The notes under the pieces: generated by a model
What the model was told of the DNA's origin: nothing
The model's input: the letters and a program-made list of their open reading frames with translations, nothing else
Database searches by the model: none
Virus record (IMG/VR): IMGVR_UViG_3300044846_001093
Span: 1 to 64,000 of that record
DNA length: 64,000 nt
Direction: 5' to 3' (one strand)
DNA from: a virus
Taxonomy: Duplodnaviria > Heunggongvirae > Uroviricota > Caudoviricetes
Part shown: positions 1-64,000 of the stretch, in pieces
How the letters are laid out: each line of letters begins with the position of its first letter
Position numbering within the stretch: position 1 is the stretch's first letter
Position numbers and translations under genes: made by a program

Positions 1-22
1 TTCTCCAGTTAGTTTCTCTATC

Positions 23-595
23 TTACAACAAAACGTCATCATTGTCAAGTGTCCATCCACGTTCCAGGAATTTCTGTTGCCTTTTCGCAACAGGCTCTCT
101 ACCACCAGGATTTTTTACCAATCTTTTCCTATCAATAACATCAAGTTGATTTTCCGAAATATAAAATACATTCTCAGCTAAATCCAAATATGGCAAGCAA
201 TGTATATAATCAAACTTTTTTCTTTCAGTGTAATAATCACCCAATGTAATTATTTGAAAGTCATTGATCAGTGTGATGGCATTTTCGGTAATTAGCGGTT
301 GTGAACTTTGTAGATTACCATACTTTGCAGCCACATCCATGATATAGTCAGAGTAGTCACAAATTATAATGTCGCGCAGGTATTGAATTTTTGCGGGATC
401 ACGGAGCCAGAAATCATAGTCTTTTGGCTCTTCTTTATGATATATTGAAGAGATACTAGAACCCGACAGAATGCAGTTATCGTGAATCATCCACCACAGC
501 GCCTCAGGCAACAAGTCCTTCTGTTTATAGAGCTTTTGTACTACATCGCCCTTCAAGCTAGTAGCAGTTTTATTCCAAGATGTATTAGTATTCAT
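23..595 (-). CDS. Nucleotidyltransferase-fold protein (minimal pol-beta-like NTase), 190 aa
   Basis: Complete ORF. Contains hG[GS]x9-13D.D signature (ILSGSSISS...KDYDFWL). Transcribed divergently from the early region. Confidence 0.45.
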   Translation of the reverse strand: MNTNTSWNKTATSLKGDVVQKLYKQKDLLPEALWWMIHDNCILSGSSISSIYHKEEPKDYDFWLRDPAKIQYLRDIIICDYSDYIMDVAAKYGNLQSSQPLITENAITLINDFQIITLGDYYTERKKFDYIHCLPYLDLAENVFYISENQLDVIDRKRLVKNPGGREPVAKRQQKFLERGWTLDNDDVLL

Positions 596-685
596 AAATT
601 ATTCTCAAGTACCGACACCGACGATTCTACGCACATTTCCACCAGTTGTCAAGTTGTTTTTTTGCAACATCAACATCTTTTACCT

Positions 686-714
686 ATTGACAATTACCGT
701 GAGTGTGGTATAAT
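686..714 (+). promoter_or_regulatory. Early sigma70-type promoter P1 (TTGACA-17-TATAAT, extended TG)
   Basis: tattgacaattaccgtgagtgtggtataatagagcc. Same cassette family as 11 others. Leader ccttagacagacagaaag then ATG. Confidence 0.7.
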
Positions 715-746
715 AGAGCCTTAGACAGACAGAAAGCGAGACTCTA

Positions 747-995
747 ATGCGAACCAAACAGTTGATCCGTGGCTTGAAAAATTCCCAACGTATCCGTGTG
801 ATCCTCAATAATGTAGCATTTTTTACTACAGCATCGGGGACTGACGATATCATGTATCGTAACCAGCGCCTCGCAGTTCAATTTGCACTGGAGCGCATGG
901 TTGCAGAAAAAATTACCGGACTCGCGACCACTGTTTCATGCTACAATGAAAAGATGGAATCCGAGCGTATCAATGTGCAAGTGGACTTAGTATGA
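747..995 (+). CDS. Hypothetical early protein, 82 aa
   Basis: First ORF after P1. Purine-rich leader acts as RBS. Confidence 0.5.
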   Translation: MRTKQLIRGLKNSQRIRVILNNVAFFTTASGTDDIMYRNQRLAVQFALERMVAEKITGLATTVSCYNEKMESERINVQVDLV

Positions 996-1153
996 CAAGA
1001 ATTCTTTTTTATCGCCTCCAAGCTCTGGAAGCCTTGCGCTGCACTTCAATGCAAGCCACCAAAATTGGTGATATTTGGTGCGAAGGTTGGATCAGCGAAG
1101 CGGACATGGAAACATTCCGACTGAATGGCTGGTGGTACGAAGTTCAGAAGTGA
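992..1153 (+). CDS. Hypothetical small early protein, 53 aa
   Basis: ATGA overlap with the upstream stop. Ends directly at the conserved TGAGTACTTT element preceding P2. Confidence 0.35.
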   Translation: MTRILFYRLQALEALRCTSMQATKIGDIWCEGWISEADMETFRLNGWWYEVQK

Positions 1154-1168
1154 GTACTTTTACTGTAC

Positions 1169-1196
1169 TTGACAATTACCTAGAACCTGGTATAAT
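1169..1196 (+). promoter_or_regulatory. Early promoter P2 (cassette family)
   Basis: acttgacaattacctagaacctggtataatagag. Confidence 0.75.
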
Positions 1197-1226
1197 AGAG
1201 ACTTAGAACGAAACGAAGGAATCAAA

Positions 1227-1394
1227 ATGGATATCACAACAGCAATCGCGCAAATCAACCAAGAAGCCGAACACTTGGGCTTGGGTCTTCTGGAAACATT
1301 GCAAGATATCCAAGAGCGTGGCGAGATGGTCTACAGTGACAAGACTATGCGCGCCTATCGCGTGTTCATGGCTCAAGGCGCTAAATTTTTCTAA
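1227..1394 (+). CDS. Hypothetical small early protein, 55 aa
   Basis: ATG 30 nt after the -10 with leader gaaacgaagga. Followed by AGGAG RBS of the next gene. Confidence 0.4.
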   Translation: MDITTAIAQINQEAEHLGLGLLETLQDIQERGEMVYSDKTMRAYRVFMAQGAKFF

Positions 1395-1403
1395 GGAGTA
1401 GTT

Positions 1404-1685
1404 ATGAAGCAAAATTACACAATGTACATCTACAAAACCGACCGCCGTTGCAAGACTGGCGAGCGTCTGTTCTCCACTACCGTGTGGACTGACCGTGATG
1501 ATGAAACCATGCGCCGCGAGTGCAACGACTTGTATGACCTGTACCCCGCAACAAAAGGCTGGCGCTTTGAGTGTCACCCAACCACAATTACCGTCAAAAG
1601 CTACATGACTGGCGAGGATGTCCAAATCGACCGCGACACACCATGGTGTTGTAATCCTGCGTCAGAATCTTTCTGGTCAATGTAA
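1404..1685 (+). CDS. Hypothetical early protein, 93 aa
   Basis: RBS ctaaggagtagttATG. Cys-rich (C..C...CC). Confidence 0.55.
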   Translation: MKQNYTMYIYKTDRRCKTGERLFSTTVWTDRDDETMRRECNDLYDLYPATKGWRFECHPTTITVKSYMTGEDVQIDRDTPWCCNPASESFWSM

Positions 1686-1692
1686 AAACCAC

Positions 1693-1720
1693 TTGACAAG
1701 TCTCCACCAATCTGTATAAT
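1693..1720 (+). promoter_or_regulatory. Early promoter P3 (TTGACA-16-TGTATAAT)
   Basis: acttgacaagtctccaccaatctgtataatagaacc. Confidence 0.65.
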
Positions 1721-1819
1721 AGAACCTATGAAACTGATCACTGAAATCTTCCAAGCCGCCATCATCGCCACTTTGATGTTTGGTCCTTTCTTTTATTACT
1801 TCCTTTTTATGATGAAACC

Positions 1820-1996
1820 ATGATCCGAGTTATTTTGGCCTGGGCGATCCTAAGCGCCCTCATTGCATTCTTGATTACCATGTTCAGAAGTTTGTCTGGT
1901 AAACAAAAATGGCAGTTGACAAAAGTTGTTGGCTATGCTACAATGTGTTCTCTTATCGCAGTAGCAATCCTTGTTGGTATTGTTGTACTCTTCTGA
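1820..1996 (+). CDS. Small hydrophobic membrane peptide, 58 aa
   Basis: ATGA overlap with an upstream 31-aa hydrophobic ORF (1728..1823). Strongly hydrophobic, TM-like. Confidence 0.3.
   Translation: MIRVILAWAILSALIAFLITMFRSLSGKQKWQLTKVVGYATMCSLIAVAILVGIVVLF
1916..1944 (+). promoter_or_regulatory. Weaker internal sigma70-like promoter (TTGACA-17-TGCTACAAT)
   Basis: agttgacaaaagttgttggctatgctacaatg, lying inside the 58-aa ORF. Confidence 0.35.
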
Positions 1997-2091
1997 GGTG
2001 ACATATGTTTCCTGATTTTCTTTTGCGACCCTTGTATTTCATCTTGGGTTTTCTTGTGTGCGCTAATCTTTTTCTTTATGGAGTTATCTAA

Positions 2092-2889
2092 ATGAATCGT
2101 TATCTAAAACTTGGCGTTATCGCCGGGGCTGTTGCTTTGACTTCCGCATGTACTCGGATTGAGACTGGTGAGGTCGGTGTTCGTGTCGGCTTTGATAAGC
2201 AGGTGCAGTCTGGTGAGTTGCTGCCCGGCTCGTTCAATCAGTCCATCGTTGGTACTATCCTGACATTCCCAGTCAAGGACGTAAACGTGGTCCTGGAGAA
2301 TATGACGCCCGTTGCAAAAGACAACAGCACAATGAAAGACTTGGACGCTGTGGTTGTTTACAACATCAATTCTGCACAGGTTGCAGAGTTGTATAGTACA
2401 AAGAACAAATCGTTCCATGCTGAATTCAAAGGCGACACCTATGTGATGTATAATTACATTGTGCAAAACGCACGGAATGCCATCTACAAATCCGCACGAA
2501 TGTATGAAGCATTGGACATGGCTGATAACCGTACGGAAATGGAAAACTATATCAAGGATGAAATTCAGCGAAACCTTGCTGAGGAAAAACTTGACGGTAG
2601 TATCACCATCTCTCAAGTCATGATTCGTAACGTATTGCCTAGCGATACTGTAGTAGAATCTGCGAATGCATTGGTTCGTAGCAAAAACGAATTGAAGCAA
2701 AAGGAAGTGGAAGTAAAAACTGCTGAGGCTGAAAGCCGTCGTATGGCTGCATTGGCTAACAACTCAGGTAGTTCCATTGCATTCATGCAAGCCCAAGCCA
2801 TGTTGAATATCTCCGAAGGTATCAAGAATGGTCAAGTGCAAACGATTGTGGTGCCATCCAACTTCAATGCCTTGATGATGGGTAAGTAA
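2092..2889 (+). CDS. SPFH/band-7 (stomatin/prohibitin-like) domain lipoprotein, 265 aa
   Basis: Signal peptide with Cys (ALTSAC). N-terminal GEVGVRVGF...LLPG...V pattern typical of SPFH domains. Coiled-coil C-terminal half. Confidence 0.5.
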   Translation: MNRYLKLGVIAGAVALTSACTRIETGEVGVRVGFDKQVQSGELLPGSFNQSIVGTILTFPVKDVNVVLENMTPVAKDNSTMKDLDAVVVYNINSAQVAELYSTKNKSFHAEFKGDTYVMYNYIVQNARNAIYKSARMYEALDMADNRTEMENYIKDEIQRNLAEEKLDGSITISQVMIRNVLPSDTVVESANALVRSKNELKQKEVEVKTAEAESRRMAALANNSGSSIAFMQAQAMLNISEGIKNGQVQTIVVPSNFNALMMGK

Positions 2890-2988
2890 ATGAGTGACAA
2901 GCCATCCTATTGTTGCCAACGATGTGGTGAAATGATCGGATGGCTTGGTCGTATTATGCCTTTTCATAAGTGTAAGAAAAATGAGTGA
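2890..2988 (+). CDS. Tiny zinc-ribbon-like peptide, 32 aa (CCQRCG...HKC)
   Basis: TAAATG junction with the upstream gene and ATGA overlap with the downstream gene. Cys/His spacing. Confidence 0.3.
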   Translation: MSDKPSYCCQRCGEMIGWLGRIMPFHKCKKNE

Positions 2989-3304
2989 ACTCAAAACATA
3001 CTATTATATTCCAAACATCTGGGAACGTGATGAATTGGATGTTGAACATGCATTAGCATTTCAATCAAGTCGTGATATTGTTGCAGTTAACTTTGGTCAC
3101 AAATATGATGACCTTGAGTTGGATTGGTTAGTTGAAGACATGGCTCAGGACTATATCTCCAATCGTGATGGTTGGGAAGTCGCAGAACATTGGCAAGGCC
3201 AAGAGCGTGAATTTGCAGTATGGGATTCCGATAAAACCTTTATTGGTAAATTTGACGTTCTGCTGGAGTATGAGCCACGATTTACTGCATGGAAGAAAAA
3301 ATGA
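2981..3304 (+). CDS. Hypothetical early protein, ~107 aa
   Basis: Start taken at MSELK (ATGA overlap). Acidic, Trp-rich. Confidence 0.45.
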   Translation: MSELKTYYYIPNIWERDELDVEHALAFQSSRDIVAVNFGHKYDDLELDWLVEDMAQDYISNRDGWEVAEHWQGQEREFAVWDSDKTFIGKFDVLLEYEPRFTAWKKK

Positions 3305-3516
3305 ACGAACGAATCCAAGAATTCATCCTGCAAGCAACAGAGACAACTGATGTGTATAATCCTGATACGGGTATCACACATTACCGTGAATTCTTTGACC
3401 ACGAAAAGTTTGCCGAGTTGATTATCAAAGAGACTTTACAAGTTGCCAAAGCTGGCGTTGAGTTTGGTCCCAGTATGGAAAAAGCAGTTTACACATATTT
3501 CGGAGTTGAAGAATGA
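3301..3516 (+). CDS. MNERI/HFGVEE paralog family member 1, 71 aa
   Basis: MNERIQEF...EKFAELIIKE...YFGVEE. ATGA overlaps on both sides. Confidence 0.6.
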   Translation: MNERIQEFILQATETTDVYNPDTGITHYREFFDHEKFAELIIKETLQVAKAGVEFGPSMEKAVYTYFGVEE

Positions 3517-3788
3517 ACGAACGAATTAAACAACTTGCTGAACAGGCTACTACTATTGTAGATATGGTTGGTCCACAAGGCTATACCAGCAGCTATGCTA
3601 ACTTTGATCGAGAAAAGTTTGCCGAGTTGATTGTTAGGGAATGCATGAAAGAATCGATGGATGAGATTGTTGCTGATGAAGACATTGCTCAAGAAAACGA
3701 TCCTCTAATTAGAGAATATCTCAATGGCAATAATCAAGGCATCGTTGATGCGGTTGTTAGATTTAGAAATCATTTTGGAGTAAAGTAA
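3513..3788 (+). CDS. MNERI/HFGVEE paralog family member 2, 91 aa
   Basis: MNERIKQLAEQAT...EKFAELIVRECMK...NHFGVK. Confidence 0.6.
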   Translation: MNERIKQLAEQATTIVDMVGPQGYTSSYANFDREKFAELIVRECMKESMDEIVADEDIAQENDPLIREYLNGNNQGIVDAVVRFRNHFGVK

Positions 3789-3952
3789 TGTGGAATAAAT
3801 TCAAATCATTGCCGTTGTCTGTGCAGATATCAATCGGATTCATATTGTGTTTGGTGACCATTGCTATTATAGCATTTCCTCCAGCAGGAATTGTCCTTGG
3901 AACAATTGCGGCTATTTTTCGCATCTTCTATTATTTGACTGAGGGTAAGTAA
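3788..3952 (+). CDS. Small membrane peptide, 54 aa
   Basis: TAATG junction. Two hydrophobic segments. Confidence 0.3.
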   Translation: MWNKFKSLPLSVQISIGFILCLVTIAIIAFPPAGIVLGTIAAIFRIFYYLTEGK

Positions 3953-4170
3953 TGGCTAAAAGAAAAGAAGCTAAGAAGTTTATGTACGGCGTAGGCTTCT
4001 ATTGGGAAGGCGATAGTGGTCACGTAGGACTGTATGCTTCTGGCAGTGAAGTGTTCTATGGTACAATGGAAGAAGCTAAGAACTTCCAAGCATACTGTCA
4101 GCGCCACCAACGCTTGGGTGAAGATAAACGCGAGTATAAGATATTCCAACTTATCGAGGTACCAGAGTGA
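3952..4170 (+). CDS. Hypothetical early protein, 72 aa
   Basis: TAATG junction. Lys/Glu-rich. Confidence 0.5.
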   Translation: MAKRKEAKKFMYGVGFYWEGDSGHVGLYASGSEVFYGTMEEAKNFQAYCQRHQRLGEDKREYKIFQLIEVPE

Positions 4171-4182
4171 AAGAAATCAACA

Positions 4183-4377
4183 ATGAACGATAAAGAAAAT
4201 ATCAAAGCCGGTGCAGACATAAACGCGGGCGATGGTGGTTACAGTGTAGGCACTCAGGAAGCATATGAGGAGTTTGTCAAACTGCGAAACGAAGCCATAG
4301 CACTAGCCAAGAAAGAAGGTATCAAAGAACGCCATTATACCAACTCTGGTAAACCGATTGACTTTCCAGAAAAGTAA
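4183..4377 (+). CDS. Hypothetical early protein, 64 aa
   Basis: RBS-like gaaagaaatcaacaATG. Confidence 0.45.
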   Translation: MNDKENIKAGADINAGDGGYSVGTQEAYEEFVKLRNEAIALAKKEGIKERHYTNSGKPIDFPEK

Positions 4378-4418
4378 TACTTTAGTCTTACACCAAGTTT
4401 AGTCAGGTATTGGTTGAC
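4378..4418 (+). repeat. 41-nt perfect direct repeat (copy A), immediately 5' of promoter P5
   Basis: tactttagtcttacaccaagtttagtcaggtattggttgac, identical to 8776..8816. Confidence 0.8.
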
Positions 4419-4441
4419 AATTACCGAAAACCTGGTATAAT
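4414..4441 (+). promoter_or_regulatory. Early promoter P5 (cassette family)
   Basis: ggttgacaattaccgaaaacctggtataatagagcc. Confidence 0.75.
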
Positions 4442-4470
4442 AGAGCCATAGACAGTAAGAAAGACAAATC

Positions 4471-4659
4471 ATGGCCTTTGAATCAAAAATCCTCTCCCTC
4501 GTTGCTAAAGTCACCACTGATGCAGAATTCACCTGTGGTACTTTGTTTGTGACTTGCACTCCACGCGAAGCCGCACGAATCCAAACAATCTTGGAAAATC
4601 CCGCTTACGGTGTGATTGTCTCTCCAGTTGGTGATCAATTTGCTTTTGACTTTGTTTGA
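4471..4659 (+). CDS. Hypothetical early protein, 62 aa
   Basis: First ORF after P5. Confidence 0.5.
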   Translation: MAFESKILSLVAKVTTDAEFTCGTLFVTCTPREAARIQTILENPAYGVIVSPVGDQFAFDFV

Positions 4660-4773
4660 TAGGAGTTTTTATGTTTGAATTTTTAATCGTTGTTTTTGTT
4701 GTGTTGGTCTTGGTTGGCGGTGCTGTTAGTGGCTCCGTTGAGACCTTAGGTTAATCTTTTCTTTGGAGTTACC

Positions 4774-5070
4774 ATGAAAATCGCACGAACCATTCTTGAT
4801 CAAATCGGACAGTTGGACCCATGGGCCTTGGGTGCATGGGGTGCAGTAGACCTCACCGATATGGGTGATGGCTTACAATTCAAGACCACAGGTATGACAC
4901 CATTCAAGGGCTTTGTGTATATCCAATACAAGCCATGCCCTGACCTGTATAACGTGAAGTTTATCCAAGTCCGTAACGTAAAAGGCGTTCCTACAGTGAA
5001 AGTCCGCAAGATAGTGGTGGACGTGTATGCTGAGGACTTGATCCGCACGATTGATGAATTCGTAGGATGA
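4774..5070 (+). CDS. Hypothetical early protein, 98 aa
   Basis: RBS ggagttaccATG. Confidence 0.55.
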   Translation: MKIARTILDQIGQLDPWALGAWGAVDLTDMGDGLQFKTTGMTPFKGFVYIQYKPCPDLYNVKFIQVRNVKGVPTVKVRKIVVDVYAEDLIRTIDEFVG

Positions 5071-5074
5071 TATT

Positions 5075-5278
5075 ATGAAACTGAATAAATTTATTGAACA
5101 ATTGCAAAAACTCCAATCTGAGGGTCATGGCGATAAGGAAGTTTTCTATCGTCATGGTGCCTCTGGTGATTGTGGTAAACTGTCCTCAGCATTCATTACC
5201 GATGAAGTAGATGGTGATTGTGGACCATTTGACCTGGACGAAGGTGAAGAGTATGTTTCCATCTACGCAGGAAATTGA
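5075..5278 (+). CDS. Hypothetical early protein, 67 aa (acidic)
   Basis: Tightly packed after the upstream gene. Confidence 0.5.
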   Translation: MKLNKFIEQLQKLQSEGHGDKEVFYRHGASGDCGKLSSAFITDEVDGDCGPFDLDEGEEYVSIYAGN

Positions 5279-5293
5279 GTACTTTCCACTGAC

Positions 5294-5321
5294 TTGACAA
5301 TTACCTAGAACCTGGTATAAT
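5294..5321 (+). promoter_or_regulatory. Early promoter P6 (cassette family)
   Basis: gacttgacaattacctagaacctggtataatagagac. Confidence 0.75.
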
Positions 5322-5346
5322 AGAGACTTAGACAGAAAGATTCCAA

Positions 5347-5571
5347 ATGACCAAACAATTCATCCAAGTCAGTGCCCACAAAGACAGCAATAACTTTGCC
5401 CACTGGAGCAACCTGAGTATCATGGCAAGCATGGGTCTGACCGCTGAACAGGCCCTGCGCCGTTTGCAAGCCATGGCTGATAACTATGCCGAGAACGGTT
5501 ATACCATTGAGTGGATCCGTGAGGATTTTGATGCCGCTTACGAAGAAATGTATGGAGAGTTGTTTGTATGA
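5347..5571 (+). CDS. Hypothetical early protein, 74 aa
   Basis: First ORF after P6. Confidence 0.5.
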   Translation: MTKQFIQVSAHKDSNNFAHWSNLSIMASMGLTAEQALRRLQAMADNYAENGYTIEWIREDFDAAYEEMYGELFV

Positions 5572-5774
5572 CAAAAGTATACACTGTTGAGTTCCATGAC
5601 AAGACTATGGACTACCGTCTGGTGCGATGGACTACCATTAGCCCAGGTATTCGCTCGGGTGAAGATATAGAACGGTTTGACTCCGAAGACGAAGCTATGG
5701 ACGCGGCCGACTGGATGAACGCGGGTGAAGAGTGGGACCTGTACCACCAGTGTGAGTGTGAATTTGATAATTGA
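5568..5774 (+). CDS. Hypothetical early protein, 68 aa
   Basis: ATGA overlap. Confidence 0.5.
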   Translation: MTKVYTVEFHDKTMDYRLVRWTTISPGIRSGEDIERFDSEDEAMDAADWMNAGEEWDLYHQCECEFDN

Positions 5775-5789
5775 GTACTTTTACTATAC

Positions 5790-5817
5790 TTGACAATTAC
5801 CTGAAACCTGGTATAAT
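5790..5817 (+). promoter_or_regulatory. Early promoter P7 (cassette family)
   Basis: tacttgacaattacctgaaacctggtataatagaacc. Confidence 0.75.
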
Positions 5818-5844
5818 AGAACCATACCAGACAGAAAGACACCA

Positions 5845-6003
5845 ATGAGAACCTACCAAGCCTTCTACAAAAACCGCGTTATCACCGTGACTGCATCCAC
5901 CTCTTATGAGGCGCAGTTGAAAGCCGCAGCCGTGTTCAAAGCACGTAAGTCCTATGATGTTGCTATCGTGTTGGCTGATACACCTGTGGTTATGGTAGAC
6001 TGA
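5845..6003 (+). CDS. Hypothetical small early protein, 52 aa
   Basis: ATG 28 nt after the -10. Followed by a 38-aa hydrophobic ORF (6006..6122). Confidence 0.4.
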   Translation: MRTYQAFYKNRVITVTASTSYEAQLKAAAVFKARKSYDVAIVLADTPVVMVD

Positions 6004-6128
6004 TCATGTTTGACTTTATACTGGCCTTGATACAGGCCGTTTTGATTTTCCTGATCGTATCTTTATGGGTGATGTTTGCGATCATACCTATAGTCTACCA
6101 TCTTGTGAAATTAGTACTTTAGACTGAC

Positions 6129-6156
6129 TTGACAATTACCTAGAATCTGGTATAAT
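6129..6156 (+). promoter_or_regulatory. Early promoter P8 (cassette family)
   Basis: gacttgacaattacctagaatctggtataatagaacc. Confidence 0.75.
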
Positions 6157-6184
6157 AGAACCATACACCAGAGAAGGAAAGAAC

Positions 6185-6421
6185 ATGTACACAACAATTT
6201 GGTCAGGTCGCAATGTCCGTGCTGCATTGACAGTAAAGGTGCTCCAAGAGTCACCAGCAGCTATCAAATTCGTAGTAGCGGATAATGAAAAAGCTACCTT
6301 TTGGTTGCCAAAGAAAGCCTTGAAAATGGTGGATGAATGCTATGACTTAGCATTTTGGTTCACAAAAGGTGAGTATCTGGCCAGTCTGTTCAACCGTTAC
6401 GCTAATCACTATAAGGCTTGA
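6185..6421 (+). CDS. Hypothetical early protein, 78 aa
   Basis: First ORF after P8. Confidence 0.5.
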   Translation: MYTTIWSGRNVRAALTVKVLQESPAAIKFVVADNEKATFWLPKKALKMVDECYDLAFWFTKGEYLASLFNRYANHYKA

Positions 6422-6514
6422 TATGAGCAAACGAACTGGCTTGATCATATGGGCCGTTACAGCCCTTGCGTTTCATGTTGCGGCATTCTCATTGGCTTAT
6501 TTGGGATTACTGAA

Positions 6515-6781
6515 ATGAATGAACGAATTAAAGAACTTGCCAAAGAGGCTGCAAGAGAAATGAACGAAACTGGGACTTATTCAGAACCCAAATTTCAGGA
6601 AAAGTTCGCCGAGTTGATTGTTCAGGAATGTACCGCGGCATTATTTGATGAATCGGAAAGATTGTCTGGATTGTATTCGGACGAAGACAATTGGGACTCG
6701 GCTGAGGAATATGAAATTCGTTCAAATCAATGTATTGATGACATAGCATTGATTGAAAAACATTTCGGAGTTGAAGAATGA
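6515..6781 (+). CDS. MNERI/HFGVEE paralog family member 3, 88 aa
   Basis: MNERIKELAKEAA...EKFAELIVQECTA...KHFGVEE. The track ORF 6449..6781 carries a spurious N-terminal extension. Confidence 0.6.
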   Translation: MNERIKELAKEAAREMNETGTYSEPKFQEKFAELIVQECTAALFDESERLSGLYSDEDNWDSAEEYEIRSNQCIDDIALIEKHFGVEE

Positions 6782-7008
6782 ACCAAGTTTTAGTAAACCT
6801 GCTGTCTAATCGAGCAGTAAGATTGGGTGAGCACTCTTGGCAATGGGCTGAGAAAAAGACTGGCAATCCTTCCTTGAAAAATTCTGTGACTTCTCGTATG
6901 TTTCGATCCAATCTTGTAGAAGTGGTCGGTGCAGAAATGAAACTTACTGCTATGGGCCGTATAGTAGCAGAACAACTTATCGGAGTTGAGGAATGTTTAA
7001 GAAGCTAA
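6778..7008 (+). CDS. Hypothetical early protein, 76 aa
   Basis: ATGA overlap. C-terminus ...LIGVEECLRS echoes the family C-terminus. Confidence 0.45.
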   Translation: MNQVLVNLLSNRAVRLGEHSWQWAEKKTGNPSLKNSVTSRMFRSNLVEVVGAEMKLTAMGRIVAEQLIGVEECLRS

Positions 7009-7223
7009 TTGACATATTCAAAGAGCCCGAGCATGGCATAGTGAAGTTGAGTTTCATTGCCCTGGACGAGAATGGAGAACCCTATGAGGATATTGCAACA
7101 ATGCCATATCATACACAATACATTCAAAGTGATGTGGAAGCAAAGTTTGTGGCATTCATGAGTTTACGGAATCACCGAGTTGTTGAAATCACAATACTAG
7201 AAGTAATTAAAACAAGTGGATAA
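6993..7223 (+). CDS. Hypothetical early protein, 76 aa
   Basis: Overlaps upstream gene by 16 nt. Confidence 0.45.
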   Translation: MFKKLIDIFKEPEHGIVKLSFIALDENGEPYEDIATMPYHTQYIQSDVEAKFVAFMSLRNHRVVEITILEVIKTSG

Positions 7224-7227
7224 TATA

Positions 7228-7449
7228 ATGAACGAACGAATTCAAAAACTTGCTGAACAGGCTTCCGAAATAGATGGTGATGACCTTCTATATTACAATC
7301 CTGTATTTGCTGAAAAGTTCGCCGAGTTGATTGTGAAAGAATTTTCAAAGCAGGTTCAAATTGAAGGTCGCTTTGGGCTCGAACGAGACCAGACTTTGAT
7401 TCGGCTTTGCTGTGAAAATGCCAAGAAACATTTCGGAGTTGAAGAATGA
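7228..7449 (+). CDS. MNERI/HFGVEE paralog family member 4, 73 aa
   Basis: MNERIQKLAEQASE...EKFAELIVKEF...KHFGVEE. Confidence 0.6.
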   Translation: MNERIQKLAEQASEIDGDDLLYYNPVFAEKFAELIVKEFSKQVQIEGRFGLERDQTLIRLCCENAKKHFGVEE

Positions 7450-7595
7450 ACGAAAAGCAAATCGAAGCCCTGTTTGAATGGTTGGATCATCAAACATACA
7501 TTGGTGAACCCGGTACTGATGGTGAATACATTCGTATGGAAGAAATGCGTAAGTACCTACCTGAAGCAATTAAGAAAATTATGGAGCAGGAATGA
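7446..7595 (+). CDS. Hypothetical small early protein, 49 aa
   Basis: ATGA overlaps at both ends. Sequence begins MNEKQIEALFEW.... Confidence 0.35.
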   Translation: MNEKQIEALFEWLDHQTYIGEPGTDGEYIRMEEMRKYLPEAIKKIMEQE

Positions 7596-7774
7596 AAAAC
7601 ACCCAACTAGGTAAAGTCCTCACACAGGAGCACCACGACTACCTGATTTGCCTGAGGGATTCTGGTGAGACCAATATGTGGGGAGCTACACCATATATTG
7701 AACGGGAGTTTGGTGTACCATACGTGGATGCCAAGACTATCCTATTGGAGTGGATTGAGTATATGTCTAAGTGA
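7592..7774 (+). CDS. Hypothetical early protein, 60 aa
   Basis: ATGA overlap. Ends at the conserved TGAGTACTTT element. Confidence 0.45.
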   Translation: MKNTQLGKVLTQEHHDYLICLRDSGETNMWGATPYIEREFGVPYVDAKTILLEWIEYMSK

Positions 7775-7789
7775 GTACTTTTACTGTAC

Positions 7790-7817
7790 TTGACAATTAC
7801 CGGATTCCTGGTATAAT
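7790..7817 (+). promoter_or_regulatory. Early promoter P9 (cassette family)
   Basis: tacttgacaattaccggattcctggtataatagagtc. Confidence 0.75.
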
Positions 7818-7823
7818 AGAGTC

Positions 7824-8310
7824 ATACCAGAGAGAAATACTAAGGCAACAACAAGTACTAGAGTAGATGGAAACCGACCCACGCGAGAATGCGTGGGCTT
7901 TGCGAAAGCAACGATGCGAGAGTAAGTCGGTCCAGTAGGGTAAGGAAAGAAGTTGCTGGCGGAAAAGCTGCTGGCCAGGACAGAAGTTAGGAAACTAACG
8001 CCGTGTAATCCTGGCATCATATTGAAGCACATTAGATCCTTTAGTATTCGGGCTCCACGGACCAACGGGTACTATCCCTTTTAGTGTGCTTCAATATGAC
8101 ACAAAAGTACTCTTCATGGACAAGGCTAGGCACATATGAACGCATAGCCGAGCGCCTGCTGATAGGACAACCTAAGCCAAAGCTATGGGGTCGGCTGGTA
8201 GGACACCGCTTTGAGACAGGCACCAAGAGTCTACACAGGACACCTCAGAGCCGTAGGTGGCGCCTGTTCTGGCGACTCAAAGACAATCGCCAGAAATGAA
8301 TACTTTCTAC
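7824..8310 (+). ncRNA. Candidate structured non-coding RNA (~490 nt) transcribed from P9
   Basis: No plausible ORF on either strand between P9 and P10. Several strong helices: cccacgc/gcgtggg; 10-bp long-range ttgaagcaca/tgtgcttcaa; gccagga/tcctggc; ctggcga/tcgccag. Confidence 0.3.
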
Positions 8311-8314
8311 TGAC

Positions 8315-8342
8315 TTGACTCTTACCTGATTCCTGGTATAAT
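8315..8342 (+). promoter_or_regulatory. Early promoter P10 (TTGACT variant)
   Basis: ctgacttgactcttacctgattcctggtataatagagtc. Confidence 0.75.
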
Positions 8343-8401
8343 AGAGTCATACCAGAGAGAAAGATACCAAATCGTTTGAAGGATCGTTAAGGAGTAATGA
8401 T

Positions 8402-8584
8402 ATGGCTTACAATAATGGAAGCGGATATGACAAGGAAGCAGAATATGCTAAAAAGTCTATGACTGAATTGATCGCCATTCGTACCCAATTTGAATTGGCC
8501 GTGGTGAAACGTCCGAATGGTACATTCAATGAACACCTTGAATGGGTTAAGTTGAAAATTGCAGAACGCATTGGAAAGAAGTAA
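8402..8584 (+). CDS. Hypothetical early protein, 60 aa
   Basis: RBS taaggagtaatgatATG. Confidence 0.5.
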   Translation: MAYNNGSGYDKEAEYAKKSMTELIAIRTQFELAVVKRPNGTFNEHLEWVKLKIAERIGKK

Positions 8585-8585
8585 T

Positions 8586-8774
8586 ATGGCCGAAGTGAAG
8601 TTGGGAACACTGTATAAAGTCACAGTGACCGAATATGACTGTGGTGTCCAAAGGGTTGATGACAACGACACCAAGTATTTCACCACACTAGAGGAAGCGG
8701 AGAAGTATAAGGCACACTGGGAGACTGGTGGTAACCGCGAATGCTACTGGAGAGCCAGCATTACCAAAATGTGA
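8586..8774 (+). CDS. Hypothetical early protein, ~62 aa
   Basis: Start placed at MAEVKLG, immediately after the upstream stop. Confidence 0.45.
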   Translation: MAEVKLGTLYKVTVTEYDCGVQRVDDNDTKYFTTLEEAEKYKAHWETGGNRECYWRASITKM

Positions 8775-8775
8775 G

Positions 8776-8816
8776 TACTTTAGTCTTACACCAAGTTTAG
8801 TCAGGTATTGGTTGAC
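8776..8816 (+). repeat. 41-nt perfect direct repeat (copy B), immediately 5' of promoter P11
   Basis: Identical to 4378..4418. Confidence 0.8.
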
Positions 8817-8839
8817 TCTTACCGGATTCCTGGTATAAT
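8813..8839 (+). promoter_or_regulatory. Early promoter P11 (TTGACT variant)
   Basis: ggttgactcttaccggattcctggtataatagagtc. Confidence 0.75.
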
Positions 8840-8870
8840 AGAGTCATACCAGAGAGAAAGAGATACCAAG

Positions 8871-9053
8871 ATGAACTACACTGTCCAAGAACTCGCCCTC
8901 CAATACGCCGAAAAGCTGACCGCATATTACGAGGCTATGCAAAGCGACTGGGACGATAAAAGACGCCAAATCCAACGTGCGCGAGATGAAATGTATGCTG
9001 CACAAAACGCTTTGGCCTATGCCTGCGAACGCGCGGCTGAACTTCTGGCTTGA
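8871..9053 (+). CDS. Hypothetical early protein, 60 aa
   Basis: Start at MNYTVQEL after leader ...gagaaagagataccaag. Track ORF 8808 start lies upstream of the promoter. Confidence 0.5.
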   Translation: MNYTVQELALQYAEKLTAYYEAMQSDWDDKRRQIQRARDEMYAAQNALAYACERAAELLA

Positions 9054-9066
9054 ATAAGGAATTAAC

Positions 9067-9228
9067 ATGGAACCCCAATTGACTGTTGCGGAATTGATCC
9101 GCGTGTTGCAAGCATTGCCTAACCAGGACGCTTTGGTTGAGATGGCGATGAACCAAGAGTATCAGGACGCTGTGTATGCCTCGGACGTACATGTCTGGAG
9201 CGATGAACTGGTTATCATAGGAGAATAA
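9067..9228 (+). CDS. Hypothetical small early protein, 53 aa
   Basis: RBS aataaggaattaacATG. Confidence 0.4.
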   Translation: MEPQLTVAELIRVLQALPNQDALVEMAMNQEYQDAVYASDVHVWSDELVIIGE

Positions 9229-9231
9229 GAT

Positions 9232-9438
9232 ATGTCGTGGATATTAGATGGACAGAAAATCTCGGCTTGCTACCTTGGCATAGCCGTCACTGGTCGAGTT
9301 ATCTCCAGTCGCGTGAAGTATGGTGGCAGTGTCCAGTACTCCCTAGTACTGGACGAACCTGTCCAACTGCCATGGCGCACAGAATCTACCAGTTTTCTTC
9401 TGGTGGATAAGAACGAAGTTATTGAGGTGATTGGGTGA
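9232..9438 (+). CDS. Hypothetical early protein, 68 aa
   Basis: RBS ggagaataagatATG. Confidence 0.5.
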   Translation: MSWILDGQKISACYLGIAVTGRVISSRVKYGGSVQYSLVLDEPVQLPWRTESTSFLLVDKNEVIEVIG

Positions 9439-9702
9439 AGCATTACTTTGTGGTCTATAAGTCCTACCAAAGACCTGGGCTAGAGCACTTTGAGGTTGAT
9501 GCTGCTAATAAAGCCGAAGCCCGGAGACTGTTCCTGGAAGCCAACATCAAGCACGATTACATTATCAAGATCATCCTATGAGACAATGGACTGTTAGAGT
9601 TTACGATGGGTTTTCTACTCAAGAATTCCAGCGATACGGAACCTATGAACAAGTCCGCACAACCCTAGCTGGTTATCCTCCTGGATATATTTGGAGCATT
9701 CA

Positions 9703-9981
9703 ATGAACGAACGAATTAGAGAATTGTCGGATATCGCATACAAAAACCATCTAGCCAGGAATCCACATTCCTCCTTTGGTCGCCGATACGATTATGATAA
9801 AGAATTCGCCGAGTTGATTGTTCAGGAATGCATGACAATGTGCGACAATGTATCTGCTGATTATTTTAAGCATCGCAAAGCCGCAGATGATTTTCGAGAT
9901 AAGAATATCTATGCCGAAGGTGAATCGGCTTGTGACGAGGTACGATACGAGATTAAGAAACATTTCGGAGTTGAAGAATGA
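9703..9981 (+). CDS. MNERI/HFGVEE paralog family member 5, 92 aa
   Basis: MNERIRELSDIAY...KEFAELIVQECMT...KHFGVEE. Confidence 0.6.
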   Translation: MNERIRELSDIAYKNHLARNPHSSFGRRYDYDKEFAELIVQECMTMCDNVSADYFKHRKAADDFRDKNIYAEGESACDEVRYEIKKHFGVEE

Positions 9982-10181
9982 CCCTCTTAGCAATAATCGG
10001 CTTCATCGCCATTTGTATTGTCGCCATGTACTTTACCTTTACCAGCATCGTGTGGCTTTACGGCGCTTCACTCTTCGGTGCAGGTTTGACCAGACTCTTA
10101 GTCACGGGAGCCATCGCAGGTGGCATGTGGACTCTAGCATGGCATCTTTCACCATTCACAATCTCAGTAAATCTTACCTAA
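9978..10181 (+). CDS. Small integral membrane protein, 67 aa
   Basis: ATGA overlap. Two TM-like segments. Confidence 0.45.
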   Translation: MTLLAIIGFIAICIVAMYFTFTSIVWLYGASLFGAGLTRLLVTGAIAGGMWTLAWHLSPFTISVNLT

Positions 10182-10195
10182 CACGGAGTCCAAGA

Positions 10196-10480
10196 ATGAA
10201 CGAACGAATTAAAGAACTTGCAGAACAGGCTGGATTGAAAGTTGAATACTTTATGGCCAATCCACCCAAGCCCTTTCAGATTCTCGGCAGCACTGAGCAG
10301 TTTGAAAAGTTCGCCGAGAAGATTGTGAAAGAATGTACTGAACAAATCAAGACACAGGGTATCAACGCCTCTAGTGAAGATTATGGCGATTATGAAATAG
10401 GATTTAACGCAGGGTTATTTCATGCCCTTCGCACAACCAAAGAACATTTCGGAGTGGATTATAATCCAGTTGAAGAATGA
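10196..10480 (+). CDS. MNERI/HFGVEE paralog family member 6, 94 aa
   Basis: MNERIKELAEQAGL...EKFAEKIVKECTE...EHFGVDYNPVEE. RBS acacggagtccaagaATG. Confidence 0.6.
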   Translation: MNERIKELAEQAGLKVEYFMANPPKPFQILGSTEQFEKFAEKIVKECTEQIKTQGINASSEDYGDYEIGFNAGLFHALRTTKEHFGVDYNPVEE

Positions 10481-10722
10481 AAACAGTATACCTGGTCTGT
10501 AGCACAGTTGATCTTGGTTATCATGCCGAGTATGGTTACACCTCAATTGAAAAAGCTGAAGCTAAGATGGTTGAACTGGTCACCCTGGCTAAAGAGCGGT
10601 ACATCAATTCAGCCATGACACCATCCCTTTATAACCTATTTCCTGTATACGAAAAGGTTGTCCAAGACGCCGAACGTTATCATGAGAAATATGAAATTGC
10701 ATCAGTGGAGATTGAAGAATGA
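10477..10722 (+). CDS. Hypothetical early protein, 81 aa
   Basis: ATGA overlap. Last gene before P12. Confidence 0.5.
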   Translation: MKTVYLVCSTVDLGYHAEYGYTSIEKAEAKMVELVTLAKERYINSAMTPSLYNLFPVYEKVVQDAERYHEKYEIASVEIEE

Positions 10723-10737
10723 GAACTTTCTTCTGAC

Positions 10738-10765
10738 TTGACAATTCCACCAGTCCTGGTATAAT
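10738..10765 (+). promoter_or_regulatory. Early promoter P12 (cassette family); no obvious downstream ORF
   Basis: tgacttgacaattccaccagtcctggtataatagaatt. Confidence 0.7.
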
Positions 10766-11006
10766 AGAATTGTCGAACAGAGGGGGATGGACGGTGGGAG
10801 TGGGCGTCCATATAGTCTGCTTCTTGTATGGAAGCAAAATGCTTATACTTGCTTCATCCTAAGAAAGCACCAGGTAACCTACGGATAGGTGCTACCATAC
10901 TAACCAGTGCAATAACCATCAATGGATCGTATATCCGAAATCCTTGTCCTGATTCCTCTTTAGAATCAACAACTTACAACCGCCCAAACCGAGAATTTAT
11001 CAAAAT

Positions 11007-11195
11007 TCAATTTAAGGCCATTGCTTCCTTTCGTGTTTTGAATGGACCAGCGACCAGTGTCATACCTTCTTGGGCATGATATTGTTCCAGTGTCAATCGA
11101 TTTTCATCTGGGCTTACAGTAGCATCCCAACGATGGTCATCCATTCTACCATCAGCCAACCGAACGCTGTACCAAACAAATCTACCGTAACTCAT
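11007..11195 (-). CDS. Hypothetical protein, 62 aa
   Basis: RBS ggaagaaggagatagattATG. Driven by minus-strand cassette promoter P13. Confidence 0.45.
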   Translation of the reverse strand: MSYGRFVWYSVRLADGRMDDHRWDATVSPDENRLTLEQYHAQEGMTLVAGPFKTRKEAMALN

Positions 11196-11217
11196 AATCT
11201 ATCTCCTTCTTCCATAC

Positions 11218-11246
11218 AATTATACCATGGTTCCAGGTAATTGTCA
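11218..11246 (-). promoter_or_regulatory. Cassette-family promoter P13 on the minus strand
   Basis: Reverse complement reads acttgacaattacctggaaccatggtataattg. Confidence 0.7.
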
Positions 11247-11260
11247 AGTCAGTGGATAGT

Positions 11261-11671
11261 TCAAACTTTGAGTATCAGGTTCCGCTTCATCACTTTACAG
11301 GAACACCACTCATTGTACCATCTGTCACTCAGTAACGCCTCAAACTGAAATATGTAATGAGTCTCATAATAGGTGCATTCGCTCTTACTCTTACACAGGC
11401 GGATTATGTACCTCTCAAAATTCTCTACCCCAAGTGTAGCAACATCCTCTAGTAATACTTTATTTGATCCATAGTAGTCTTGCCAATCACTTGCAAGGCG
11501 GAGCTTCTTCCTCTTACCCTTTACTGTTCTATAGCCAGCTTTGGTGAAAAACTTCTTACCAACATACCGGCGCCCTGTCACCTTGTTTCGTATAACGTAG
11601 ATGAAACCCCAGTGCCCATCTAGCATTTCATCGGTGACTGGCTTATCACCATCAATCGTCCATGCTGTCAT
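11261..11671 (-). CDS. GIY-YIG endonuclease (homing-endonuclease-like), 136 aa
   Basis: GFIYVIRNKVTGRRYVGKK matches the GIY...YIG motif. Confidence 0.6.
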   Translation of the reverse strand: MTAWTIDGDKPVTDEMLDGHWGFIYVIRNKVTGRRYVGKKFFTKAGYRTVKGKRKKLRLASDWQDYYGSNKVLLEDVATLGVENFERYIIRLCKSKSECTYYETHYIFQFEALLSDRWYNEWCSCKVMKRNLILKV

Positions 11672-11810
11672 CGGACTCCTCTGAAGGATTGTCTATGATG
11701 TATTCAGCGCAAAAAGGGCAATGGATCGGATCAGCGTTGCAAACCTCCTCATCATATACTATCTTGAAGGTGTTATCGCAATTCTCGCATTCGTGCTTTA
11801 TTGTATTCAT
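11652..11810 (-). CDS. Small zinc-ribbon protein, 52 aa
   Basis: ECENCDN...HCPFCAEY. RBS gaggaaatgcATG. ATGA-style overlap with GIY-YIG start. Confidence 0.35.
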   Translation of the reverse strand: MNTIKHECENCDNTFKIVYDEEVCNADPIHCPFCAEYIIDNPSEESDDSMDD

Positions 11811-11822
11811 GCATTTCCTCTA

Positions 11823-12140
11823 TTATAACCATGAGGTATCGTCCTCATCGTGATATGTATGCATGTTATCTGTGGTCAAAGGAATGTCCAGCATCCAATC
11901 CGGATCCTCTAGGACGTATTCACCGGACCGCTCAAGTGCTCTATTCTTATTGAGGCGACTGGCAAAATCCGATGCGATGGACCTGGTGGCGGCACCTTCA
12001 GGACTCGCGTGATAGGCCAATAGTTTCGCGGACTTCTGCGCCTTCAAGTCATCGGACTGTGGGCGTTTATTGCCACAGGATTGACCGCAAAAACGTCCTC
12101 TTTTGGTGTGGTTTACTCCACATACCGGACATGTTTTCAT
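11823..12140 (-). CDS. Hypothetical protein with N-terminal zinc-finger (CPVCG...FCGQSCG), 105 aa
   Basis: ORF with Cys motif. Confidence 0.5.
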   Translation of the reverse strand: MKTCPVCGVNHTKRGRFCGQSCGNKRPQSDDLKAQKSAKLLAYHASPEGAATRSIASDFASRLNKNRALERSGEYVLEDPDWMLDIPLTTDNMHTYHDEDDTSWL

Positions 12141-12227
12141 AATGCAATATTTATAGGAAACGTCAGTAGTGGAGTTGCAATGAAATAATATTGCTTGAAT
12201 TACACCAATATTGAAAGGATATTGCTA

Positions 12228-12416
12228 TTATTTCAGTGATTGAGCTATCTTCTGTGCCATTTCCATCAGTTGGTTATACTCATTCACCATCTCTTGGTAC
12301 CTATTTGTCTTGAATGATATACTGCTATATGTGGCTGATTCAAACTCTGCTTGTTTACCATTGATATAGTATTGAATAAGCTCTTGGACTTTTTTGTTGA
12401 TTGCTTCATTTGTCAT
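12228..12416 (-). CDS. Hypothetical protein, 62 aa
   Basis: ORF in minus-strand series. Confidence 0.4.
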   Translation of the reverse strand: MTNEAINKKVQELIQYYINGKQAEFESATYSSISFKTNRYQEMVNEYNQLMEMAQKIAQSLK

Positions 12417-12434
12417 TTGGTTTTTCCTTTTTGT

Positions 12435-12650
12435 TTACCAGTCTGATTCGTCTGTAATGGATACTGTTACTGTTGTGGCATAGTTGTTTATTGGTGCGTC
12501 TACACTTGCGGTGAGGATTGATCCTATACCGGATGTGCTATCGCATTCTATTGTTACTCTTGGTGTATCTGGGAATGCGTCTATGAATTTTTGAATGTCT
12601 ATTAGTTCTTGTCTGCTTAGGATGATTTTAGGCATTGTTCTATGCTCCAT
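12435..12650 (-). CDS. Hypothetical protein, 71 aa
   Basis: ORF. Confidence 0.4.
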   Translation of the reverse strand: MEHRTMPKIILSRQELIDIQKFIDAFPDTPRVTIECDSTSGIGSILTASVDAPINNYATTVTVSITDESDW

Positions 12651-13420
12651 GGGTTGGGTAAATATTTGCTCTGTTCTGGTGGTAGGATTTGTTCTGCATC
12701 GCCGTTGCGTCTGTTACTGTATATTACCTCAAACTTACAATTGTTTACTCGTTGATATGCTTCCACTACCTCTTTTACTGTATATCCATTACCGCTGCTT
12801 AGGTGTTCTATCCTATTGGCTGGCGCTGTGATTGCTTTACTGATTGCTTCACATAATTGGTGGATGTGGATATAGTCACGGATTGCTGTTCCGTCGCGTG
12901 TGTTATAGTCACTACCATGAATTGTGAATGGTTGGTGCTTGCGATTAGCTTCCATGAGATTATACATCAAGCCGTCTGCATTCGTTGGCTTACCGCCTAG
13001 CACGTTGTAGAACCGGAAGGTGGTATATTTGGCTCTTTGTGCTACCAGTGCTTCCGATGCTAGTTTACTCACTGCATATGGGCTTGTTGGATTGGCTGCG
13101 GCTCCGGTGCTTGCAAAGATAAAATGACCAGGGATTGCTAATGCATTCTTTGTGCCGATCAAATTAGTTTCATAGTAGGACCATGGTTGCGTGGTGCTTT
13201 CACCGACTTTGACTTGTGCTGCTAAATGTATCACCACATCATAGCGTGGAAGGTACATGGGCATTGGTTCTCTAATGTCATGGATGTATTGTGTCGCTAG
13301 TTTCACCTGTGCTGGTGCTATGTCAAGCCCATGCAATTGGTGCTCTGTGTGCTTCAGCAAATACTCCGACAGGTAACTGCCAATGTAGCCGGAGTTTCCG
13401 GTGATGAGTATCTTAGCCAA
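12617..13420 (-). CDS. NAD(P)-dependent sugar epimerase/dehydratase (extended SDR), 267 aa
   Basis: Rossmann motif ITGNSGYIGS. Catalytic YAVSK (YxxxK). Confidence 0.7.
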   Translation of the reverse strand: MAKILITGNSGYIGSYLSEYLLKHTEHQLHGLDIAPAQVKLATQYIHDIREPMPMYLPRYDVVIHLAAQVKVGESTTQPWSYYETNLIGTKNALAIPGHFIFASTGAAANPTSPYAVSKLASEALVAQRAKYTTFRFYNVLGGKPTNADGLMYNLMEANRKHQPFTIHGSDYNTRDGTAIRDYIHIHQLCEAISKAITAPANRIEHLSSGNGYTVKEVVEAYQRVNNCKFEVIYSNRRNGDAEQILPPEQSKYLPNPWSIEQCLKSS

Positions 13421-13422
13421 TT

Positions 13423-13770
13423 TCAGTCCGCTCCTCTTGCACCGCTTGGCTTACCGTGGTGCTCTAGGACCATTCGTGCTTTGTGCATTGCTTTGGCTGG
13501 CAACTTTGAATCAAATTTATGGCTCAACCATATGATTTCATAGATTTGTGTTGCTTCAGGTTTGAGATACCAGGTGCCGATGAATGAGCCATGGATTTCT
13601 TGGTGACCTCTGAGCATATTCGGATCACTGGCATACCGATAGGTATATTGCTCCAGTCTTTCAGGATGATTGCTTCTGATATCACGAACATAGTCCTCAT
13701 ATTCATTCCAAGTGCCTGCTATGATCCAATAGAATGGTTTACTCTTGAGGTCCATCACCTTTGGCTCCAT
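13423..13770 (-). CDS. Hypothetical protein, 115 aa
   Basis: ORF. Confidence 0.45.
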   Translation of the reverse strand: MEPKVMDLKSKPFYWIIAGTWNEYEDYVRDIRSNHPERLEQYTYRYASDPNMLRGHQEIHGSFIGTWYLKPEATQIYEIIWLSHKFDSKLPAKAMHKARMVLEHHGKPSGARGAD

Positions 13771-14326
13771 ATAAAATTTGCATCACATCAAGGATACAAT
13801 CGTCCACTGGATTGTGCTTTGTAATTTCAAGGAATGAGTCCCATTTTGGATAGTCCACTTTTACATACCCATTCTTGGTACCATACAGAAAATCTACCGC
13901 TGTTCGGACATCCCGCCATCTGTAGTGTGGGAACACATGCTCCAACTCGCATTGCTCAACGATATCATCCAGCACTAACTGATCCAGATTACCTCGGGCC
14001 CATACCCAACTGTCCGGTTCATCGTATGACCTAGCCCACTTACACATTCTTTCATAGCCCTGTTCAAATGGCACATCAATTGCGGATGGCTTGAAGGACT
14101 TGATTCTCACGTTCTCGCATTGCTTTGACCACCATTCAATGGTGCTCTTGTCACTCTCACGTTTCAGGCGTTGGATTTGGTCCGATACACTGAATTTAGC
14201 AAAGAAGGTATTGCCTCTCAGTGTCTCGGGTCTTGGCTTAGACTCAGGATCAAACCAGGTACAGGCCATTGATAGAATAACAGAATTGGATCGCTTACCT
14301 AGCGTCTCCACATCAAACATAAACAT
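13739..14326 (-). CDS. dexA: 3'-5' exonuclease, T4 DexA-like (DEDD family), 195 aa
   Basis: MFMFDVETLG exo motif I. STIEWWSKQ and C-terminal HNPVDDCILDV resemble T4 DexA. Confidence 0.75.
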   Translation of the reverse strand: MFMFDVETLGKRSNSVILSMACTWFDPESKPRPETLRGNTFFAKFSVSDQIQRLKRESDKSTIEWWSKQCENVRIKSFKPSAIDVPFEQGYERMCKWARSYDEPDSWVWARGNLDQLVLDDIVEQCELEHVFPHYRWRDVRTAVDFLYGTKNGYVKVDYPKWDSFLEITKHNPVDDCILDVMQILYGAKGDGPQE

Positions 14327-14628
14327 TATTTACGGGCCCTTCCGCATTCAAATGCGGCTTTCAAATAGTCAATCACAATCTGCTTGGTCTTTGTGTCCTC
14401 AGCATCAAACCATGATAGGAGCCACTCTGATCGCATACTGAATCCTTGCAGTTCATTGAACCAGTCGTCAAACTCTTCATATTCGTACCGCGTCAGGATA
14501 TTGCATTGTGATAGTGGACCATCCACATATTCCGAGTGGCATGTATCACACTGATAATAAAATAGGTTGTCGCTGAGTTTTATCTCCGCTTGGCCCTCGC
14601 CACAAACATCACAGGTTCTTGTTTTCAT
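14326..14628 (-). CDS. Hypothetical zinc-finger protein, 100 aa
   Basis: CDVCG...CDTCH. Confidence 0.45.
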   Translation of the reverse strand: MKTRTCDVCGEGQAEIKLSDNLFYYQCDTCHSEYVDGPLSQCNILTRYEYEEFDDWFNELQGFSMRSEWLLSWFDAEDTKTKQIVIDYLKAAFECGRARK

Positions 14629-14977
14629 TGTATATTTCCACGTTGTTCAAAATTGGTTCTTTGATTGTCTTACTTAGATGCACGAATGTTCTGAATTGTT
14701 TGCACCATGGTATGTCAGTCCGGATCACGTATGCCCACAGTCCACCACGTATCACGGCATCAACAGGACCAACATGCTGCTCATCGCATTTGAATGCTAT
14801 ACATTGGTGTGGTTCATCATTGGTTAATTTACCATTGTGTGTTGCGCACCAACGGTGACCGAATTCGTGATTGGTTATCACCTCAGTGATTTCAATCCAA
14901 GGCGGGATCGTATTCATGTATGCATTGAAATACTTCCAGTCATTGAATTGTGGATCAACCCATAACAATGTCTTCAT
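14609..14977 (-). CDS. Putative small zinc metallopeptidase (HExxH), 122 aa
   Basis: ITNHEFGHRW. Confidence 0.4.
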   Translation of the reverse strand: MKTLLWVDPQFNDWKYFNAYMNTIPPWIEITEVITNHEFGHRWCATHNGKLTNDEPHQCIAFKCDEQHVGPVDAVIRGGLWAYVIRTDIPWCKQFRTFVHLSKTIKEPILNNVEIYNENKNL

Positions 14978-15168
14978 AGGTAGTCACCACTATATTGTCT
15001 GCGAATATATTCAAACACTTGTTTGTGATCATAGTCCCACACATCCGCGGGTGTCTTCATATCAAACGAATGATTTGGTGTGTTCCACCACAGATTGACC
15101 AGCCGTTGATTACCGAGTAATGGCATCAGTAACCGATTCATTCTCTCAACCTCATCATCAATTTTCAC
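14974..15168 (-). CDS. Hypothetical protein, 64 aa
   Basis: ATGA overlap. Confidence 0.4.
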   Translation of the reverse strand: MKIDDEVERMNRLLMPLLGNQRLVNLWWNTPNHSFDMKTPADVWDYDHKQVFEYIRRQYSGDYL

Positions 15169-15443
15169 AATATTCTTTCATCTTGATATGAATAACCTTT
15201 ACCAAATACAATACCGAGAACGGTAATTGTTGTCAGTTCGTGACCATCATAATAAAATTGCTCATAGTCAAACAATCTAGCATCAATACCAAACAGAACA
15301 TACCAGTTTTCTTCATGCTCCCAATATTTACCACCATCATATGGATTAGGCGCAGCGTACCACTTGATCCTATAGTTCCAGTACAATATTTTGTTGAGTA
15401 ACTCAAAACGAGGTGTGTATTTCATGAGCCTATTATACTCCAA
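15165..15443 (-). CDS. Hypothetical protein, 92 aa (start uncertain; may be M7 at 15425)
   Basis: ORF. A minus-strand sigma70-like promoter overlaps its 5' end. Confidence 0.4.
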   Translation of the reverse strand: MEYNRLMKYTPRFELLNKILYWNYRIKWYAAPNPYDGGKYWEHEENWYVLFGIDARLFDYEQFYYDGHELTTITVLGIVFGKGYSYQDERIL

Positions 15444-15460
15444 AGAAAATCCCGAGTCAA
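15432..15460 (-). promoter_or_regulatory. Sigma70-like promoter (TTGACT-17-TATAAT) embedded in a terminator hairpin
   Basis: Minus strand reads gagcTTGACTcgggattttctttggagTATAATagg. The -10 context resembles the early cassette. Confidence 0.4.
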
Positions 15461-15470
15461 GCTCGGGATT
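15448..15470 (-). terminator. Rho-independent terminator (9-bp stem, U-tract on minus strand)
   Basis: aatcccgag-tcaag-ctcgggatt, then uuuucuuugg on the minus strand. Downstream of gene 15550..16086. Confidence 0.55.
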
Positions 15471-15549
15471 GATTGTTTACCGTAGCATCAGATATGTTTA
15501 ACACACTGAATGGGCATTCATTTGAACGAATACCAAAGTAACTGGTGCG

Positions 15550-16086
15550 TCACAAAATAGAAGCCGGTTTTTGCCATAATCGAGTGACATCTGCATATCC
15601 ATCTGATAATATACAACCGGGATTGAATCTGGAAATTAGCGCATCATGTTTGGGTCCAGCAGTGTAACCTTTCCATCTTGCGCCTATAGTTGACATTTCA
15701 ATTCCTTCATCCCATTTTTGAGCGGAGAATAATGCGAATCCTGCACACCATGCTCTCTCAACTATTCCTTTGCCATGTTGTTGACCAGGCTTCTGTATTC
15801 TTTTTTCCAAATCTTCTTTCGTGAGTTTATTCCATGCAGATTGTGGAACTTCAATATTCTCCACTCCAGGATGTTCATGTAGAGGAATGAGAGGATTTGG
15901 GTGAATGAAATACATTTCAAACTGATAGCGACCACTTCTAAAAAGACACGTTGCTGTGGCATCATCAGATAAAAATACTTCTGGTCTAGGCGGCATGAGT
16001 ATAGGCATACCCGAATTCAGATACCAGTAAGTGAATTCCACCAGATTTTCAAATTTAGGAACATCCTCATGAGTGATATTACGCAT
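15550..16086 (-). CDS. Cupin-fold protein, 178 aa
   Basis: IPLHEHPGVENIEV matches cupin motif 1 (HxH...E). Confidence 0.45.
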   Translation of the reverse strand: MRNITHEDVPKFENLVEFTYWYLNSGMPILMPPRPEVFLSDDATATCLFRSGRYQFEMYFIHPNPLIPLHEHPGVENIEVPQSAWNKLTKEDLEKRIQKPGQQHGKGIVERAWCAGFALFSAQKWDEGIEMSTIGARWKGYTAGPKHDALISRFNPGCILSDGYADVTRLWQKPASIL

Positions 16087-16438
16087 CTTGAGTAGTTAGT
16101 CTAGATAAAACATCAAATACTTCAACACCAGCGGGTACCATATTTGGATCAATAATGTCACCGGATTCCTCACGCAATGCATGTATACAGTAGGCTACGG
16201 TGTTATCGGACTGTGCTGTAAGCATGTGTACTGTGTTTGCTTTGATATAAATCATATGTGGAGCAACAAAGGATGTTTCCTCTCCGTTCACTCCGACAGT
16301 TAAGCTACCTTTTGCCAGTAGTGTTAAGTGATTATATGGATGTTTGTGTCCGATCTCTTGGTCACCGGATGATGCAAAGTGCATCTGACGAACGAAAACA
16401 TTCTGCACTGTTCCAATATTTACTTGTGGTTGGGTCAT
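16079..16438 (-). CDS. Cupin-domain protein, 119 aa
   Basis: GHKHPYNHLTLLAKG...H. Confidence 0.5.
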   Translation of the reverse strand: MTQPQVNIGTVQNVFVRQMHFASSGDQEIGHKHPYNHLTLLAKGSLTVGVNGEETSFVAPHMIYIKANTVHMLTAQSDNTVAYCIHALREESGDIIDPNMVPAGVEVFDVLSRLTTQDA

Positions 16439-16458
16439 AAAATTCCTTTAATTATTTG

Positions 16459-16887
16459 TTATATCACAGTCACTTCAATTTTTCCGGTGGCTTCTGTTGG
16501 AAATATTTTTCGTTTACCTGCTGGCAAAACGGGTCTACTGTGTTGTTTATGATACTCTGCGATTCTCTCAGGTGTTATATTCGGAACACTTATTCCTGAT
16601 TGAGGTTTGTATCTCTCAGATGCTTTTCGTTTATTCTCCAACTCAGATTCTGTATACTCACGAATTTCCTGTATGTATGTCCACTTACCATCAATTAATT
16701 TAGGTTGTGTTTCAACAAAATATTGATTAGTGCTCAACTCACTTGGCTCAGGCACGTAAACTAACTGAAACTCTGGCGGTAACACAAATTCTGTGCTCAC
16801 ATCAATGTTTGGATAAAGTAATTTTATATCTCCAACATATATTGGAAATTCCATGGTTTCTGTGTTAATGTAAATTTTATTAATCAT
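16459..16887 (-). CDS. Hypothetical protein, 142 aa (co-transcribed with the fibre-like gene)
   Basis: ATGA overlap with the upstream fibre-like gene. Confidence 0.45.
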   Translation of the reverse strand: MINKIYINTETMEFPIYVGDIKLLYPNIDVSTEFVLPPEFQLVYVPEPSELSTNQYFVETQPKLIDGKWTYIQEIREYTESELENKRKASERYKPQSGISVPNITPERIAEYHKQHSRPVLPAGKRKIFPTEATGKIEVTVI

Positions 16888-18458
16888 AAATTTAGTATGC
16901 TTGTAGTAAAATCCGGCGCGGTACTGTGTGGAGCCACGCCTGCGGTTTCAGTGTAAAGTGAACTGCTTGTTTCTGAAATATCTGTACGGTTAAAAGTGGC
17001 TATTATGAAGCCTGTATATGTAGTAATTGTAGAAGTTCCAAGTGTTACAGTAGTTGAACTATAATCAAAAGTTGATACATAAGCACTTTGATAATCTTCA
17101 AAACTTGTTGTAACAATCGTTCTACTACCATCATCTGGAACAGTAACAAGAAAGACGGATTGCGCTGAGGTGTATTCGTCGATAGTAACGGATGCATAGC
17201 CTTTAATAATAATATTACCGTGCGATACAATCGGTTCGTAAAAGGTAGCGCCAGCATCAGCGCCCAGATTTTTAATTTTTCTAGCCCATTGGATGGTTCC
17301 ACTTTCATCAATTTTTAAAATAGTTAAATATCGCGGGTTTTCGTCTAATTCATAGTAAACATAAAAGAAGTTAGTTGTTGGATCACTAATAACCGTAGGT
17401 GAGGTATAAAAATTAGCTGTTAGACTGCGACTCAAAATTTCTGCGCCTGAACTATTAAGTAATCTAAAATAATTAGTGGTTGAGGTGTAGCCACCCTGTA
17501 ATAAATTAAACGAAACTAAGACATTACCATTTGGATTAATAGCAAAACTACTTGTTGTGTAACCAGAACTGACGCTTTGAACAAACCAATATTTAGACCA
17601 AAGAAATGATCCATCTGCGCCAAATTTATGTAACTCTACACCTCTTCCATAGTTGTTTTCCTGAGATTTCGATGATCGAGTCATTAGATAAGGGTTATCT
17701 GATAAATCTGTCTTTATACCTGTTGGACTCCAACTTTCCCAACTGTTGGGCCAACCGTTTATTGTACCGTCTCGGGTAAAACCTTTAAACCACTGTCTGA
17801 CGCCACTAGAATTATATTTGATGATTCCTGCCGCTCCAGCATTTGTACCTCCAACAGTGGCCAAATAAACACCACCAGATACCGTGTTTGTGCTGTTGAG
17901 GGTAGGAAGCCAAATGTTGTCTTGGGGCTCAGTTGCAGGTGGAGAAATAGATTTACCCCACACCACTGCAAATGTGGTGGGGTCTAATTGTCCATGATAA
18001 TATGGATATGCTGAACTGTCGGGCTGCCATGCATAAGTTACATTTTGATCTGTTGTTCCATTCGTTGCACTATTAAGACGAATCGCACCACTCCAAGTTT
18101 TGGTGGAACCAATTGTTGTACCATTTAAACCAATTCTATAAATTTTAGTGTAAATTGAACCATTACCAAAATTTTGTCCCCGGTAGTCATAAAATGGGAC
18201 AATGATTTCATGATTTCTATAATGTATAGAATTTCCTAACAGTTGCTGTTTAGTGCCGTTATAATCGCCACCATCTAAATCAACATAAGTTCTTATCCAA
18301 GATGAGCTATCACCATAAAAACTTTCCAGCGAAATAGTGCCCGTCTGAACTCCAGCTAAAGAGCGGGATTTAACTGAACCCAGGGAAATTTCTCCTGTAT
18401 CAACAAGTTCATTCCTTATATCCGACAGTGAAATTTGACCTGATCCTTGTAATGCCAT
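16884..18458 (-). CDS. Putative virion fibre / receptor-binding structural protein, 524 aa
   Basis: N-terminus MALQGSGQISLSDIRNEL is typical of phage fibre proteins. Ser/Thr/Gly/Asn-rich beta-rich body. T4-type late promoter upstream. Confidence 0.5.
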   Translation of the reverse strand: MALQGSGQISLSDIRNELVDTGEISLGSVKSRSLAGVQTGTISLESFYGDSSSWIRTYVDLDGGDYNGTKQQLLGNSIHYRNHEIIVPFYDYRGQNFGNGSIYTKIYRIGLNGTTIGSTKTWSGAIRLNSATNGTTDQNVTYAWQPDSSAYPYYHGQLDPTTFAVVWGKSISPPATEPQDNIWLPTLNSTNTVSGGVYLATVGGTNAGAAGIIKYNSSGVRQWFKGFTRDGTINGWPNSWESWSPTGIKTDLSDNPYLMTRSSKSQENNYGRGVELHKFGADGSFLWSKYWFVQSVSSGYTTSSFAINPNGNVLVSFNLLQGGYTSTTNYFRLLNSSGAEILSRSLTANFYTSPTVISDPTTNFFYVYYELDENPRYLTILKIDESGTIQWARKIKNLGADAGATFYEPIVSHGNIIIKGYASVTIDEYTSAQSVFLVTVPDDGSRTIVTTSFEDYQSAYVSTFDYSSTTVTLGTSTITTYTGFIIATFNRTDISETSSSLYTETAGVAPHSTAPDFTTSILNL

Positions 18459-18496
18459 TACATAATCTCCTGTGCAATACTATGTTTATTATCTCT

Positions 18497-18504
18497 TATT
18501 TATA
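18497..18504 (-). promoter_or_regulatory. T4-type late promoter TATAAATA
   Basis: Minus strand reads TATAAATAagagataataaacatagtattgcacAGGAGattatgtaATG, 38-nt leader with SD. Confidence 0.55.
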
Positions 18505-18751
18505 CAGATAAAACAGTTGGATCCAACATCGTTATCATGTTGATGAATTTCACGGCATCATCCTCTTCAGTGAAGTACCGTAAGAATGTCTGTCCCGTGT
18601 ACTTAGACACAATGATCAATAGAATATCGGAATTTTTGTGAACGGAGAATTTTATAATCCATCCGTTCTTTAGCGCAGGCTGGAAGTATGATGTGTTACT
18701 TCTTATTTCCTGCAAAAGCAAGCTGCGAGCCTTCGATGATTTTTCTTGCAT
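18500..18751 (-). CDS. Hypothetical protein, 83 aa (start doubtful)
   Basis: No RBS at the annotated ATG. Overlaps 18696..18908 by 56 nt. Confidence 0.3.
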   Translation of the reverse strand: MQEKSSKARSLLLQEIRSNTSYFQPALKNGWIIKFSVHKNSDILLIIVSKYTGQTFLRYFTEEDDAVKFINMITMLDPTVLSV

Positions 18752-18908
18752 TCTTGGTAATTTCGTCTGCTACATTGGTTAGTCCATGTAAGTATGTAGC
18801 ATATTCAGTACCTGCAAATTTCTTCAGTGCATCAATGCCTGCGTGTGTAGCAGTTGAATTGATTTCAATAGCAGCAAGTGCTAGTTCTTTGAATTTAGTA
18901 TTGTCCAT
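18696..18908 (-). CDS. Hypothetical protein, 70 aa
   Basis: RBS acaataaggatacaATG. Confidence 0.45.
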   Translation of the reverse strand: MDNTKFKELALAAIEINSTATHAGIDALKKFAGTEYATYLHGLTNVADEITKNARKIIEGSQLAFAGNKK

Positions 18909-19068
18909 TTTGTATCCTTATTGTGAAGCGATTGGCGCTTTGCTGAATAGTGCTCGTATCTCAGCGATTGTTGATAGAATTGTTTTTAGCATGTTATATG
19001 GTGACCTCATTAGTGAGCAACACCATACAATTATATATCAGAAAATGCTGTATTGCAACATGGTTTTA

Positions 19069-19278
19069 CTAGACTACCGAGTCTAATCGTTGCTCTTGCA
19101 GCCACTCAGTTTCACCCACAAATTGTGGTGATTTTTCAAGCTGGTGTTGTGCTTCCCACAAAATCTGGTATAATTTTTTCTTGGCTTCAAATTGTGTGAA
19201 GCCATCATTGTGCATATCACGTACATACCATCCTAGGTCTTGTACTTGTGTCAGTGCAGATTTATTCATATCAATCAA
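19069..19278 (-). CDS. Hypothetical protein, 69 aa
   Basis: ORF. Confidence 0.45.
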   Translation of the reverse strand: MIDMNKSALTQVQDLGWYVRDMHNDGFTQFEAKKKLYQILWEAQHQLEKSPQFVGETEWLQEQRLDSVV

Positions 19279-19564
19279 TCTTATAAGCGGTACGTAGAAT
19301 TTTCACCTGATCATTTGGTGCTAGGTATGCACGAACACGAAAGGTGCGAGTAGCGCGGGCATGGTCTTCAGTCATAGTAAACTCAGCTAGTTTGTTTTCT
19401 AGCATATAACTGGCTAATTGAGTAATCAAAGACTCTTTTATTCTTTCTTTGCCACCAATAGTGTCCATCATATCAATTGCTTCCATCTCAGACATGGTGT
19501 GTGTTCCAACAACCATTTTGCCACCGATGGGATAGTCATATGAAGTGAACGTCACATCATTCAT
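19271..19564 (-). CDS. Hypothetical protein, 97 aa
   Basis: ORF. Confidence 0.45.
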   Translation of the reverse strand: MNDVTFTSYDYPIGGKMVVGTHTMSEMEAIDMMDTIGGKERIKESLITQLASYMLENKLAEFTMTEDHARATRTFRVRAYLAPNDQVKILRTAYKID

Positions 19565-19709
19565 CTTTACCTCTGAGATGCATCATGATTGCAACGGTCA
19601 GTAAGAACCACCAACCGGACCAGTCATGTACAGCAACAAGCCAAGCAGTGCCCGCGACAATCATAAAATTGTATATCAGTATAGCAATACTAATTGTAGT
19701 TTTATTCAT
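19557..19709 (-). CDS. Small Trp-rich membrane peptide, 50 aa
   Basis: ATGA overlaps at both ends. Hydrophobic sequence MNKTTISIAILIYNFMIVAGTAWLVAVHDWSGWWFLL.... Confidence 0.3.
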   Translation of the reverse strand: MNKTTISIAILIYNFMIVAGTAWLVAVHDWSGWWFLLTVAIMMHLRGKDE

Positions 19710-19909
19710 AGCTTTTTAACTTGGGCCCAGCCAATATCACTTGTTGGGCGTGTCATATGAATCGTGCCATCACTACATAATGCAAACAGAATCACCTGCC
19801 CTGTGTTGGTGCTTGATGCTGCGATCTGGATAGCTTTGCGATCCAATTCTTTTACTTTTTCTTGTTTAACTTCAGTTACCATTTTCTTCTTCCTTTGTTT
19901 TGAATGCAC
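19706..19909 (-). CDS. Hypothetical protein, 67 aa
   Basis: ORF. Confidence 0.4.
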   Translation of the reverse strand: MHSKQRKKKMVTEVKQEKVKELDRKAIQIAASSTNTGQVILFALCSDGTIHMTRPTSDIGWAQVKKL

Positions 19910-20141
19910 GAATTACGTCATACACGCCATCGGCGGTTTTGTCAATATAAATCTCTGGCCCAAAGCCAGCATACTCAAATTTGTGATCACCAACCAAATC
20001 AAAGGTGTCAATCATAATTTCTGGTTCACCCATCACTGAGTGGTACTCTTCATCATAAGAGTAATAGAGGTCTTCAAGTTCGCGGATTAGATCGATTAGC
20101 TTCATTTTTGCAGTCACACTTTCTTCCTTGATTACAATCAC
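19872..20141 (-). CDS. Hypothetical acidic protein, 89 aa
   Basis: ORF. Confidence 0.45.
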   Translation of the reverse strand: MIVIKEESVTAKMKLIDLIRELEDLYYSYDEEYHSVMGEPEIMIDTFDLVGDHKFEYAGFGPEIYIDKTADGVYDVIRAFKTKEEENGN

Positions 20142-20192
20142 CAGTACAGTCAGTATACATCATTTTTCTAAAAAATGCTATGATGAGCGATA

Positions 20193-20486
20193 TCATTTAC
20201 CAAACTCTTTTATTAGATCGTCAATGATTTGTTTTTTGACGCCACCAATCATGCCATGATCATATGTGGTAAATGTTTTCTTTTTGCATGATTCCTCAAC
20301 TGTCTGAATAACTTCCTCAAGCATCCTGTCATAGAGACCTTGAAGTTGTTCATCATACATTGAAGACCAGTCAATGTTATCTGGACCAGGACCATATGGT
20401 TCATCAGCCCAGAATAGAAATCCAGCGTCTTTCGCTAGTTCTTGAAGTTTTTTGTTTAGTGTCATAGTGACTCCATTATAATACAA
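20193..20486 (-). CDS. Hypothetical protein, 97 aa
   Basis: RBS ggagtcactATG. Confidence 0.45.
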   Translation of the reverse strand: MYYNGVTMTLNKKLQELAKDAGFLFWADEPYGPGPDNIDWSSMYDEQLQGLYDRMLEEVIQTVEESCKKKTFTTYDHGMIGGVKKQIIDDLIKEFGK

Positions 20487-20489
20487 AAT

Positions 20490-20511
20490 AGGGCAATTGT
20501 AAAGCTGCCCT
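20490..20511. terminator. Bidirectional rho-independent terminator downstream of nrdB
   Basis: agggca-attgtaaagc-tgccct, flanked by T-tracts on both strands. Confidence 0.5.
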
Positions 20512-20524
20512 GGTCATTTTTACC

Positions 20525-21523
20525 TTATGCCCAAACATCATCCCAGGTGCCGGACAATGCACCCTTAGCGTAGTCTGTGCTCCGATTCTCAAAGAAGTTG
20601 GTATGCGTAGGAGCATTGATCATCTCTTCAACCCATGGCAATGGATTCTTCTTGACCTTGAATATACCTTTCATACCCAAGCCAATCAATCTGCGATCAG
20701 CGATGTATCGGATGTATTTCTTCAACTCATCTTTGGTCAGGCCTTCCATCTCTGCGATACCGAAAGCTAGATCAATGAATCTGTCTTCCAATTCTACCAT
20801 TTTCTCAGCGATGGTATAAATGGAGCTTTTAAGTTCATCGTTCCATATCTCTGGATTCTCGCCGATGTATGTCTTGAAGAGCTTCATCATGTTCTCGGCA
20901 TGCATCGTTTCATCAACGATAGACCAAGTAACAATTTGACCCATGCCTTTCATCTTACCATGGCGAGGGAAGTTCAACAACATAATGAATGAACTGAACA
21001 ACTGCATACCTTCAGTGAATGCACTGAACACCGCAATGTGTCTTGCTGTGTTCTCCTTTGTACCATTCTTGTTTGAAATGTCTAGCAAATAGTCATGCTT
21101 GTCTTTCATTTCTTGATATGCTAAGAATTCGTTATAGGTTGTTTCTGGCAATCCAAGAGTTTCAATCAAGTGACTGTATGCAGCCACATGCAATGCTTCG
21201 CGGGCTGCGAAGCCCAGCAACATCATACGAACTTCTGGCTGTGGAAAGTATGGAAGATAATTCTTCACATAACCGCCAGCAACATCAATGTCACCCTGTG
21301 TAAAGAATCGAAAGATATTTGTGAGAAACTTCTTTTCATCTACAGTAAGGCGTTTCTTCCAGTCCTTGACGTCCTCCATCATCGGCACCTCGGTGTGCAG
21401 CCAGTGGCTCTGCTCATGTTTCAGCCATGCATCATATGCCCAAGGATAAGAAAATGGTTTGAACGAACTACGTTCATCAGTCAGTTTTGATTCTACATTT
21501 TTCTTTGTCATTCTTTTATCCAA
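20525..21523 (-). CDS. nrdB: Ribonucleotide reductase class Ia small subunit
   Basis: 332 aa. Di-iron/tyrosyl-radical R2 architecture. Confidence 0.9.
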   Translation of the reverse strand: MDKRMTKKNVESKLTDERSSFKPFSYPWAYDAWLKHEQSHWLHTEVPMMEDVKDWKKRLTVDEKKFLTNIFRFFTQGDIDVAGGYVKNYLPYFPQPEVRMMLLGFAAREALHVAAYSHLIETLGLPETTYNEFLAYQEMKDKHDYLLDISNKNGTKENTARHIAVFSAFTEGMQLFSSFIMLLNFPRHGKMKGMGQIVTWSIVDETMHAENMMKLFKTYIGENPEIWNDELKSSIYTIAEKMVELEDRFIDLAFGIAEMEGLTKDELKKYIRYIADRRLIGLGMKGIFKVKKNPLPWVEEMINAPTHTNFFENRSTDYAKGALSGTWDDVWA

Positions 21524-21753
21524 TTTTCTAATTTATCTTTTGTCACCAGGCCGACCATCCTACGAACTTCAATATTTTCATCAATCATCACCAGCGTAGG
21601 AACTGATCTGATACCATAATCAACTGCCAATTCTGACCGCTCATCAATGTCAATCACTTCAATTGGCAGATTGGTGTCAATATCTTCCATCAACTTGGCC
21701 ATGGCTTTGCATGGTTGGCACCATGATGCTGTAAATCTCAATACTTTTCTCAT
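21508..21753 (-). CDS. Thioredoxin/glutaredoxin-like protein (NrdC/NrdH-type), ~81 aa
   Basis: WCQPCK active site. Start taken at M18 to avoid overlap with the nuclease gene. Confidence 0.75.
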   Translation of the reverse strand: MRKVLRFTASWCQPCKAMAKLMEDIDTNLPIEVIDIDERSELAVDYGIRSVPTLVMIDENIEVRRMVGLVTKDKLENWIKE

Positions 21754-21754
21754 A

Positions 21755-22192
21755 TCAGCACCATGATGTTTTGGCTTCACCGTAGTACTCACGGGCAAAG
21801 CCATTTATGATCAACATTTGACGCAGGCTCTTACCGTCAAGTAAAATGTCACCCAAGACACGACCACCATATTTGTCCCAAGCCATCAACACAACTTGGC
21901 GTTTCTGTGCCCCATTGATTTGCACTTTCGTGAATGCTGTTGCCGCTTGTCCACGTGCATCTTCACTTGGGCAGGCCGCACGATGGCCTTTCTCGGGTGT
22001 ATCAACACCAAACACACGGATGCTCAGTTCCTTTTTCAGTGGATCTGGCAACCAATTAGCTTGAAATGCTACGGTGTCGCCATCAATTACTCTGGTTAAT
22101 ACTGCATCATATGCAACACCAGCCTTTTCTTTTTGTGCAAAACTTGCGATTGCTGTTAGTGCTAGAATAGCACCGATTATTACTTTTTTCAT
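21755..22192 (-). CDS. Secreted staphylococcal-nuclease (SNase/thermonuclease)-like nuclease, 145 aa
   Basis: N-terminal signal peptide. DGDT...R.FGVDTPE catalytic motifs. Confidence 0.7.
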   Translation of the reverse strand: MKKVIIGAILALTAIASFAQKEKAGVAYDAVLTRVIDGDTVAFQANWLPDPLKKELSIRVFGVDTPEKGHRAACPSEDARGQAATAFTKVQINGAQKRQVVLMAWDKYGGRVLGDILLDGKSLRQMLIINGFAREYYGEAKTSWC

Positions 22193-22827
22193 TTTTCTGT
22201 TCTTTCATACATGAAGGTATCAGTATCACCTAAAGCCCATTTAGCCTCAGTTTCAACAGACCATTTTCTTGTTGCTACTTTAAAGTCTGGATATTTTAAT
22301 TCACGAGGATTACTCGATGGTTCAAACACAATCATTCTATTGTTGGGCTGACATGCAAATTGACCATTATCGCACTTGATGAAATTGTAGGACTTATGGT
22401 CTTCAACGTCTTCAGACATACCAGTGTCTATAATATTGAAATCTGGATGTGCTGAATCTACAGTAAACATATATTCACCATACATCCAACCACCAGACTT
22501 TGTTTTGAATTTACATTTCATTGATTGAAGCTGTGCTTTCTTCAATATAGTGATATCATAACTCAAACAGTCCCACAATTGCAAGTGGTCCAATGGTAAT
22601 GGCTCACCTTCAATTGGTTTCCAGCAGTACGCACTGATAGGTAACTTGTCGTATAGTGCGCCATATTCATTCAAATACGATTCTATACGAAATGCTTGAC
22701 CTCTCAGTGATTTTACACTAACCCACCAGCAAGGAACAAGCTCACCGAATCCTTTTTGAAAATCATAAAGGTATTCTCTGCGAATGAAACACTTGACTGT
22801 GGGTAAATTTGCGATTATGTGTGACAT
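22189..22827 (-). CDS. Hypothetical protein, 212 aa
   Basis: ATGA overlap. Confidence 0.5.
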   Translation of the reverse strand: MSHIIANLPTVKCFIRREYLYDFQKGFGELVPCWWVSVKSLRGQAFRIESYLNEYGALYDKLPISAYCWKPIEGEPLPLDHLQLWDCLSYDITILKKAQLQSMKCKFKTKSGGWMYGEYMFTVDSAHPDFNIIDTGMSEDVEDHKSYNFIKCDNGQFACQPNNRMIVFEPSSNPRELKYPDFKVATRKWSVETEAKWALGDTDTFMYERTEK

Positions 22828-22828
22828 A

Positions 22829-24622
22829 TTATTGGCAAGCTAGGCATTCATCACCACCAATGATTGCACTCAAGTCCAATTCTTTGATGATTTCACGCTC
22901 AATGCGCTTTGATACTTTATCTGCTTTAGCCAGTTTCTCACTGCGGCAATAGTACAGGGTCTTCAGTCCACGTTTCCATGCTAAGAAGTGGCAAGCATGG
23001 ATATACTTGATGTGTGCATCTGGTCGGAAGAAAAGATTCAAACTCTGTGCTTGATCAATATATTGCTGTCTATCTGAGGCGTGTTCAATGACCCAACGCT
23101 GATCAATCTCCATAGAAGTCTTGAACACTTCACGATCATTCTCACTCATCCATGTTAGGTGTTGTACTGAGCCATCGTTAGCGATAATTGAAGACCAAAC
23201 TTCATCAGCCCAACCATTTGTATGACTCTCAGCTTCTTTCTGAATGATCTTGTCCAACCAACGATTCTTGTTCAGTGAAGAACCACTTAATGTATCTTGA
23301 CGATATGCATTTGCGCGATATGGCTCAATAGATGGTGACGTATTACCCATGATGATGGACGATGATGCATTTGGTGCAATAGCCCACATGTGACTAAATC
23401 TGCGACCTGTACCTGTGGCATCTGGCGCTTCACCACGCTCTTTACCCAACTCAAGATTAGCAATATCGCCCTTTGCATGGATGTTCTTAAAAATCTGAAT
23501 GTTGTAAGATTTAGCCATTACACCTTCAAATGCAATTCCTTTTTTCTGCAAGAATGCATGAAAGCCCAGTGCGCCGATGCCAATGCTTCGTTCACGCATA
23601 GCTGAGAATTTAGCTCTAGCAATGGTGTCTGGTGCATTGTCAATGAAGTATTGCAAAACGTTGTCTAACATCTCTGCGATATCACGAATGAATTGCGCAT
23701 CGTCTTTCCATTCATCATAGTATTCCAGATTCACAGAAGACAGGCAACACACTGCTGTGCGCTCTTTGTTCGTAGCAAGAATGATTTCTGAGCATAGATT
23801 GGACTGATTAATCTTCAAGCCCAAGTCTTTTTGGAACTGAGGCATTTCACGATTGCTGGTGTCAATGAAGTGAATGTATGGCTCACCAGTTAACATACGC
23901 ATTTCAAGGACCTGTTGCCACAATTCTTTAGCTGATACTGTGTCGCGAATTGTATTATCATGTGGATCACGAAAGTGCCAACTGTCATCAGCATTTGGAT
24001 CCAACATAGCTTTCTCAACCAATTGCATGAAGTCATCGGTGATATTGATACCATGATGCAAGTTCAATGCTCTCATATTAGGATCACCAGTGGGCTTTCT
24101 CATATCCAAAAATAGAGGAATATCTGGATGGCTAATATCAAGATAAGCGGCATAAGAACCACGGCGAGTACGGCCCTGCCTATATGCGAGGCTTGATGCA
24201 TCATAAGTCCGAAGATGAGGCATAATGCCAGTAGACTTGTCATCAGCAGAACGAATACCCAGTCCAATTCCAATACCTCCGCCTAGCATACTCAGCCAAT
24301 TTACCTCCGAGAGGCAATCCACCAAACCTTCTGCGCTATCGTGGAGATATGGTAGAAAGCAAGAAATAGGTAAGCCCCTACGGCTACGACCAAAAGAAAG
24401 GATAGGTGTAGAATAACTGAGCCAATGCTTAGAAGAATATTCATACAACCTCTGAGCATGTTCTTGATTAGATCCAAAAGTTTTGCTGACAAATGCGAAT
24501 CTCTCCTGTGGTGACTGTTCTTCATCTTTCATGTAGCTTTCTTTGAGGCGCTTCCTACCTAGATCATCAAATAGATTATCCCGAGAATAATCCACCCTAA
24601 TATCGTGAACGATACTTTCCAT
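22829..24622 (-). CDS. nrdA: Ribonucleotide reductase class I large subunit (short form, no ATP-cone)
   Basis: 597 aa. Active-site NLCSEI. C-terminal redox pair ECLACQ. Confidence 0.85.
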   Translation of the reverse strand: MESIVHDIRVDYSRDNLFDDLGRKRLKESYMKDEEQSPQERFAFVSKTFGSNQEHAQRLYEYSSKHWLSYSTPILSFGRSRRGLPISCFLPYLHDSAEGLVDCLSEVNWLSMLGGGIGIGLGIRSADDKSTGIMPHLRTYDASSLAYRQGRTRRGSYAAYLDISHPDIPLFLDMRKPTGDPNMRALNLHHGINITDDFMQLVEKAMLDPNADDSWHFRDPHDNTIRDTVSAKELWQQVLEMRMLTGEPYIHFIDTSNREMPQFQKDLGLKINQSNLCSEIILATNKERTAVCCLSSVNLEYYDEWKDDAQFIRDIAEMLDNVLQYFIDNAPDTIARAKFSAMRERSIGIGALGFHAFLQKKGIAFEGVMAKSYNIQIFKNIHAKGDIANLELGKERGEAPDATGTGRRFSHMWAIAPNASSSIIMGNTSPSIEPYRANAYRQDTLSGSSLNKNRWLDKIIQKEAESHTNGWADEVWSSIIANDGSVQHLTWMSENDREVFKTSMEIDQRWVIEHASDRQQYIDQAQSLNLFFRPDAHIKYIHACHFLAWKRGLKTLYYCRSEKLAKADKVSKRIEREIIKELDLSAIIGGDECLACQ

Positions 24623-24636
24623 CTTGTCTCCTGTTA

Positions 24637-25305
24637 TTATTTTGATACGAACTCATGTGCTAAGGGAAATACCTCAGCGATCACTTTTGCAATTTCAATT
24701 GCGATTTCTCTATGCTCTTTTTGTGTTGCTTTTTCAGAGCGGACTTCTATGTAGTGAATGAAGGAACGCAGTGTGCCATTGATGTACATGCGTGACACAG
24801 TGTTGCCTTCAGGCAATACAGCCCGTGCTTGCTCTTTTGCGATACCATTCTCAACAGCCCATGTATAGGCTTTCTTTGCAGCTTCAATCACATCATTCTG
24901 CATTGCGATCCACTTAGCATTCAGTGCAAGATCATCAGTTTCAATTGAGTTTTGACGATTCTTCAAGTCTTGCAGTCTTGCTTCACGGAATACAAAATCT
25001 AGATCCTTGGTTGGATCAGCATATCGTTGGCTAAACTCCTGAAACGAGAATGAACGATGGCGCAAAATCTGTCGGGCGATATCGCGGGTAGTTTCAACTT
25101 CAACACATGCAGACACCATTTCAAGAGGACTCCAGTGCTTATTCTTGACCAAGTAATTGATCAGCTTTGCGGAGGTTTCTGTGTTCAGTTGGTTTGCAGG
25201 ATTTGATACTCTTGCACAAAATGCAATTAGTTCTTGCATGTCATACAAGCCTTCACTGGCAATGTCTCGGGATGGTTTACTGTAGCTAATCAGTCGCGCT
25301 TTCAT
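24637..25305 (-). CDS. thyX: Flavin-dependent thymidylate synthase
   Basis: RHRSFSFQEFSQRY matches the ThyX motif (RHRx7-8S). Start taken at MKARLISYS. Confidence 0.85.
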   Translation of the reverse strand: MKARLISYSKPSRDIASEGLYDMQELIAFCARVSNPANQLNTETSAKLINYLVKNKHWSPLEMVSACVEVETTRDIARQILRHRSFSFQEFSQRYADPTKDLDFVFREARLQDLKNRQNSIETDDLALNAKWIAMQNDVIEAAKKAYTWAVENGIAKEQARAVLPEGNTVSRMYINGTLRSFIHYIEVRSEKATQKEHREIAIEIAKVIAEVFPLAHEFVSK

Positions 25306-25306
25306 T

Positions 25307-26338
25307 TTATATTTTCTTCCAATAATTATAATTGATTTGTGCTTCAATACCCTTGAAGGTGTTATTACTTATGATATCTTCTATTTCATCAGGTGATATC
25401 CCGTTCATGACCATTTCATTGATATCTTTGCCCTCTACGGTGTCGGGCCATACAACGATGTTATGACCCTGCTTGATTGCATCGCCCATCAGATTGACAA
25501 TTTCCTTATTTCTCGGCTCATTGTCATATATCAGGACAGTCTTTTCAGCATTCAATTGCTTTGCGGTGATGGACAAACTGGAATCTCCAGAGCCAACACA
25601 ATTGTTCAAGAACAACGAGTCAATCGGTCCTTCAACAATCTTTATGAGTTGAGATATATCTATGCGATCCAGGCCATAGATTAGTTTGTTTTCGCTGGTA
25701 TTTGTCTTGATGGTGACATAGCGCAACTTGTAGTCAGCAGTCACTAACGCACGACCTGAGACACCGATTAGTGCATTATACGAATCATAGAATGGTATGA
25801 TTAGCCTTGCATCAGCCGTGATCTTATCTTTGCCATGCTCAGGATACACCTCATCACAGAACTTTTTGTAGTTTGCAGTGAAGTATAGGTTCTTGTAATG
25901 CTCAAGTGGAATCTTGCGATTCTTCAGATAGGAAACACAGAAATGCTGGGCGGATAGTTTATCACATCGTTCAGCATTATCAAAAATCTTTTTCTCTACC
26001 TTACCAAATCGCGTCACAGGAACATCAAACAGCGTTCGGCGAGTTGCTACGCCATTATATTCACCGGACTTGTATTTTTCCAGGACATATTCTTTGTGGA
26101 TGGTACCATCAAGTCGCTTGATAAAATTACCAAGAGACATACTCTCACCACAGTTGTGGCAAAGGTAAAAAAGACCATTTCCGCGCCGGTAGATATACCC
26201 ACGCATCTTGGTCTTGTTTTTGTGTGAGTCCCCACATAGAGGACAACGGACGTTGAATAGGTAATCAGACTTGCGCTGATACTTATTGAAACGATGTGTG
26301 ATTCGTTGAACGAATGATAGATCGGTGGACAGACTCAT
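25307..26338 (-). CDS. gp61: DNA primase, T4 gp61-type (zinc ribbon + TOPRIM)
   Basis: 343 aa. CPLCGDSHKNKTKMRGY zinc ribbon. Size and N-terminus resemble T4 gp61. Confidence 0.75.
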   Translation of the reverse strand: MSLSTDLSFVQRITHRFNKYQRKSDYLFNVRCPLCGDSHKNKTKMRGYIYRRGNGLFYLCHNCGESMSLGNFIKRLDGTIHKEYVLEKYKSGEYNGVATRRTLFDVPVTRFGKVEKKIFDNAERCDKLSAQHFCVSYLKNRKIPLEHYKNLYFTANYKKFCDEVYPEHGKDKITADARLIIPFYDSYNALIGVSGRALVTADYKLRYVTIKTNTSENKLIYGLDRIDISQLIKIVEGPIDSLFLNNCVGSGDSSLSITAKQLNAEKTVLIYDNEPRNKEIVNLMGDAIKQGHNIVVWPDTVEGKDINEMVMNGISPDEIEDIISNNTFKGIEAQINYNYWKKI

Positions 26339-26346
26339 AGCTATAC

Positions 26347-26374
26347 ATTATATACACATCCACCAAAAAGTCAA
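26347..26374 (-). promoter_or_regulatory. Sigma70-like promoter directly upstream of the primase gene (very short leader)
   Basis: Minus strand reads TTGACTtgactttttggtggatgtgtaTATAATgtatagctATG. Confidence 0.4.
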
Positions 26375-26387
26375 GTCAACTGAATAA

Positions 26388-26419
26388 TTTACCTAATGTT
26401 TCTGTGGTAATTAGGTAAA
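26388..26419 (-). terminator. Strong hairpin (10-bp perfect stem) at the 3' end of gene 26411..26716
   Basis: tttacctaat-N12-attaggtaaa, then an A/U-rich tract on the minus strand. Confidence 0.4.
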
Positions 26420-26716
26420 CAGTGCTATAAGTTTTTCTGAGTGACCAGCAATCCAGCCACCCACAGCCAATCCACCAGCGGCCATCCAAGTCCAACGATC
26501 CTTCAAATTTTTAAGTGATCTAATCTCTTTAGCTAATGATTCATGCTGATCACATGATGCATTATACATTTTTTCAAGATCAGATTTTAAATCATCGCGT
26601 GTTTTATCGAGGCAATCGTGCATGTCTTTTACATCCACTTTTAATTCATCAAGTTTCTCACTGAGATTTTCAACCTTGGTCTCAACGATACCAATTCGTT
26701 CTACGGTGGTAGCCAT
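26411..26716 (-). CDS. Coiled-coil protein with C-terminal TM segment, 101 aa
   Basis: Heptad-rich N-terminal part. C-terminal WTWMAAGGLAVGGWIAG. Confidence 0.45.
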   Translation of the reverse strand: MATTVERIGIVETKVENLSEKLDELKVDVKDMHDCLDKTRDDLKSDLEKMYNASCDQHESLAKEIRSLKNLKDRWTWMAAGGLAVGGWIAGHSEKLIALFT

Positions 26717-26719
26717 GAT

Positions 26720-26911
26720 TTACTTCTTCTCTGGAACTTTGGTACCTTCAAGTTTCTTATGAATCTTGATTGTCTTGCAAACTTCTTTTACTTTACCAGT
26801 TTTTGCATCTTTTTCTTCAACGCAAACACGTTTGGTTTCTGGTTCTTTGTCTGTTGCATATGCTGGGCTCAATGCGATGGCCAGCATAATTGATGCGATA
26901 AGTTTTTTCAT
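26720..26911 (-). CDS. Small secreted Lys/Glu-rich protein, 63 aa
   Basis: Signal peptide MKKLIASIMLAIALSPAYA. Late promoter upstream. Confidence 0.45.
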   Translation of the reverse strand: MKKLIASIMLAIALSPAYATDKEPETKRVCVEEKDAKTGKVKEVCKTIKIHKKLEGTKVPEKK

Positions 26912-27141
26912 GAGTTGTTCTCCGTTTTCTTATTTATAGATGCGAATTTCTCTGATGCTGTAAAGCCAAGACCAGCCATTGCTAGGTATATCATGCCCTC
27001 AAACATGTATGATTCAACTTGGTAACCCCAAAATAGATTAGCAATGAATGCGATACCACATAGCAGAAATGCTAGAAAAGTCACAACTCTCTTACTGCTA
27101 AGAGATTTGTTGTGTGAGTCGTCTAGCATTCCTTTTAGCAT
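26908..27141 (-). CDS. Two-TM small membrane protein, 77 aa (holin candidate)
   Basis: Two hydrophobic helices. Charged C-terminus. Sits in the lysis neighbourhood. Confidence 0.35.
   Translation of the reverse strand: MLKGMLDDSHNKSLSSKRVVTFLAFLLCGIAFIANLFWGYQVESYMFEGMIYLAMAGLGFTASEKFASINKKTENNS
26931..26938 (-). promoter_or_regulatory. T4-type late promoter TATAAATA
   Basis: Minus strand reads TATAAATAagaaaacGGAGaacaactcATG, 19-nt leader with SD. Confidence 0.5.
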
Positions 27142-27686
27142 TATAGCTCAGGCTGTGGTGCTGGTGCTGGTGCTGGCTTACCGCCGTAACCCATGATAAC
27201 TTGTCCAGCTGGCATAGGTGCTTCAACGTTGAATGATGGTTCTGTTCTTGCAACAGGTGCTCTAACAGGCTCAGCTTGCGTCTTAGCAAACTCAACAGTA
27301 TTCTTAGCTGCTGAATTGGCATTGTCTTGTGCTTGCTTCATCATAGCAAGTTTAGCATCAGTCTCTTCTTTAGTACCACCAGCAAGCATGATGCCGGATA
27401 GTGTACCAGTCAAGAAAGTTGCAATAGGAACAATCAACTCAAAGAATTTTTGGTCAATTGGGCTGATAGCATTCAATGGTTGCGTCACAAAAATCAGTGA
27501 GTACAACACAACGAACACAATGCCAGTTAGTGTCAATGCAAGACATACGCCGATGAAAAACTTCAATCGGGCCATCAATTGCTCTTCAGTATACATTACT
27601 TCATTTTGCACAGGCTTCTCCTTTTGTGGGCGTTGGGCAAATTGCAGGCGTTGGCACAACTGCTCCAATAACATTTTTATTTTCAT
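27141..27686 (-). CDS. Multi-TM membrane protein with Ala/Pro-rich C-terminus, 181 aa
   Basis: 3 TM-like segments. C-terminal KPAPAPAPQPEL. Confidence 0.45.
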   Translation of the reverse strand: MKIKMLLEQLCQRLQFAQRPQKEKPVQNEVMYTEEQLMARLKFFIGVCLALTLTGIVFVVLYSLIFVTQPLNAISPIDQKFFELIVPIATFLTGTLSGIMLAGGTKEETDAKLAMMKQAQDNANSAAKNTVEFAKTQAEPVRAPVARTEPSFNVEAPMPAGQVIMGYGGKPAPAPAPQPEL

Positions 27687-27900
27687 CTAGTGGTCCTAAT
27701 CTAGGGTCTCTTTGTCCCTTAAATATATGTTGAGGACAAGTTCTTGTCACATCACATGTTGGCAATTTACATATTTCTTTTTCCCAGTTTTCTGGATTTT
27801 GGCATGGGTAACGAAATCTATCACCACCAAAAATAGCTAATGCTATAGGTATGAGTAAAAATACTCCAAGCCATTTGAATAGTTTTACATCACGATTCAT
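27601..27900 (-). CDS. Secreted cysteine-rich small protein, 99 aa
   Basis: N-terminal TM/signal. 6 Cys (CQNPENWEKEICKLPTCDVTRTC...C...C). Confidence 0.4.
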   Translation of the reverse strand: MNRDVKLFKWLGVFLLIPIALAIFGGDRFRYPCQNPENWEKEICKLPTCDVTRTCPQHIFKGQRDPRLGPLDENKNVIGAVVPTPAICPTPTKGEACAK

Positions 27901-28526
27901 CAGTGTGCTCCTAGTACATGTAGTGCATGTTCATAGTGCTTGATACGATCATCAAGACCAATTGTGCCACCGTTGATTCGTTTAGTCAGTGTAACGATAT
28001 CACCTTTGTCGGCCCACTGATTCAGATTGTTTGTTTCCCAGAACCAGCAAGCAGATTGTGCAGCGCCTTCAAACGTCAACAGATACTCAGATGCGTCCTC
28101 TACTGAAATTTGTAGGGACTCAGCAAACCATGTGTAATTGCTCTTGCCTGTCAATTGAATCAAGCCCTTGCCTGCATAGCGCCAGCCATCACCAGTTTCT
28201 GGTGCACCATTGCCCATACGATTAGCATACACCAGATTAGCAATAGCTTCTTGCTTATTTGGCTTACTTGCATATTCGTTTGCCATAGCATCAGTTGGAA
28301 AATACTTTGGAAAAATCTTACGTAGAGTTGGCGCACGATAATTCAGATTCTCTCTGAGTACCATGAAGTTACCTGATTCGTGAGCGCACTGTGCAACGAA
28401 TGCTGCAATACGCTGCGGTGTATTGATATTGTACTCAGGCAGCAACTGCGATAGCGCAGAATGCCACTGGTCAATATATGGATTCTTCGGAAGAAGTTTT
28501 TTCAGTTGGTCTTTTGTTAATTCCAT
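27900..28526 (-). CDS. Endolysin, glycoside hydrolase family 19 (chitinase-like lysozyme)
   Basis: AQCAHESGNF...ENLNY...GKGLIQLTGKSNY matches GH19 catalytic signatures. Confidence 0.8.
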   Translation of the reverse strand: MELTKDQLKKLLPKNPYIDQWHSALSQLLPEYNINTPQRIAAFVAQCAHESGNFMVLRENLNYRAPTLRKIFPKYFPTDAMANEYASKPNKQEAIANLVYANRMGNGAPETGDGWRYAGKGLIQLTGKSNYTWFAESLQISVEDASEYLLTFEGAAQSACWFWETNNLNQWADKGDIVTLTKRINGGTIGLDDRIKHYEHALHVLGAH

Positions 28527-28795
28527 TATTTTACACTCTCAAATATTATTTTTTGTTTATTGTACCATTCTATCCATGCGCTTGTCTTGACAGCACAAAC
28601 ATAATATTCAGTGTAATTCACAGTGATTGTCTTGGACACATCGCTCAATTTTGGTTCGCCGTCCAGCTTCTTTAGATCAGGACATTGTTCCATCATAATC
28701 TTACCTGGTGGTTCAGGAAATTTTGCTGCTACTGGCACTGTTGTTGAACAGCCCATTAGCAGTATTGTTGCACAGCACACCATCAATGTTTTCAT
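28526..28795 (-). CDS. Outer-membrane lipoprotein, o-spanin (Rz1-like) candidate, 89 aa
   Basis: Lipobox LLMGC. Pro-rich periplasmic part. ATGA overlap with upstream i-spanin candidate. Confidence 0.55.
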   Translation of the reverse strand: MKTLMVCCATILLMGCSTTVPVAAKFPEPPGKIMMEQCPDLKKLDGEPKLSDVSKTITVNYTEYYVCAVKTSAWIEWYNKQKIIFESVK

Positions 28796-29220
28796 TTGGC
28801 TACCTCAGCAGCTTTGTTGTGCGCTTCCACAAATTCTTTTGGTATCACACATCGTTCATCATACTTGACAACTTCACGATCTATGTATTGAATAACATCT
28901 TTGCCACGTTCTTTGTAATACTCACGCTTGACTACAACTTTTTCAACAATCTCTGTGTTGACTTTAGCTGCGGCTACTTCAGCGCCAGCAATCTTGAGTT
29001 CAAGTTCTTTGACTCTTGCTTCCCATTTTTCATTATTACTGATAGCACCAGCCATGTAAGTGCCAAATGCTATCAGAATGATGGATGATATTTGTATTGG
29101 AGATTTATAGATGTAGATGGCTGGAATGAACTTCAACACAGAAGTTGCAGCAAGACCTAACACGCCAGCAAAAAAGCAAGCATAGAAAATCCAACTAGGA
29201 AGCCATTCCAAAATCCACAC
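28792..29220 (-). CDS. Inner-membrane i-spanin (Rz-like) candidate, 142 aa
   Basis: N-terminal TM segments then coiled coil (EARVKELELKIAGAEVAAAKV). Confidence 0.5.
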   Translation of the reverse strand: MWILEWLPSWIFYACFFAGVLGLAATSVLKFIPAIYIYKSPIQISSIILIAFGTYMAGAISNNEKWEARVKELELKIAGAEVAAAKVNTEIVEKVVVKREYYKERGKDVIQYIDREVVKYDERCVIPKEFVEAHNKAAEVAK

Positions 29221-29221
29221 C

Positions 29222-29554
29222 TCAGTTGCCTCTACCGTATCTCAGATAGACCATAGCGCCAGTTTGTTCATCTTCCAGCACGATGCCTTCTTTCCAGTTA
29301 GCATTTGCATAGTCTGCAATTTCTTTGGACACATCAGGATCACCAAGATAGGACTCAAATCTAGCACCTTTGCGCTTGAGCATCTTAGCCATTACAAAAG
29401 ACTTTGATGGCACAGTGAACACGGTTGAGCCCGCAAACTTCTTACGTTTGATACCTGGTTCAGCTTGATTTGGAATATTAGGGTTTGGCACACCAATACC
29501 AGCTACATTACCACCAGCTACAGAGTTTGTTGGTGCATCTTCTTTTATTGTCAT
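29222..29554 (-). CDS. Hypothetical protein, 110 aa
   Basis: ORF. Confidence 0.45.
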   Translation of the reverse strand: MTIKEDAPTNSVAGGNVAGIGVPNPNIPNQAEPGIKRKKFAGSTVFTVPSKSFVMAKMLKRKGARFESYLGDPDVSKEIADYANANWKEGIVLEDEQTGAMVYLRYGRGN

Positions 29555-29967
29555 TTTATTTCCCTAAGAACTTCAGCAACTTTCAAGTCCACAGCTATGT
29601 CGGATGATATAATGTTCTGTCCTTTGATACCTCTTACCACACTCGGCATGTAATTTAGAAACAGCAAGTATGTTTTGAGTGTATGATAATCTTCTTTGTG
29701 TACGCGATAAAACAACAATCTAGTTGCAACCTCAACACCAAAAACATTATACAACACTATCAGGTGATTGATGACAAGACGCTCACGCATCTCGCCTTCT
29801 TTTCTGTACCTATAGAACAAGCGTTTCAAATAATTGAACCGCTTCATGTCTTCTTTGAACTCACTCATAATACAGTTGGGCTTATCGTAAGCCTTGACTG
29901 CATATAGTAGGACGTTCTCACTGGTCAAATCATCAAAAGACATTTTAGCTTTCGTCTTCCCCTTCAA
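29551..29967 (-). CDS. Hypothetical protein, 138 aa
   Basis: ATGA overlap. Confidence 0.45.
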   Translation of the reverse strand: MKGKTKAKMSFDDLTSENVLLYAVKAYDKPNCIMSEFKEDMKRFNYLKRLFYRYRKEGEMRERLVINHLIVLYNVFGVEVATRLLFYRVHKEDYHTLKTYLLFLNYMPSVVRGIKGQNIISSDIAVDLKVAEVLREIK

Positions 29968-30307
29968 GTTCAGACATTGCTTGTTCTACGCCACTTTCAT
30001 CCATAATTTCAGCATAAAAATCATAGTATCCATCATCCGTTGGATAATACAGAATATACAGAAAACTATCGCCAGATAAGTGTGTTGCTAATTCTTCACC
30101 TTCAGTGTTCAAATCATAAAGGGACTCAAATGCGATTCCCTCAAGATAAAGTATTTTACGAATCTTCGCGATACCAGATTCTGGTGTCAAGACAGGCTGA
30201 GTTAGCTCAACCATCAACATCAGATTGAGGTTATTCTGTGTCACAGGATCGATGGAGACTTCATCTCCACCTTCCATTGACTCTGTGATGAATTCTTTGA
30301 AATTCAT
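29945..30307 (-). CDS. Hypothetical acidic protein, 120 aa
   Basis: ORF. Confidence 0.45.
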   Translation of the reverse strand: MNFKEFITESMEGGDEVSIDPVTQNNLNLMLMVELTQPVLTPESGIAKIRKILYLEGIAFESLYDLNTEGEELATHLSGDSFLYILYYPTDDGYYDFYAEIMDESGVEQAMSELEGEDES

Positions 30308-30864
30308 TAGCTATTTGCAAATACTGCGTTTTCGGCGTCTGCAACACCACCAGTACCGATGCTGCTCATAGCAACAAGAGTCTCAGTGTGTTCACGACCA
30401 ACACGACCACCCATGGTGATTGTGATTGCTACGTTAGAGTTTGGCACTGCGCCAATTGTCGGTGCAGCCAAGTAGTTGCCGCCAGTTGTCAGTGTGATAC
30501 CAGTGATCAACTTTGCACCGTTTGTAACGATTTGTGCGTTAGCGGATGTATTGCCTGTACCACCACCAGAGAATGTGATGTACAAATTACCATCAGGTGA
30601 GTATGAACTTGCGTTCGCTGAGATAGTTGCAACAGGACCTGTGCCTTGCTTTACAACAACCCAACCAGCGTGTGCGCCTTTTGGATTTGCAGCAACGCGC
30701 TGTTCGGTGGTATCAACACCGAAGATACCCACAGCTTGCTTATCAGTAAATACACCGATAGTTGTGTTACCGAACAATGTTGCTCCGGTTGCATTTTTAG
30801 TAGCTGCAACGCCTGCATGTTTTGGTGCTGCGTTGCTTGAATCTGATCTTGACCATAGTGCCAT
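30307..30864 (-). CDS. Gly/Thr/Ala-rich beta-type protein, probable virion component, 185 aa
   Basis: Low-charge G/T/A/N-rich sequence. RBS aaaaggagtcATAAATG. Near-consensus late promoter upstream. Confidence 0.45.
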   Translation of the reverse strand: MALWSRSDSSNAAPKHAGVAATKNATGATLFGNTTIGVFTDKQAVGIFGVDTTEQRVAANPKGAHAGWVVVKQGTGPVATISANASSYSPDGNLYITFSGGGTGNTSANAQIVTNGAKLITGITLTTGGNYLAAPTIGAVPNSNVAITITMGGRVGREHTETLVAMSSIGTGGVADAENAVFANS

Positions 30865-30887
30865 TTATGACTCCTTTTGTTATTGTT

Positions 30888-30895
30888 TATTTATG
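30888..30895 (-). promoter_or_regulatory. Near-consensus late promoter (CATAAATA)
   Basis: Same 23-nt geometry to ATG as the consensus late promoter at 44012. One mismatch to TATAAATA. Confidence 0.25.
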
Positions 30896-32876
30896 TTTTG
30901 ATAATCTGTGATGAAAGCTCAGGTTCAGCTTGAAATGTATCAGCTTTCTCTTTGCTAGATGACTTAGAATTCTTAGCCAAATCTTTTACGATGCCAGCAG
31001 TCTTAGATAGTGATCGTCTTGCTGGTGTGCTAGTCTTTTCATAAGAATCTTCTGGCTCCTGCTCTTCCTTTAGCCCTGCTTGTTTACGTGCAGCAGTCTT
31101 CGCAAGATGCTTGACTCTAGACATTGCTGTGTGTTTTGCACCAGATTTGTCTGTTGTCACTTTCTTTGTGTTTTTGACATAAGGACCATCAAATGGAACT
31201 TCTTGGCGCTCTTTACCCAAGTCTGTTGCAGTTTGTTCAGCAGTAATGATAGGTGTTGGCTTCATAGGCTTCTTAGCTGGTCCAGATGTGAAACGACCTG
31301 CGTCTGGATTCTCGTTGGAGTTGCTAGTTTGACCAACTTCTTCCGCCACAACACTCTCAGCTTTGTACTTCTTAAACATATCAGTACCTTTTCTTGGCGC
31401 AAGACCTTGTGTGCGATATGCAGCAGCAGAAACAGCAGCGTATCGTTTCGTCTTCTTACTCGCTTCAGCGTTCGTGCCAGCACCTGGCAACTCTCTTGCG
31501 CTGTCCATTGCTTTATTGACATAAGAGCCAAGAGTTTTCTTAGACAACTCATCAATCTGCTCAACTTCTTCCTTCATATCATGTTTCTTCTTGAGATACT
31601 TTTCAACCTTGCGATCATATTCGCCTTTAGGTGATTTAGGTGTGCTGGTCTTCGCTTTGTCTAGAATTCTTTTATGTGCAGGATCAACTTCTTCCTTCAT
31701 CCCTGTACGGCGAGACTCACCTTCAATGTATGAGTGTAGAGATTCAACATCACTTTGAACTTTAGATAGTTTGTTCTGATACCACTCTTCAATTTCACCA
31801 CCCATCTCAATGAACTCAAGAATTTCTTCAGCAGCATACTTGATGAAATGCAGTTGCGTTTGAGCCATCTCAGTCTTTTCTGTGGTATCCGATTCAGCTT
31901 GCTCATTGATTTCAGCTTGTTTCAAAATACCTTTGACCAATGGTGCCTTCAATTGGCGATGACGCGGTACTGGAATGTGATGCTTTGCATCTGGATGTGT
32001 GTATACATCATGACTGCCTGATGTACGTGAGAGTTTCCAACCACGCTTCTTCAGATGTTGATGCACAGCACGGGTATCCATGTTAGCACCAGGCATTTCT
32101 TCTAGTTGTTCAACTTCCTCATGCTTCAATGTTCTCATTCCCGGATCAATGTTGCCTTTATTATCATAACGATGCTGAACACCTTTCTTACCTTGAGCTT
32201 CTAAATCTTTCATAGCCTTATTAGCGTCTGGATAGTTTGAATGTGTGCTAGTTTTGATCCAGTCACCTTTAGAATTTCTGTGACCTACGTGAATTGTTTC
32301 TTCCGTCACAACTTCAACAGACTCATCCCACTGCTTACCACGTGCCGCATTTCTAGCCGCAGCTTTTGCACCATAGTTCTGTTGTAGCCTCTCAGCATCA
32401 TACTTGTGTACTGTGGCGCCTTTAACCTTCTTTGCCACGTTCTCTGCATGAGACTTGGTTTCAAATGTCTTCCAGTGACGACCATTGACATGCACCGAGT
32501 GATAGTCTTTGGCATCAGCTTCGGCTAGTTCAACTTCCTCATTAGTCTGTGAGTTTTTCAAATCTTTCTCGGATGGTGCACCCTCTGAGCCAGGCTTACG
32601 CATACGTTCACCTGAGCCGCTCTTGATTCTTTCACGCTTGGCATGAATGTTGGCCCACAGACCAGCTTCTTCAATGGTTTCTTCTTTGACGGATTTGCCA
32701 GCCGATTTATCACCATAAGTTGCTTGACGTTTTTTAGCAAGGTCGATCTTATCTTTGACAGCTTTTCCTAACTTAGGATCAGCCTTCAACATCCATCCTG
32801 TTCCAAGAGACTTTTTACCCTCTTCCAAAATGTCCTCGCCGCGGACAAGACTTGCAATCTGCTTGAAACTTCTCAT
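30891..32876 (-). CDS. Large Lys-rich protein with embedded HicA/YcfA-like domain, 661 aa
   Basis: HQHLKKRGWKLSRTSGSHDVYTHPDAKHHIPVPRHRQLKAPLVKGILKQA matches the HicA fold consensus. Carries one EEVEQIDELSKKTLGSYVNKA module. Otherwise predicted disordered and K/E-rich. Confidence 0.55.
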   Translation of the reverse strand: MRSFKQIASLVRGEDILEEGKKSLGTGWMLKADPKLGKAVKDKIDLAKKRQATYGDKSAGKSVKEETIEEAGLWANIHAKRERIKSGSGERMRKPGSEGAPSEKDLKNSQTNEEVELAEADAKDYHSVHVNGRHWKTFETKSHAENVAKKVKGATVHKYDAERLQQNYGAKAAARNAARGKQWDESVEVVTEETIHVGHRNSKGDWIKTSTHSNYPDANKAMKDLEAQGKKGVQHRYDNKGNIDPGMRTLKHEEVEQLEEMPGANMDTRAVHQHLKKRGWKLSRTSGSHDVYTHPDAKHHIPVPRHRQLKAPLVKGILKQAEINEQAESDTTEKTEMAQTQLHFIKYAAEEILEFIEMGGEIEEWYQNKLSKVQSDVESLHSYIEGESRRTGMKEEVDPAHKRILDKAKTSTPKSPKGEYDRKVEKYLKKKHDMKEEVEQIDELSKKTLGSYVNKAMDSARELPGAGTNAEASKKTKRYAAVSAAAYRTQGLAPRKGTDMFKKYKAESVVAEEVGQTSNSNENPDAGRFTSGPAKKPMKPTPIITAEQTATDLGKERQEVPFDGPYVKNTKKVTTDKSGAKHTAMSRVKHLAKTAARKQAGLKEEQEPEDSYEKTSTPARRSLSKTAGIVKDLAKNSKSSSKEKADTFQAEPELSSQIIKT

Positions 32877-32877
32877 A

Positions 32878-34209
32878 TTACTCTCCTTTAGCTTGCTTTG
32901 TTGCTGTAGCGTACATCACAGACTTAGCATCTTTGCCATAACGCTCTTTGAAGCCAGCAATGTTCTTCTTCATGCCTTTGACATTCTTTTCCATTGCAGC
33001 CTTTTCGCCAGTGGACAATGAACGCTCTTCAATGTGCTCAACTTCTTCCTGTGTGACGCCACGTGGACCACGGTCATCTTTAACACCACCAGCTTTCATC
33101 AATGCAGCCCTGTCAGCATAGCTGGAACGCTTAACATCTTTAGCCGCAGTCTTGATTGTGGGAGTTTGATTTTTCTTGTCAATATGTTTCATTGCATCAA
33201 ATTTTGCCTCCGTGACTTGCTCAACTTCTTCTTTTTTCAGCATTTTCTTACCAGGTTCTGCTGCTTTATCTTTAGCCATTCGTTGTTTTTGCTTTTCTAC
33301 TGCGGCTCTATATTCAGGACTGTTTATATCTCTATATGGAGTTTTTTGTTTTTCTTTTGGGCCTGAACCCTCAACCACAACTTCTTCCTTAGCTAGACGA
33401 TCAACAGCTTTGCCCATGTTTTCGCGGCGCTTCCAAGACTTAGCAAACATCTTGTTGGATTTGTCGTCAGCTTTCTTTGCATCCCAATAATTTGAATCTT
33501 TTTTAGCAGCAGCCGAATCGTTAGCGAATTGGCGAGTCAATGCACCCTTGTGTGCCACATCATGAGATGCTTTCTTGACATAAGATGCTAGTGTAGACTT
33601 TTTCAATTCATCTAGTTGCTCAACTTCTTCTTTGGTCAGTCTGTCTGTGGCCTTGACAATAGAATCCGTTCTCTTATTCATATTTTTTGTGATGGGAGAC
33701 CACTTTTTCTTAGCAGCATACTGACCAGCACTAATACCTTTCTGGCCCAAATCAAAAGCTGCTTTTTTTACATATGAACCAAGAGTCTTTTTAGACAGTT
33801 CATCTAGTTGCTCAACTTGTTCGTTCTGAACAGCTTGCACGGCAGGCTTTGCAACTTGAGCTTTGCTCTTGCCCATAGACTTGTCTTGTGCAATCTTGAT
33901 TTCTTTGTTGAACTCTTCCTGAGATGCTTCCTCTTTTGTATACTTCTTAGTGTACACAGTGCCTGTGGAGATTTTCTTGGCTGTATGACCAGTCTTTTCA
34001 CCTTTTTCAGCCGTTTGGCGTGGAGTATTCTTCCAGTCAAATGGGCTAGCAGGCTTCTTGGCTTCCTCTTTGCGCAACAACTTGAAGTCGTGTGCATCAA
34101 CTTTGCCGTTTTTGTTTTTATCGATCTTGTGTTGATCGCCCTTTAGTGCTTCGTCCACAACAGCTTTCACTGCTTCGGCCACTGATTTTAGAATTTTATC
34201 GTTGAACAT
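32878..34209 (-). CDS. Lys-rich repeat protein, 443 aa
   Basis: Two copies of the (E)QVEQLDELSKKTLGSYVKKA..KG module plus degenerate EEVEQ/EEVEH copies. K ~20%. Confidence 0.55.
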   Translation of the reverse strand: MFNDKILKSVAEAVKAVVDEALKGDQHKIDKNKNGKVDAHDFKLLRKEEAKKPASPFDWKNTPRQTAEKGEKTGHTAKKISTGTVYTKKYTKEEASQEEFNKEIKIAQDKSMGKSKAQVAKPAVQAVQNEQVEQLDELSKKTLGSYVKKAAFDLGQKGISAGQYAAKKKWSPITKNMNKRTDSIVKATDRLTKEEVEQLDELKKSTLASYVKKASHDVAHKGALTRQFANDSAAAKKDSNYWDAKKADDKSNKMFAKSWKRRENMGKAVDRLAKEEVVVEGSGPKEKQKTPYRDINSPEYRAAVEKQKQRMAKDKAAEPGKKMLKKEEVEQVTEAKFDAMKHIDKKNQTPTIKTAAKDVKRSSYADRAALMKAGGVKDDRGPRGVTQEEVEHIEERSLSTGEKAAMEKNVKGMKKNIAGFKERYGKDAKSVMYATATKQAKGE

Positions 34210-34226
34210 GTTTTTCCTTTATTGTC

Positions 34227-34874
34227 TTAAATTTTCACAATAGTTAATATTGCACTTGGTAATGCAGGTCTTGCATATGGAGTAGTTTGCGCTGCTGTAT
34301 ATTCTAATTTCATAAGGTCGATTCTACTAACAGCAAATTTCAATTCCAGATAATCGTCCGCAGCGATACCGTCCACTAACCATTGCTTACTGATGTATTC
34401 ATACACTGGAGTTTCTACACTACCTTGTCTAACTTCTATTTTGACCGCAGATTCTGCTACGTTATTATTGTTTTTTGCCAACCACAAAAACACATCACGT
34501 GGTGCGTTGCCAGTAGTTTTAACCAGCATTTCCACTGTTATCAAATAATTGCCTGCAGAACTGAAAGTCACTTGAGTGGGCTGACCTGATGTTACAGTGA
34601 CACCCTGCGTATTGACATGGGCTGTTGTATTATTAAACCAGTCAAATGAAAATGCTGCGTTGGCTTCCGTTGCTACTACATCTGCTACTTTGTGAAAGCA
34701 ACCAAATACTGGATTACTTTCACCAAGTGATAGTCCACCAGCAGTAGAACCATCTGACATTCTTAATGAAGTAGTTGTTGGATCATAAAAAATCTCACCT
34801 TCATTACCAATATAATCAGATGCTTGGCGACCGCCCATCTTGTCGGCAGTTAATTTGAATGTTTTGTTAGCCAT
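34227..34874 (-). CDS. Beta-rich globular protein, possible virion/fibre-associated, 215 aa
   Basis: Non-repetitive, low-charge sequence unlike neighbours. TAAATG junction with the downstream gene. Confidence 0.45.
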   Translation of the reverse strand: MANKTFKLTADKMGGRQASDYIGNEGEIFYDPTTTSLRMSDGSTAGGLSLGESNPVFGCFHKVADVVATEANAAFSFDWFNNTTAHVNTQGVTVTSGQPTQVTFSSAGNYLITVEMLVKTTGNAPRDVFLWLAKNNNNVAESAVKIEVRQGSVETPVYEYISKQWLVDGIAADDYLELKFAVSRIDLMKLEYTAAQTTPYARPALPSAILTIVKI

Positions 34875-35252
34875 TTAGCAATTCCATTTTCTTAGTGCGA
34901 GAGCTTTACGAGACGGCTCTCCGTTAGGTTTCTTCATCGGACCTTCCACTCCACCCATTCTAGCGCAGAATGACTTGCGACGGTTAGCAGCTTTACTGCC
35001 TGGTGTCAATTTTGATGGTGGTGTTGTGACTGGTGCTTTTAGATTGCCGCCATCTTTTCTGTTGTAGTAGTCACGGCCCTTTTGAGTTAGACCACCAGTA
35101 GAACTCTTCAGTCCTTTGGCATCAACTGCGGCTTCCACTACAGTTTCTTCTTTGACACAAGAATCGGGTGAGTATGCTTTCTTACCTGGAACAGGCTTGT
35201 ATTTTGACCAGCAACGACCGGCTTCATTGATAAAATCTGTAAATTTTTTCAT
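34875..35252 (-). CDS. Basic Lys/Pro/Gly-rich protein, 125 aa
   Basis: ATGA overlap with the 820-aa gene. Confidence 0.4.
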   Translation of the reverse strand: MKKFTDFINEAGRCWSKYKPVPGKKAYSPDSCVKEETVVEAAVDAKGLKSSTGGLTQKGRDYYNRKDGGNLKAPVTTPPSKLTPGSKAANRRKSFCARMGGVEGPMKKPNGEPSRKALALRKWNC

Positions 35253-37711
35253 AAGTAGTTCTTTGCTTTAAATGTGCTTAGTGATATGCCCTGTTTAGCA
35301 AGTTCATCCTGTTTCTGTGCACCAATTGATGCTGTGGTTGAATCGCCACCCATTTCAGCAACTGGCTTCTTCTTCAAAGGATTCACTTTGCCACTCTTGT
35401 CATTGATCTCACCCATGTCGCGGCCGATGCTTTCGCCACCAGCCGCCATTGACATGCCAACTTCTACGCCTTTGTCGATGGCTTCTTTGAATGAGCTTTT
35501 GGCTTGCGAGAGGGTGAGCTTGCCTTTATAGCGGCTGGCTTCTTGGATGTTTTTGGAGCTGGCTTTGGCTCCTGTACTACCACTGATGCTTCTACCTTCG
35601 GTAATGGTTGTGGCTCCGGTAATACTACTGGCTCTGGTACTACCACTGGTGCTTCCACCTTCGGTAATGGTTGTGGCTCTGGTTCCACTGGTGGTTTGCT
35701 CTTCACAAAGAAACTTTTCAGAAATTTCAACATTTACATTCTCCTTCAATTTGACTATGTAACCTTTGTCTGTCTTGACCACTTCACCACCTTTGGTGTG
35801 TGCGTCTTTAGCAGCATTGTTTCGTATTGCATATACTTTAGGCTTATTGCCAGATGCAATATATGTAGCTCCGTCTTTTACGACTGTTCTTTCACCACTA
35901 ATACTTTCAGAGACAAACATAGGCTTGCCGAGCGTGAGAAGATTGTATGCACCAGAATCGGACATTACTATCTGATCCACGTGCTCTTCAACTTCTTGCT
36001 CCTCAGCATCTCCATTGCCTGTCATCATCTGTATTGTTTTTTGCAATTCTTCTGGAGTATCAGCTTTGAAAGTGACTGAAACAGCTTCAAAAAGATTCTG
36101 GAAATCTTCATTGATAGACTCTTTGACTGGTTTCTTGCGCGTGGGCTTCTGGCTACTAGCTCCACTCATAGGAACTTCAGCAGTCTTCTTGATCATCTTT
36201 TGCTGTTCAGTGTGTGTTGGATCCTGCACCAAAGTTCCATGAACTGAGTGATGCGTGACTTTACCATTCTTGCCGTATCTGCCATAGCCATAGTATTGAA
36301 GACCAAGGCGTCTAGCTTCATCAGTTGCTTTGTTTTCACCCTCAGCGGAGTGTGGAAGAGACTGTTCTGTGCCTTTCTTAGGAATAGGCAGTGTGTCTTT
36401 CTTCTGTAGTTCACCAGCAACCCATGCTTTAGCTTGTTCGTTCTTAGGTGGTGCTTGCACAAACTTTTGAACAGTCTTGAAGACTTTATCCATTTCCTCT
36501 TTTTTGGCTTTGACAACTTCTGGTGGTGCATTGCGCAAGTCTTCGGAGTTATCAAATTCAACATAACTGTTGCCAAACAGTTTAGCCATATCTGGGCGTG
36601 AATTGTGTACTGCGTCCCACTTTTCTTTACGAATGTTCTCGGGAACTGTACGACCACCTCTTTGCCCACGTTCAACGTTTCTCTGTGCAGAAACTTCATC
36701 TTGTGTGACAACTGCGACCATAGAAGTTTCGTAGCCAATCTCTTCTAGGTTCTTCTTTATCTTAGCATACTTTGCAGGATCATCGCCTGTGCCATTGATA
36801 ATGATACCGTTACGACCTAACAGCGCCAGCTTTTGCTTTAACTCTGTCATGTCTTTTGCTTTACCGCGAACAAGGGTTCGTGCGTCAGCTTCAGTCTCTG
36901 GCATTTTCTTGTCCAGATTGTTCTTATCCATCAGGAACTCAAGTGCTTTGTCTGAGTTGATTTCAATCAATCCATGACCAGCGAGTGTGTTATCCAGCAC
37001 ATAGTCTTTGCCTGAGCCTGGACCACCAGATAGAAACACAGCCTTGAAAATGCCTTTATCGTGGACACCTTCAGATAGAATCATCTGAATTTGTGATCGG
37101 AAGTCTTCTTTGACTTGCATTCCCTTACGCACATCGCTATACAATTCTTTAGCGTGTTCTGGTGCTACGTGACTTGGAATGCCTTTTTTAAATTCTTTGA
37201 AGTTGCCTTTTGATGCATGACTGCGCATCTTGGATGCAGACATACCAGATACGCCCTCAGCATCAGGATCGCGTTCACCAGCGGAGTGTACGTGAATACC
37301 ACGGAACTTGAAGTATCCATGCGTACCTTTTACGCCATTGTATTTGTGTAATATCTTTTCGTACTCACCAGTTCTATCGGAGCCTGCAACCATGTGCAAG
37401 TGTGTAGCGCCAGCTTTGTGGAGTTTTGATGCTTGAGCCAGAAAGTTTGGATGTTCTTTACTGGAGGTTGTGATATTCGTGTCAGGAAAATATCGTTGTG
37501 CGTGTTTGACTTTTTGCTCACCTGAGAGTGGATTCTTCTCAGCGTCCTGTGAATGCGATAGAACAACGTGGTGTGTTCCCTTCACAGATTTAGCAACATC
37601 TTTGACTTTATCAACCAGTTTTGCATGACCGGTTGTTGGTGGATTCATGCGGCCGAAAGCAAGGACCGCATGTTTTTCTGTTGTTTCTTCTAGATATTCT
37701 ATAAACTTCAT
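35249..37711 (-). CDS. Multidomain protein: N-terminal NadM-like NMN adenylyltransferase (HxGH NTase) + P-loop kinase + long Lys/Ser/Thr-rich disordered tail, 820 aa
   Basis: FGRMNPPTTGH matches NadM/NadR GRFxPxHxGH. SGMSASKMR matches ISGTxIR. Walker A LSGGPGSGKDY, and IINGTGDD. C-terminal TTITEGxSxSGST repeats. Confidence 0.55.
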   Translation of the reverse strand: MKFIEYLEETTEKHAVLAFGRMNPPTTGHAKLVDKVKDVAKSVKGTHHVVLSHSQDAEKNPLSGEQKVKHAQRYFPDTNITTSSKEHPNFLAQASKLHKAGATHLHMVAGSDRTGEYEKILHKYNGVKGTHGYFKFRGIHVHSAGERDPDAEGVSGMSASKMRSHASKGNFKEFKKGIPSHVAPEHAKELYSDVRKGMQVKEDFRSQIQMILSEGVHDKGIFKAVFLSGGPGSGKDYVLDNTLAGHGLIEINSDKALEFLMDKNNLDKKMPETEADARTLVRGKAKDMTELKQKLALLGRNGIIINGTGDDPAKYAKIKKNLEEIGYETSMVAVVTQDEVSAQRNVERGQRGGRTVPENIRKEKWDAVHNSRPDMAKLFGNSYVEFDNSEDLRNAPPEVVKAKKEEMDKVFKTVQKFVQAPPKNEQAKAWVAGELQKKDTLPIPKKGTEQSLPHSAEGENKATDEARRLGLQYYGYGRYGKNGKVTHHSVHGTLVQDPTHTEQQKMIKKTAEVPMSGASSQKPTRKKPVKESINEDFQNLFEAVSVTFKADTPEELQKTIQMMTGNGDAEEQEVEEHVDQIVMSDSGAYNLLTLGKPMFVSESISGERTVVKDGATYIASGNKPKVYAIRNNAAKDAHTKGGEVVKTDKGYIVKLKENVNVEISEKFLCEEQTTSGTRATTITEGGSTSGSTRASSITGATTITEGRSISGSTGAKASSKNIQEASRYKGKLTLSQAKSSFKEAIDKGVEVGMSMAAGGESIGRDMGEINDKSGKVNPLKKKPVAEMGGDSTTASIGAQKQDELAKQGISLSTFKAKNYL
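35567..35704 (-). repeat. Imperfect in-frame tandem repeat (~45-nt unit, about 2.5 copies) inside the 820-aa gene
   Basis: ggctc[ct]ggtactaccactg[ag]tgcttc[tc]accttcggtaatggttgt repeated. Encodes TTITEG.S.SGST units. Confidence 0.6.
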
Positions 37712-37765
37712 TTACTCCGCCTCTACAGCAAGTTTCATTATAGTCTATTTAGCAAAAAACAAATG

Positions 37766-38458
37766 TCAATCGTGAATCAGTTCTCCGGTTCTGGCGATTC
37801 TTCCAGTACAATACACACGATCAACCTCAACCAACTTGTCCTTAGGAATGTTCAAGAAATGGGCATGTTCGGTGTCCATTGAGCTAAGGCAGTCAAATAC
37901 ACCATTGAGAACGCCGAAATATTCATCAGCAAGACTACCACATAGAGAATAGAGCCTAGTATCAATACAGTGAGTTGCACCCATAACAACAGGATTCATC
38001 CATGTGGCATTCCTTCGTTTGAACACATATTTGCCCTGCTTGTCAGCATAATATGATATGTCAAAACCATCATCAAGAACATACCTACCAGATATCTTGA
38101 AAATTCTGTCGTATTTCAATTCATTTTTGAAAAGAAAATTCATCATTTCCATCATAATAACAGTCTCACTCTTACTCTGATATCTATTCTCAGAGAACAA
38201 TTTGACTGCCCTGTGGTCGTTGAAACTCACAATCTTACAGTATCTCTGCAACTCATCTGCTATTCCACCAAGCGATGCCATGGATATATCAGCGAGAAAA
38301 ATATCAGCGGTTGGATCTTTCTCACGAATTGACTTGAGTGTCTTTATGGTGTCTTCAAATCTTTCCATAGAATTGAAGACACCACTGTTCGTTAGCAATG
38401 CTGAGGTTACAATGAATACGTTCATGTGTGATTGAAATCTTTGAATATGACAAACCAA
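37766..38458 (-). CDS. Hypothetical protein, 230 aa (glycan-cluster member)
   Basis: ORF. Confidence 0.45.
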   Translation of the reverse strand: MVCHIQRFQSHMNVFIVTSALLTNSGVFNSMERFEDTIKTLKSIREKDPTADIFLADISMASLGGIADELQRYCKIVSFNDHRAVKLFSENRYQSKSETVIMMEMMNFLFKNELKYDRIFKISGRYVLDDGFDISYYADKQGKYVFKRRNATWMNPVVMGATHCIDTRLYSLCGSLADEYFGVLNGVFDCLSSMDTEHAHFLNIPKDKLVEVDRVYCTGRIARTGELIHD

Positions 38459-39237
38459 TAGCCTGGATTGACATAGTTGATTTTGAAGTCGTGTGGCGAC
38501 ATTCTATATGACATTAGCAACATGGACTGATCATCATCAATCAAATCAACGTTGACGTAACTCATCAATGCGTTTGTCATTAGTTTAGCCATTTTCTTCC
38601 ACTTGTCAATCGGTGCAACAATATGACAGCCCTGAACATACACGTTGTTTGTTTTGACAATATTGAATATGGGTTCAGCTTCGTCTGGATTAGAGAAACA
38701 GAATAGATTGATTAGATTCTGTGTGTTGAATTTCCATTCCATACCAGGTGGACAGAATGTATCTTCACGCACATAACCAAAGTCTAGCCAAGCAGCAGTG
38801 CCTGTCGGCACATAACCCATCTCAATCGCAGTATTTACAAACAGAGACTTGGCGTAATTTATGAACACATAATGTGGCGACCAATACTCAGGCATTGTTG
38901 GCTGATTTAGGTGTGCAATAAACTCAGGTCGTCTTTGAATGTGTGCTATGCGCCCAAGCAATTGTTTGTTGTCTTCAAAAATATTATCGGAAGGCACACA
39001 AATGATATCGTCACGATAACTTTTGATAGTATCAATGAACTTGCTTTCAGTGAATACTACGATAGGATTCTTTAGCTCTGTTAGTCGCTTAAATCTATCC
39101 AAATATGTTTGTGTGTCACGCTTGAGGTAGTGTGGCAGTGGCTGACCATTCAGGGAGCCTTCCCAGTTTGATCGGCCAATATCAAAGAACGCGGTGACAA
39201 TGGTGACAGTTTCACTCATTTCTTGATCCAGTACCAA
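38422..39237 (-). CDS. HtrL/YibB-like putative LPS-biosynthesis glycosyltransferase, 271 aa
   Basis: N-terminal TIVTAFFDIGRSNW motif, characteristic of the HtrL_YibB family as I recall it. Confidence 0.4.
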   Translation of the reverse strand: MVLDQEMSETVTIVTAFFDIGRSNWEGSLNGQPLPHYLKRDTQTYLDRFKRLTELKNPIVVFTESKFIDTIKSYRDDIICVPSDNIFEDNKQLLGRIAHIQRRPEFIAHLNQPTMPEYWSPHYVFINYAKSLFVNTAIEMGYVPTGTAAWLDFGYVREDTFCPPGMEWKFNTQNLINLFCFSNPDEAEPIFNIVKTNNVYVQGCHIVAPIDKWKKMAKLMTNALMSYVNVDLIDDDQSMLLMSYRMSPHDFKINYVNPGYWFVIFKDFNHT

Positions 39238-39770
39238 ACATCATTAGGGCAAGTTTGAACTTCAGCGCCATGCTTTGCTGCAAATTCATTGACTGCACGA
39301 TTCACACCCTCAATGACATTGTAGTCATGGCCGGCGAATACACCACCAGATTTTACCTTACTGAAGTAATTCTCACAGTCAATTGTGACTTGTTCATATG
39401 TGTGTAGACCATCAATGAATATGAAATCTAGAGAATCATCTTCAAAATGATTGACCATGTTATCTGAGAAATCACGATGCATAATGAATCTATCACCGAA
39501 CTCAGCACAGTAGTCTAAAATTTGTTTATGCATGTCAACACGATCAGACAAGAATCTACCATTCCAATCTTGATAGTTCACATAGGGATCAATTCCATGT
39601 AATACCAATTCAGGTAAGTTTCTCAGCAAGTAATGTGTTGTATGACCTTCAGCACAGCCAATCTCCAAGCCGACTTGTGGTCCTTTGCCTTGCAAAAGCA
39701 GTAGAAGTCCTTTACCAGAACAAATCCACTCATCCGCAGGATTAGTATTCAATACAAGATATTCGCTCAT
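39216..39770 (-). CDS. Class I SAM-dependent (O-)methyltransferase, TylF/MycF-like, 184 aa
   Basis: LEIGCAEGHTT (motif I). IFIDGLHTYEQV. Confidence 0.55.
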   Translation of the reverse strand: MSEYLVLNTNPADEWICSGKGLLLLLQGKGPQVGLEIGCAEGHTTHYLLRNLPELVLHGIDPYVNYQDWNGRFLSDRVDMHKQILDYCAEFGDRFIMHRDFSDNMVNHFEDDSLDFIFIDGLHTYEQVTIDCENYFSKVKSGGVFAGHDYNVIEGVNRAVNEFAAKHGAEVQTCPNDVWYWIKK

Positions 39771-39779
39771 AATTTTCTC

Positions 39780-40667
39780 TCATGTAGTAATAGTAAAATA
39801 CTTAGGTGATGACCCAGTATCAGTTTCAGTTGTAATCTTCACATCATACTTATCATAGAAGTATTTGACCCATTCAGGAACGCGATCATACTGATGCACA
39901 ATAACAAAAGGTTTACCATCAGCATTCTTCACTATACCATCTTCCATGTATGGTCGTTCTTCTAGCAAGTGTGGTCCAAATTCTTCCATATGATTAGGCA
40001 TATTTGTCACATGTGCATTGACTGCCCAACCATCCATCAGTGGAAGATATGTTGTTACAGTATTCCATGGTTTGAAACTCAGCAGCATGTTGTATGCGGC
40101 TTGATCCGCAACCCAATCCGCACGATTACCAGACATTTGAAATAGCGCAAAGCACAAGTCTTTGATGTATTCTGTTGTGCCAGCTAGAATGCCAACGTTG
40201 AAGACTTCATGATCTTTGATATCTTCATAGAAGTATTGACCGAAGTTCTTGATGATGTTATCGCGATTCCATTGCTCATGGCGAATCAGAATGGCTTCAG
40301 ACTGTGCAATAATTCCTTTATCTCTGCTACCATACAGTTTTTGCATGTATAAGCTAGGATTGCTTTGAAATATAACATCCCGAACATCTGTGGTAATAAC
40401 ATAACGATATTTGTTATGGTGCTTTTTCAGAAAATCATAGATGTATAGAAATCGCATCATGTGAATCATCATGTTGCCTTGCTTAGGGTGTTCAATCACA
40501 GTTACACCAGCATCTTCAATCTCCAACACAATACTCTTCGGTGCATCAATCGCAATCAATACAACATCACCATCAAAGTCAGTTTCTTTGATTGAATTAA
40601 TCCAAGGTTTGACAACGTTGAAGTCGCTGTAGTTGCTAAAAGCACCAATGATTAAATCTTTCGCCAT
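39780..40667 (-). CDS. Hypothetical protein, possible nucleotide-sugar transferase, 295 aa
   Basis: ORF in glycan cluster. No firm motif. Confidence 0.4.
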   Translation of the reverse strand: MAKDLIIGAFSNYSDFNVVKPWINSIKETDFDGDVVLIAIDAPKSIVLEIEDAGVTVIEHPKQGNMMIHMMRFLYIYDFLKKHHNKYRYVITTDVRDVIFQSNPSLYMQKLYGSRDKGIIAQSEAILIRHEQWNRDNIIKNFGQYFYEDIKDHEVFNVGILAGTTEYIKDLCFALFQMSGNRADWVADQAAYNMLLSFKPWNTVTTYLPLMDGWAVNAHVTNMPNHMEEFGPHLLEERPYMEDGIVKNADGKPFVIVHQYDRVPEWVKYFYDKYDVKITTETDTGSSPKYFTITT

Positions 40668-41380
40668 GGATAATTTCCTTTCAATTCTTGTTGCATCATA
40701 TTATTACCACGAATGAAGAATGAGTCCTGTACAGAGTCTGCACGACTGGCTACTCTGTAGTTTACACTATATTGACCATTCGTGTCAAATGTTTTTGACT
40801 TGGCCATCATAAAGGCCGAGAGAATTCTATCAACTTCTGGCTGATCGTCAGGATGTCTAGCTCTACGATACCAATACGGAGCAAATGAAAGTGCGGCCAG
40901 CTTTGGTATCATGAAGCAGTTCACATCAACGAAATTGTCACCAATGACAGACTTCCATTTACCTAAGGACTCACAATCATCGTTGCAAATGTAATTACCA
41001 CCTTGATCAACAATCTTGCGTAATGAGTATGCCCAATCATTACCTCGTGTGAGTTGATTGACTAGCGATTCAATATGATTTTCATCATACCAATTATCTT
41101 GGTCTAGAAAGCACAGATATTCACCTTCAGCGATAAATGTCATCGCGCCATAGATGCGATGACCATTGTATTGGCTATGACCTGTGTTATATGGTAATGT
41201 AAGTATACTAGCATATCGCGATCCAACAATGGAATCTAGTGCATTTTCATAATGCTCAACTCCATCAACAACGATTAGATGCTGGATGTTTTTGTATGTT
41301 TGATTATCAACAGACCGAACTGCATCAGCTAGTTGTGCAGAACCTGTTGTTGGTGTAATTACTGTGATCAATGGATTCAT
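40652..41380 (-). CDS. Glycosyltransferase family 2 (GT-A fold)
   Basis: LITVITPTTGSAQLADAVRSVDNQTY. DxD-like FLDQDNWY. Confidence 0.75.
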   Translation of the reverse strand: MNPLITVITPTTGSAQLADAVRSVDNQTYKNIQHLIVVDGVEHYENALDSIVGSRYASILTLPYNTGHSQYNGHRIYGAMTFIAEGEYLCFLDQDNWYDENHIESLVNQLTRGNDWAYSLRKIVDQGGNYICNDDCESLGKWKSVIGDNFVDVNCFMIPKLAALSFAPYWYRRARHPDDQPEVDRILSAFMMAKSKTFDTNGQYSVNYRVASRADSVQDSFFIRGNNMMQQELKGNYPWRKI

Positions 41381-41396
41381 AATAAAATTGAGTTAG

Positions 41397-41702
41397 TTAC
41401 TGACCTGGTGTATCTCGTTTATATCGCTTGACTAGCGTGTCTGTACCATCTTGACCAGCGCCAGCTACAGGAAGAATGTCTGGATTAGGAGACTTCTTTT
41501 CTTCATGCACACTTTTATGTAGCTGAACTCCAGTGACTTTCTGGACCATATCCCAAGCATCTTTTGTTCGCTTGTTCTTCACATGATCATCAAATTTCTT
41601 CTTCTGATCTGGTGTAGCTTTTTGCTTGAATTTGATAAGCTCCATGATGCCGATGTTACCAGCATAAGCGGCTTCTTTGACAAGTTCTTTGAACGACTGC
41701 AT
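41397..41702 (-). CDS. Hypothetical Lys-rich protein, 101 aa
   Basis: ORF. Confidence 0.45.
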   Translation of the reverse strand: MQSFKELVKEAAYAGNIGIMELIKFKQKATPDQKKKFDDHVKNKRTKDAWDMVQKVTGVQLHKSVHEEKKSPNPDILPVAGAGQDGTDTLVKRYKRDTPGQ

Positions 41703-41989
41703 TATTCGCCTCGCGTCAATGTTAGTATTTTTTGTATTTGTGATTCTATCATTGGACCACGATTAGGCCATTTGATGACAGGCTGATCAGCAGTCTTCAG
41801 TAATCTAGTCAGAAATGGAATTATCAGCTTTTCCAATTCTTTCATTCGCTTCTTATACTCTTCAACCGTCTCGTCCTTCTGCGCAATGACAGCAGTGAAG
41901 TCTTCTTCCTGTTCTGCGGTGAAACCGAAGTCGTCATCACCATATTCTTCCATGATCTTGGTCAGATCAAACTTTTTCATTTGTCCCAC
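41702..41989 (-). CDS. Hypothetical acidic protein, 95 aa
   Basis: ORF. Confidence 0.45.
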   Translation of the reverse strand: MGQMKKFDLTKIMEEYGDDDFGFTAEQEEDFTAVIAQKDETVEEYKKRMKELEKLIIPFLTRLLKTADQPVIKWPNRGPMIESQIQKILTLTRGE

Positions 41990-43209
41990 GCTTTCTGGGC
42001 GGTGAAGTTGGCATGGCTGAATTCAAGTCTATCAACTAGCTTGACTGCATTGCCTTTCAATCTATCAACAGCAACAAAGCCTTCTGGATTTGTAACTTTG
42101 AATCCATTATCAGTACGCAAGAATGCACCAGTGACTTGACGCATCTGTTGCAATTTCTTGATGATTATGTTTTTTGAATCTACGATCATGTTCATAATAT
42201 CAAAAATCTTTACAAGCTCGGCAAAGTTGTTTCTGTAGAATCGCATGATCTCATTCTTTTCAGCTTGACGCTTTAGCTTAGTGTCTTCTCTCTTAGCTGC
42301 AATAATCTCTTTATTCAACTTGTCTTCAATCCACTTCAACAATCCTTTTGCATGTTCGGTTGTATCCTTGATGTGTTCACCGGAACGCACTTTCGTGTTG
42401 TTGTATGTCTTGATCTGCACATTGAATATTTCAGAGGTAGCAATACGATTTAGTGTCATGCTACTGGTTCTTTGAAATAATGAGCCGGCTTGAGATAGTA
42501 TGGCTGTGATTTCTTTAGTCTCTTTTTCGGTAAATGTTACTGTGCCAGATGCATCAACAAAATATGCATCACGGAACCAAACATCTTTAGTTGCTTTCAT
42601 TCTACCGATATCAATGTTGAATGAAGCCTTCAAATCTGCAATTGTCTTTCCTGTGTATGCTGTGTGAAACACGATACCCATTTGTGCAGCCAACATAGAC
42701 TTAGCCAGTGCAGAGTCTTCAGGAACTGCATACACAAGTGTATTTGGCTGAAATGTCACATACTTTACACCATCAATCGTTGCTTTCTTGATATCGCCTT
42801 TAGCAAACATCATATCGCCTTGCAGAATGCCGTCAATACCAATCTTTGGCAAGTATGCTAGTGCAACTTTCAATTTCTTATTCAGTCCTTCACCAGGATG
42901 ATTTCTATCAATATCATCATCTGTGTAGTTTAGCTTTGCATCCTTGTTGAAGATACCCTTTGTAGCAACAAAGAATTTACCATTCTCAGGATTAGTGCCA
43001 GCAAATACAGCAGGTGCACCATCCCACTTCGTGCTGACGTATACCTTACCATCTGAGTTGCCAGCAAGCATGTCTCTAAGTGATCGCAAAAAGTTAATTG
43101 CATCCCTCGTACCAGCTACACCACGATTTAGAACTTCTTCCTCAATATGCTCTAGGTGAACGTTCTTGCCTTCTTTTGAGGCCTCTGTTAGGAATTCTTT
43201 GAATTTCAT
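41977..43209 (-). CDS. rnlA: RNA ligase 1 family (T4 RnlA/gp63-like)
   Basis: Motif I STKWDGAPAVF...KG (KxDG). Motif IV NPEGFVAVDRLKGNAVKLVDR parallels T4 Rnl1 EGYVAV...KIK. 410 aa. Confidence 0.6.
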   Translation of the reverse strand: MKFKEFLTEASKEGKNVHLEHIEEEVLNRGVAGTRDAINFLRSLRDMLAGNSDGKVYVSTKWDGAPAVFAGTNPENGKFFVATKGIFNKDAKLNYTDDDIDRNHPGEGLNKKLKVALAYLPKIGIDGILQGDMMFAKGDIKKATIDGVKYVTFQPNTLVYAVPEDSALAKSMLAAQMGIVFHTAYTGKTIADLKASFNIDIGRMKATKDVWFRDAYFVDASGTVTFTEKETKEITAILSQAGSLFQRTSSMTLNRIATSEIFNVQIKTYNNTKVRSGEHIKDTTEHAKGLLKWIEDKLNKEIIAAKREDTKLKRQAEKNEIMRFYRNNFAELVKIFDIMNMIVDSKNIIIKKLQQMRQVTGAFLRTDNGFKVTNPEGFVAVDRLKGNAVKLVDRLEFSHANFTAQKAWDK

Positions 43210-43988
43210 ATTTCTTTTGCCTTGGATCCAAGCAGTCGCTTGGGCATAATCAACACACGAACACCACTATATGTTTTACCTTTAGACTCATAGTTACGAC
43301 CGGAAGAGTATCTAGCTCCAATGATCGCAGTGTAGTCATCTTTCTTGAAGTCTGCAATGTCTGGATTATATACAGCATGAGCAGAAAAATCCAACATATG
43401 CTTCTCACCAGTTTTTCTAAACACAGCATCACCCTGACCGATAAGATGGATGTTGTCTATGCCAAACTGTGATGCGCCATAAAGTGGACCATATATCGCT
43501 TTACCAATCAAATTTTTATCTTTAATTGTTCTGTAGAATCGTTCTTTGCCACCAACAACAGCTTCATGAAATCCTGTCAGTGTGTCCAAGAATCCCATGA
43601 CAGTCTTATCTTTAGATATTGCACCGGCTTTGGCACCATCAGCCTTTGTTGTAATTCCACTGTATTGCTGAAATCCACTAGCATCAGTACCCATCTTGTG
43701 AGATATGAAACATACATCTTTGAATTTCTTAGATTTTGCGTCATATGTCACCAAGGCAATATCAGCCTTAGGTGTTCCCTCAACTTTGTTGGCGCCATAA
43801 ATGTCTTTGAATACATGTTTACCAGCTTGTATCGTGATAGGTTTACCGACTTTCATGATATAACCATTGATTTGTTGCAGAACAGCTAATTCACCACGCT
43901 CCGTTGGAGTTGGTGAATATAGATTATATGTTTTGTCGAGGTCTTTGAACTTATGTAAAAGCCCATGAACTTTCGCTGATCCTGCCAT
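43206..43988 (-). CDS. Hypothetical protein co-transcribed with rnlA, 260 aa
   Basis: ATGA overlap with rnlA. Late promoter plus SD upstream. Confidence 0.5.
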   Translation of the reverse strand: MAGSAKVHGLLHKFKDLDKTYNLYSPTPTERGELAVLQQINGYIMKVGKPITIQAGKHVFKDIYGANKVEGTPKADIALVTYDAKSKKFKDVCFISHKMGTDASGFQQYSGITTKADGAKAGAISKDKTVMGFLDTLTGFHEAVVGGKERFYRTIKDKNLIGKAIYGPLYGASQFGIDNIHLIGQGDAVFRKTGEKHMLDFSAHAVYNPDIADFKKDDYTAIIGARYSSGRNYESKGKTYSGVRVLIMPKRLLGSKAKEI

Positions 43989-44011
43989 GTAAACTCCAAT
44001 GTTTTATTGGA

Positions 44012-44019
44012 TATTTATA
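44012..44019 (-). promoter_or_regulatory. T4-type late promoter TATAAATA
   Basis: Minus strand reads TATAAATAtccaataaaacattGGAGtttacATG, 23-nt leader. Confidence 0.5.
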
Positions 44020-45451
44020 CACGAACACCTTCAAACTTTGAGTTGAATTTACGCTCACGATTACCAAAGGTATTGATGGGCTTGTCATCAACTTGACCAG
44101 AATCTATGATGTTCTGTGCAATATCCTCAACATCATACAGCCTCATCTTGGATTTGTCAACACCAATCACAAACTTTTTGTTCTCGTTAGGATCACTATA
44201 TCGATTCTTGAGTTGTTTCACCATGATCTGATTCAGTTGGTGCAATTCTTCTGTACTGATTAGTGCAAACATAAAGTCAGCAGTTGCAGGCAAACCAAAC
44301 GATTCTGAAGTATCTTCAAGTCCAACGTCTGAGTTACTGAAACCACTTCGCGTGGTCTGTGTCGCAGAAACGATAGGCACATTGAATTCAACTGCAAGGC
44401 CACGCAACTCTTCAGCAATCGCTTTGATGTATGTGTATGAGTTTACGCTTGCACCCATCTTCATTCTGGAAGAACAGCAGATATTCAAATAGTCAATAAA
44501 GATAATCTTTGGTTGGAAATTCTTTTTCAGGTGCAACTCATTCAACAGTGAACGAAAGTGCATTGATCCAGCAGCCGCAGTTGGATATTCTTTAATGACC
44601 AACTTACCCTGTGCTTTGTTTTGAACAGCTTTGAATCTGCGAACATAATCTTCTTTACTGATAACATGAAGATCATTGATTGAGATGTTCAATAGATTTG
44701 CATCAATTCTTTCAGCAATCTTTTCTTCGGACATTTCCATGGTGATGTACAACACATCAGTGCCCGCCGAGATGCAACCAGCAGCAACGTGACACATGAA
44801 CAAACTCTTACCAACACCAGTGCCAGCAAGTGCGATGTTCAGTGTTTTGTTAGGCAAACCACCCTTGGTGATTTTGTTGAAGTAATCTAGGTCAAACGGA
44901 ACACGCTCTTCTTTTCTGTGATAGAATTCAAAGCGGCTTTCATAATCATGAATGTAATCATGGCCAACGTTTTGATCAAATGACACACCCAAGGCATCAG
45001 CAAGAATCTTAGGAATCTCACCTTTGCCTTTGGTGCTTTTCTTATCATCAAGAATCGTTACAGATTCCATGATAGCATTGTAGATTGCTTTGTCTTGACA
45101 AAACTTCTCTGTCTGATCAGTCAACCAATCAATGTTGGTTTCTTCATTACGTTGCTCATGAATTTCATTCAGCAATTCAATTGCGCCACGAACCTGCTCT
45201 TCGGTATGACTCTTGCCTTCAGTCAGATTGATAATCAATGCTTCGTGTGTAGGCAAATTCTTGTACTTGTCCAGAAACTCACGAACTTCATTGAATACAA
45301 GTTTCTCTACGTTATCAGAGAAGTATTCCTCTTGAATGAACGGTATTGTTTTTCTGGTAAAGTCTTCATTATAAATCAGACTCTTCAGAATAGATTTTTC
45401 TAGGCGATTCAATTTGTGTTTCCGATAAAATAATTTGAGAGAGGATGTCAC
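44015..45451 (-). CDS. gp41: Replicative DnaB-like helicase, T4 gp41 homologue
   Basis: 478 aa. Walker A GTGVGKSL. N-terminus aligns with T4 gp41 (IYNEDFTRK...EEYFSD). True start probably downstream of 45451 and non-ATG. Confidence 0.9.
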   Translation of the reverse strand: MTSSLKLFYRKHKLNRLEKSILKSLIYNEDFTRKTIPFIQEEYFSDNVEKLVFNEVREFLDKYKNLPTHEALIINLTEGKSHTEEQVRGAIELLNEIHEQRNEETNIDWLTDQTEKFCQDKAIYNAIMESVTILDDKKSTKGKGEIPKILADALGVSFDQNVGHDYIHDYESRFEFYHRKEERVPFDLDYFNKITKGGLPNKTLNIALAGTGVGKSLFMCHVAAGCISAGTDVLYITMEMSEEKIAERIDANLLNISINDLHVISKEDYVRRFKAVQNKAQGKLVIKEYPTAAAGSMHFRSLLNELHLKKNFQPKIIFIDYLNICCSSRMKMGASVNSYTYIKAIAEELRGLAVEFNVPIVSATQTTRSGFSNSDVGLEDTSESFGLPATADFMFALISTEELHQLNQIMVKQLKNRYSDPNENKKFVIGVDKSKMRLYDVEDIAQNIIDSGQVDDKPINTFGNRERKFNSKFEGVRV

Positions 45452-45737
45452 CTAACATTGTAACAAATTCCTCACTATTTTCTAAGTCTTTTTTGTTGTG
45501 ATTACCAGGTTTGACAACTTGATAACCAAACTTGAGTCTGGCACCCATGCCAACTTCTTCTATGCTGGCATTAGTATAATAATAAATGACACCCTCATAC
45601 TCTGGTCGGAGTATGAGGATACCAGTCAAATCGCTATCCTCAAAGTCGTGGAAGGAAAAGTCCTTCCCGACCTCAATTGACTTCGGCGCTCTCCAGAACG
45701 TCAACATTGCCCATAATTGATCCATAAGAGATTTCAT
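45369..45737 (-). CDS. Hypothetical protein, 122 aa
   Basis: ORF. Overlaps the annotated gp41 start by 83 nt. Confidence 0.4.
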   Translation of the reverse strand: MKSLMDQLWAMLTFWRAPKSIEVGKDFSFHDFEDSDLTGILILRPEYEGVIYYYTNASIEEVGMGARLKFGYQVVKPGNHNKKDLENSEEFVTMLGDILSQIILSETQIESPRKIYSEESDL

Positions 45738-46728
45738 ATTTTTTCCTCACATATTCACCAAACTTTGGACTGGCAAGTAAGTCTTTCCAGAATTCTTCTG
45801 TTTGTGTTGCATCATAACGTTTCTTGTCACCCAATTCACCAGTCTCTTGATCAACTTTTGCATACCATCCGTTGCTTGGCTTCTGCACAAAGTTACCTTC
45901 AAGTGCAATGTCCAATAGACCAGAGTACTTGTTGATACCACCTTCAAATGTTACGTTGACTGAAATCTTAGATTTTTCACGAACATAGCGTGATTTTTCA
46001 ACGTTGATGATGAAATTGTATCCGATAATCTCAGTGCCATCTTTTTCTTGCTGACGGCCAAGAATATAAATGTTATCTGCGGAGTAGTAAGAACCTGTGC
46101 CACCGCCAACAACATCTTTGGCATAAAGTTCCATAGTCTTATATGTGTGATTCACAACGACCATAGGAATGTCTTTCAATGACAAGTGCGGAGTTACCAT
46201 TCGGAACAAAGACTTGACTTGTTTTGCACGAGACATATCAGCAACAGACTTGCCTTCAAGTGCATCTTCAACTTCTTTCTTGGATGCTAAGTTGCCAATA
46301 GAATCCAACAGAATCATGACACGATCATTTCGCTCAATGCCTTCCAACTGTTTCATGATATCAAACTTCAACTGTTCAATGTCTGTCAGTGGTGTATGGA
46401 TAACACGTTCAGGATCAATTCCAAATGTGTCAAAGTATGCTTGTGGTGTTCCAAACTCAGAGTCATAGAACAGGAGAACGGACTCAGGATACTTGTCCAT
46501 ATATGCTTTAGCCATCAACAGACTGAATGCTGTCTTGAAGTGTTTAGATGGACCAGCCCACATTGTTAGACCTGGTGCAAAGCCACCATCTAATCGTCCA
46601 GAGAGTGCAACGTTGATCATGGGAATTGATGTTTGAATCATATCCTTTTCCATGAAAAACTTTGACTTCGCTAGAATAGATGAGTCTTTGATTGTGGAGT
46701 TCTTTTTGATTTTATCAAGTAGTGACAT
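45673..46728 (-). CDS. uvsX: RecA-like recombinase UvsX
   Basis: 351 aa. Extensive identity to T4 UvsX (PMMNIALSG.., GPSK.FK, DSEFG..P.Y...G.DPERVIHTP). Confidence 0.9.
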   Translation of the reverse strand: MSLLDKIKKNSTIKDSSILAKSKFFMEKDMIQTSIPMINVALSGRLDGGFAPGLTMWAGPSKHFKTAFSLLMAKAYMDKYPESVLLFYDSEFGTPQAYFDTFGIDPERVIHTPLTDIEQLKFDIMKQLEGIERNDRVMILLDSIGNLASKKEVEDALEGKSVADMSRAKQVKSLFRMVTPHLSLKDIPMVVVNHTYKTMELYAKDVVGGGTGSYYSADNIYILGRQQEKDGTEIIGYNFIINVEKSRYVREKSKISVNVTFEGGINKYSGLLDIALEGNFVQKPSNGWYAKVDQETGELGDKKRYDATQTEEFWKDLLASPKFGEYVRKKYEISYGSIMGNVDVLESAEVN

Positions 46729-46736
46729 TATGATCC

Positions 46737-49283
46737 TTAGAAAAATGCGTCAAGTGAATTTGTTTTCTCTGGCTTCCAATCAATACAGTCAAGAATGATT
46801 TTGATTGGATCCAGATATGCTTTCTGGAATTGTACATCATAATCTACATAGTTGTCAAGTCCAAACTCGGTAGGCAGTCTAGATGGATACGAGATTACCG
46901 TATCATTGATGGGATTTGGCTGACGTAGATATGTAAATTTCAGCTTTTCACCTTCTTGAATCACCTGATACTTTTTGGTTAGATCGTGCTTTTTCAAAAG
47001 GTAATTATAGAGTAGCGCACCCTTAACATGAATAGGTGTGCCCTTAGTATATATCTGGCTACTGTCTGAGTATGTGCTTAGACCATTCACAGAACGAGGA
47101 AATGATATCTCTTCAGGCGGTAATTGACTAAACTCATTTCGGAAGTCTTCAATGAATTTCTGCACAGTTTCTTCATCAGTGGTAACAATCAACTTGATCG
47201 TTGCTTTCATCTTTTCACGGATAGCTGACGGTGTTGAAGACTTGACCATTTCCAAACCCATAACTTTCATATGTGGTTCAGCATACTGGACACCTTCGTT
47301 GTTGTACACGTTCAGAATGTAACGCTTCTTTGCTGTCCAGATACCTTTATCAGACAAGCCTTCGCGTTTCATTTGCATCTTCTGCGCAAATGCTTTTACA
47401 TACGTAGCAAGGTCAAGATAAGACTTATCAATAAACGGTTGAATCTTATCTTCACAGACACGGTCCATGAATTCAATGACTTTCGCTGGAGGGAGCGCAA
47501 GTTTATCTGGCGCACCATACACCTTTGTAACAAGCTCATTGAGCCTGAGATAAATTGAGTCCGTATCCGATGCAATAACATAATCAGTCCCGTTCGTTTT
47601 CAGTAGGCTATTCATGTAGCCATTCAGTTTGTTTTCAATCCAGCGAATCGACAACTGACCAGCAAGAGTAACGGCTAACGCGATTCTCAAGTCATAAAAA
47701 CGAAAGTACTGTGAACCCATAGCACCATATGCAGAGTTCAATGAAACTTTCTTAGCAAGTTGCAGATTATTATATCTAGCAATTTTATTCTCTAATTCCG
47801 TGCGTTTTACAGAATCTTTTTCATTCTCATACTCTTGTTGAGCACCCAACATCATCTTCTTGAATTTCTTACGATCATTATACATGTCCTCAAGCATCTT
47901 AGGCACAAAGCCTTGAATGTCTGTGCGAAAGAATTGGCCGTTCGGTGTCAATGTAGCATTCTCAAGCTCTGTCAAATCTATTTCCTGATTTAACATTCGT
48001 TCAACGTCAACATTGGACGACATAATCTTGCGCATGACAGGAGTATAATCTTTTGGATCAATCAATGTCTCAGGCGAGATATTATATTGCATCATCAAGT
48101 GAGGATACAATGAGTTCAAGTCAAACGATGCAACCCACTTGTGCAAACCAACCTGTGGGTCTTTGACATATGCACCCTCAAAGGCACCATCTTTCTTAGT
48201 GCTACCCTTAGGAGGAACAATGATGTTTCGCTCCAGCAGGTAGTTGTGCATGATCGCATCCCACATGCGAGTCTGTGTGAATACATCTTCAAAATTGGAC
48301 TTGGTGTCAAATGCGAGAGTCAGCGACAACTCCAGCAGCTTCAGCTTGTCCTCAAGCTCTTCAATCAGCAAAACGTCAACGATGTTATACTCAATGAACT
48401 TTTGATAATTCATTTTATATAATTGGTGCAAGCTATCAAATTCATCATATGATAGCTTGCTCTTACCCAATTCAACGTTGGCGATGTTGTCTAGGCGATA
48501 TGATTCTTGTGACTTACCACCTGGCGCAAACCATTTGTACAATTCAATGTAATCTAGTGATGCAACACCCTTGATTTCATAAGCAGTCATGTCGCGACCA
48601 TTCACAACAGCTTTACGCTCATGAATCATATTCCATGGAGAAAGGCGCCTTGTTTGTTCTTCGCCAAGAATCTTCATGAACCTATTGTACAGATATGGAA
48701 TATCAAAGAACTTGGTGTTCCAACCAGTTATGATATCTGGGCAGTCATGGAACCAATCTTCAAGGAATCTTTTACACAAATCATATTCATCACGGCACTT
48801 CATGTAGGTGACGTTATCATTATAATTGTTGAAATCACCACAGCCATACACTTTCATGTGCCCGCCGATGCGCTTCACTGCGATAGCGGTGATAGGTTCA
48901 TTGGCTTTGTATGGATCAGGAAAGCCATTCTCGGAGCCAACTTCAATGTCAATGATATCAATAGCAATATGTTCTTGCTTCCAATCGACCATGCCTTTAT
49001 GTTCATCAGCGATAAATGCATACTCATACTTGGTCATGCCAAAAATCTTGAAGTTCTGAACACCATCATACTTTTCAATGAAATCACGGCACTCACGAAT
49101 GGACCCAGGCTTAATTTCATCAAGATATTCACCTTGAAGATTCTTCCATTGTGTTTGCTTATTGGTAGTCAAAAACAGTGACGGCGAGTAAGCAATTTTC
49201 ATCCTTACTCGCCGCCCGTTTTCTACACCACGATAAAGAATATTGTTGCCAATACTGATTACGTTTGTGTAAAAGTTGCTCAT
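46737..49283 (-). CDS. gp43: Family B DNA polymerase, T4 gp43 homologue
   Basis: 848 aa. Exo motif FDIE. Pol motif C IASDTDSIY. Confidence 0.95.
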   Translation of the reverse strand: MSNFYTNVISIGNNILYRGVENGRRVRMKIAYSPSLFLTTNKQTQWKNLQGEYLDEIKPGSIRECRDFIEKYDGVQNFKIFGMTKYEYAFIADEHKGMVDWKQEHIAIDIIDIEVGSENGFPDPYKANEPITAIAVKRIGGHMKVYGCGDFNNYNDNVTYMKCRDEYDLCKRFLEDWFHDCPDIITGWNTKFFDIPYLYNRFMKILGEEQTRRLSPWNMIHERKAVVNGRDMTAYEIKGVASLDYIELYKWFAPGGKSQESYRLDNIANVELGKSKLSYDEFDSLHQLYKMNYQKFIEYNIVDVLLIEELEDKLKLLELSLTLAFDTKSNFEDVFTQTRMWDAIMHNYLLERNIIVPPKGSTKKDGAFEGAYVKDPQVGLHKWVASFDLNSLYPHLMMQYNISPETLIDPKDYTPVMRKIMSSNVDVERMLNQEIDLTELENATLTPNGQFFRTDIQGFVPKMLEDMYNDRKKFKKMMLGAQQEYENEKDSVKRTELENKIARYNNLQLAKKVSLNSAYGAMGSQYFRFYDLRIALAVTLAGQLSIRWIENKLNGYMNSLLKTNGTDYVIASDTDSIYLRLNELVTKVYGAPDKLALPPAKVIEFMDRVCEDKIQPFIDKSYLDLATYVKAFAQKMQMKREGLSDKGIWTAKKRYILNVYNNEGVQYAEPHMKVMGLEMVKSSTPSAIREKMKATIKLIVTTDEETVQKFIEDFRNEFSQLPPEEISFPRSVNGLSTYSDSSQIYTKGTPIHVKGALLYNYLLKKHDLTKKYQVIQEGEKLKFTYLRQPNPINDTVISYPSRLPTEFGLDNYVDYDVQFQKAYLDPIKIILDCIDWKPEKTNSLDAFF

Positions 49284-49580
49284 TTAATATTTTGGAATTG
49301 TTGATGCAATCTGGATGCCTGATCCGAACATTGTATTATACTGATTTTCTAGCTCACGCACAGGTGAATTTATGGTAAGAATGTCACTACGATATATTGT
49401 GATACCAGTTTCAAACTCTTGTGCATATTCCAGGTATGGAATAAAGCCTAGCATTGGACCATCTTTAGTCACTTGAGTTGCGACTTGGACAGGCTTCTTG
49501 ATACTAATCGAGTCGCCGCCTTGTTCAACATCACCAAGAACCGTTTGATTGGTTTTGAAGGTAATAAGTTTCAATGTCAT
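49284..49580 (-). CDS. Hypothetical protein, 98 aa
   Basis: Start immediately after gp43 stop. Confidence 0.45.
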   Translation of the reverse strand: MTLKLITFKTNQTVLGDVEQGGDSISIKKPVQVATQVTKDGPMLGFIPYLEYAQEFETGITIYRSDILTINSPVRELENQYNTMFGSGIQIASTIPKY

Positions 49581-49876
49581 CGTGCTGGCTCCAGCAACTT
49601 GTTGACATTGGCTTCACCGAAAAATGTTTTCAGTGTTACCCACTTCTTGGGAAACAACATTTCACGACCACGGAAGTCATTGATGTTCAATGTTGGATCA
49701 TTGACCAGACCAACAAGCTCGACCATATTGTCAAACTCACGCAGAAACAAGTCATACTTGTATGCTTGTAGATTGTTAGCTACAGCCAATTTATAGGCCA
49801 GCTTTGATGTATCGATATTATTCAATTTCAATATTACTCCATTGTTTGAGTTTCGTGAATTTATGTTGTTTAGCAA
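49577..49876 (-). CDS. Hypothetical protein, 99 aa
   Basis: ATGA overlap. Confidence 0.4.
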   Translation of the reverse strand: MLNNINSRNSNNGVILKLNNIDTSKLAYKLAVANNLQAYKYDLFLREFDNMVELVGLVNDPTLNINDFRGREMLFPKKWVTLKTFFGEANVNKLLEPAR

Positions 49877-50096
49877 GCATTAGTCCTTTCCATTCTACGC
49901 CAACGTTCTTTTTTACAAGCAAATCAATCATGGCTAACAGATCACCCAATTCTTCTTGGAGCATCTGGATATTCGTACAATCTTTACCAGGTTTTATCTG
50001 ATCAGGACCGAAACGAAAGCACTTACTAATTGCTTGAGTTACCTCTGCACATTCTTCTTGGAGAATAAGCAGTATCTCTCTGGTATCTTCGTTCAT
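49818..50096 (-). CDS. MazG-like all-alpha NTP pyrophosphohydrolase, 92 aa
   Basis: LQEECAEV (EExxE) and QEELGDLLAMIDLL (ExxD) motifs. Confidence 0.55.
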   Translation of the reverse strand: MNEDTREILLILQEECAEVTQAISKCFRFGPDQIKPGKDCTNIQMLQEELGDLLAMIDLLVKKNVGVEWKGLMLAKQHKFTKLKQWSNIEIE

Positions 50097-50100
50097 TATA

Positions 50101-50646
50101 TCATACTTTCACAAAGGGTGCAAGCACTGGAGCAGTCCAACCCTCAGGTTTTAGAACTTTACCATCAGCGCGTTTGATAACTTTACCAGTGTCCAAGTCA
50201 ATCTTAGCTAAGTTACTTCGCGCAACCTCAGTCCATGCTCCATCAACATCGTAGCCTTTCATCTTGCAGTAACCTAAGATAACCCAGATCATGTCCATAC
50301 ATGCATCAAGTTGTTCAACTTCATCATTCGCTTTGATAGCGGCTTGAAATTCCCAATACTCTTCATTGATCAGATTACGATACAGGCTAACATTCTCTTT
50401 GCTAGGCAGTTGATCACATGCATCAATGAATGTATTCACGTCCTGATTCATGTCGGTGTTCAGTTTTTTCAAAATAATTGCTCCATTTTCCATGCTAATA
50501 TTTAATTTGGTACCTTCATACCAACCCATGTCTTCAACTAGATCGTCAGGCAACTCTAGAATGGCATCACCATTATCCAGAATTTCAACGACTTCTGCCT
50601 GATAAGTTTTATTCTTCAATTGATACTCTCTTCCATTCATCACCAA
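50101..50646 (-). CDS. Fusion of AbrB/MazE-like swapped-hairpin domain with MazG-like NTP-PPase domain, 181 aa
   Basis: N-terminal GDAILELPDDLVEDMGWYEGTKLNISMENGAIILKKL. C-terminal EEYWE...EQLDACMDMIWVILG. Confidence 0.45.
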   Translation of the reverse strand: MVMNGREYQLKNKTYQAEVVEILDNGDAILELPDDLVEDMGWYEGTKLNISMENGAIILKKLNTDMNQDVNTFIDACDQLPSKENVSLYRNLINEEYWEFQAAIKANDEVEQLDACMDMIWVILGYCKMKGYDVDGAWTEVARSNLAKIDLDTGKVIKRADGKVLKPEGWTAPVLAPFVKV

Positions 50647-50923
50647 TTTTCATCCACAATCTATCATCTTTTCCTACAGCCATCGCAACAGAGTTTGTTA
50701 CCCGTGGATTATACTGAAATTGAATTCCATAAGGACTAGCAGGAATTTTTGATTCATCATATGATCCAGTGAGTTGTAGTGTATAAGCAGTTTTTGGTGG
50801 TGCAAGATGTGTGATATCGCGATTGGCTTCCGCAACTTCTTTTACCTGTCTATATGATGCCGCACCTACGGCGAATGCACCGATGATGCCTGCGCCCCTC
50901 AAAAAATTTCTTCGCATGTTCAT
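50609..50923 (-). CDS. Small Tat-exported protein, 104 aa
   Basis: Twin-arginine signal MNMRRNFLRGAGIIGAFAVGAAS. Confidence 0.5.
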   Translation of the reverse strand: MNMRRNFLRGAGIIGAFAVGAASYRQVKEVAEANRDITHLAPPKTAYTLQLTGSYDESKIPASPYGIQFQYNPRVTNSVAMAVGKDDRLWMKIGDEWKRVSIEE

Positions 50924-51348
50924 AATTTTTCCACTTTCACTCCAGCTCTTTCCAAGAATTGAATGCCATCAGCATTACGATAATGATTACGATAATACAC
51001 AGAATAGATACCACTTTGAAAAACAAGTTTGGCGCAATCAATACAAGGGGCATGAGTGATAAACATAGTAGCACCGTCGCCAGACTCAGTGCTTTTTGCC
51101 AGTTTTGCGATTGCGTTGGTTTCTGCATGAAGTACCTCTGGTTTTGTTTTTAGTACAGGTTCACCTTTATCATAACCAACAATATTTTCACATGTATTGT
51201 CCCAGCCAGATGGCATGCCATTATACCCGATGGATATAATCCTATCATCTTTCACAACGATAGCACCGACCTGCAATCTGACTGCGGTTGAACAACCAGC
51301 AAATGTTTCAGCAGTCGCCATGAATGCTTCAATGTGCTTTGTCTTCAT
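50920..51348 (-). CDS. cd: dCMP deaminase (cytidine/deoxycytidylate deaminase zinc-binding)
   Basis: HAETNAI...PCIDCAKLV. Confidence 0.8.
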   Translation of the reverse strand: MKTKHIEAFMATAETFAGCSTAVRLQVGAIVVKDDRIISIGYNGMPSGWDNTCENIVGYDKGEPVLKTKPEVLHAETNAIAKLAKSTESGDGATMFITHAPCIDCAKLVFQSGIYSVYYRNHYRNADGIQFLERAGVKVEKL

Positions 51349-51362
51349 AACAAATATGTATG

Positions 51363-51878
51363 TCAGTTAGCTAGGACTTTTGATACAGAATTCATGACTG
51401 CGGCAATTCTACCGATATCACGCAACTGTTCTACCGTGTATCCCTCTTTCTTCAAAGTCTCATAGTGAGCCTTGACACAGAAGTGACACTTGCCAACAAT
51501 GCTTGCAGCAAGACTGTATGCTTCAAACTTTGCTTTGGTGGTACCACCATGAGATAGGATAGCATTCATTCTCAATTGTGCTGGTAAACCAGCCAATGCT
51601 GTATCATCAGCCATTTCAACATAAGGATACCAAACGTTGTTCTGTGCCATGATGCTTGCGGCTGCAAGTGCGGCATCAGCCTCTTTACGATCAGTCAGTA
51701 CGCCGTACAACCAAGTCCACAGCTTTGTGTTTCCAGCAGCAAATGCAGCAGCAAGGGCAATCGCCTCTGCTTCTTCAGGTGAGATTGTGCTTCGCTTGAT
51801 TACCGCATCAATATTCAGTTTGGTATCCTTCGCATAATCAGGAATAGTTTCTTTGAGTTGATCAACCCATGTTGTCAT
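51363..51878 (-). CDS. AhpD-like / carboxymuconolactone decarboxylase family protein
   Basis: KCHFCVKAH matches CxxCxxxH. Confidence 0.55.
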   Translation of the reverse strand: MTTWVDQLKETIPDYAKDTKLNIDAVIKRSTISPEEAEAIALAAAFAAGNTKLWTWLYGVLTDRKEADAALAAASIMAQNNVWYPYVEMADDTALAGLPAQLRMNAILSHGGTTKAKFEAYSLAASIVGKCHFCVKAHYETLKKEGYTVEQLRDIGRIAAVMNSVSKVLAN

Positions 51879-52270
51879 TTTGTTTTCTCCGCTAATTGTT
51901 TATAACCTGTTGTTGTAGGATGAACACCGTCTTTACTCAGTCCTGTAATTGGAAGAACGGTGTCACCATACTCTTTTGATACATCTTTGACCATCGCTTG
52001 AATTTCTGGTTTTATCGCAGGTAGAATCCAGAATACTCTAGCTGTACCAACTTTCTCACGAATACGGTGAAGTTCAGCTTTCGTTCTAATGCCCTTATGA
52101 TCGTTACTACCTAAACTAATGATCACAGTCTTTGCGGACAAATCATTTTTCAGATAGTCACGATTCCACTGCATACTGTTCCAACCAGTCTTTGCATATA
52201 CGGCACACTCAGGTCTAGCCATCTGTGTGCCGACTGCAATGCTATCACCGAGGATCAAGCATTCAATCAT
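51875..52270 (-). CDS. SGNH/GDSL-type hydrolase (short), 131 aa
   Basis: Block I LGDSIAVG. Block III LGSNDH. Block V DGVHPT. Confidence 0.6.
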   Translation of the reverse strand: MIECLILGDSIAVGTQMARPECAVYAKTGWNSMQWNRDYLKNDLSAKTVIISLGSNDHKGIRTKAELHRIREKVGTARVFWILPAIKPEIQAMVKDVSKEYGDTVLPITGLSKDGVHPTTTGYKQLAEKTK

Positions 52271-52824
52271 GACAGAGTTTCGCCACCAACTGTACGATTA
52301 CATGCACACAGTTCACCCGTTTGCAGTGCATCAAGAATGCGCAGTGTTTCTTCTGGATTACGACCAACGTTCAGGTTATTGACTGTAACGTGTTGAATAA
52401 CGTTATCAGGACCAACAATGAATGTTGCACGGAGAGCGGCACCTGCTGGTGAATAAAATACACCCAGTTGTTCAATGAGGCTTAGATTACCAGTCTCTGG
52501 ATTCCATCGCTGTGTATCAGCAAATTGGAAGTGCTTGATCTTTTTCAAGTCTTCATGTGAAGATTGCCATGCAACTTTACAAAATTCATTGTCAGTTGAG
52601 CCTGTCAATAGAACAGCATCACGGTCTGCAAAATCTTGATACAATTTATCGTATGCTACAATCTCAGTTGGGCACACGAATGTAAAGTCCTTAGGGTAAT
52701 AGACAATGACTTTCCACTTTCCTGAGAAAGAGTTTTCATCAATATCAAAAAATGCATCAGCAGGTTGACCTGGCTTGACACCAGTTACCAAGAATGAGTC
52801 TAATTTATGTCCGACGGTTTTCAT
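52267..52824 (-). CDS. Peroxiredoxin (AhpC/TSA, 2-Cys Prx family)
   Basis: FTFVCPTEI peroxidatic Cys motif. Start taken at MKTVGHKL (RBS AAGGAAA), not the overlapping upstream ATG. Confidence 0.8.
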   Translation of the reverse strand: MKTVGHKLDSFLVTGVKPGQPADAFFDIDENSFSGKWKVIVYYPKDFTFVCPTEIVAYDKLYQDFADRDAVLLTGSTDNEFCKVAWQSSHEDLKKIKHFQFADTQRWNPETGNLSLIEQLGVFYSPAGAALRATFIVGPDNVIQHVTVNNLNVGRNPEETLRILDALQTGELCACNRTVGGETLS

Positions 52825-52855
52825 ATTTTCCTTATGTTGTAATTTTGTTATGATA

Positions 52856-53773
52856 TCAAATATCAATGTATTGAAGTTCAAAGCGATCAGCGCAGTCCTC
52901 ATAGTTGATGTAACCACGTGGATTACATACAATACGAGTTGAGCCAATCATGTAGTCAAAACGATCATGTGTATGACCGTGTGTCCAGAGTTTGATCTGT
53001 GGATGATCGAGAATAAACTCAGACAAGTCGGAAGAGTATGCACCATTCATCAAAACATCGTCTTGATATTGTGGCTTTGTTGACAACTTACATGGAGCGT
53101 GGTGACCCACAACTACAAATTTGTCATCAAACATTCCCTCAATAACATGGCGAATATATTCTTTCATGGCTACATGATCTTCATATGCATCTTCTGGGCT
53201 GAATCTCGCAATTTCTTCTTTGAATTTGAATCCATCCTGAATCGTCATTCCTTTTTCATCAAGTGCATATTGACCAGCATCGTCACGCTTGTATACAGGA
53301 ACTTTGCGAGTGAGTTTTCTCTTACTGTTTTGAACAATGCGAAAATCATTCATCATACCACGAACATGATACAATGTTAGTGCATCGCCATTGTTCATAT
53401 CAGTCCACAAAGTGCCACCGATAAATGTCACACCATCCAAGGTAACATACTCACGGTCTAGAATGTGGAGATTTTTCAGATAGCCAAGTTTCTCTTTGAG
53501 TCTAGGAAGAGACAATGCATAATCACCATGATAGTGTTCATGGTTGCCTGCAACATACAAGACCGTAGGAAATCGCTCCGAGCATTCTTGAAAGAATGTG
53601 TGATAGCGATTAGACTTGTCGGTTTCACCCAACAGATTATGGACATCCTGGTCGTTCAACTCATTAGCTAAACAAATGTCACCAGAAAGAATCAAAACAT
53701 CAGCGTTTTCTGTGTTTTGAAGAGAGATTGTTCCGAACTCTAGGTGTAGATCGGATGCAAGTGCAATTTTCAT
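52856..53773 (-). CDS. Calcineurin-like metallophosphoesterase, 305 aa
   Basis: DLH...GDI...GNHEHYHGD motifs. Confidence 0.75.
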   Translation of the reverse strand: MKIALASDLHLEFGTISLQNTENADVLILSGDICLANELNDQDVHNLLGETDKSNRYHTFFQECSERFPTVLYVAGNHEHYHGDYALSLPRLKEKLGYLKNLHILDREYVTLDGVTFIGGTLWTDMNNGDALTLYHVRGMMNDFRIVQNSKRKLTRKVPVYKRDDAGQYALDEKGMTIQDGFKFKEEIARFSPEDAYEDHVAMKEYIRHVIEGMFDDKFVVVGHHAPCKLSTKPQYQDDVLMNGAYSSDLSEFILDHPQIKLWTHGHTHDRFDYMIGSTRIVCNPRGYINYEDCADRFELQYIDI

Positions 53774-53831
53774 AATATAAGATGCCTTTCTATGCTATTA
53801 GTGTAACACAGAAAGGCTTTCCTGTCAAGTA

Positions 53832-54323
53832 TTACTCTTGAAGAAGAGTTTTATTTTTGGTAGAAGTGAGTACTTTATCGTTACCACCAGAAGCGATTGG
53901 AATGCGTTTTGGCAGCTTTTCCTCAGGAATGACGTTCACTAGCTTGACGGTCAGGATACCGTTCTCCAGAGCCGCTCCATCCACTTGAACCGTGTCCGCT
54001 AGGCGAACAACTTTCTTGAATGCGCGAGTACCGATGCCACGATGCAAATAAGAACGATTCTCATCCACAGTAGCTTTCTTGCCACTGATGGTCAATTCGC
54101 CCTTTAGCGTTTCAATTTCAATTTCGTCTTCCGAGAATCCAGCCACAGCAAGTTCAACCAAATAATTGTTGTCGTCTAACTTGACGATGTTATGTGGTGG
54201 AAAAGTGTTTGCTGGAAGTTTGTCTAGCGCAAGTTGATCAAATGCATCAAAGAAACGATCAAAGCCGACAGTTTGTGGCACCAATGGTGCAAAGTTTATA
54301 CGTCCTAGATTTAGGTGCGTCAT
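53832..54323 (-). CDS. Small heat-shock protein (Hsp20/alpha-crystallin, IbpA-like)
   Basis: 163 aa. GFDRFFDAFD, alpha-crystallin core, IPI-like C-terminus. Confidence 0.85.
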   Translation of the reverse strand: MTHLNLGRINFAPLVPQTVGFDRFFDAFDQLALDKLPANTFPPHNIVKLDDNNYLVELAVAGFSEDEIEIETLKGELTISGKKATVDENRSYLHRGIGTRAFKKVVRLADTVQVDGAALENGILTVKLVNVIPEEKLPKRIPIASGGNDKVLTSTKNKTLLQE

Positions 54324-54553
54324 GAGTTTTCTCCTATAAAAGCAAGTTATGAAATATCTGCCTCGAAAGCACAGAATAAACCGGTTACAAATCCGGTGTT
54401 GTCTTATCGGAACAACTGCTCTATTCCCGCTGTGATCATATTCAATGGCGTTGAATATTATATTTTACGTTGTGATTACAGAGCAACGGACGCCTGAGAG
54501 TAATTACTTATTCTCTAACCGTTAACGTCAAACGGCCCTAAGGTGGGTTCTAT

Positions 54554-54561
54554 TATTTATA
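54554..54561 (-). promoter_or_regulatory. T4-type late promoter TATAAATA, ~230 nt upstream of the hsp20 ATG
   Basis: Exact TATAAATA on the minus strand at the 3' end of ORF 54557..54739. Confidence 0.35.
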
Positions 54562-54739
54562 CAATTTTGACAAAAGCAGCACCATTCACAAAGTACTTTC
54601 TTTGTGGATTTTGCTCAGTGTACACTTGTATGAATGTCATTGTGCTATCAACACGTTTCTCATACAGGTTGCTTGTTATGACAACTTCACCTGTATAGAT
54701 GTTCTTTAGCTTCGTTAGTTTCTCTTTCACTTTTTTCAT
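54557..54739 (-). CDS. Hypothetical protein, 60 aa
   Basis: ORF. Confidence 0.4.
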   Translation of the reverse strand: MKKVKEKLTKLKNIYTGEVVITSNLYEKRVDSTMTFIQVYTEQNPQRKYFVNGAAFVKIV

Positions 54740-54748
54740 AATATAAAA

Positions 54749-55150
54749 TCACTCTGGACTCTTCTTACCTATGTTGTATTTGCTGATTAGTTGCCAATCA
54801 TCCTTCTCACGGAAAGGAATGATCTTGATCTGGTGAATCTCGGCGATCTTGTCTACCATAATTTCTGGATTGACAATCGTAACTAAGCCCCATTGCTCCA
54901 GTAACTTAGCGATTGCATTACGTCTTTCAATATCATTGTCTATGATGCTAGATGGTTTTCCATCCAGTGCAAACAGTTCTTTGAAATGTGTAATGTAGTA
55001 TTGGCCGCGCTTGTGTAGGATATGACACGACTGGTACAGTATCTTCTCCTTGCGAGAAGACACACCAATCCGAGTCAATGTTTCACGTACCTTCAAAAAA
55101 TCATCTTGTTCTTTCAGCTTCACCTCAACAAATGTTGATAAATCTACCAT
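54749..55150 (-). CDS. regA: Translational repressor RegA
   Basis: 133 aa. FLKVRETLTRIGV...ILYQSCHILHKRGQYYITHFKE closely matches T4 RegA. Confidence 0.8.
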   Translation of the reverse strand: MVDLSTFVEVKLKEQDDFLKVRETLTRIGVSSRKEKILYQSCHILHKRGQYYITHFKELFALDGKPSSIIDNDIERRNAIAKLLEQWGLVTIVNPEIMVDKIAEIHQIKIIPFREKDDWQLISKYNIGKKSPE

Positions 55151-55152
55151 GG

Positions 55153-55539
55153 CTACTTCCCCAATCCACCTTTATCGGCTTTTTCTTTTAGTTCTTGGAT
55201 TTGTTTGTCAGTAAGCAGTCTGAGTGCATCCCTAGCTTTCGCATCAGAGAAACCGTAGAAAGATTTTATACATGCTATATCATCACTTTTTTCAGGCTTT
55301 ATCCACTTATTGAAAGGCCTTTTCTTAGCCCTGATAGTATTTAGTAAATAATCATTCTGTAACTTTTTATCCAGTTGGTGTCTACGATTCATTTCATTGG
55401 CATACAATACACAGTCTTTATGATATGACAGTGCTCGGTTGACCATGAAAGGAACGTATTCAGCCTCAGTAGGTTCATCAACGATCAGTTGTTTCTTACC
55501 TTGCAGGATTTGATTTGCGAATTCAAATGGATTACTCAT
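55153..55539 (-). CDS. Hypothetical protein, 128 aa; position equivalent to T4 gene 62 (clamp-loader small subunit), tentative
   Basis: Directly upstream of regA as gene 62 is in T4. Identity unverified. Confidence 0.3.
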   Translation of the reverse strand: MSNPFEFANQILQGKKQLIVDEPTEAEYVPFMVNRALSYHKDCVLYANEMNRRHQLDKKLQNDYLLNTIRAKKRPFNKWIKPEKSDDIACIKSFYGFSDAKARDALRLLTDKQIQELKEKADKGGLGK

Positions 55540-56537
55540 TTTCTGTAAATCTCTGTTATATCACTACTCTTGGCATTTCCGATATCGTTTTGCAACGCAG
55601 GACGTTTACTACTAACTACAGCACAAGATTCCCATTTATTATAATTCATTTTTGTATGAGCGACAAGCACATCATCAAACATATTCCGTCCCGCAACTTT
55701 GCCTACATTCCAACAACTGACACCGCCATCATTTAACAGAAGTAAACTTTTATGGATCAATGGCTCCAAAAATACAGTATTCCAATTATCATAGTTGGAT
55801 GTATTTTTAATGGACTGCGTATCTTCATGAGTGTAAACTTCCAAATCAAAATACGGAGGGCTTGTTAGCACCATATCAACATTAGGCAAAGAGTATTCTT
55901 CCATTTTCATTGCGTCATCACAAATCAATCTAACCCTGTTCTCAATTCCCAGAAATACAGACAATTTTGCAAGATTTTCATATGTTTTTGTGTTTGGTTC
56001 AAAAGCGATGTACTCAGCGCCAGATGCAACAACACCCAACATTCTTCCACCCCATCCAGCACAGGGATCAAAAACAATTTTTGGTTGATATTTCATACAC
56101 AATAATTTAGCCATTTGTGGACGAAACATGGTACTCTTAGTCATGCCACAACAAAAATAAATTCCTCTCCTCAATTCCGACAGATATGGTGTACTATGGC
56201 TCTTTCTATTCCATCTCAAAATTTTCTCAAGATTATTTTTTGTCCAAAGATTGGTGAAACTTTTTCCCTTGTTATTTTCAATGTCGTAGAAATTAGGAAA
56301 GAAGTTCTCACATAATTTCATGCCGATTCGTGAAGTTGAATTTATGTAATCCTCATTCGTCTTCCACTTGCATAGATTGTTCCAATCAGTTTTTAGCTGT
56401 TGATTCGTATACTGCGTAATGTACTCAACGTTTTGCAATTGTGTAGCGAGTTCAGGAAGAATACGTTCAAATTCAACATCACTTAGATTTCGTGTAGAAT
56501 TTCTAACGTTCAAAAAATCTTTAATGTTTACATCCAT
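55536..56537 (-). CDS. DNA methyltransferase (N6-adenine/N4-cytosine class) with ~140-aa N-terminal extension
   Basis: Motif I DPCAGWGG. Motif IV LTSPPYFDL. Confidence 0.7.
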   Translation of the reverse strand: MDVNIKDFLNVRNSTRNLSDVEFERILPELATQLQNVEYITQYTNQQLKTDWNNLCKWKTNEDYINSTSRIGMKLCENFFPNFYDIENNKGKSFTNLWTKNNLEKILRWNRKSHSTPYLSELRRGIYFCCGMTKSTMFRPQMAKLLCMKYQPKIVFDPCAGWGGRMLGVVASGAEYIAFEPNTKTYENLAKLSVFLGIENRVRLICDDAMKMEEYSLPNVDMVLTSPPYFDLEVYTHEDTQSIKNTSNYDNWNTVFLEPLIHKSLLLLNDGGVSCWNVGKVAGRNMFDDVLVAHTKMNYNKWESCAVVSSKRPALQNDIGNAKSSDITEIYRK

Positions 56538-57085
56538 AATTCAATTCCTATTTTCTTCACGCCGTCATTCAACCACGTATCCATTCCTTGCAGAATTCCA
56601 GAATCTTCCAGAAAAGAGTAATTACTGGCAAACATATAATCATCATTTTTTCCGGACTCACCACCTTGTTGATGTTTGAATATGCGCTTATTTGAATTGA
56701 TGTTTGCCATAAAATCTTCTTTGTAGATCCAATTCATGCGAAAATGATTGTCTGGATTTACACCAAGTAATATAAGTCTTTCCCAATCTTTGTGACAAGC
56801 GAGATGGTTAAATGTAAAATAATCTTTTCTTCTACTAAGACTAAATTTTATTTCTGTGTTGTATCCATCAATAATTCTATCGTGTCCAATATTAGTCCTC
56901 GGACAAACATCACTACAACGTTTTTCCATAATCTTAGATACTAGAATTTCTCCGAAAGCACCCATTTGAGTGCCTGATAAATGCAAATATCCCTCATATA
57001 GGGTTCCCAACCAAGGATCAAAAGTTTTTTCTTTTACATAATTTTGAAGAGTACCATCTTCAAAGAAAATATCAAAAGAAGTCAT
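56528..57085 (-). CDS. Hypothetical protein, 185 aa
   Basis: ORF. Confidence 0.45.
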   Translation of the reverse strand: MTSFDIFFEDGTLQNYVKEKTFDPWLGTLYEGYLHLSGTQMGAFGEILVSKIMEKRCSDVCPRTNIGHDRIIDGYNTEIKFSLSRRKDYFTFNHLACHKDWERLILLGVNPDNHFRMNWIYKEDFMANINSNKRIFKHQQGGESGKNDDYMFASNYSFLEDSGILQGMDTWLNDGVKKIGIELWM

Positions 57086-57369
57086 GCTAACATCCTAATC
57101 AAACCGATAGTGTCAATGGCAGTAAGCAAGAGGTAGTTAGCCAACATGCCAAAAGATTTGCGAGTAAAAGCAGCCCAAGCATAGAGGCTACACCCGATAA
57201 TCCAAATAGGGTAAAGAGCAAGTAGGGGCGGATTCGGGACTGTAAGAGCCATGGTAATGCTACAGCCAATTGAAATAGCCCAAGCAAGCAACTCAACGCC
57301 AAAACGAAAAGGATGAGAGTCGAGATCATGTTTTATCCACTCAATTGTTGGTTTGAAGATTTTGATCAT
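57082..57369 (-). CDS. Small membrane protein, 95 aa
   Basis: Two or three TM segments. Confidence 0.4.
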   Translation of the reverse strand: MIKIFKPTIEWIKHDLDSHPFRFGVELLAWAISIGCSITMALTVPNPPLLALYPIWIIGCSLYAWAAFTRKSFGMLANYLLLTAIDTIGLIRMLA

Positions 57370-58301
57370 TTGAATTCTACACCAACCATCAACTCAGTCA
57401 GACATGCTACAGTGTTGATTTCAGCATCGGCAACGAATGCATGTTTATACTGGTAGTCTGCAAGAATGATGACAGCTTGAGGAATACTCTGTGGCTGCAA
57501 TACATCATACATTCCATCATAGAGTTTACGATACAGTGTAGCAGGATCAATATCGGTTGATGCAACCCACTTACGCAATGCACCAAAGTCTTTGTCTTTC
57601 AAAAACTTGATGACTTCACTCATGCTTACGTCACCAACTTGCGACAGAATACCAACGTCAATAGTCTTATCTACGTTGGATGAATATCTCTGCAACTCAT
57701 TCAGTACACGGCGAAAGTCTGGAAAGTGTTTCTTCACGACCTCAGCAATTACTTTAGGATCAAACTTGACATTTTCCTCAGCAAGAATACCAGAGACTCG
57801 CTTGAAGAATTGACCAGCCATTCCAGTTTTCTCTGGAGCTTTCAGAGTGAAGTCAACAACTGCACAGCGACTGTGTAGTGGGTCAATGATCTTGTTTTTG
57901 AAATTGCATGTGAAGATGAATGAGCAGTTAGATGCAAACTCTTCAATCACATTTCGGAACGCAGCCTGTGCGTTTGGTGAAAGATAATCAGCCTCATCAA
58001 CGATAATGACTTTTCGCCCACCAGTGAATGACATGGTAGAAGCAAAGTCTTTGATCTTGCTTCGTACCATATCAACACCAGTTTCATCTGAGCCGTTGAT
58101 AACCAGATAGTCTGCATCAACCTCATTACACATCGCCTTAGCAACAGTAGTTTTACCAACACCTGCGCCACCATGTAGCAACAGATTTGGGATTTCATTC
58201 TTGTTGACGTACTCCTGAAAAGGAGCTTTCAGACGATCAGGAAGAATACACTCAGCAATAGTTTTAGGACGATACCGTTCCGTCCACAAAAGATGTTCCA
58301 T
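57366..58301 (-). CDS. gp44: Clamp loader large subunit, T4 gp44 homologue (AAA+)
   Basis: 311 aa. Walker A GGAGVGKTT. EKYRP-like start (ERYRPKTIAECILP). Confidence 0.9.
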   Translation of the reverse strand: MEHLLWTERYRPKTIAECILPDRLKAPFQEYVNKNEIPNLLLHGGAGVGKTTVAKAMCNEVDADYLVINGSDETGVDMVRSKIKDFASTMSFTGGRKVIIVDEADYLSPNAQAAFRNVIEEFASNCSFIFTCNFKNKIIDPLHSRCAVVDFTLKAPEKTGMAGQFFKRVSGILAEENVKFDPKVIAEVVKKHFPDFRRVLNELQRYSSNVDKTIDVGILSQVGDVSMSEVIKFLKDKDFGALRKWVASTDIDPATLYRKLYDGMYDVLQPQSIPQAVIILADYQYKHAFVADAEINTVACLTELMVGVEFK

Positions 58302-58342
58302 AATACCTCATAATAAAAAATAAATCAATTTGAATGGAACAA

Positions 58343-59026
58343 TCAGGCTTCGCTGTTTGAACCAATCTCAGTTGCGATCCAATACTGAATCTGCTTTGCG
58401 GTATTCTTGAAACTTGCGATACCCTTGAATGAGATAGACACATCGTATGTGCCAGGAATCATTTTCAAGTTTTCTGTTTTGAACAGCATGGTATATCGCT
58501 TACCGTTTCCGTTACCAACATCAAGTTGATTTGTGTGTGCCGATGTATTCTTATTGTCCAATGCATGTATAAAGATTTTTGATCCATCAGACTTGACAGC
58601 AACGTGTGGCGTGGCAAGACGACCAGATGCTTTTACAATGTGTTCCAAATCTTCCTGTGACAACTGAAATGATACATCAGGTGCAGGCATAGTAACGCCT
58701 TTTTCTGGTGCATTCTTGATGTTGCTTGCATCACAAATGCGATACACTGTTTTGCTCCGACCAGATGCGGCTGAGACAACAACAGACTTGGTAGATTCAT
58801 CAAACTCAAGTTGAGAATTCTCACCCTCAAGATCAAGTGCTGACAAGAAACGATTCAAGTCAAAGATGCCAAAATCGTTGGGAATGCTTTCACCGATTGT
58901 AGTCTCAGCGAGAACCTGTTTCTGTGCGTCACATGTACGCAAAACATTTCCTTGACGAAAGACAATTCCATCATTGATGTTTGCAAAATTCTTCAAAATA
59001 CTCAGTGTGTCTTTAGATAGCTTCAT
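58343..59026 (-). CDS. gp45: Sliding clamp, T4 gp45 homologue
   Basis: Start at MKLSKDTLSILKNFANINDGI, almost identical to T4 gp45 N-terminus. 227 aa. Confidence 0.9.
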   Translation of the reverse strand: MKLSKDTLSILKNFANINDGIVFRQGNVLRTCDAQKQVLAETTIGESIPNDFGIFDLNRFLSALDLEGENSQLEFDESTKSVVVSAASGRSKTVYRICDASNIKNAPEKGVTMPAPDVSFQLSQEDLEHIVKASGRLATPHVAVKSDGSKIFIHALDNKNTSAHTNQLDVGNGNGKRYTMLFKTENLKMIPGTYDVSISFKGIASFKNTAKQIQYWIATEIGSNSEA

Positions 59027-59047
59027 AATATACTCCAATAAAAAATC

Positions 59048-59077
59048 AATTGTACAACATTCATTCTGCTTTGTCAA
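59048..59077 (-). promoter_or_regulatory. Sigma70-like promoter upstream of gp45 (TTGACA-18-TACAAT)
   Basis: Minus strand reads ctgTTGACAaagcagaatgaatgttgTACAATtgattttttattGGAGtatattATG. Confidence 0.4.
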
Positions 59078-59426
59078 CAGAATATTTCACATCATGCTCA
59101 TACAGAAAATATAAACAACATGCGGCATGAGCGATGTGATGAATACCAGATTCTTTGTCCAGTTTTTCACCTTGTTTCCAAGCCCACAGATGACGTTGCA
59201 TGGCGGCAAAGTATCTGCGTTTAGATTCGGGTACTTTTTGCCAGTTGTCTGGCTCATACTTCTGTGCGCCGAACGTCAGAACCTTTACCATTTCCTCTAA
59301 TGCTAATGGCGGTATCAAATCGTAACGCAACTTATCGCCATCAAATTTACGACCAGGTGTCGGTCCTGGTGTTGAATCAGTTACACTCACATGGACAATT
59401 TCATCATCAGTAAAATTAGGCATCAC
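59061..59426 (-). CDS. Hypothetical protein, 121 aa
   Basis: GAQKYEPDNWQK motif, possibly all-alpha NTP-PPase-like. Unverified. Confidence 0.4.
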   Translation of the reverse strand: MMPNFTDDEIVHVSVTDSTPGPTPGRKFDGDKLRYDLIPPLALEEMVKVLTFGAQKYEPDNWQKVPESKRRYFAAMQRHLWAWKQGEKLDKESGIHHIAHAACCLYFLYEHDVKYSVDKAE

Positions 59427-60238
59427 AGTCTTCCAGTTAGCTCGGCGATCTTGGCCATATTACCAGTGAATGGATATGTACCGATGTGTTGTGTTTTCAT
59501 CCATGGGCATAGGAAGATTTTACCACCAATTTTGCGCCACAGTTGGCAGAACATGTAGTCCTCAGATAGATACCGATCAGAGCCACCACCAGTTGCACTA
59601 TCTTTGGTATCAATGATTGTGTCAAAGTATGCATGGATATATCGTGAGCCATCAAAGTTGGCTTGACCAACGTGATCGGGCTTGTATCGCAATTGTGGGA
59701 ATGCTTTTTCTAGTTGCGGGAATACTTCACGCTTGATCATCATGTAGCCTGTGCCAATTTCCATAACTTCAAGTGGCTCAGTGACTGAGAATTGTTGAGT
59801 GCCTTTAACAACGTTGAAAACATAATCGCCGACAAGTGCTTCCAACTCATGCGGAGGCAATTCAGGATGCTTTCGTGCAGCCAGTGCAACGTTTGACCAG
59901 TTGATTGATTTCTTTGGATATGGTCCACCGATAACATCTTTATCTAGTGCCAACATAGCAATTACATCCTGTGGACTGTAATGTATGTCAGAATCAATGA
60001 ATAGCATATGCGTACAATCAGAACGCAAGAATTCATCGACCAAATAATTTCGTGCGCGAGTGATTAGTGACTCATTGAATAGGAAGGAGAATCGTGTTTC
60101 AACTCCATATTTGGACATGAGTCCCTGTAAATCTAAACTCGCTTTGATATACATGCCATGGGCCATGCCTCCATACATCGGAGTGGCAATGAACAGTTTG
60201 TTCTTTTTCAATTCTTCAATTTTGACTTTGATTTCCAT
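59423..60238 (-). CDS. Putative GT-A fold glycosyltransferase, 271 aa
   Basis: LFIATPMYGG beta-strand. HMLFIDSDIHY DxD-like motif. Confidence 0.4.
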   Translation of the reverse strand: MEIKVKIEELKKNKLFIATPMYGGMAHGMYIKASLDLQGLMSKYGVETRFSFLFNESLITRARNYLVDEFLRSDCTHMLFIDSDIHYSPQDVIAMLALDKDVIGGPYPKKSINWSNVALAARKHPELPPHELEALVGDYVFNVVKGTQQFSVTEPLEVMEIGTGYMMIKREVFPQLEKAFPQLRYKPDHVGQANFDGSRYIHAYFDTIIDTKDSATGGGSDRYLSEDYMFCQLWRKIGGKIFLCPWMKTQHIGTYPFTGNMAKIAELTGRL

Positions 60239-60256
60239 AATGTTTCCATAAATAAA

Positions 60257-60283
60257 GGGAGTGATACAGTATATATCACTCCC
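60257..60283. terminator. Rho-independent terminator (9-bp stem) between 60306..60569 and the GT gene
   Basis: gggagtgat-acagtatat-atcactccc. U-tract on the minus strand (ccuuuauuuaugg). Confidence 0.55.
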
Positions 60284-60305
60284 TTGATCAGATTTTGTTG
60301 ATCAA

Positions 60306-60569
60306 TCAGGCAAAAGTGGCAACACGCTTTGTTTTTGTTTGAGTGGCCAACATGCGCTTAGTTGGCTTACCCAAACGATAGAAACTGATCTTGCGACCAT
60401 CTTCCAGAGTTTTGGTGTTGGTGTAGATAGCATGACCTTCTTTGCGCAACTCATTGATCCGTGCGGCGACATTGGCAACACCAAATCGTACACGGGCTTG
60501 TGCGGTAGTAAAGGTATTGTATCCTTCGGTTTTGCTCAGAGCAAGCAACATTTTCTGTTTTACGTTCAT
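60306..60569 (-). CDS. Putative winged-helix DNA-binding protein, 87 aa
   Basis: Basic helix-rich sequence ...TAQARVRFGVANVAARINELRKEGHAIYT.... Confidence 0.4.
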   Translation of the reverse strand: MNVKQKMLLALSKTEGYNTFTTAQARVRFGVANVAARINELRKEGHAIYTNTKTLEDGRKISFYRLGKPTKRMLATQTKTKRVATFA

Positions 60570-60685
60570 AAGAACTCCATAATAAAATCACACTTTGATA
60601 TATGAGAGGTGATTAAAATCTCATAACGCTATGATAGCATAACGCCCAGAGTAAATCAATACTCTAGGCGGTAAACATGTACTAA

Positions 60686-61888
60686 TTAGAAAGGAATTTC
60701 TTCATCGGCGGGAATTGGCACTGATTTAGGAACAGCTTGTTCATCCGCTGGCAATTTGGCTTTTGTAGCCTCAACATCCAGTTTAGTGTACAGATCAAGG
60801 AAGGATGTTTTGGTATCAATATCAAAACGATTCAGACACAAGCCAACAGCCTTCAAACGATCACCATGCACACCATAAGTTTTGCAGATGTGCACCAGAC
60901 GGCGAGTGGAGATAATTTCGTCCACACCACCTTCAGCAAAGGTCTTCCGTGTGATATCAGCCCAAGTCACCAACAAGTCGGCGAATTCATTATCTCCACG
61001 ACCGAATGCAGCCATTTCCTTACGCACAATTTTCTTTTCAACTGCGGTAGGTGGATATTCTTGTTCATACGTATTCAAGAAACGCTCAAGGAAGGCTTCG
61101 TTCAAAACGTTGGTGAACATATAGCGACCATCATCGGAGCCTTTACCTTTTGTGTTAGCCGTAGCAACAACGGTAAAGCCTTCAGCGGGTGCAACCAATT
61201 CATTCTTCTTTTTCAGCAAGAATGGTTTGCCTTCCAGAACACGTTGGAGACAAGCCAAATTCTGTGCACCATAATCGATTTCGTCAATACACAATACAGC
61301 GCCTTGTCGGGCTGCTACAGTAACAGGACCATCACGCCATTCCATCTGACCATTGATCAACACATAGTTACCAAGCAAGTCACCTTCATCGGTATCAGGT
61401 GTCATTGACACACAGATAAATTTACGACCAAGTTTGGCACAAGCCTGTTCAACAGACATGGTCTTACCGTTACCAGATTGACCAGTGATAAAGATGGGAA
61501 AGAATTGGTTGCTTTTGAAGATGGAAACCAAGTCATCAAAATTACCGAACGGAACATAATTCTTGTACTTTTGTGGCACAAGATTCTCAGTTTCCAATTG
61601 AGTCACGAGATTGGAAATTCGTGGTGCATCAACCACTTCTTTTTTAGAATCAGTCTTTTTCATAGGAAGAACATTTTGCACCAATGCAGTGGGCAATTTA
61701 TACATGCCACGTCCTGCACGATTGGCTAGGTCTTTGAGGAACCATTGAGGTTCCTTGATATCATTTTCGGCACACAGGTTTTTGACTTCCTGCAGTGTCA
61801 TAAACTCTTTACCAGTTGCTCCGGCAATGGCAATAAACTTCTCACGCTTGTCCATCTGAATGGTACGCATAATATAAACTCCAATCAA
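60686..61888 (-). CDS. cobS: CobS-like AAA+ ATPase (MoxR/cobaltochelatase small-subunit family)
   Basis: Walker A ITGQSGNGKT. Walker B VLCIDEID. Size ~400 aa. Paired with vWA protein. Confidence 0.65.
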   Translation of the reverse strand: MIGVYIMRTIQMDKREKFIAIAGATGKEFMTLQEVKNLCAENDIKEPQWFLKDLANRAGRGMYKLPTALVQNVLPMKKTDSKKEVVDAPRISNLVTQLETENLVPQKYKNYVPFGNFDDLVSIFKSNQFFPIFITGQSGNGKTMSVEQACAKLGRKFICVSMTPDTDEGDLLGNYVLINGQMEWRDGPVTVAARQGAVLCIDEIDYGAQNLACLQRVLEGKPFLLKKKNELVAPAEGFTVVATANTKGKGSDDGRYMFTNVLNEAFLERFLNTYEQEYPPTAVEKKIVRKEMAAFGRGDNEFADLLVTWADITRKTFAEGGVDEIISTRRLVHICKTYGVHGDRLKAVGLCLNRFDIDTKTSFLDLYTKLDVEATKAKLPADEQAVPKSVPIPADEEIPF

Positions 61889-61950
61889 TCAAATCAATAA
61901 ACTAATTATACAAGGAACATACCACAATGTCAAGTGGTATGTTGTAAAAA

Positions 61951-63972
61951 TCATACAGCGATTTCTGTAATGAATCGGTTCACAAGAACGCGACTGACTT
62001 GCTTCTTTTTATTCATCTTGATAAATGCATTCTTTAGTTTGCTTGCTGTGAAGTTACCAGAAATTTCCAGTTCACCATCATCGGCTTGCAGGTCAGCATC
62101 ACCAGGAATAAAGAAAAACTTATTGTATCCAAGATTGAAGGATTCCACAAACCGTTCTTCCTTCAAATCCTCAGTAAGTTTTTTAGCCACGTCTTGGCGT
62201 CTGTGGTAGCCACCATCACGATCAGGATATTTCTCATACAAGTTTTGACCTGTAGAGTCTGTGTATCGGCGAGACAAGTTAGACCGTGCTGAGGCACCAG
62301 TACCAGCAATATAGAAACCAATGATTTTGGCACCAGTTGCATTGCGATACCAATCAAAAATTACACTGCGCAAGGAAGTATCGTAATTGCCATAAGGAGA
62401 CAACTTCTGGAACTTAGTTTTAGTGTCAACCAAAACATAGTTTTTACTACCGAAATAATTGTGCATTGTGTTGCTACCACTATTTACATAATGGTACGAA
62501 ATTTCATCGGCATCACCATCATGAATCAAAGCAAGGTTCACAATATCAAGATTGTTGACTTTGCGAAATTGCTCTGTCAAAGGCTTCAATGCAACCATTG
62601 CTTCCATCATCGGTGTTGCAGACAATGGCTCACTCAAAGGAACACTAAAATTACGTGGATCAGGCCAATTCTTTTTAGTATATGCATCAGCCAATGTAAC
62701 CATGTTGCGAACACAGTTATTGAATTCAACATTACCCATACGTGAATTTAAATATTCACGCAAGAACACATGAGAGAATCCCAACTCATTTTCGCCACGG
62801 GTAAATGAGTCTTTGGCGTGACGACCATGGTCTTTTCTGAATCCATCTGTCTCATTACCAAAACCATAAACCACAAAAGGAATACTGACTTTGCGGCAGA
62901 ACATAACAAGAATCAAAATCTGTTCAATAGCAGCCGCCATTTGGCTCTTCATTGAACCAGAACGATCAAGCACCAGAATCAAACCATGTGATTTACCTTT
63001 CGGCACACGGTTCATTTTCTTGAAGATGTTATCATCAATTTGGTATTTGTAGATGCGATTCACATCAATGTCACCAGTATTGGACACTTTGGTCTTGGAA
63101 AACTTTTCTGCGGCTTTACGCATTTCAAATTCTTTAGCCAACAGACTGATATAACGATCATTGTTGCTTTTGAATTCTTTGACCAATGCATCTTGTTCGG
63201 CGCGCTTATTTGGGCTCCAAAACTCCTGCATTTGTTTATGCACAATGGATGCTGGTGTCAGAATCTCAGACATGATCGGAGTAGGAACATTCAGGTAAGA
63301 ATAGTCTTTAGACTTTTCATCCAAAAGTTTGTACTCATTTTCACGATAGGCTTCATCCGTTTCACAAGTTGGCTCAAAGTCATCCTCGCCAGCAACAGAT
63401 TGTGTTGGCTTGAAACGATTGATTTGGTTGCCAGATTTTGAGTCTTCTGTTTTTTCATCGGACTTTTTGGCATCAGTATCTGACTTTTTATTGCCAGGCT
63501 TTTGCTCACCGTCTTCGGAAGATTCCTCAGTCTCTTTACCTGGACCATTGCCGGTTGATTCCTCAGATTCATCAGACTGATCCGAATCGCCAAAGTCATC
63601 AGACTCAGACTCGGTGAATTCATCATCCATGCCCATATCAGACTGCATGAATGGAAGTTTGTTTTGTTTTTGTTGCTCTTGCTTAGAGTAATCAAAAATT
63701 GCACCAGTGATTTCTACAACATCATCCCAAGTCTCAGCGGCTTCAACTTTGCTAACAAACTCAGACTCTTCATCCGTAAATTTGACACCAGTTGAAATAC
63801 CACCTTTAGTGTGTACGTTCAGGCGATCAATGAATGGGAAGGTATTGATATCACGGTCACCGAGACCGAAGAAGTCGCGGGTCAACAATTCACCATATGC
63901 TTTGACGAATGAATTACGGAGACCAGGGAAGCGGCGCTTGATTTTCTTTTCAATGCGGGCATCTTCAACCAC
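61951..63972 (-). CDS. cobT: CobT-like von Willebrand factor A domain protein with acidic central region (start may lie beyond window)
   Basis: MIDAS VLDRSGSM. Long D/E/S-rich stretch typical of CobT. Confidence 0.6.
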   Translation of the reverse strand: MVEDARIEKKIKRRFPGLRNSFVKAYGELLTRDFFGLGDRDINTFPFIDRLNVHTKGGISTGVKFTDEESEFVSKVEAAETWDDVVEITGAIFDYSKQEQQKQNKLPFMQSDMGMDDEFTESESDDFGDSDQSDESEESTGNGPGKETEESSEDGEQKPGNKKSDTDAKKSDEKTEDSKSGNQINRFKPTQSVAGEDDFEPTCETDEAYRENEYKLLDEKSKDYSYLNVPTPIMSEILTPASIVHKQMQEFWSPNKRAEQDALVKEFKSNNDRYISLLAKEFEMRKAAEKFSKTKVSNTGDIDVNRIYKYQIDDNIFKKMNRVPKGKSHGLILVLDRSGSMKSQMAAAIEQILILVMFCRKVSIPFVVYGFGNETDGFRKDHGRHAKDSFTRGENELGFSHVFLREYLNSRMGNVEFNNCVRNMVTLADAYTKKNWPDPRNFSVPLSEPLSATPMMEAMVALKPLTEQFRKVNNLDIVNLALIHDGDADEISYHYVNSGSNTMHNYFGSKNYVLVDTKTKFQKLSPYGNYDTSLRSVIFDWYRNATGAKIIGFYIAGTGASARSNLSRRYTDSTGQNLYEKYPDRDGGYHRRQDVAKKLTEDLKEERFVESFNLGYNKFFFIPGDADLQADDGELEISGNFTASKLKNAFIKMNKKKQVSRVLVNRFITEIAV

Positions 63973-64000
63973 ATTCAGAAAATGCTTGAAGTTGCGGCTG

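Follow-up and report, generated by a model that had tools for sequence, protein, structure and literature searches.

This locus raises the question of whether an early set of small paralogs and a later operon of lysine-rich proteins form one counter-immunity arsenal, as an earlier note had proposed for positions 23-37711. The window, a 64,000-nt stretch of DNA, belongs to a marine, uncultured myovirus of the T4 type that is Kyanoviridae-like; its DNA polymerase shares 51% identity with the polymerases of Synechococcus myophages. The interval was found to hold two unrelated units, an early region of ~0.7-11 kb on the + strand and a late unit of ~29.9-44.0 kb on the - strand, with ribonucleotide reductase, epimerase, exoribonuclease, SNase, primase and lysis genes at 11-29 kb and a GC-skew and strand switch close to 11 kb. 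The right edge at 37711 was also misplaced, as the late block runs on to about 43988. Because the units are encoded on different strands, differ in temporal class and have housekeeping genes between them, a single joint arsenal is not justified. They are probably two separate things: a T4-style early region, and a late block encoding head-packaged, protease-processed and co-injected cargo.

The early region

Features at the left end of the window were as follows.

23-595, - strand: 190-aa protein with a GS-x13-DYD motif (phrog_18122 and phrog_4400, both function-unknown profiles)
687..10765, + strand: 11 near-identical consensus sigma-70 promoters, TTGACAATTACC-N-TGGTATAAT (repeat families D1-D3, regex scan), with -35 elements starting at 687, 1169, 1693, 4414, 5294, 5790, 6129, 7790, 8315, 8812 and 10738
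2092-2889, + strand: SPFH/Band_7 lipoprotein, 265 aa (Pfam Band_7, E=6.5e-17; phrog_200 'lipoprotein')
2890-2988, + strand: zinc-ribbon-like peptide, CxxC...HxC, 32 aa (sequence only)
3301-3516, + strand: paralog 1 of the MNERI...EKFAELIV...HFGVEE family, 71 aa (sequence comparison)
3513-3788, + strand: paralog 2, 91 aa (shared boxes, as for paralogs 3 to 6)
6515-6781, + strand: paralog 3, 88 aa
7228-7449, + strand: paralog 4, 73 aa
9703-9981, + strand: paralog 5, 92 aa
10196-10480, + strand: paralog 6, 94 aa

The 11 promoters drive ~45 small + strand ORFs, tiny and mostly orphan, and 0.7-11 kb was therefore assigned as the early region, an ordinary T4-style early or 'hyperplastic' region of orphan genes. 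On entry the promoters would fire with host sigma-70 and express ~45 tiny proteins, with candidate roles in host take-over, in exclusion or in anti-defence.

The six-copy paralog family was recovered as described, with all copies on the + strand and 70-95 aa long. They share the boxes MNERIKxLAEQA, EKFAELIVxEC and HFGVEE, while their halves are variable and recombine at the central box in a mosaic fashion. The family is real and widespread: a profile search returned 5,488 representatives, mostly stand-alone proteins of 67-118 aa among the 150 matches listed, and the exact paralog 2 protein was found on 19 metagenomic contigs. Being small, mosaic and very diverse, the paralogs resemble many anti-defence proteins, which speaks for a counter-immunity arsenal; against it, no match to a known anti-defence family was found for the paralogs tested or for 20 other early ORFs (those 20 by a PHROGs scan only).

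The SPFH lipoprotein was likewise borne out by its profile matches and a lipobox-like LTSAC, and homologs occur in 197 phage records. The zinc-ribbon peptide is present as an ORF, with no family match. The 190-aa protein, previously called an NTase, may be a pol-beta-type nucleotidyltransferase, a reading to which its GS...DYD motif and distant Bacillus-phage homologs, one annotated nucleotidyl transferase, point; it gave no Pfam or NCBIfam match, and it lies on the opposite strand, outside the early operons.

The late block and its nucleotidyltransferase-kinase

The late block, all on the - strand, comprises the following features, from its first gene onward. CTS denotes the T4-type capsid-targeting N-terminus.

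44012-44019, - strand: T4-type late promoter TATAAATA, 31 nt upstream of the block's first gene
43206-43988, - strand: 260-aa basic protein, pI 9.6, first gene of the block (phrog_13937)
41977-43209, - strand: DUF6267 protein, 410 aa (Pfam DUF6267, 1e-109; phrog_455), CTS-like N-terminus MKFKEFLTEA (codons 43177-43209)
41397-41702, - strand: 101-aa lysine-rich protein, 16.8% K, CTS-like N-terminus MQSFKELVKEA (sequence)
37766-41380, - strand: five-gene sugar-modification cassette (GT2, HtrL_YibB, Methyltransf_24 and two others)
35249-37711, - strand: 820-aa nucleotidyltransferase-kinase protein, CTS-like N-terminus MKFIEYLEET (Pfam/PHROGs profiles, models)
34875-35252, - strand: DUF6321 protein, 125 aa, pI 10, with the canonical-spacing CTS MKKFTDFINEA
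34227-34874, - strand: 215-aa protein with a tail-fibre/virion-type N-terminus (phrog_36222)
32878-34209, - strand: 443-aa lysine-rich modular protein with five EEVEQ[LIV]xE-type linkers (sequence)
30891-32876, - strand: 661-aa lysine-rich modular polyprotein with four linkers and a HicA module (Pfam, sequence)
30307-30864, - strand: 185-aa G/T/A-rich protein (position and N-terminus)
29945-30307, - strand: 120-aa acidic protein, pI 4.05, CTS-like N-terminus MNFKEFITES (sequence)

Five copies of TATAAATA were found on the - strand and none on the + strand, and the proteins of the block would be made late in infection. Gene order in the block matches that of the equivalent blocks in HTVC008M and Melnitz, and this synteny is kept in divergent contigs of 162-169 kb. 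The 185-aa protein resembles in position and N-terminus an 'S-layer domain' protein of the same two phages, the 120-aa N-terminus is identical in relative L005, and the 215-aa protein is missing at the same position in relatives L005 and L007. The sugar-modification cassette is an insertion within the block, where relatives hold a different cassette, and is outside the cargo set. Lysine richness, as claimed before, was found in the 661-aa (13.5% K), 443-aa (18.7% K) and 820-aa (11.5% K) proteins. A single 764-position profile, phrog_455, spans DUF6267 and the cytidylyltransferase, which suggests that the two are fused in some phages.

The 820-aa protein is orthologous to the cyanophage virion protein T4-GC190. 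It carries a HIGH-type nucleotidyltransferase domain (nt 37097-37687; phrog_3041, 5e-66) and a P-loop Zeta_toxin/AAA_33 kinase domain (nt 36404-37045); its C-terminal regions are conserved, and a tandem repeat rich in S/T/G lies at 35566-35691. The Walker A motif of the kinase is GPGSGKD, with GKD rather than GK[ST], so its kinase activity is uncertain. The AlphaFold model was only moderate, and Foldseek returned generic NMP/polynucleotide-kinase, zeta-toxin and PPAT matches. Of the earlier description as a NadM-like NMNAT fused to a kinase, the nucleotidyltransferase-kinase fusion stands; NadM/NMNAT membership does not, as scores fell below the profile cut-offs (TIGR01526, 17.4 bits vs 341; PF01467, 17.9 vs 21).

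These results bear on whether both regions could serve counter-immunity together, with the nucleotidyltransferase-kinase restoring NAD+ against Thoeris, DSR or other SIR2-type systems, HicA acting against defence mRNAs and the paralogs acting as defence inhibitors. In favour of this, IPI*, a T4 protein that is injected, is proven to counter restriction (PMC3012670). The signature GRMNPPTTGH at the N-terminus and the motif SASKMR are similar to NMNAT/NadR, and fusion to a kinase is reminiscent of NadR, which combines NMNAT with ribosylnicotinamide kinase. However, the NMNAT profiles remain far under threshold and the best structural match of the N-terminal domain is PPAT. Moreover, no NamPT or other nicotinamide- or ADPR-salvage enzyme was found among the annotated window proteins, so that nicotinamide from NADases could not be recycled, and the cytidylyltransferase is a core gene of T4-like cyanophages (cyanomyoviruses), which suggests a general rather than a defence-specific role. 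The joint arsenal is thus unlikely. As injected cargo, the pair would act on a small molecule in two steps, phosphorylating it and then adenylylating it. One candidate reaction is the making of NAD from nicotinamide riboside in the manner of NadR; NAD+ replenishment is one of several possible activities.

Linker-bounded modules and the HicA domain

The lysine-rich proteins consist of small modules strung together by repeated EEVEQ[LIV]xE linkers, which fit the T4 prohead-protease site. Nine EEV-type linkers were counted in 1,229 aa of these proteins, compared with two partial ones in the other ~17,900 aa, and a logo of 94 sites gave (V/M/T)(K/N)EEVEQ(L/I)(D/E)E; the DUF6321 protein has one EETVVE linker. 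Between homologs, entire modules are gained, lost or rearranged at linkers, and most indels of at least 15 aa between close homologs are whole modules flanked by linker repeats. The linker is repeated at least seven times in the DNA, where it would act as a recombination site that shuffles modules between phages. A gp21-type protease, the gene for which is located outside the window, would also cut the lysine-rich proteins at these linkers, yielding small basic DNA-associated peptides together with enzymes.

HicA is embedded in the 661-aa protein as reported: the HicA_toxin domain spans aa 271-323 (48.3 bits vs a cut-off of 27). The surrounding module, with QLEE|M on one side and INE|Q on the other, covers nt 31902-32096 (aa 261-325). 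Its place in the protein varies among homologs, from aa 19 to 492. (Q/L)L[DE]E|MPGANM precedes HicA in 22 of the 25 homologs that keep the HicA core, one having IEE|MAGANM and one starting within the module. The catalytic His aligned with H24 of Burkholderia pseudomallei HicA; no HicB-like antitoxin was found, which counts against the cargo reading. Once released, the 65-aa HicA RNase would cleave host mRNA.

The packaged proteins could instead be physical or structural, with lysine-rich modules that neutralise or organise head DNA or aid ejection and with enzyme domains as passengers or relics. The proteins are very lysine-rich (pI 9-10), many of the modules are short stretches of low complexity that can replace one another, and a T4 head contains roughly 1,000 molecules of basic internal proteins lying within its DNA (PMC3012670). 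Yet 25 of 26 homologs keep the HicA core with its catalytic residues, the nucleotidyltransferase shows invariant HIGH and SxSxxR motifs, and this enzyme is core in cyanomyoviruses; such active-site conservation argues for enzymatic function and makes a purely physical role improbable.

Capsid-targeting-like N-termini and virion detection of orthologs

In the T4 CTS, residues 4 and 7 target the protein and residues 8 and 10 direct its processing (PMC9026906). The window tag MKFKEFLTEA is like the T4 N-terminus MKTYQEFIAEA of IPII and IPIII (IPI, MKTFKEFTS), and CTS-like N-termini are carried by the DUF6267, DUF6321, 820-aa, 120-aa and 101-aa proteins. A strict CTS regex, refined after the sequences had been seen, matched 5 of 110 ORFs, every one inside 29.9-43.2 kb, and the core motif occurs elsewhere only twice in 19,158 aa. 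The tag is invariant in homolog alignments of the DUF6267 protein (M1, F3, E5, F6, T8 and E9 in 19 homologs) and of the 820-aa protein, and tagged cytidylyltransferases occur in P-TIM68 (MKSFTSFFTEA), S-SSM7 (KSFGQFLTEA), S-CREM2 (MKNFSSFLTEA) and Melnitz (MKKFSEIIEA). Weak tags were seen on the 661-aa (MRSFKQIASLV), 443-aa (MFNDKILKSVAEA) and 260-aa lysine-rich proteins; the last is without a CTS, and its apparent positional counterpart in the syntenic block of Melnitz begins MQGFKTFLSEA.

Since T4 uses such a tag for head loading, the late-block proteins are probably injected with the DNA, a reading further supported by the protease-fitting linkers, the TATAAATA late promoter and cyanophage virion mass spectrometry. 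Orthologs of the nucleotidyltransferase were detected by mass spectrometry in S-SM1 virions, as the T4-GC190 cytidylyltransferase (PMC3037559), and in S-CREM2 virions (PMC10665884). S-CREM2 gp154 is a virion protein per its GenBank annotation, and the virion table of the S-CREM2 paper includes ORFs whose coordinates are those of gp155, gp156 and gp160. The arsenal had been called previously undescribed, which goes too far: virion-associated cytidylyltransferases/kinases of T4-like cyanophages and the T4 internal-protein paradigm were already published.

It is very improbable that the proteins stay in the cytoplasm as late or middle nucleoid-binding or nucleotide-metabolism factors with an N-terminal motif for translation initiation or folding. 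In favour of that reading, the block lies directly after the replication genes pol, UvsX and gp41, MK at positions 1-2 is frequent in well-expressed genes, and the S-CREM2 authors warn that detection may be carry-over of co-purified abundant proteins in CsCl preparations. Against it, the aromatics at 4 and 7, aliphatic at 8 and Glu at 10 match the T4 tag as defined by experiment, the motif is restricted to the late block, the ortholog was detected in two independent virion proteomes, the linkers match the protease site and a late promoter opens the block.

For co-injected cargo, we infer packaging, cleavage and injection in the window phage along with each biochemical activity. The consensus M-K-x-[FY]-x-x-[FY]-[LIF]-x-E-[AST] would direct proteins into the prohead core, and the gp21-type prohead protease would remove the tag after [LIV]-x-E. 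The small basic peptides and the enzyme cargo, namely HicA, the HIGH-nucleotidyltransferase with its P-loop kinase, and DUF6267, would exit the head together with the DNA and be active within the first seconds of infection. S-CREM2 gp160 is lysine-rich, and its Cys-containing motifs, compared by eye, resemble modules of the HicA polyproteins.

Phage placement and layout of the window

The family-B DNA polymerase encoded in the window was 50-51% identical to the polymerases of T4-like Synechococcus myophages, and the gene order (polymerase, UvsX, gp41 helicase, two hypotheticals, a 'cytidyltransferase', large hypotheticals and an 'S-layer-like' protein) was the same in Pelagibacter phage HTVC008M and Methylophilales phage Melnitz, both Kyanoviridae. 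Metagenomic contigs of up to 111 kb encoded exact copies of window proteins, and close relatives were encoded by contigs of 160-174 kb. By its polymerase identity, Kyanoviridae gene order and metagenomic copies, the window is part of the genome of an uncultured aquatic T4-type myovirus. A near-identity DNA search of the early region (0.7-11 kb) and the late block (about 29.9-44.0 kb) against 50,697 phage records returned no match, and tRNA and Rfam scans returned nothing. The coding strand was plus at 0.7-11 kb and minus from about 11.3 kb, with the sign of the GC skew flipping accordingly.

Genes at 11-29 kb with family support encode a SegE-type GIY-YIG endonuclease, an epimerase, a DEDD exoribonuclease, a cupin, the large and small subunits of RNR and a secreted SNase; a primase and an endolysin-spanin cassette, both without a family hit, also appear to be present, as judged from sequence features and synteny. 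The earlier note had read 23-37711 as a candidate counter-immunity arsenal split between two parts. A single 37-kb arsenal was rejected because the unrelated housekeeping and lysis genes at 11-29 kb separate the early region from the late block.

The SegE-type homing endonuclease (PF19835, 5e-30; 11261-11671, minus strand) lies at the boundary between the early region and the minus-strand genes. Among PHROGs it matches phrog_447 best, and the 'NAD synthetase' label of that family is apparently a misannotation that could mislead NAD-related readings. The staphylococcal-nuclease homolog (21755-22192, minus strand) lies between the two RNR subunit genes, as it does in the metagenomic relative L007, and is probably exported because it has an N-terminal signal peptide.

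Tagged and modular proteins of the late block

The larger proteins considered here are encoded as follows.

30891-32876, minus strand: 661-aa lysine-rich protein with a HicA module
32878-34209, minus strand: 443-aa lysine-rich protein
35249-37711, minus strand: 820-aa nucleotidyltransferase-kinase
41977-43209, minus strand: 410-aa DUF6267 protein

T4-type cargo was recognized by an N-terminal propeptide of 10-19 aa resembling MKTYQEFIAE, with key positions 4, 7, 8 and 10. Five window proteins carried such a tag, as did the cytidylyltransferases of cultured Kyanoviridae.

N-terminal tags of window proteins and of cytidylyltransferases from cultured Kyanoviridae
DUF6267 protein, 410 aa: MKFKEFLTEA
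101-aa protein: MQSFKELVKEA
820-aa protein: MKFIEYLEET
DUF6321 protein, 125 aa: MKKFTDFINEA
120-aa protein: MNFKEFITES
P-TIM68 cytidylyltransferase: MKSFTSFFTEA
S-SSM7 cytidylyltransferase: KSFGQFLTEA
S-CREM2 cytidylyltransferase: MKNFSSFLTEA
Melnitz cytidylyltransferase: MKKFSEIIEA

In the T4 reference (NC_000866), IPII and IPIII start with MKTYQEFIAEA and IPI with MKTFKEFTS...ITEA. The capsid-targeting sequence of IPIII is its first ten residues, of which residues 4 and 7 serve targeting and residues 8 and 10 serve its removal by the gp21 prohead protease, which cuts after (L/I)-x-E (PMC9026906). The window tags followed the T4 pattern exactly or minus one residue, with F then at positions 3 and 6. 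The strict pattern, refined after the sequences had been seen, matched 5 of the 110 ORFs, all within 29.9-43.2 kb; elsewhere the core motif occurred twice in 19,158 residues, and about 0.02 N-terminal hits were expected. Across aligned homologs, 19 of DUF6267 and 15 of the nucleotidyltransferase-kinase, the tag residues did not vary. Putative propeptide cut sites were present in all five tags (LTE↓A, INE↓A, LEE↓T, ITE↓S and VKE↓A). The prohead protease gene falls outside the window; relatives have one (S-CREM2 gp143), and the S-CREM2 capsid-protein propeptide has LLTE↓A, resembling the tags. The T4 late-promoter box TATAAATA occurred five times on the minus strand of the window and never on the plus strand, and one copy lies 31 nt ahead of the first gene of the late block, which encodes a 260-aa protein; upstream of the 820-aa gene only a degenerate CTAAATAG was found.

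The 'citidylyltransferase' T4-GC190, to which the tagged S-SSM7 gene belongs, is a cyanophage core protein that was detected in purified S-SM1 virions (Sullivan et al. 2010, PMC3037559). The S-CREM2 virion proteome of 52 proteins includes the cytidylyltransferase ORF154, and its table also has ORFs at the coordinates of gp155, gp156 and gp160 (PMC10665884); gp154 is flagged as a virion protein in the GenBank record. S-CREM2 gp160 is lysine-rich, with Cys-containing motifs that resemble, by eye, modules of the window HicA-protein homologs. According to the S-CREM2 authors, virion proteomes of cyanophages often include kinases and cytidyltransferases, and these may be delivered into the host, but they cautioned about carry-over (PMC10665884). 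Packaging of this gene set has thus already been suggested in print by the S-SM1 and S-CREM2 proteomes. These detections concern orthologs in other phages; for this phage, we infer packaging and injection from the motifs. A search of literature outside subscription journals found no earlier description of a cyanophage capsid-targeting sequence or of HicA in T4-like virions.

Lysine made up 13.5%, 18.7% and 11.5% of the 661-, 443- and 820-aa proteins, respectively (pI 9.1-9.7), in agreement with the lysine-rich giant proteins of the earlier note. The 661-aa protein contains four copies of a linker with the consensus (V/M/T)(K/N)EEVEQ(L/I)(D/E)E, the 443-aa protein five and the DUF6321 protein one; the remaining window proteins have essentially none. 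The linker ends in [LIV]-x-E, a gp21-type site. The 661-aa protein had at least 1,292 homologs (JGI name YcfA/HicA). Among close homologs, most indels of at least 15 aa were whole modules with edges on linker repeats (e.g., ESV|EV, MKEEV...MKEEV, VAE...VAE), while distant homologs contained the same modules reordered behind tag-like N-termini (MKTFGELASS, MKKFKELSNI, MKRFSDFLEG, MKKFTIFQED). At the DNA level, at least seven linker repeats were 73-92% identical over 24-26 nt, and a 90-nt unit (linker plus LSKKTLGSYVxKA) was present in three copies; by their sequence, these repeats would provide recombination substrates. Single modules were also found as free small ORFs in marine podoviruses (e.g., phrog_16028, up to 82% identity).

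All HicA-family polyproteins (homologs P0002-P0116), irrespective of their modules, shared the C-terminus F(Q/E)(A/P)EPELSSQI(V/I)K(T/V), encoded in the window at 30891-30940 (minus strand). This motif could act as another signal for targeting or processing, much as T4 Alt undergoes processing at its two ends.

The embedded HicA RNase domain proposed from the sequence was confirmed as a domain: HicA_toxin (PF07927) matched aa 271-323 of the 661-aa protein with 48.3 bits against a cut-off of 27, the PHROG match was phrog_353 ('toxin'), and the GSH histidine aligned with H24, the catalytic residue mutated in B. pseudomallei HicA 4c26. The module was kept in 25 of 26 homologs, with the core R[ST]SG[SG]HDV[YF]TH, at positions from residue 19 to residue 492. 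Its upstream flank is (Q/L)L[DE]E↓MPGANM in 22 of these 25, and [IV]-x-E follows in the sequences inspected. Cuts at these flanking sites are predicted to free a 65-aa protein (encoded at 31902-32096), the size of a free HicA toxin. Neighboring genes gave no Pfam or PHROGs hit for a HicB antitoxin and formed no two-gene TA operon, and a PDB sequence search with the 661-aa protein returned nothing.

In the 820-aa protein, aa 9-205 match a cytidylyltransferase-type domain (phrog_3041, 5e-66) and aa 223-436 a Zeta_toxin/AAA_33 kinase (Zeta_toxin, 49.5 bits against 22.3). Of the NadM-like NMNAT fused to a kinase that the earlier note proposed, the profiles support a fusion of a nucleotidyltransferase-type with a kinase-type domain. 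The NadM/NMNAT label was rejected, as TIGR01526 scored 17.4 bits against 341 and PF01467 17.9 against 21. The motifs GRMNPPTTGH and GMSASKMR were invariant in the alignment, yet (H/T)xGH and ISxTxxR-type motifs are not diagnostic of NMNAT because they are common to the whole HIGH superfamily. The AlphaFold model was of moderate quality (pLDDT about 80 for the domain); the sole nucleotidyltransferase-domain match among the best 50 Foldseek hits was PPAT 4nah (E 1.3e-4), and the kinase part was similar to zeta toxin, to adenylate and UMP-CMP kinases and to polynucleotide kinases. As only generic kinase, PPAT and zeta hits were obtained, no substrate can be assigned to the 820-aa protein. The HTVC008M nucleotidyltransferase and kinase are encoded separately, with the kinase ORF lying upstream. 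The single profile phrog_455 spans DUF6267 and cytidylyltransferase, which suggests that the two are fused in other phages.

The Walker A motif of the 820-aa protein (aa 229-236; kinase at 36404-37045, minus strand) is GGPGSGKD, in which Asp replaces the usual Ser/Thr; this Asp was invariant in 15 clade homologs, and the HTVC008M kinase has GKT. The GKD form may signal altered metal binding or a non-kinase role. Towards its C-terminus, the protein has an S/T/G-rich tandem repeat of TSGSTRASSITGATTITEGRS-like units with a period of 18-27 nt (35566-35691, minus strand), which differs in length among homologs.

For DUF6267 (PF19782), PDB searches with the single sequence and with a profile returned nothing usable, and an AlphaFold model from 19 close homologs had a pLDDT of 52, falling below 50 in the putative catalytic half. 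The protein (41977-43209, minus strand) contains TKWDGAP, LQGDMMF, PEGFVAVD and AVKL(I/V)DR, which loosely resemble motifs I, III, IV and V of ligases and capping enzymes, with a long helical insertion between. Given the poor model, a 'KxDG ligase-like' identity was demoted to a tentative lead.

The late block was syntenic in divergent relatives, with an inserted sugar-modification cassette swapped for another. In the window, this is a five-gene cassette of lower GC content (0.39) inside the putative head-cargo block (37766-41380, minus strand), encoding GT2, HtrL_YibB-like, Methyltransf_24 and two unassigned proteins; the metagenomic relatives L005 and L007 have an epimerase, methyltransferases, LacAB_rpiB and a HAD hydrolase in the same place. 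It looks like a swappable glycan-modification locus.

Proposed packaging route and its precedents

From the motifs, their enrichment and conservation, the module shuffling and the ortholog proteomics, we infer a five-step route for this phage. Late transcription would yield tagged precursors, the tag would dock these in the prohead core, and the prohead protease would take off the tag and, in polyproteins, cut every linker. DNA-bound small basic peptides would then be in the head together with HicA, DUF6267 and the nucleotidyltransferase and kinase, and this cargo would be ejected with the genome and be active before phage gene expression. HicA would cut host mRNA; locking it in the precursor until capsid maturation would explain the absence of an antitoxin. 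The nucleotidyltransferase-kinase pair would perform a two-step phosphorylate-then-adenylylate reaction. Known precedents for such a reaction are CoA synthase (PPAT plus DPCK) and NadR, which takes NR via NMN to NAD, and either may apply here.

A wider reading, which we offer tentatively and consider rather doubtful, is that marine T4-like phages have a cassette-array effector system that delivers a strain-specific injected cocktail, some of it anti-defence. The late polyproteins would be arrays of dozens of interchangeable mini-modules, including an HicA RNase that is inactive in the precursor. As protein, EEVEQ[LIV]xE would be the prohead-protease site that frees and activates modules inside the capsid; as DNA, it would be the recombination site that exchanges modules between phages. 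The T4-type tag would load the whole array, for injection ahead of any gene expression. The anti-defence role is put forward as a hypothesis.

T4-type tag-directed internal proteins have been known since the 1990s, and the T4 internal proteins are the textbook example of proteins co-injected with phage DNA; to our knowledge, almost nothing is known of the injected-protein repertoire beyond T-even phages. T4 IPI* is an anti-restriction factor (PMC3012670), and virion cytidylyltransferases of cyanomyoviruses have been known since 2010 (PMC3037559). With tag-directed cargo and virion cytidylyltransferases already published, 'previously undescribed', the earlier note's term for the repertoire, is an overstatement. 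Apparently new are the finding of the T4 tag on cargo proteins of Kyanoviridae type, a polyprotein design whose stereotyped linkers would be both cut and recombination sites, and the HicA RNase as a mobile cargo module. Should the tag and linker logic hold, the genome sequences of thousands of marine T4-like phages could directly reveal their injected cargo; in addition to the HicA-type polyproteins, the nucleotidyltransferase-kinase family has at least 4,868 members and DUF6267 at least 8,000. The route would also explain the 'cytidylyltransferase' as a core virion protein of cyanomyoviruses, make HicA a toxin delivered as a processed capsid passenger, and give, in linker-mediated cassette exchange, a concrete route to fast turnover of injected effectors.

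The capsid-targeting sequence of T4 IPI, IPII and IPIII was reportedly described by Mullaney and Black in 1996. Like the window proteins, the T4 internal proteins have a tag of about 10 aa in which positions 4 and 7 are aromatic, 8 is aliphatic and 10 is Glu with a small residue after it, are basic, and belong to a T4-type phage with a gp21-type protease (PMC9026906, PMC3012670). In both, cargo differs between phages and the tag is retained. The window cargo is not homologous to that of T4, is large (410- and 820-aa enzymes, multi-module polyproteins with internal linker sites) and is predicted to be packaged and cleaved, and some of its tags are one residue short (F at 3 and 6).

The window nucleotidyltransferase is homologous to T4-GC190 (tblastn 1e-26 to 1e-40; 33.5% identity to S-CREM2 gp154), with the same neighborhood after gp41 and the same N-terminal tag, but adds the Zeta/AAA_33 kinase and a long C-terminal extension. 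The T4-GC190 papers describe no targeting tag or linker processing (PMC3037559, PMC10665884). In the giant phages phiKZ and SPN3US, inner-body and ejection proteins are cut by the prohead protease at many x-x-E sites and ejected into the host (PMC5694885, PMC7411985, PMC10052503). These phages are of another lineage and the proteins show no sequence similarity; the window has small modules, a stereotyped repeated linker and inter-genome shuffling.

HicAB type II TA systems share with the window a HicA_toxin match above threshold, the GSH histidine and the product size of about 65 aa predicted here, but the window HicA lies inside a phage polyprotein of 360-825 aa, without HicB, in a late virion-type operon. 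NadR and NadM likewise have G-R-x-x-P-x-(H/T)-x-G-H and S-x-S-x-x-R, and the NadR-like pairing of an adenylyltransferase with a P-loop kinase; in contrast, the window protein has profile scores far below cut-off, PPAT as best fold match, a GKD Walker A and no NamPT partner among the annotated window proteins. KVP40 NadV/NatV are phage NAD salvage enzymes. The polyvalent proteins of phages and conjugative elements, reportedly described by Iyer and colleagues in 2017, are also multi-domain and thought to arrive with the DNA and act then; they are strings of large enzymatic domains, whereas the window polyproteins are mostly tiny basic peptides joined by protease-site linkers.

Early promoters, paralogs and a candidate RNA

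Repeat finding and a regex scan identified eleven near-identical promoters, TTGACAATTACC-N5-6-cTGGTATAAT, all on the plus strand and each with a perfect -35, an extended -10 and 16- to 17-bp spacing. Downstream were about 45 ORFs of 30-110 aa, many translationally coupled, including a six-copy paralog family.

Early promoter starts, plus strand: 687, 1169, 1693, 4414, 5294, 5790, 6129, 7790, 8315, 8812, 10738
Six-copy paralogs: 3301-3516, 3513-3788, 6515-6781, 7228-7449, 9703-9981, 10196-10480

The copies were 35-40% identical overall and had in common MNERIKxLAEQA, a central EKFAELIVxEC box and a C-terminal HFGVEE. The last doubles as the Shine-Dalgarno and overlapping start of the next gene (GGAGTTGAAGAATG) and is therefore conserved partly at the nucleic-acid level. 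A profile of the six matched 5,488 cluster representatives at E<=1e-3, including 353 at E<=1e-10; the 150 representatives listed were mostly stand-alone proteins of 67-118 aa. Sampled members had one half from a window copy and the other half, N- or C-terminal, unrelated, and the halves therefore recombine at the central box. 'Diversifying paralog family' is thus a fair description. Five paralogs had no significant PHROGs or Pfam match, paralog 1 had none in Pfam, its sole scan, and 20 further early ORFs gave two marginal PHROGs hits, so no known anti-defence family can be claimed for the early ORFs. The gene at 20193-20486 (minus strand), adjoining the RNR small subunit, has 21% identity and LQELAKDAG and FG termini as in the paralogs; it may be a distant seventh member.

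The SPFH lipoprotein named in the earlier note is well founded: Band_7 scored 62.6 bits against a cut-off of 23.6 (E=6.5e-17), the PHROG match was phrog_200 ('lipoprotein'), the N-terminus MNRYLKLGVIAGAVALTSAC has a signal and lipobox Cys (LTSAC), and homologs were found in 197 phage records. The proposed zinc-ribbon peptide (2890-2988) has CxxC...HxC, the one feature behind that name. The proposed NTase, a 190-aa protein (23-595), has a GS-x13-DYD motif and one distant homolog annotated as a nucleotidyl transferase; it gave no Pfam or NCBIfam hit even at E<=1, leaving the name without profile support, and lies on the strand opposite to the early operons. The early region is an ordinary, very clean one, and its mosaic family is of interest though functionally blank.

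Downstream of the consensus early promoter at 7790-7817, a stretch of about 480 nt (7825-8300, plus strand) has no credible ORF. The MFE was -161.5, against -133.6 ± 6.0 for shuffled sequences (z = -4.69), and the fold includes a perfect hairpin of about 20 bp; there was no Rfam match. A structured RNA driven by promoter 10738 was considered and dropped, the fold z-score being only -1.45. In L012 and L013, near-identical metagenomic strains, the gap equivalent to the one around 7825-8300 measures about 280 nt, compared with about 630 nt here. The segment is a candidate early structured ncRNA or indel element.

Follow-up and report, generated by a model that had tools for sequence, protein, structure and literature searches.

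The 64,000 nucleotides of DNA analysed here, referred to as the window, originate from a T4-like myovirus. The B-family DNA polymerase encoded in the window is 51% identical to those of cyanophages, and genes for a DnaB-type helicase and a class I ribonucleotide reductase are also present. A blastn search of the window against 50,697 deposited phage genomes gave no nucleotide match. Between about positions 2,000 and 11,000, very small genes are packed on the + strand, with near-identical consensus sigma-70 promoters interspersed among them. Two of these promoters, designated P9 and P10, enclose an interval of about 490 nt (7824-8310), which was described in an initial annotation as a highly structured region free of open reading frames and as a candidate for a single noncoding RNA.

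Both promoters of the initial annotation are real. For P9 (7790-7837, + strand), the -35 box TTGACA was located at 7790-7795 and the extended -10 box, TGgTATAAT, ends at 7817. For P10 (8315-8362, + strand), which drives the next gene (8402-8584), the corresponding boxes are TTGACT (8315-8320) and TATAAT (8337-8342). Both lie within a repeated unit of 48 nt with copies at 7790, 8315 and 8812, for which the search gave six matches where 0.01 were expected, and which includes an identical 29-nt core at 7807, 8332 and 8829. In every copy of the repeat, the sequence CTGGTAT over the -10 box pairs with ATACCAG just downstream; in P9, this DNA inverted repeat (7808-7814 with 7824-7830) spans the likely start site at about 7824. 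A short leader, AUACCAGAGAGAAA, is common to the promoter units, and the conserved leader that had been noticed after P9 was identified as the tail of the 48-nt repeat.

In relatives of the window, the boundaries of insertions and deletions are found at such promoter cassettes. L074, which is about 91% identical, lacks 7775-8585, with 7767 joined almost directly to 8584. In L075 to L077, the segment 7830-8811 is missing and the P9 unit is joined to the gene behind the unit at 8812. The leader and the small gene described below are both missing from L097; from L099 and L100, where 7775-8132 is missing, only the leader is absent and the small gene is kept. The breakpoints in these relatives coincide with the promoter repeats. 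The interval was thus shown to form a mobile cassette of early genes, which lies in a variable region of the genome between two bounding copies of the sigma-70 promoter unit.

The leader is absent from 50 loci that carry relatives of the two flanking genes. Exact-word scans with four pieces of the leader gave no occurrences despite the existence of identical JGI contigs; the scanned collections do not contain those samples. For the proteins encoded on either side of the cassette, records exist in 36 and 52 index blocks. Among contigs retrieved because they encode exactly the same flanking proteins as the window, five from different samples were found to contain the full cassette unchanged, all of them identical to the window across the gap.

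Coding and folding within the P9 interval

According to the initial annotation, no credible start or open reading frame was present in the interval. This was wrong, since a frame dismissed as Arg-rich (8096-8299, + strand) is a conserved gene. Its product is a very basic protein of 67 amino acids, MTQKYSSWTRLGTYERIAERLLIGQPKPKLWGRLVGHRFETGTKSLHRTPQSRRWRLFWRLKDNRQK, for which a protein search identified 48 homologues of 55-81 amino acids with 58-82% identity. In an alignment of 22 of these homologues, 14 columns are invariant, for example SLHRTPQSRRWRLFWRLK, and the window product conforms to the conserved core ..YERIAERLL.GQPKPK...SLHRTPQSRRWRLFWRLK. When the window was compared with the near-identical phage represented by L099 and L100, four of the five nucleotide differences were synonymous third-position changes in the 8096 frame. 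The protein matched nothing in PHROG and nothing significantly in Pfam; a weak match to Toxin_YhaV was seen for three of the 22 aligned members (best E = 0.072).

In all eight other phage loci examined, the small gene is leaderless, and its translation is coupled to that of the gene before it. In L099 and L100, the counterpart of 8133-8299 is preceded by an ATG which shares bases with the stop codon of the gene upstream, and in five further loci the gene is an ordinary, tightly packed early gene. A decayed protein gene had been named as the finding that would speak against a noncoding RNA, and this expectation was half borne out: a gene covers the 3' 40% of the interval, but it is intact and conserved and not decayed. 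A real gene for 67 amino acids had been missed by the gene callers in a seemingly empty stretch, and the antisense ORF of 94 amino acids that they had annotated over the leader is spurious. It matches only copies of the same RNA or promoter sequence, in the form of five proteins covering only 27-88% of the query.

The last of the four helices proposed initially, CTGGCGA (8269-8275) with TCGCCAG (8287-8293), exists in the sequence, but it lies inside the small gene, within its final 10 codons. Terminator prediction did not flag the stem-loop (8269-8293, + strand), and comparative support for it as an RNA element is absent.

Compared with shuffled sequences, the fold of the whole interval gave z = -5.5 on the + strand and z = -2.75 on the - strand. 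Energetically, most of this excess is due to one long hairpin at 8017-8099; without it, z is -1.6 for 7838-8012 and -1.35 for 8105-8299. Searches of Rfam, at the gathering threshold for the whole window and at E <= 10 for 7600-8500, gave only chance microRNA-like matches, located on the hairpin, and known ribozymes and riboswitches were not matched in the interval. Rfam and ARAGORN were empty for tRNA, tmRNA and RNase P, as the initial annotation had anticipated. Its suggestion of a group I intron found no Rfam match at E <= 10, and the flanking genes are complete.

The folding of the interval, the presence of GNRA tetraloops and the strong promoter upstream would all be in line with the view that the whole of 7824-8310 is one noncoding RNA of about 490 nt, possibly a ribozyme or an intron. 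This view is hardly tenable, since the 3' 204 nt are under protein-level selection and the coding signal at 8096-8299 already refutes it, no ribozyme or intron family was matched in Rfam, and little folding excess is left outside the hairpin. In addition, the remaining RNA is not one unit but consists of two independent modules which are found separately elsewhere, each with its own family. What is retained from the initial proposal is a structured RNA directly after the early promoter P9, with a length of only about 262 nt (7838-8099).

Two RNA families from phage tRNA arrays

Module 1 (7838-8015, + strand) is a conserved structured RNA of about 177 nt without a match in Rfam. Its family was traced through the contigs of the few partial "homologues" of the antisense ORF. 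In L192 and L193, copies of 7827/7837-8012 with 86-89% identity are located between tRNA genes. An invariant 18-mer of the module was found at 24 viral and 51 metagenome loci, and with an nhmmer profile, 81 copies were identified at E < 1e-10 in the loci retrieved. The window copy is full length, covering model positions 1-201 with an nhmmer E of 8.9e-43.

The consensus structure of module 1 contains eight helices, among them two variable hairpins. On the + strand of the window, the long-range helix H1 is formed by 7844-7850 with 7951-7957, H2 by 7873-7877 with 7927-7931, H3 by 7878-7884 with 7891-7897, H4 by 7900-7903 with 7908-7911, H7 by 7974-7980 with 8009-8015, and H8 by 7986-7990 with 7995-7999; H4 and H8 are closed by GAAA loops. 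The covariation analysis that the initial annotation had called for revealed compensatory changes in 21 of the 39 pairs. Of the alignment cells, 97.4% are paired, compared with 34-40% when the partners are slid, and none of 500 shuffles reached the observed values. The window row fits the consensus helices, with the exceptions of an A.A at the end of H1 and an alignment offset in the outer part of H7; at this offset end, the window forms the 7-bp helix given above. Two helices of the initial annotation are therefore real, despite the z of -1.6, as H3 and H7 of a family structure supported by covariation. For H3 (CCCACGC with GCGTGGG), the pairing was correct and the loop of 5 nt was not, since it is GAGAAT, 6 nt; H7 (GCCAGGA with TCCTGGC) is present as described.

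In all ten loci checked, module 1 was located in a tRNA array on the tRNA strand, and in four of the ten it starts 3-4 nt past the end of a tRNA. From this we infer a stable RNA that acts in trans, with a role in the metabolism of tRNA or of RNA in general. The motifs GGAAAC.. and ACAGAA had also raised the idea of an RNase P-like RNA, which was rejected because the pairing topology differs and Rfam was empty.

Module 2 begins one base past module 1 and is a long-stem hairpin of 83 nt (8017-8099, + strand) with z = -6.2. Its stem, 8017-8036 with 8080-8099, is an uninterrupted helix of 20 bp without a bulge, and the 10-bp long-range pairing of the initial annotation, TTGAAGCACA with TGTGCTTCAA, is present as its core. 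The interior of 43 nt forms a small stem-loop of its own. A pattern search in IMG/VR for TTGAAGCACA and TGTGCTTCAA (10+10 nt) separated by 40-70 nt identified 44 viral contigs. All 44 show additional flanking identity that was not demanded by the pattern, namely AUA before the 5' arm and YU after it, mirrored on the 3' side. With three mismatches permitted per arm, 88 hairpins were counted in 46 fetched sequences (the 44 pattern loci, L071 and the window), with up to five per locus. The consensus arms of the family are AUAUUGAAGCACAUU and AGUGUGCUUCAAUAU, and the window matches both exactly, at 8019-8033 and 8083-8097.

The interiors of the family hairpins are 30-120 nt long, differ between copies and show compensatory changes of their own, as read by eye. 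Several contain a T-arm-like GGUUCGAAUCC; the interior of the window hairpin has no T-loop motif and no tRNA-like domain. In large tRNA arrays, the hairpins take up the spacers and begin 2-3 nt past a CCA end, and the RNA strand predicted from folding energy is the tRNA strand in about 31 of 39 hairpins. In 13 of the 81 module 1 copies, those of the window and of L193 included, a family-type hairpin arm lies at most 45 nt downstream. For both RNA modules it was thus shown that they belong to large families which otherwise lie between the tRNA genes of uncultured T4-like phages and on the same strand as these genes.

Two of the family hairpins gave no match in blastn searches against cultured phages, and a search of the literature for the stem sequence returned only unrelated primers and siRNAs. 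The window hairpin did not match the YrlA or Y_RNA models at E <= 10. In L039, weak YrlA matches were located only on tRNAs and not on the hairpins; in L071, none was found.

The hairpins and the DUF2828 protein

In L071, a variant hairpin stem starts 70 nt after the gene, at 267-1700, for a protein of 478 amino acids with the domains DUF2828 and DUF7788, just before a tRNA. Family hairpins were identified in 43 of 80 further DUF2828 loci, with 71 hairpins in 1.21 Mb as compared to 3 in 0.40 Mb of other loci, which had been chosen on other grounds. In 34 of 81 loci, L071 included, the DUF2828 stop codon is followed at a distance of 30-73 nt by the start of an uninterrupted 16-23-bp stem; in 47 of the 81, no strict downstream hairpin was found. 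These stems were chosen by position and not by sequence, and since pairing was a criterion of the selection, only covariation counts as evidence: 17 of the 19 stem pairs show changes on both sides. DUF2828 genes usually adjoin tRNA arrays, so that part of the association between hairpin and protein could reflect a shared neighbourhood. In Synechococcus phage BUCT-ZZ01 and Aeromonas phage Aeh1, the Ro60-like gene is present and no such hairpin follows it.

The stem is longer on the sense strand of the gene in 32 of the 34 loci, because G.U pairs in the RNA are A.C mismatches on the other strand, and the orientation of the hairpins follows the strand of the tRNA or of the Ro60-like gene. Both observations, like the compensatory changes seen by eye in the interiors, argue against an action of the long-stem elements as DNA, in the form of palindromic recombination sites or protein-binding sites. 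Such sites would explain arms that are near-perfect inverted repeats, their many recurrences per genome and their location in rearranging regions, but with this dependence on strand they are highly improbable.

The DUF2828/DUF7788 protein is predicted to be Ro60-like, consisting of a HEAT-repeat ring and a C-terminal vWA domain with a MIDAS motif. An AlphaFold model calculated from an alignment of 100 sequences had a pLDDT of 91.8 and a pTM of 0.90, whereas the model from a shallow alignment had a pLDDT of 54.6. The nine best Foldseek matches in the PDB were frog and human Ro60, Deinococcus Rsr and the TROVE-domain crystal structure 9kop; these matches extend over the full length with about 510-570 aligned columns, a TM of 0.57-0.62 and a best E of 1.6e-8. 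A DxSxS motif (D280, S282 and S284) is invariant in the protein alignment, and Pfam vWA_Ro60 was matched by 15 of the 100 members. Tests of DUF2828 against Ro60 by sequence only were negative or weak. PHROG 850 carries the name "RNA-binding protein", and DUF2828 homologues were identified in 711 cultured phage records, those of mycobacteriophages being labelled "Ro-like RNA binding protein". A literature search for "DUF2828" returned nothing relevant. To our knowledge, most of the Ro60-like "RNA-binding proteins" of cultured phages have no assigned RNA partner.

For YrlA Y RNAs, a location at most 4 kb from Ro60 and on the same strand has been reported, phages included (PMC4201824). The Ro60 of a Thermus phage binds two phage-encoded Y-like RNAs and the host PNPase (PMC12135203). 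For the Listeria phage protein CKA15_055, D. radiodurans Rsr was the top match in HHpred, and the authors of that study suspect that Y RNAs lie nearby (PMC12282133). Bas63 gp130 is Ro60-like by structure; its gene immediately precedes tRNA genes, and the protein acts against the ppl defence system (bioRxiv 10.1101/2024.10.10.617714). This protein of a Felix-O1-type phage probably belongs to the DUF2828 Ro60-like family as well.

For the window itself, tblastn identified no Ro60-like gene within the 64 kb, and a walk outward from the window in search of one yielded only a contig of 1.6 kb. With its family as a guide, module 2 may be read as a Y-RNA-like RNA, though it fails the Rfam YrlA model.

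The P9 cassette and related systems

The hairpin and the small gene share their boundary. The 3' arm of the hairpin ends with ...CAAUAUGA, in which the AUG, as the penultimate triplet, opens the small gene; the ATG at 8096-8098 is paired with 8018-8020 at the foot of the hairpin, and the junction is base-exact. The P9 cassette thus consists of module 1 and module 2, both from families of tRNA arrays, joined to the start codon of a small gene. To this reading, taken together with a Y-RNA-like module 2 and with the origin and mode of action proposed below, a probability of about 0.6 is given. The simplest history is that a segment of module 1 and hairpin from a tRNA array was moved behind the early promoter.

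In this history, recombination between promoter cassettes would have brought a piece of a tRNA array behind an early promoter, where the start codon of the small gene became fused to the segment of module 1 and hairpin. The host polymerase would transcribe the cassette as a single RNA early in infection. In tRNA arrays, the trimming enzymes of the adjacent tRNAs may also free the modules, as small and stable RNAs. In the window, no tRNAs flank the modules, so that a release would need another cut; RNase III would be a candidate enzyme, given that it cuts duplexes of the kind formed by the 20-bp helix. Module 2 might act like a Y RNA, with the conserved closing helix as the handle for the phage DUF2828/DUF7788 Ro60-like ring protein and the variable interior as the part specific for an effector. 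In cis, the intact hairpin would hide the AUG of the small gene, and translation would then depend on cleavage or unwinding. It is in this conditional sense that we infer a function for either RNA module.

The effect in cis could also be the main one. The leader would then be a cis-acting 5' untranslated region whose modules control only the stability and translation of the small-gene mRNA, with the hairpin locking the AUG until a nuclease such as RNase III or a helicase opens it, and no trans-acting small RNA would matter at this place. The position of the AUG inside the 20-bp helix, where no Shine-Dalgarno-like sequence was seen upstream, speaks for such a control, as do the base-exact junction and the intact gene in all five carriers of the cassette. 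However, the same gene is leaderless and translationally coupled in the eight other loci, which indicates that it does not need control by the hairpin, and both modules are conserved at places where no downstream ORF exists. A leader acting mainly in cis is for these reasons considered rather unlikely, and as a secondary effect it is compatible with the trans-acting modules preferred here.

A further explanation holds that the leader is a recent scar of recombination without function, a fragment of a tRNA array which came to lie between promoter cassettes through the shuffling that also renders this region variable, and which is tolerated there. The cassette is missing from the closest relatives, and its carriers are all identical, so that no selection on the modules is visible at this location; this identity of the five contigs also counts against the preferred reading. 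The window contains neither tRNAs nor a Ro60-like gene, and a hairpin over the AUG could even harm the small gene. A functionless fragment does not account well for two modules that are complete, full-length members of their families, with exact consensus in both arms of the hairpin, nor for the tandem of module 1 and hairpin that recurs in L193 and among the 13 module 1 copies mentioned above. With flanking proteins in 36 and 52 index blocks and a cassette that is unchanged in five contigs from different samples, a scar is regarded as clearly unlikely, and the transfer of two RNA modules to a small gene is preferred.

The families behind the two modules are a more interesting result than the cassette of the window. 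Phage tRNA arrays are usually annotated as tRNAs with spacers between them. The analysis led to two RNA families absent from Rfam, with many copies and clear covariation in each, one of which, that of the module 2 hairpins, is linked in position to a Ro60-like gene. Tentatively, and as less likely than not, the long-stem hairpins may be considered as RNA partners of the widespread phage DUF2828 Ro60-like proteins, the tRNA arrays as places of whole RNA libraries, module 1 as a second class of phage RNA with a new function, and the window as an example of the transfer of such RNAs under early promoters as mobile cassettes. If this were true, the RNA libraries would share one protein handle and carry interchangeable interiors, and module 1 would work with the hairpin RNAs or with the repair and processing of tRNAs. 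Should binding underlie the positional linkage, candidate RNAs would be at hand, together with a conserved stem open to mutation, and these would provide a direct route into the action of phage Ro60 particles, the reported anti-defence role included.

Among known systems, the promoter cassettes resemble the PeSL elements of T4-type phages, which behave likewise, with breakpoints at promoter repeats (PMC2839356, PMC4122927). In both cases, near-consensus sigma-70 early promoters form conserved repeats in a hyperplastic region, on either side of small ORFs whose presence varies between close relatives (PMC2839356, PMC4122927). In the window, a repeated consensus early promoter and a stem-loop were likewise found at the boundaries of the indels, but the position of the stem-loop differs: the inverted repeat extends across both the -10 box and the site of transcription start, whereas in the PeSLs described it is a terminator stem-loop upstream of the promoter. 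In addition, the cargo consists of RNA modules and an ORF, and not of an ORF alone as in PeSLs.

Module 1 can be compared to rnaC and rnaD of T4 (species 1 and 2). All are non-tRNA RNAs of 120-240 nt that share the strand of the tRNA genes between which they are encoded in a T4-type phage, and all would presumably be freed by tRNA-processing enzymes. Module 1 and rnaD also have four short collinear motifs in common, GAAACCG, GUAAGUCG, GUAAGGAA and CAGAA..ACGNCG. As homologues of module 1, rnaC and rnaD were rejected: the segments 3054-3172 (rnaD) and 2909-3047 (rnaC) of L073 were detected neither by nhmmer at E <= 10 nor, with filters off, by the covariance model R1. Homology is thus unsupported, and the likeness is one of kind and context.

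The hairpin family has its closest counterpart in Y RNAs (YrlA, RF02553; Yrl1 and Yrl2 of Thermus phage phiLo), from which it differs in several respects. Known Y RNAs are recognised by Ro60 or Rsr through a bulged helix or, in the case of YrlA, the GNCGAAN0-1G motif. The stem of the hairpin family has neither a bulged helix nor the GNCGAA motif, is an uninterrupted duplex of 16-23 bp with its own consensus, CCAUAUUGAAGCACAUU, and fails the YrlA and Y_RNA covariance models. The candidate partner is a divergent DUF2828/DUF7788 branch and not an annotated TROVE protein, and a fetched locus can contain as many as five hairpins, dispersed over its tRNA arrays. The copy in the window differs further in that a tRNA-like domain is absent, as is a Ro60-like gene anywhere in the 64 kb.

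In other respects, the architecture resembles that of a Y RNA. A terminal helix with conserved sequence was found, in which the two ends of the RNA form a long stem, of 20 bp in the window, that keeps its consensus while its pairs covary. As among paralogous Y RNAs, the closing helix is conserved and the interior is variable, and in some members of the hairpin family this interior is tRNA-like. Like the Y RNAs, hairpins of the family are encoded, in 34 of the 81 DUF2828 loci, near a gene for a predicted Ro60 fold and on the same strand, and the family is found beside the tRNA genes of phages.

Hairpins near and within the long-stem family

In L071, a comparison locus carrying a Ro60-like gene, a small conserved hairpin, GACUGAUGU...ACAUCAGUC, was identified between the stop codon of this gene and the downstream long-stem hairpin (1748-1774), and equivalents are present in L107-L143. 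Its 3' end, ..GUCAC, lies immediately before CCAUAU. Within the long-stem family itself, a subfamily consisting of the hairpins in L001, L002, L017 and L021 was found, when read by eye, to contain an 8-nt self-complementary box in the interior. By the same reading, this box varies between GGCAUGCC and GACUAGUC yet stays palindromic, and since it changes while remaining a palindrome, a dimerisation or kissing contact is hinted at.

Unusual tRNA and tmRNA genes

The phage tRNA arrays which contain module 1, the conserved structured RNA downstream of early promoter P9, or long-stem hairpins were also observed to hold a number of oddities. These comprise a tmRNA gene (L020, 5093-5467), a suppressor-type tRNA with a CUA anticodon (L216, 9453-9527) and two tRNAs with a four-base anticodon, one in L208 (9849-9948) and one in L247 (3395-3478). 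In Synechococcus phage BUCT-ZZ01 (L188), the region downstream of the Ro60-like gene (4080-4330) contains a single normal tRNA together with two genes that are tRNA-like. Both tRNA-like genes are broken up by the same insert, GAAAACGCATTCTGTAAAGAATGAATTCTGCAATC, while the further inserted sequence following it is not identical; the interrupted genes are not annotated in the BUCT-ZZ01 record.

Gene calls and the reach of the contig scan

Gene callers placed an antisense ORF across P9 and module 1 (7781-8065 of the window, minus strand; 2380-2631 in L096), designated P0319 as a protein of 83 aa. This ORF was rejected as a real gene, because every "homologue" of P0319 is itself translated from the antisense strand of another promoter or module 1 copy.

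An exact 21-mer from the window gave no match in the metagenome contig collection (metagenome_contigs). Despite this empty scan, JGI contigs identical to the window were found via the protein index, and an empty scan of this collection is thus weak evidence of absence.

Protein genes of the window

Three small early genes on the plus strand (6449-6781, 7216-7449 and 9691-9981) are mutually paralogous, their products having in common the motif ...FAELIV.EC... and a C-terminal KHFGVEE. Short stretches with a nucleotide identity of 90-100% are found repeatedly in many relatives. Toxin-type domains were noted in two large proteins encoded on the minus strand, a HicA domain in a protein of 661 aa (30891-32876; residues 271-323) and a Zeta-toxin/AAA_33 kinase domain in one of 820 aa (35249-37711; residues 223-367). 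A gene on the margin of the early region (23-595, minus strand) encodes a 190-aa product that matches Gad2 (PF26128) in the precomputed Pfam table. Since Gad2 is an anti-Gabija protein family, this match suggests that the gene may have a role in anti-defence.
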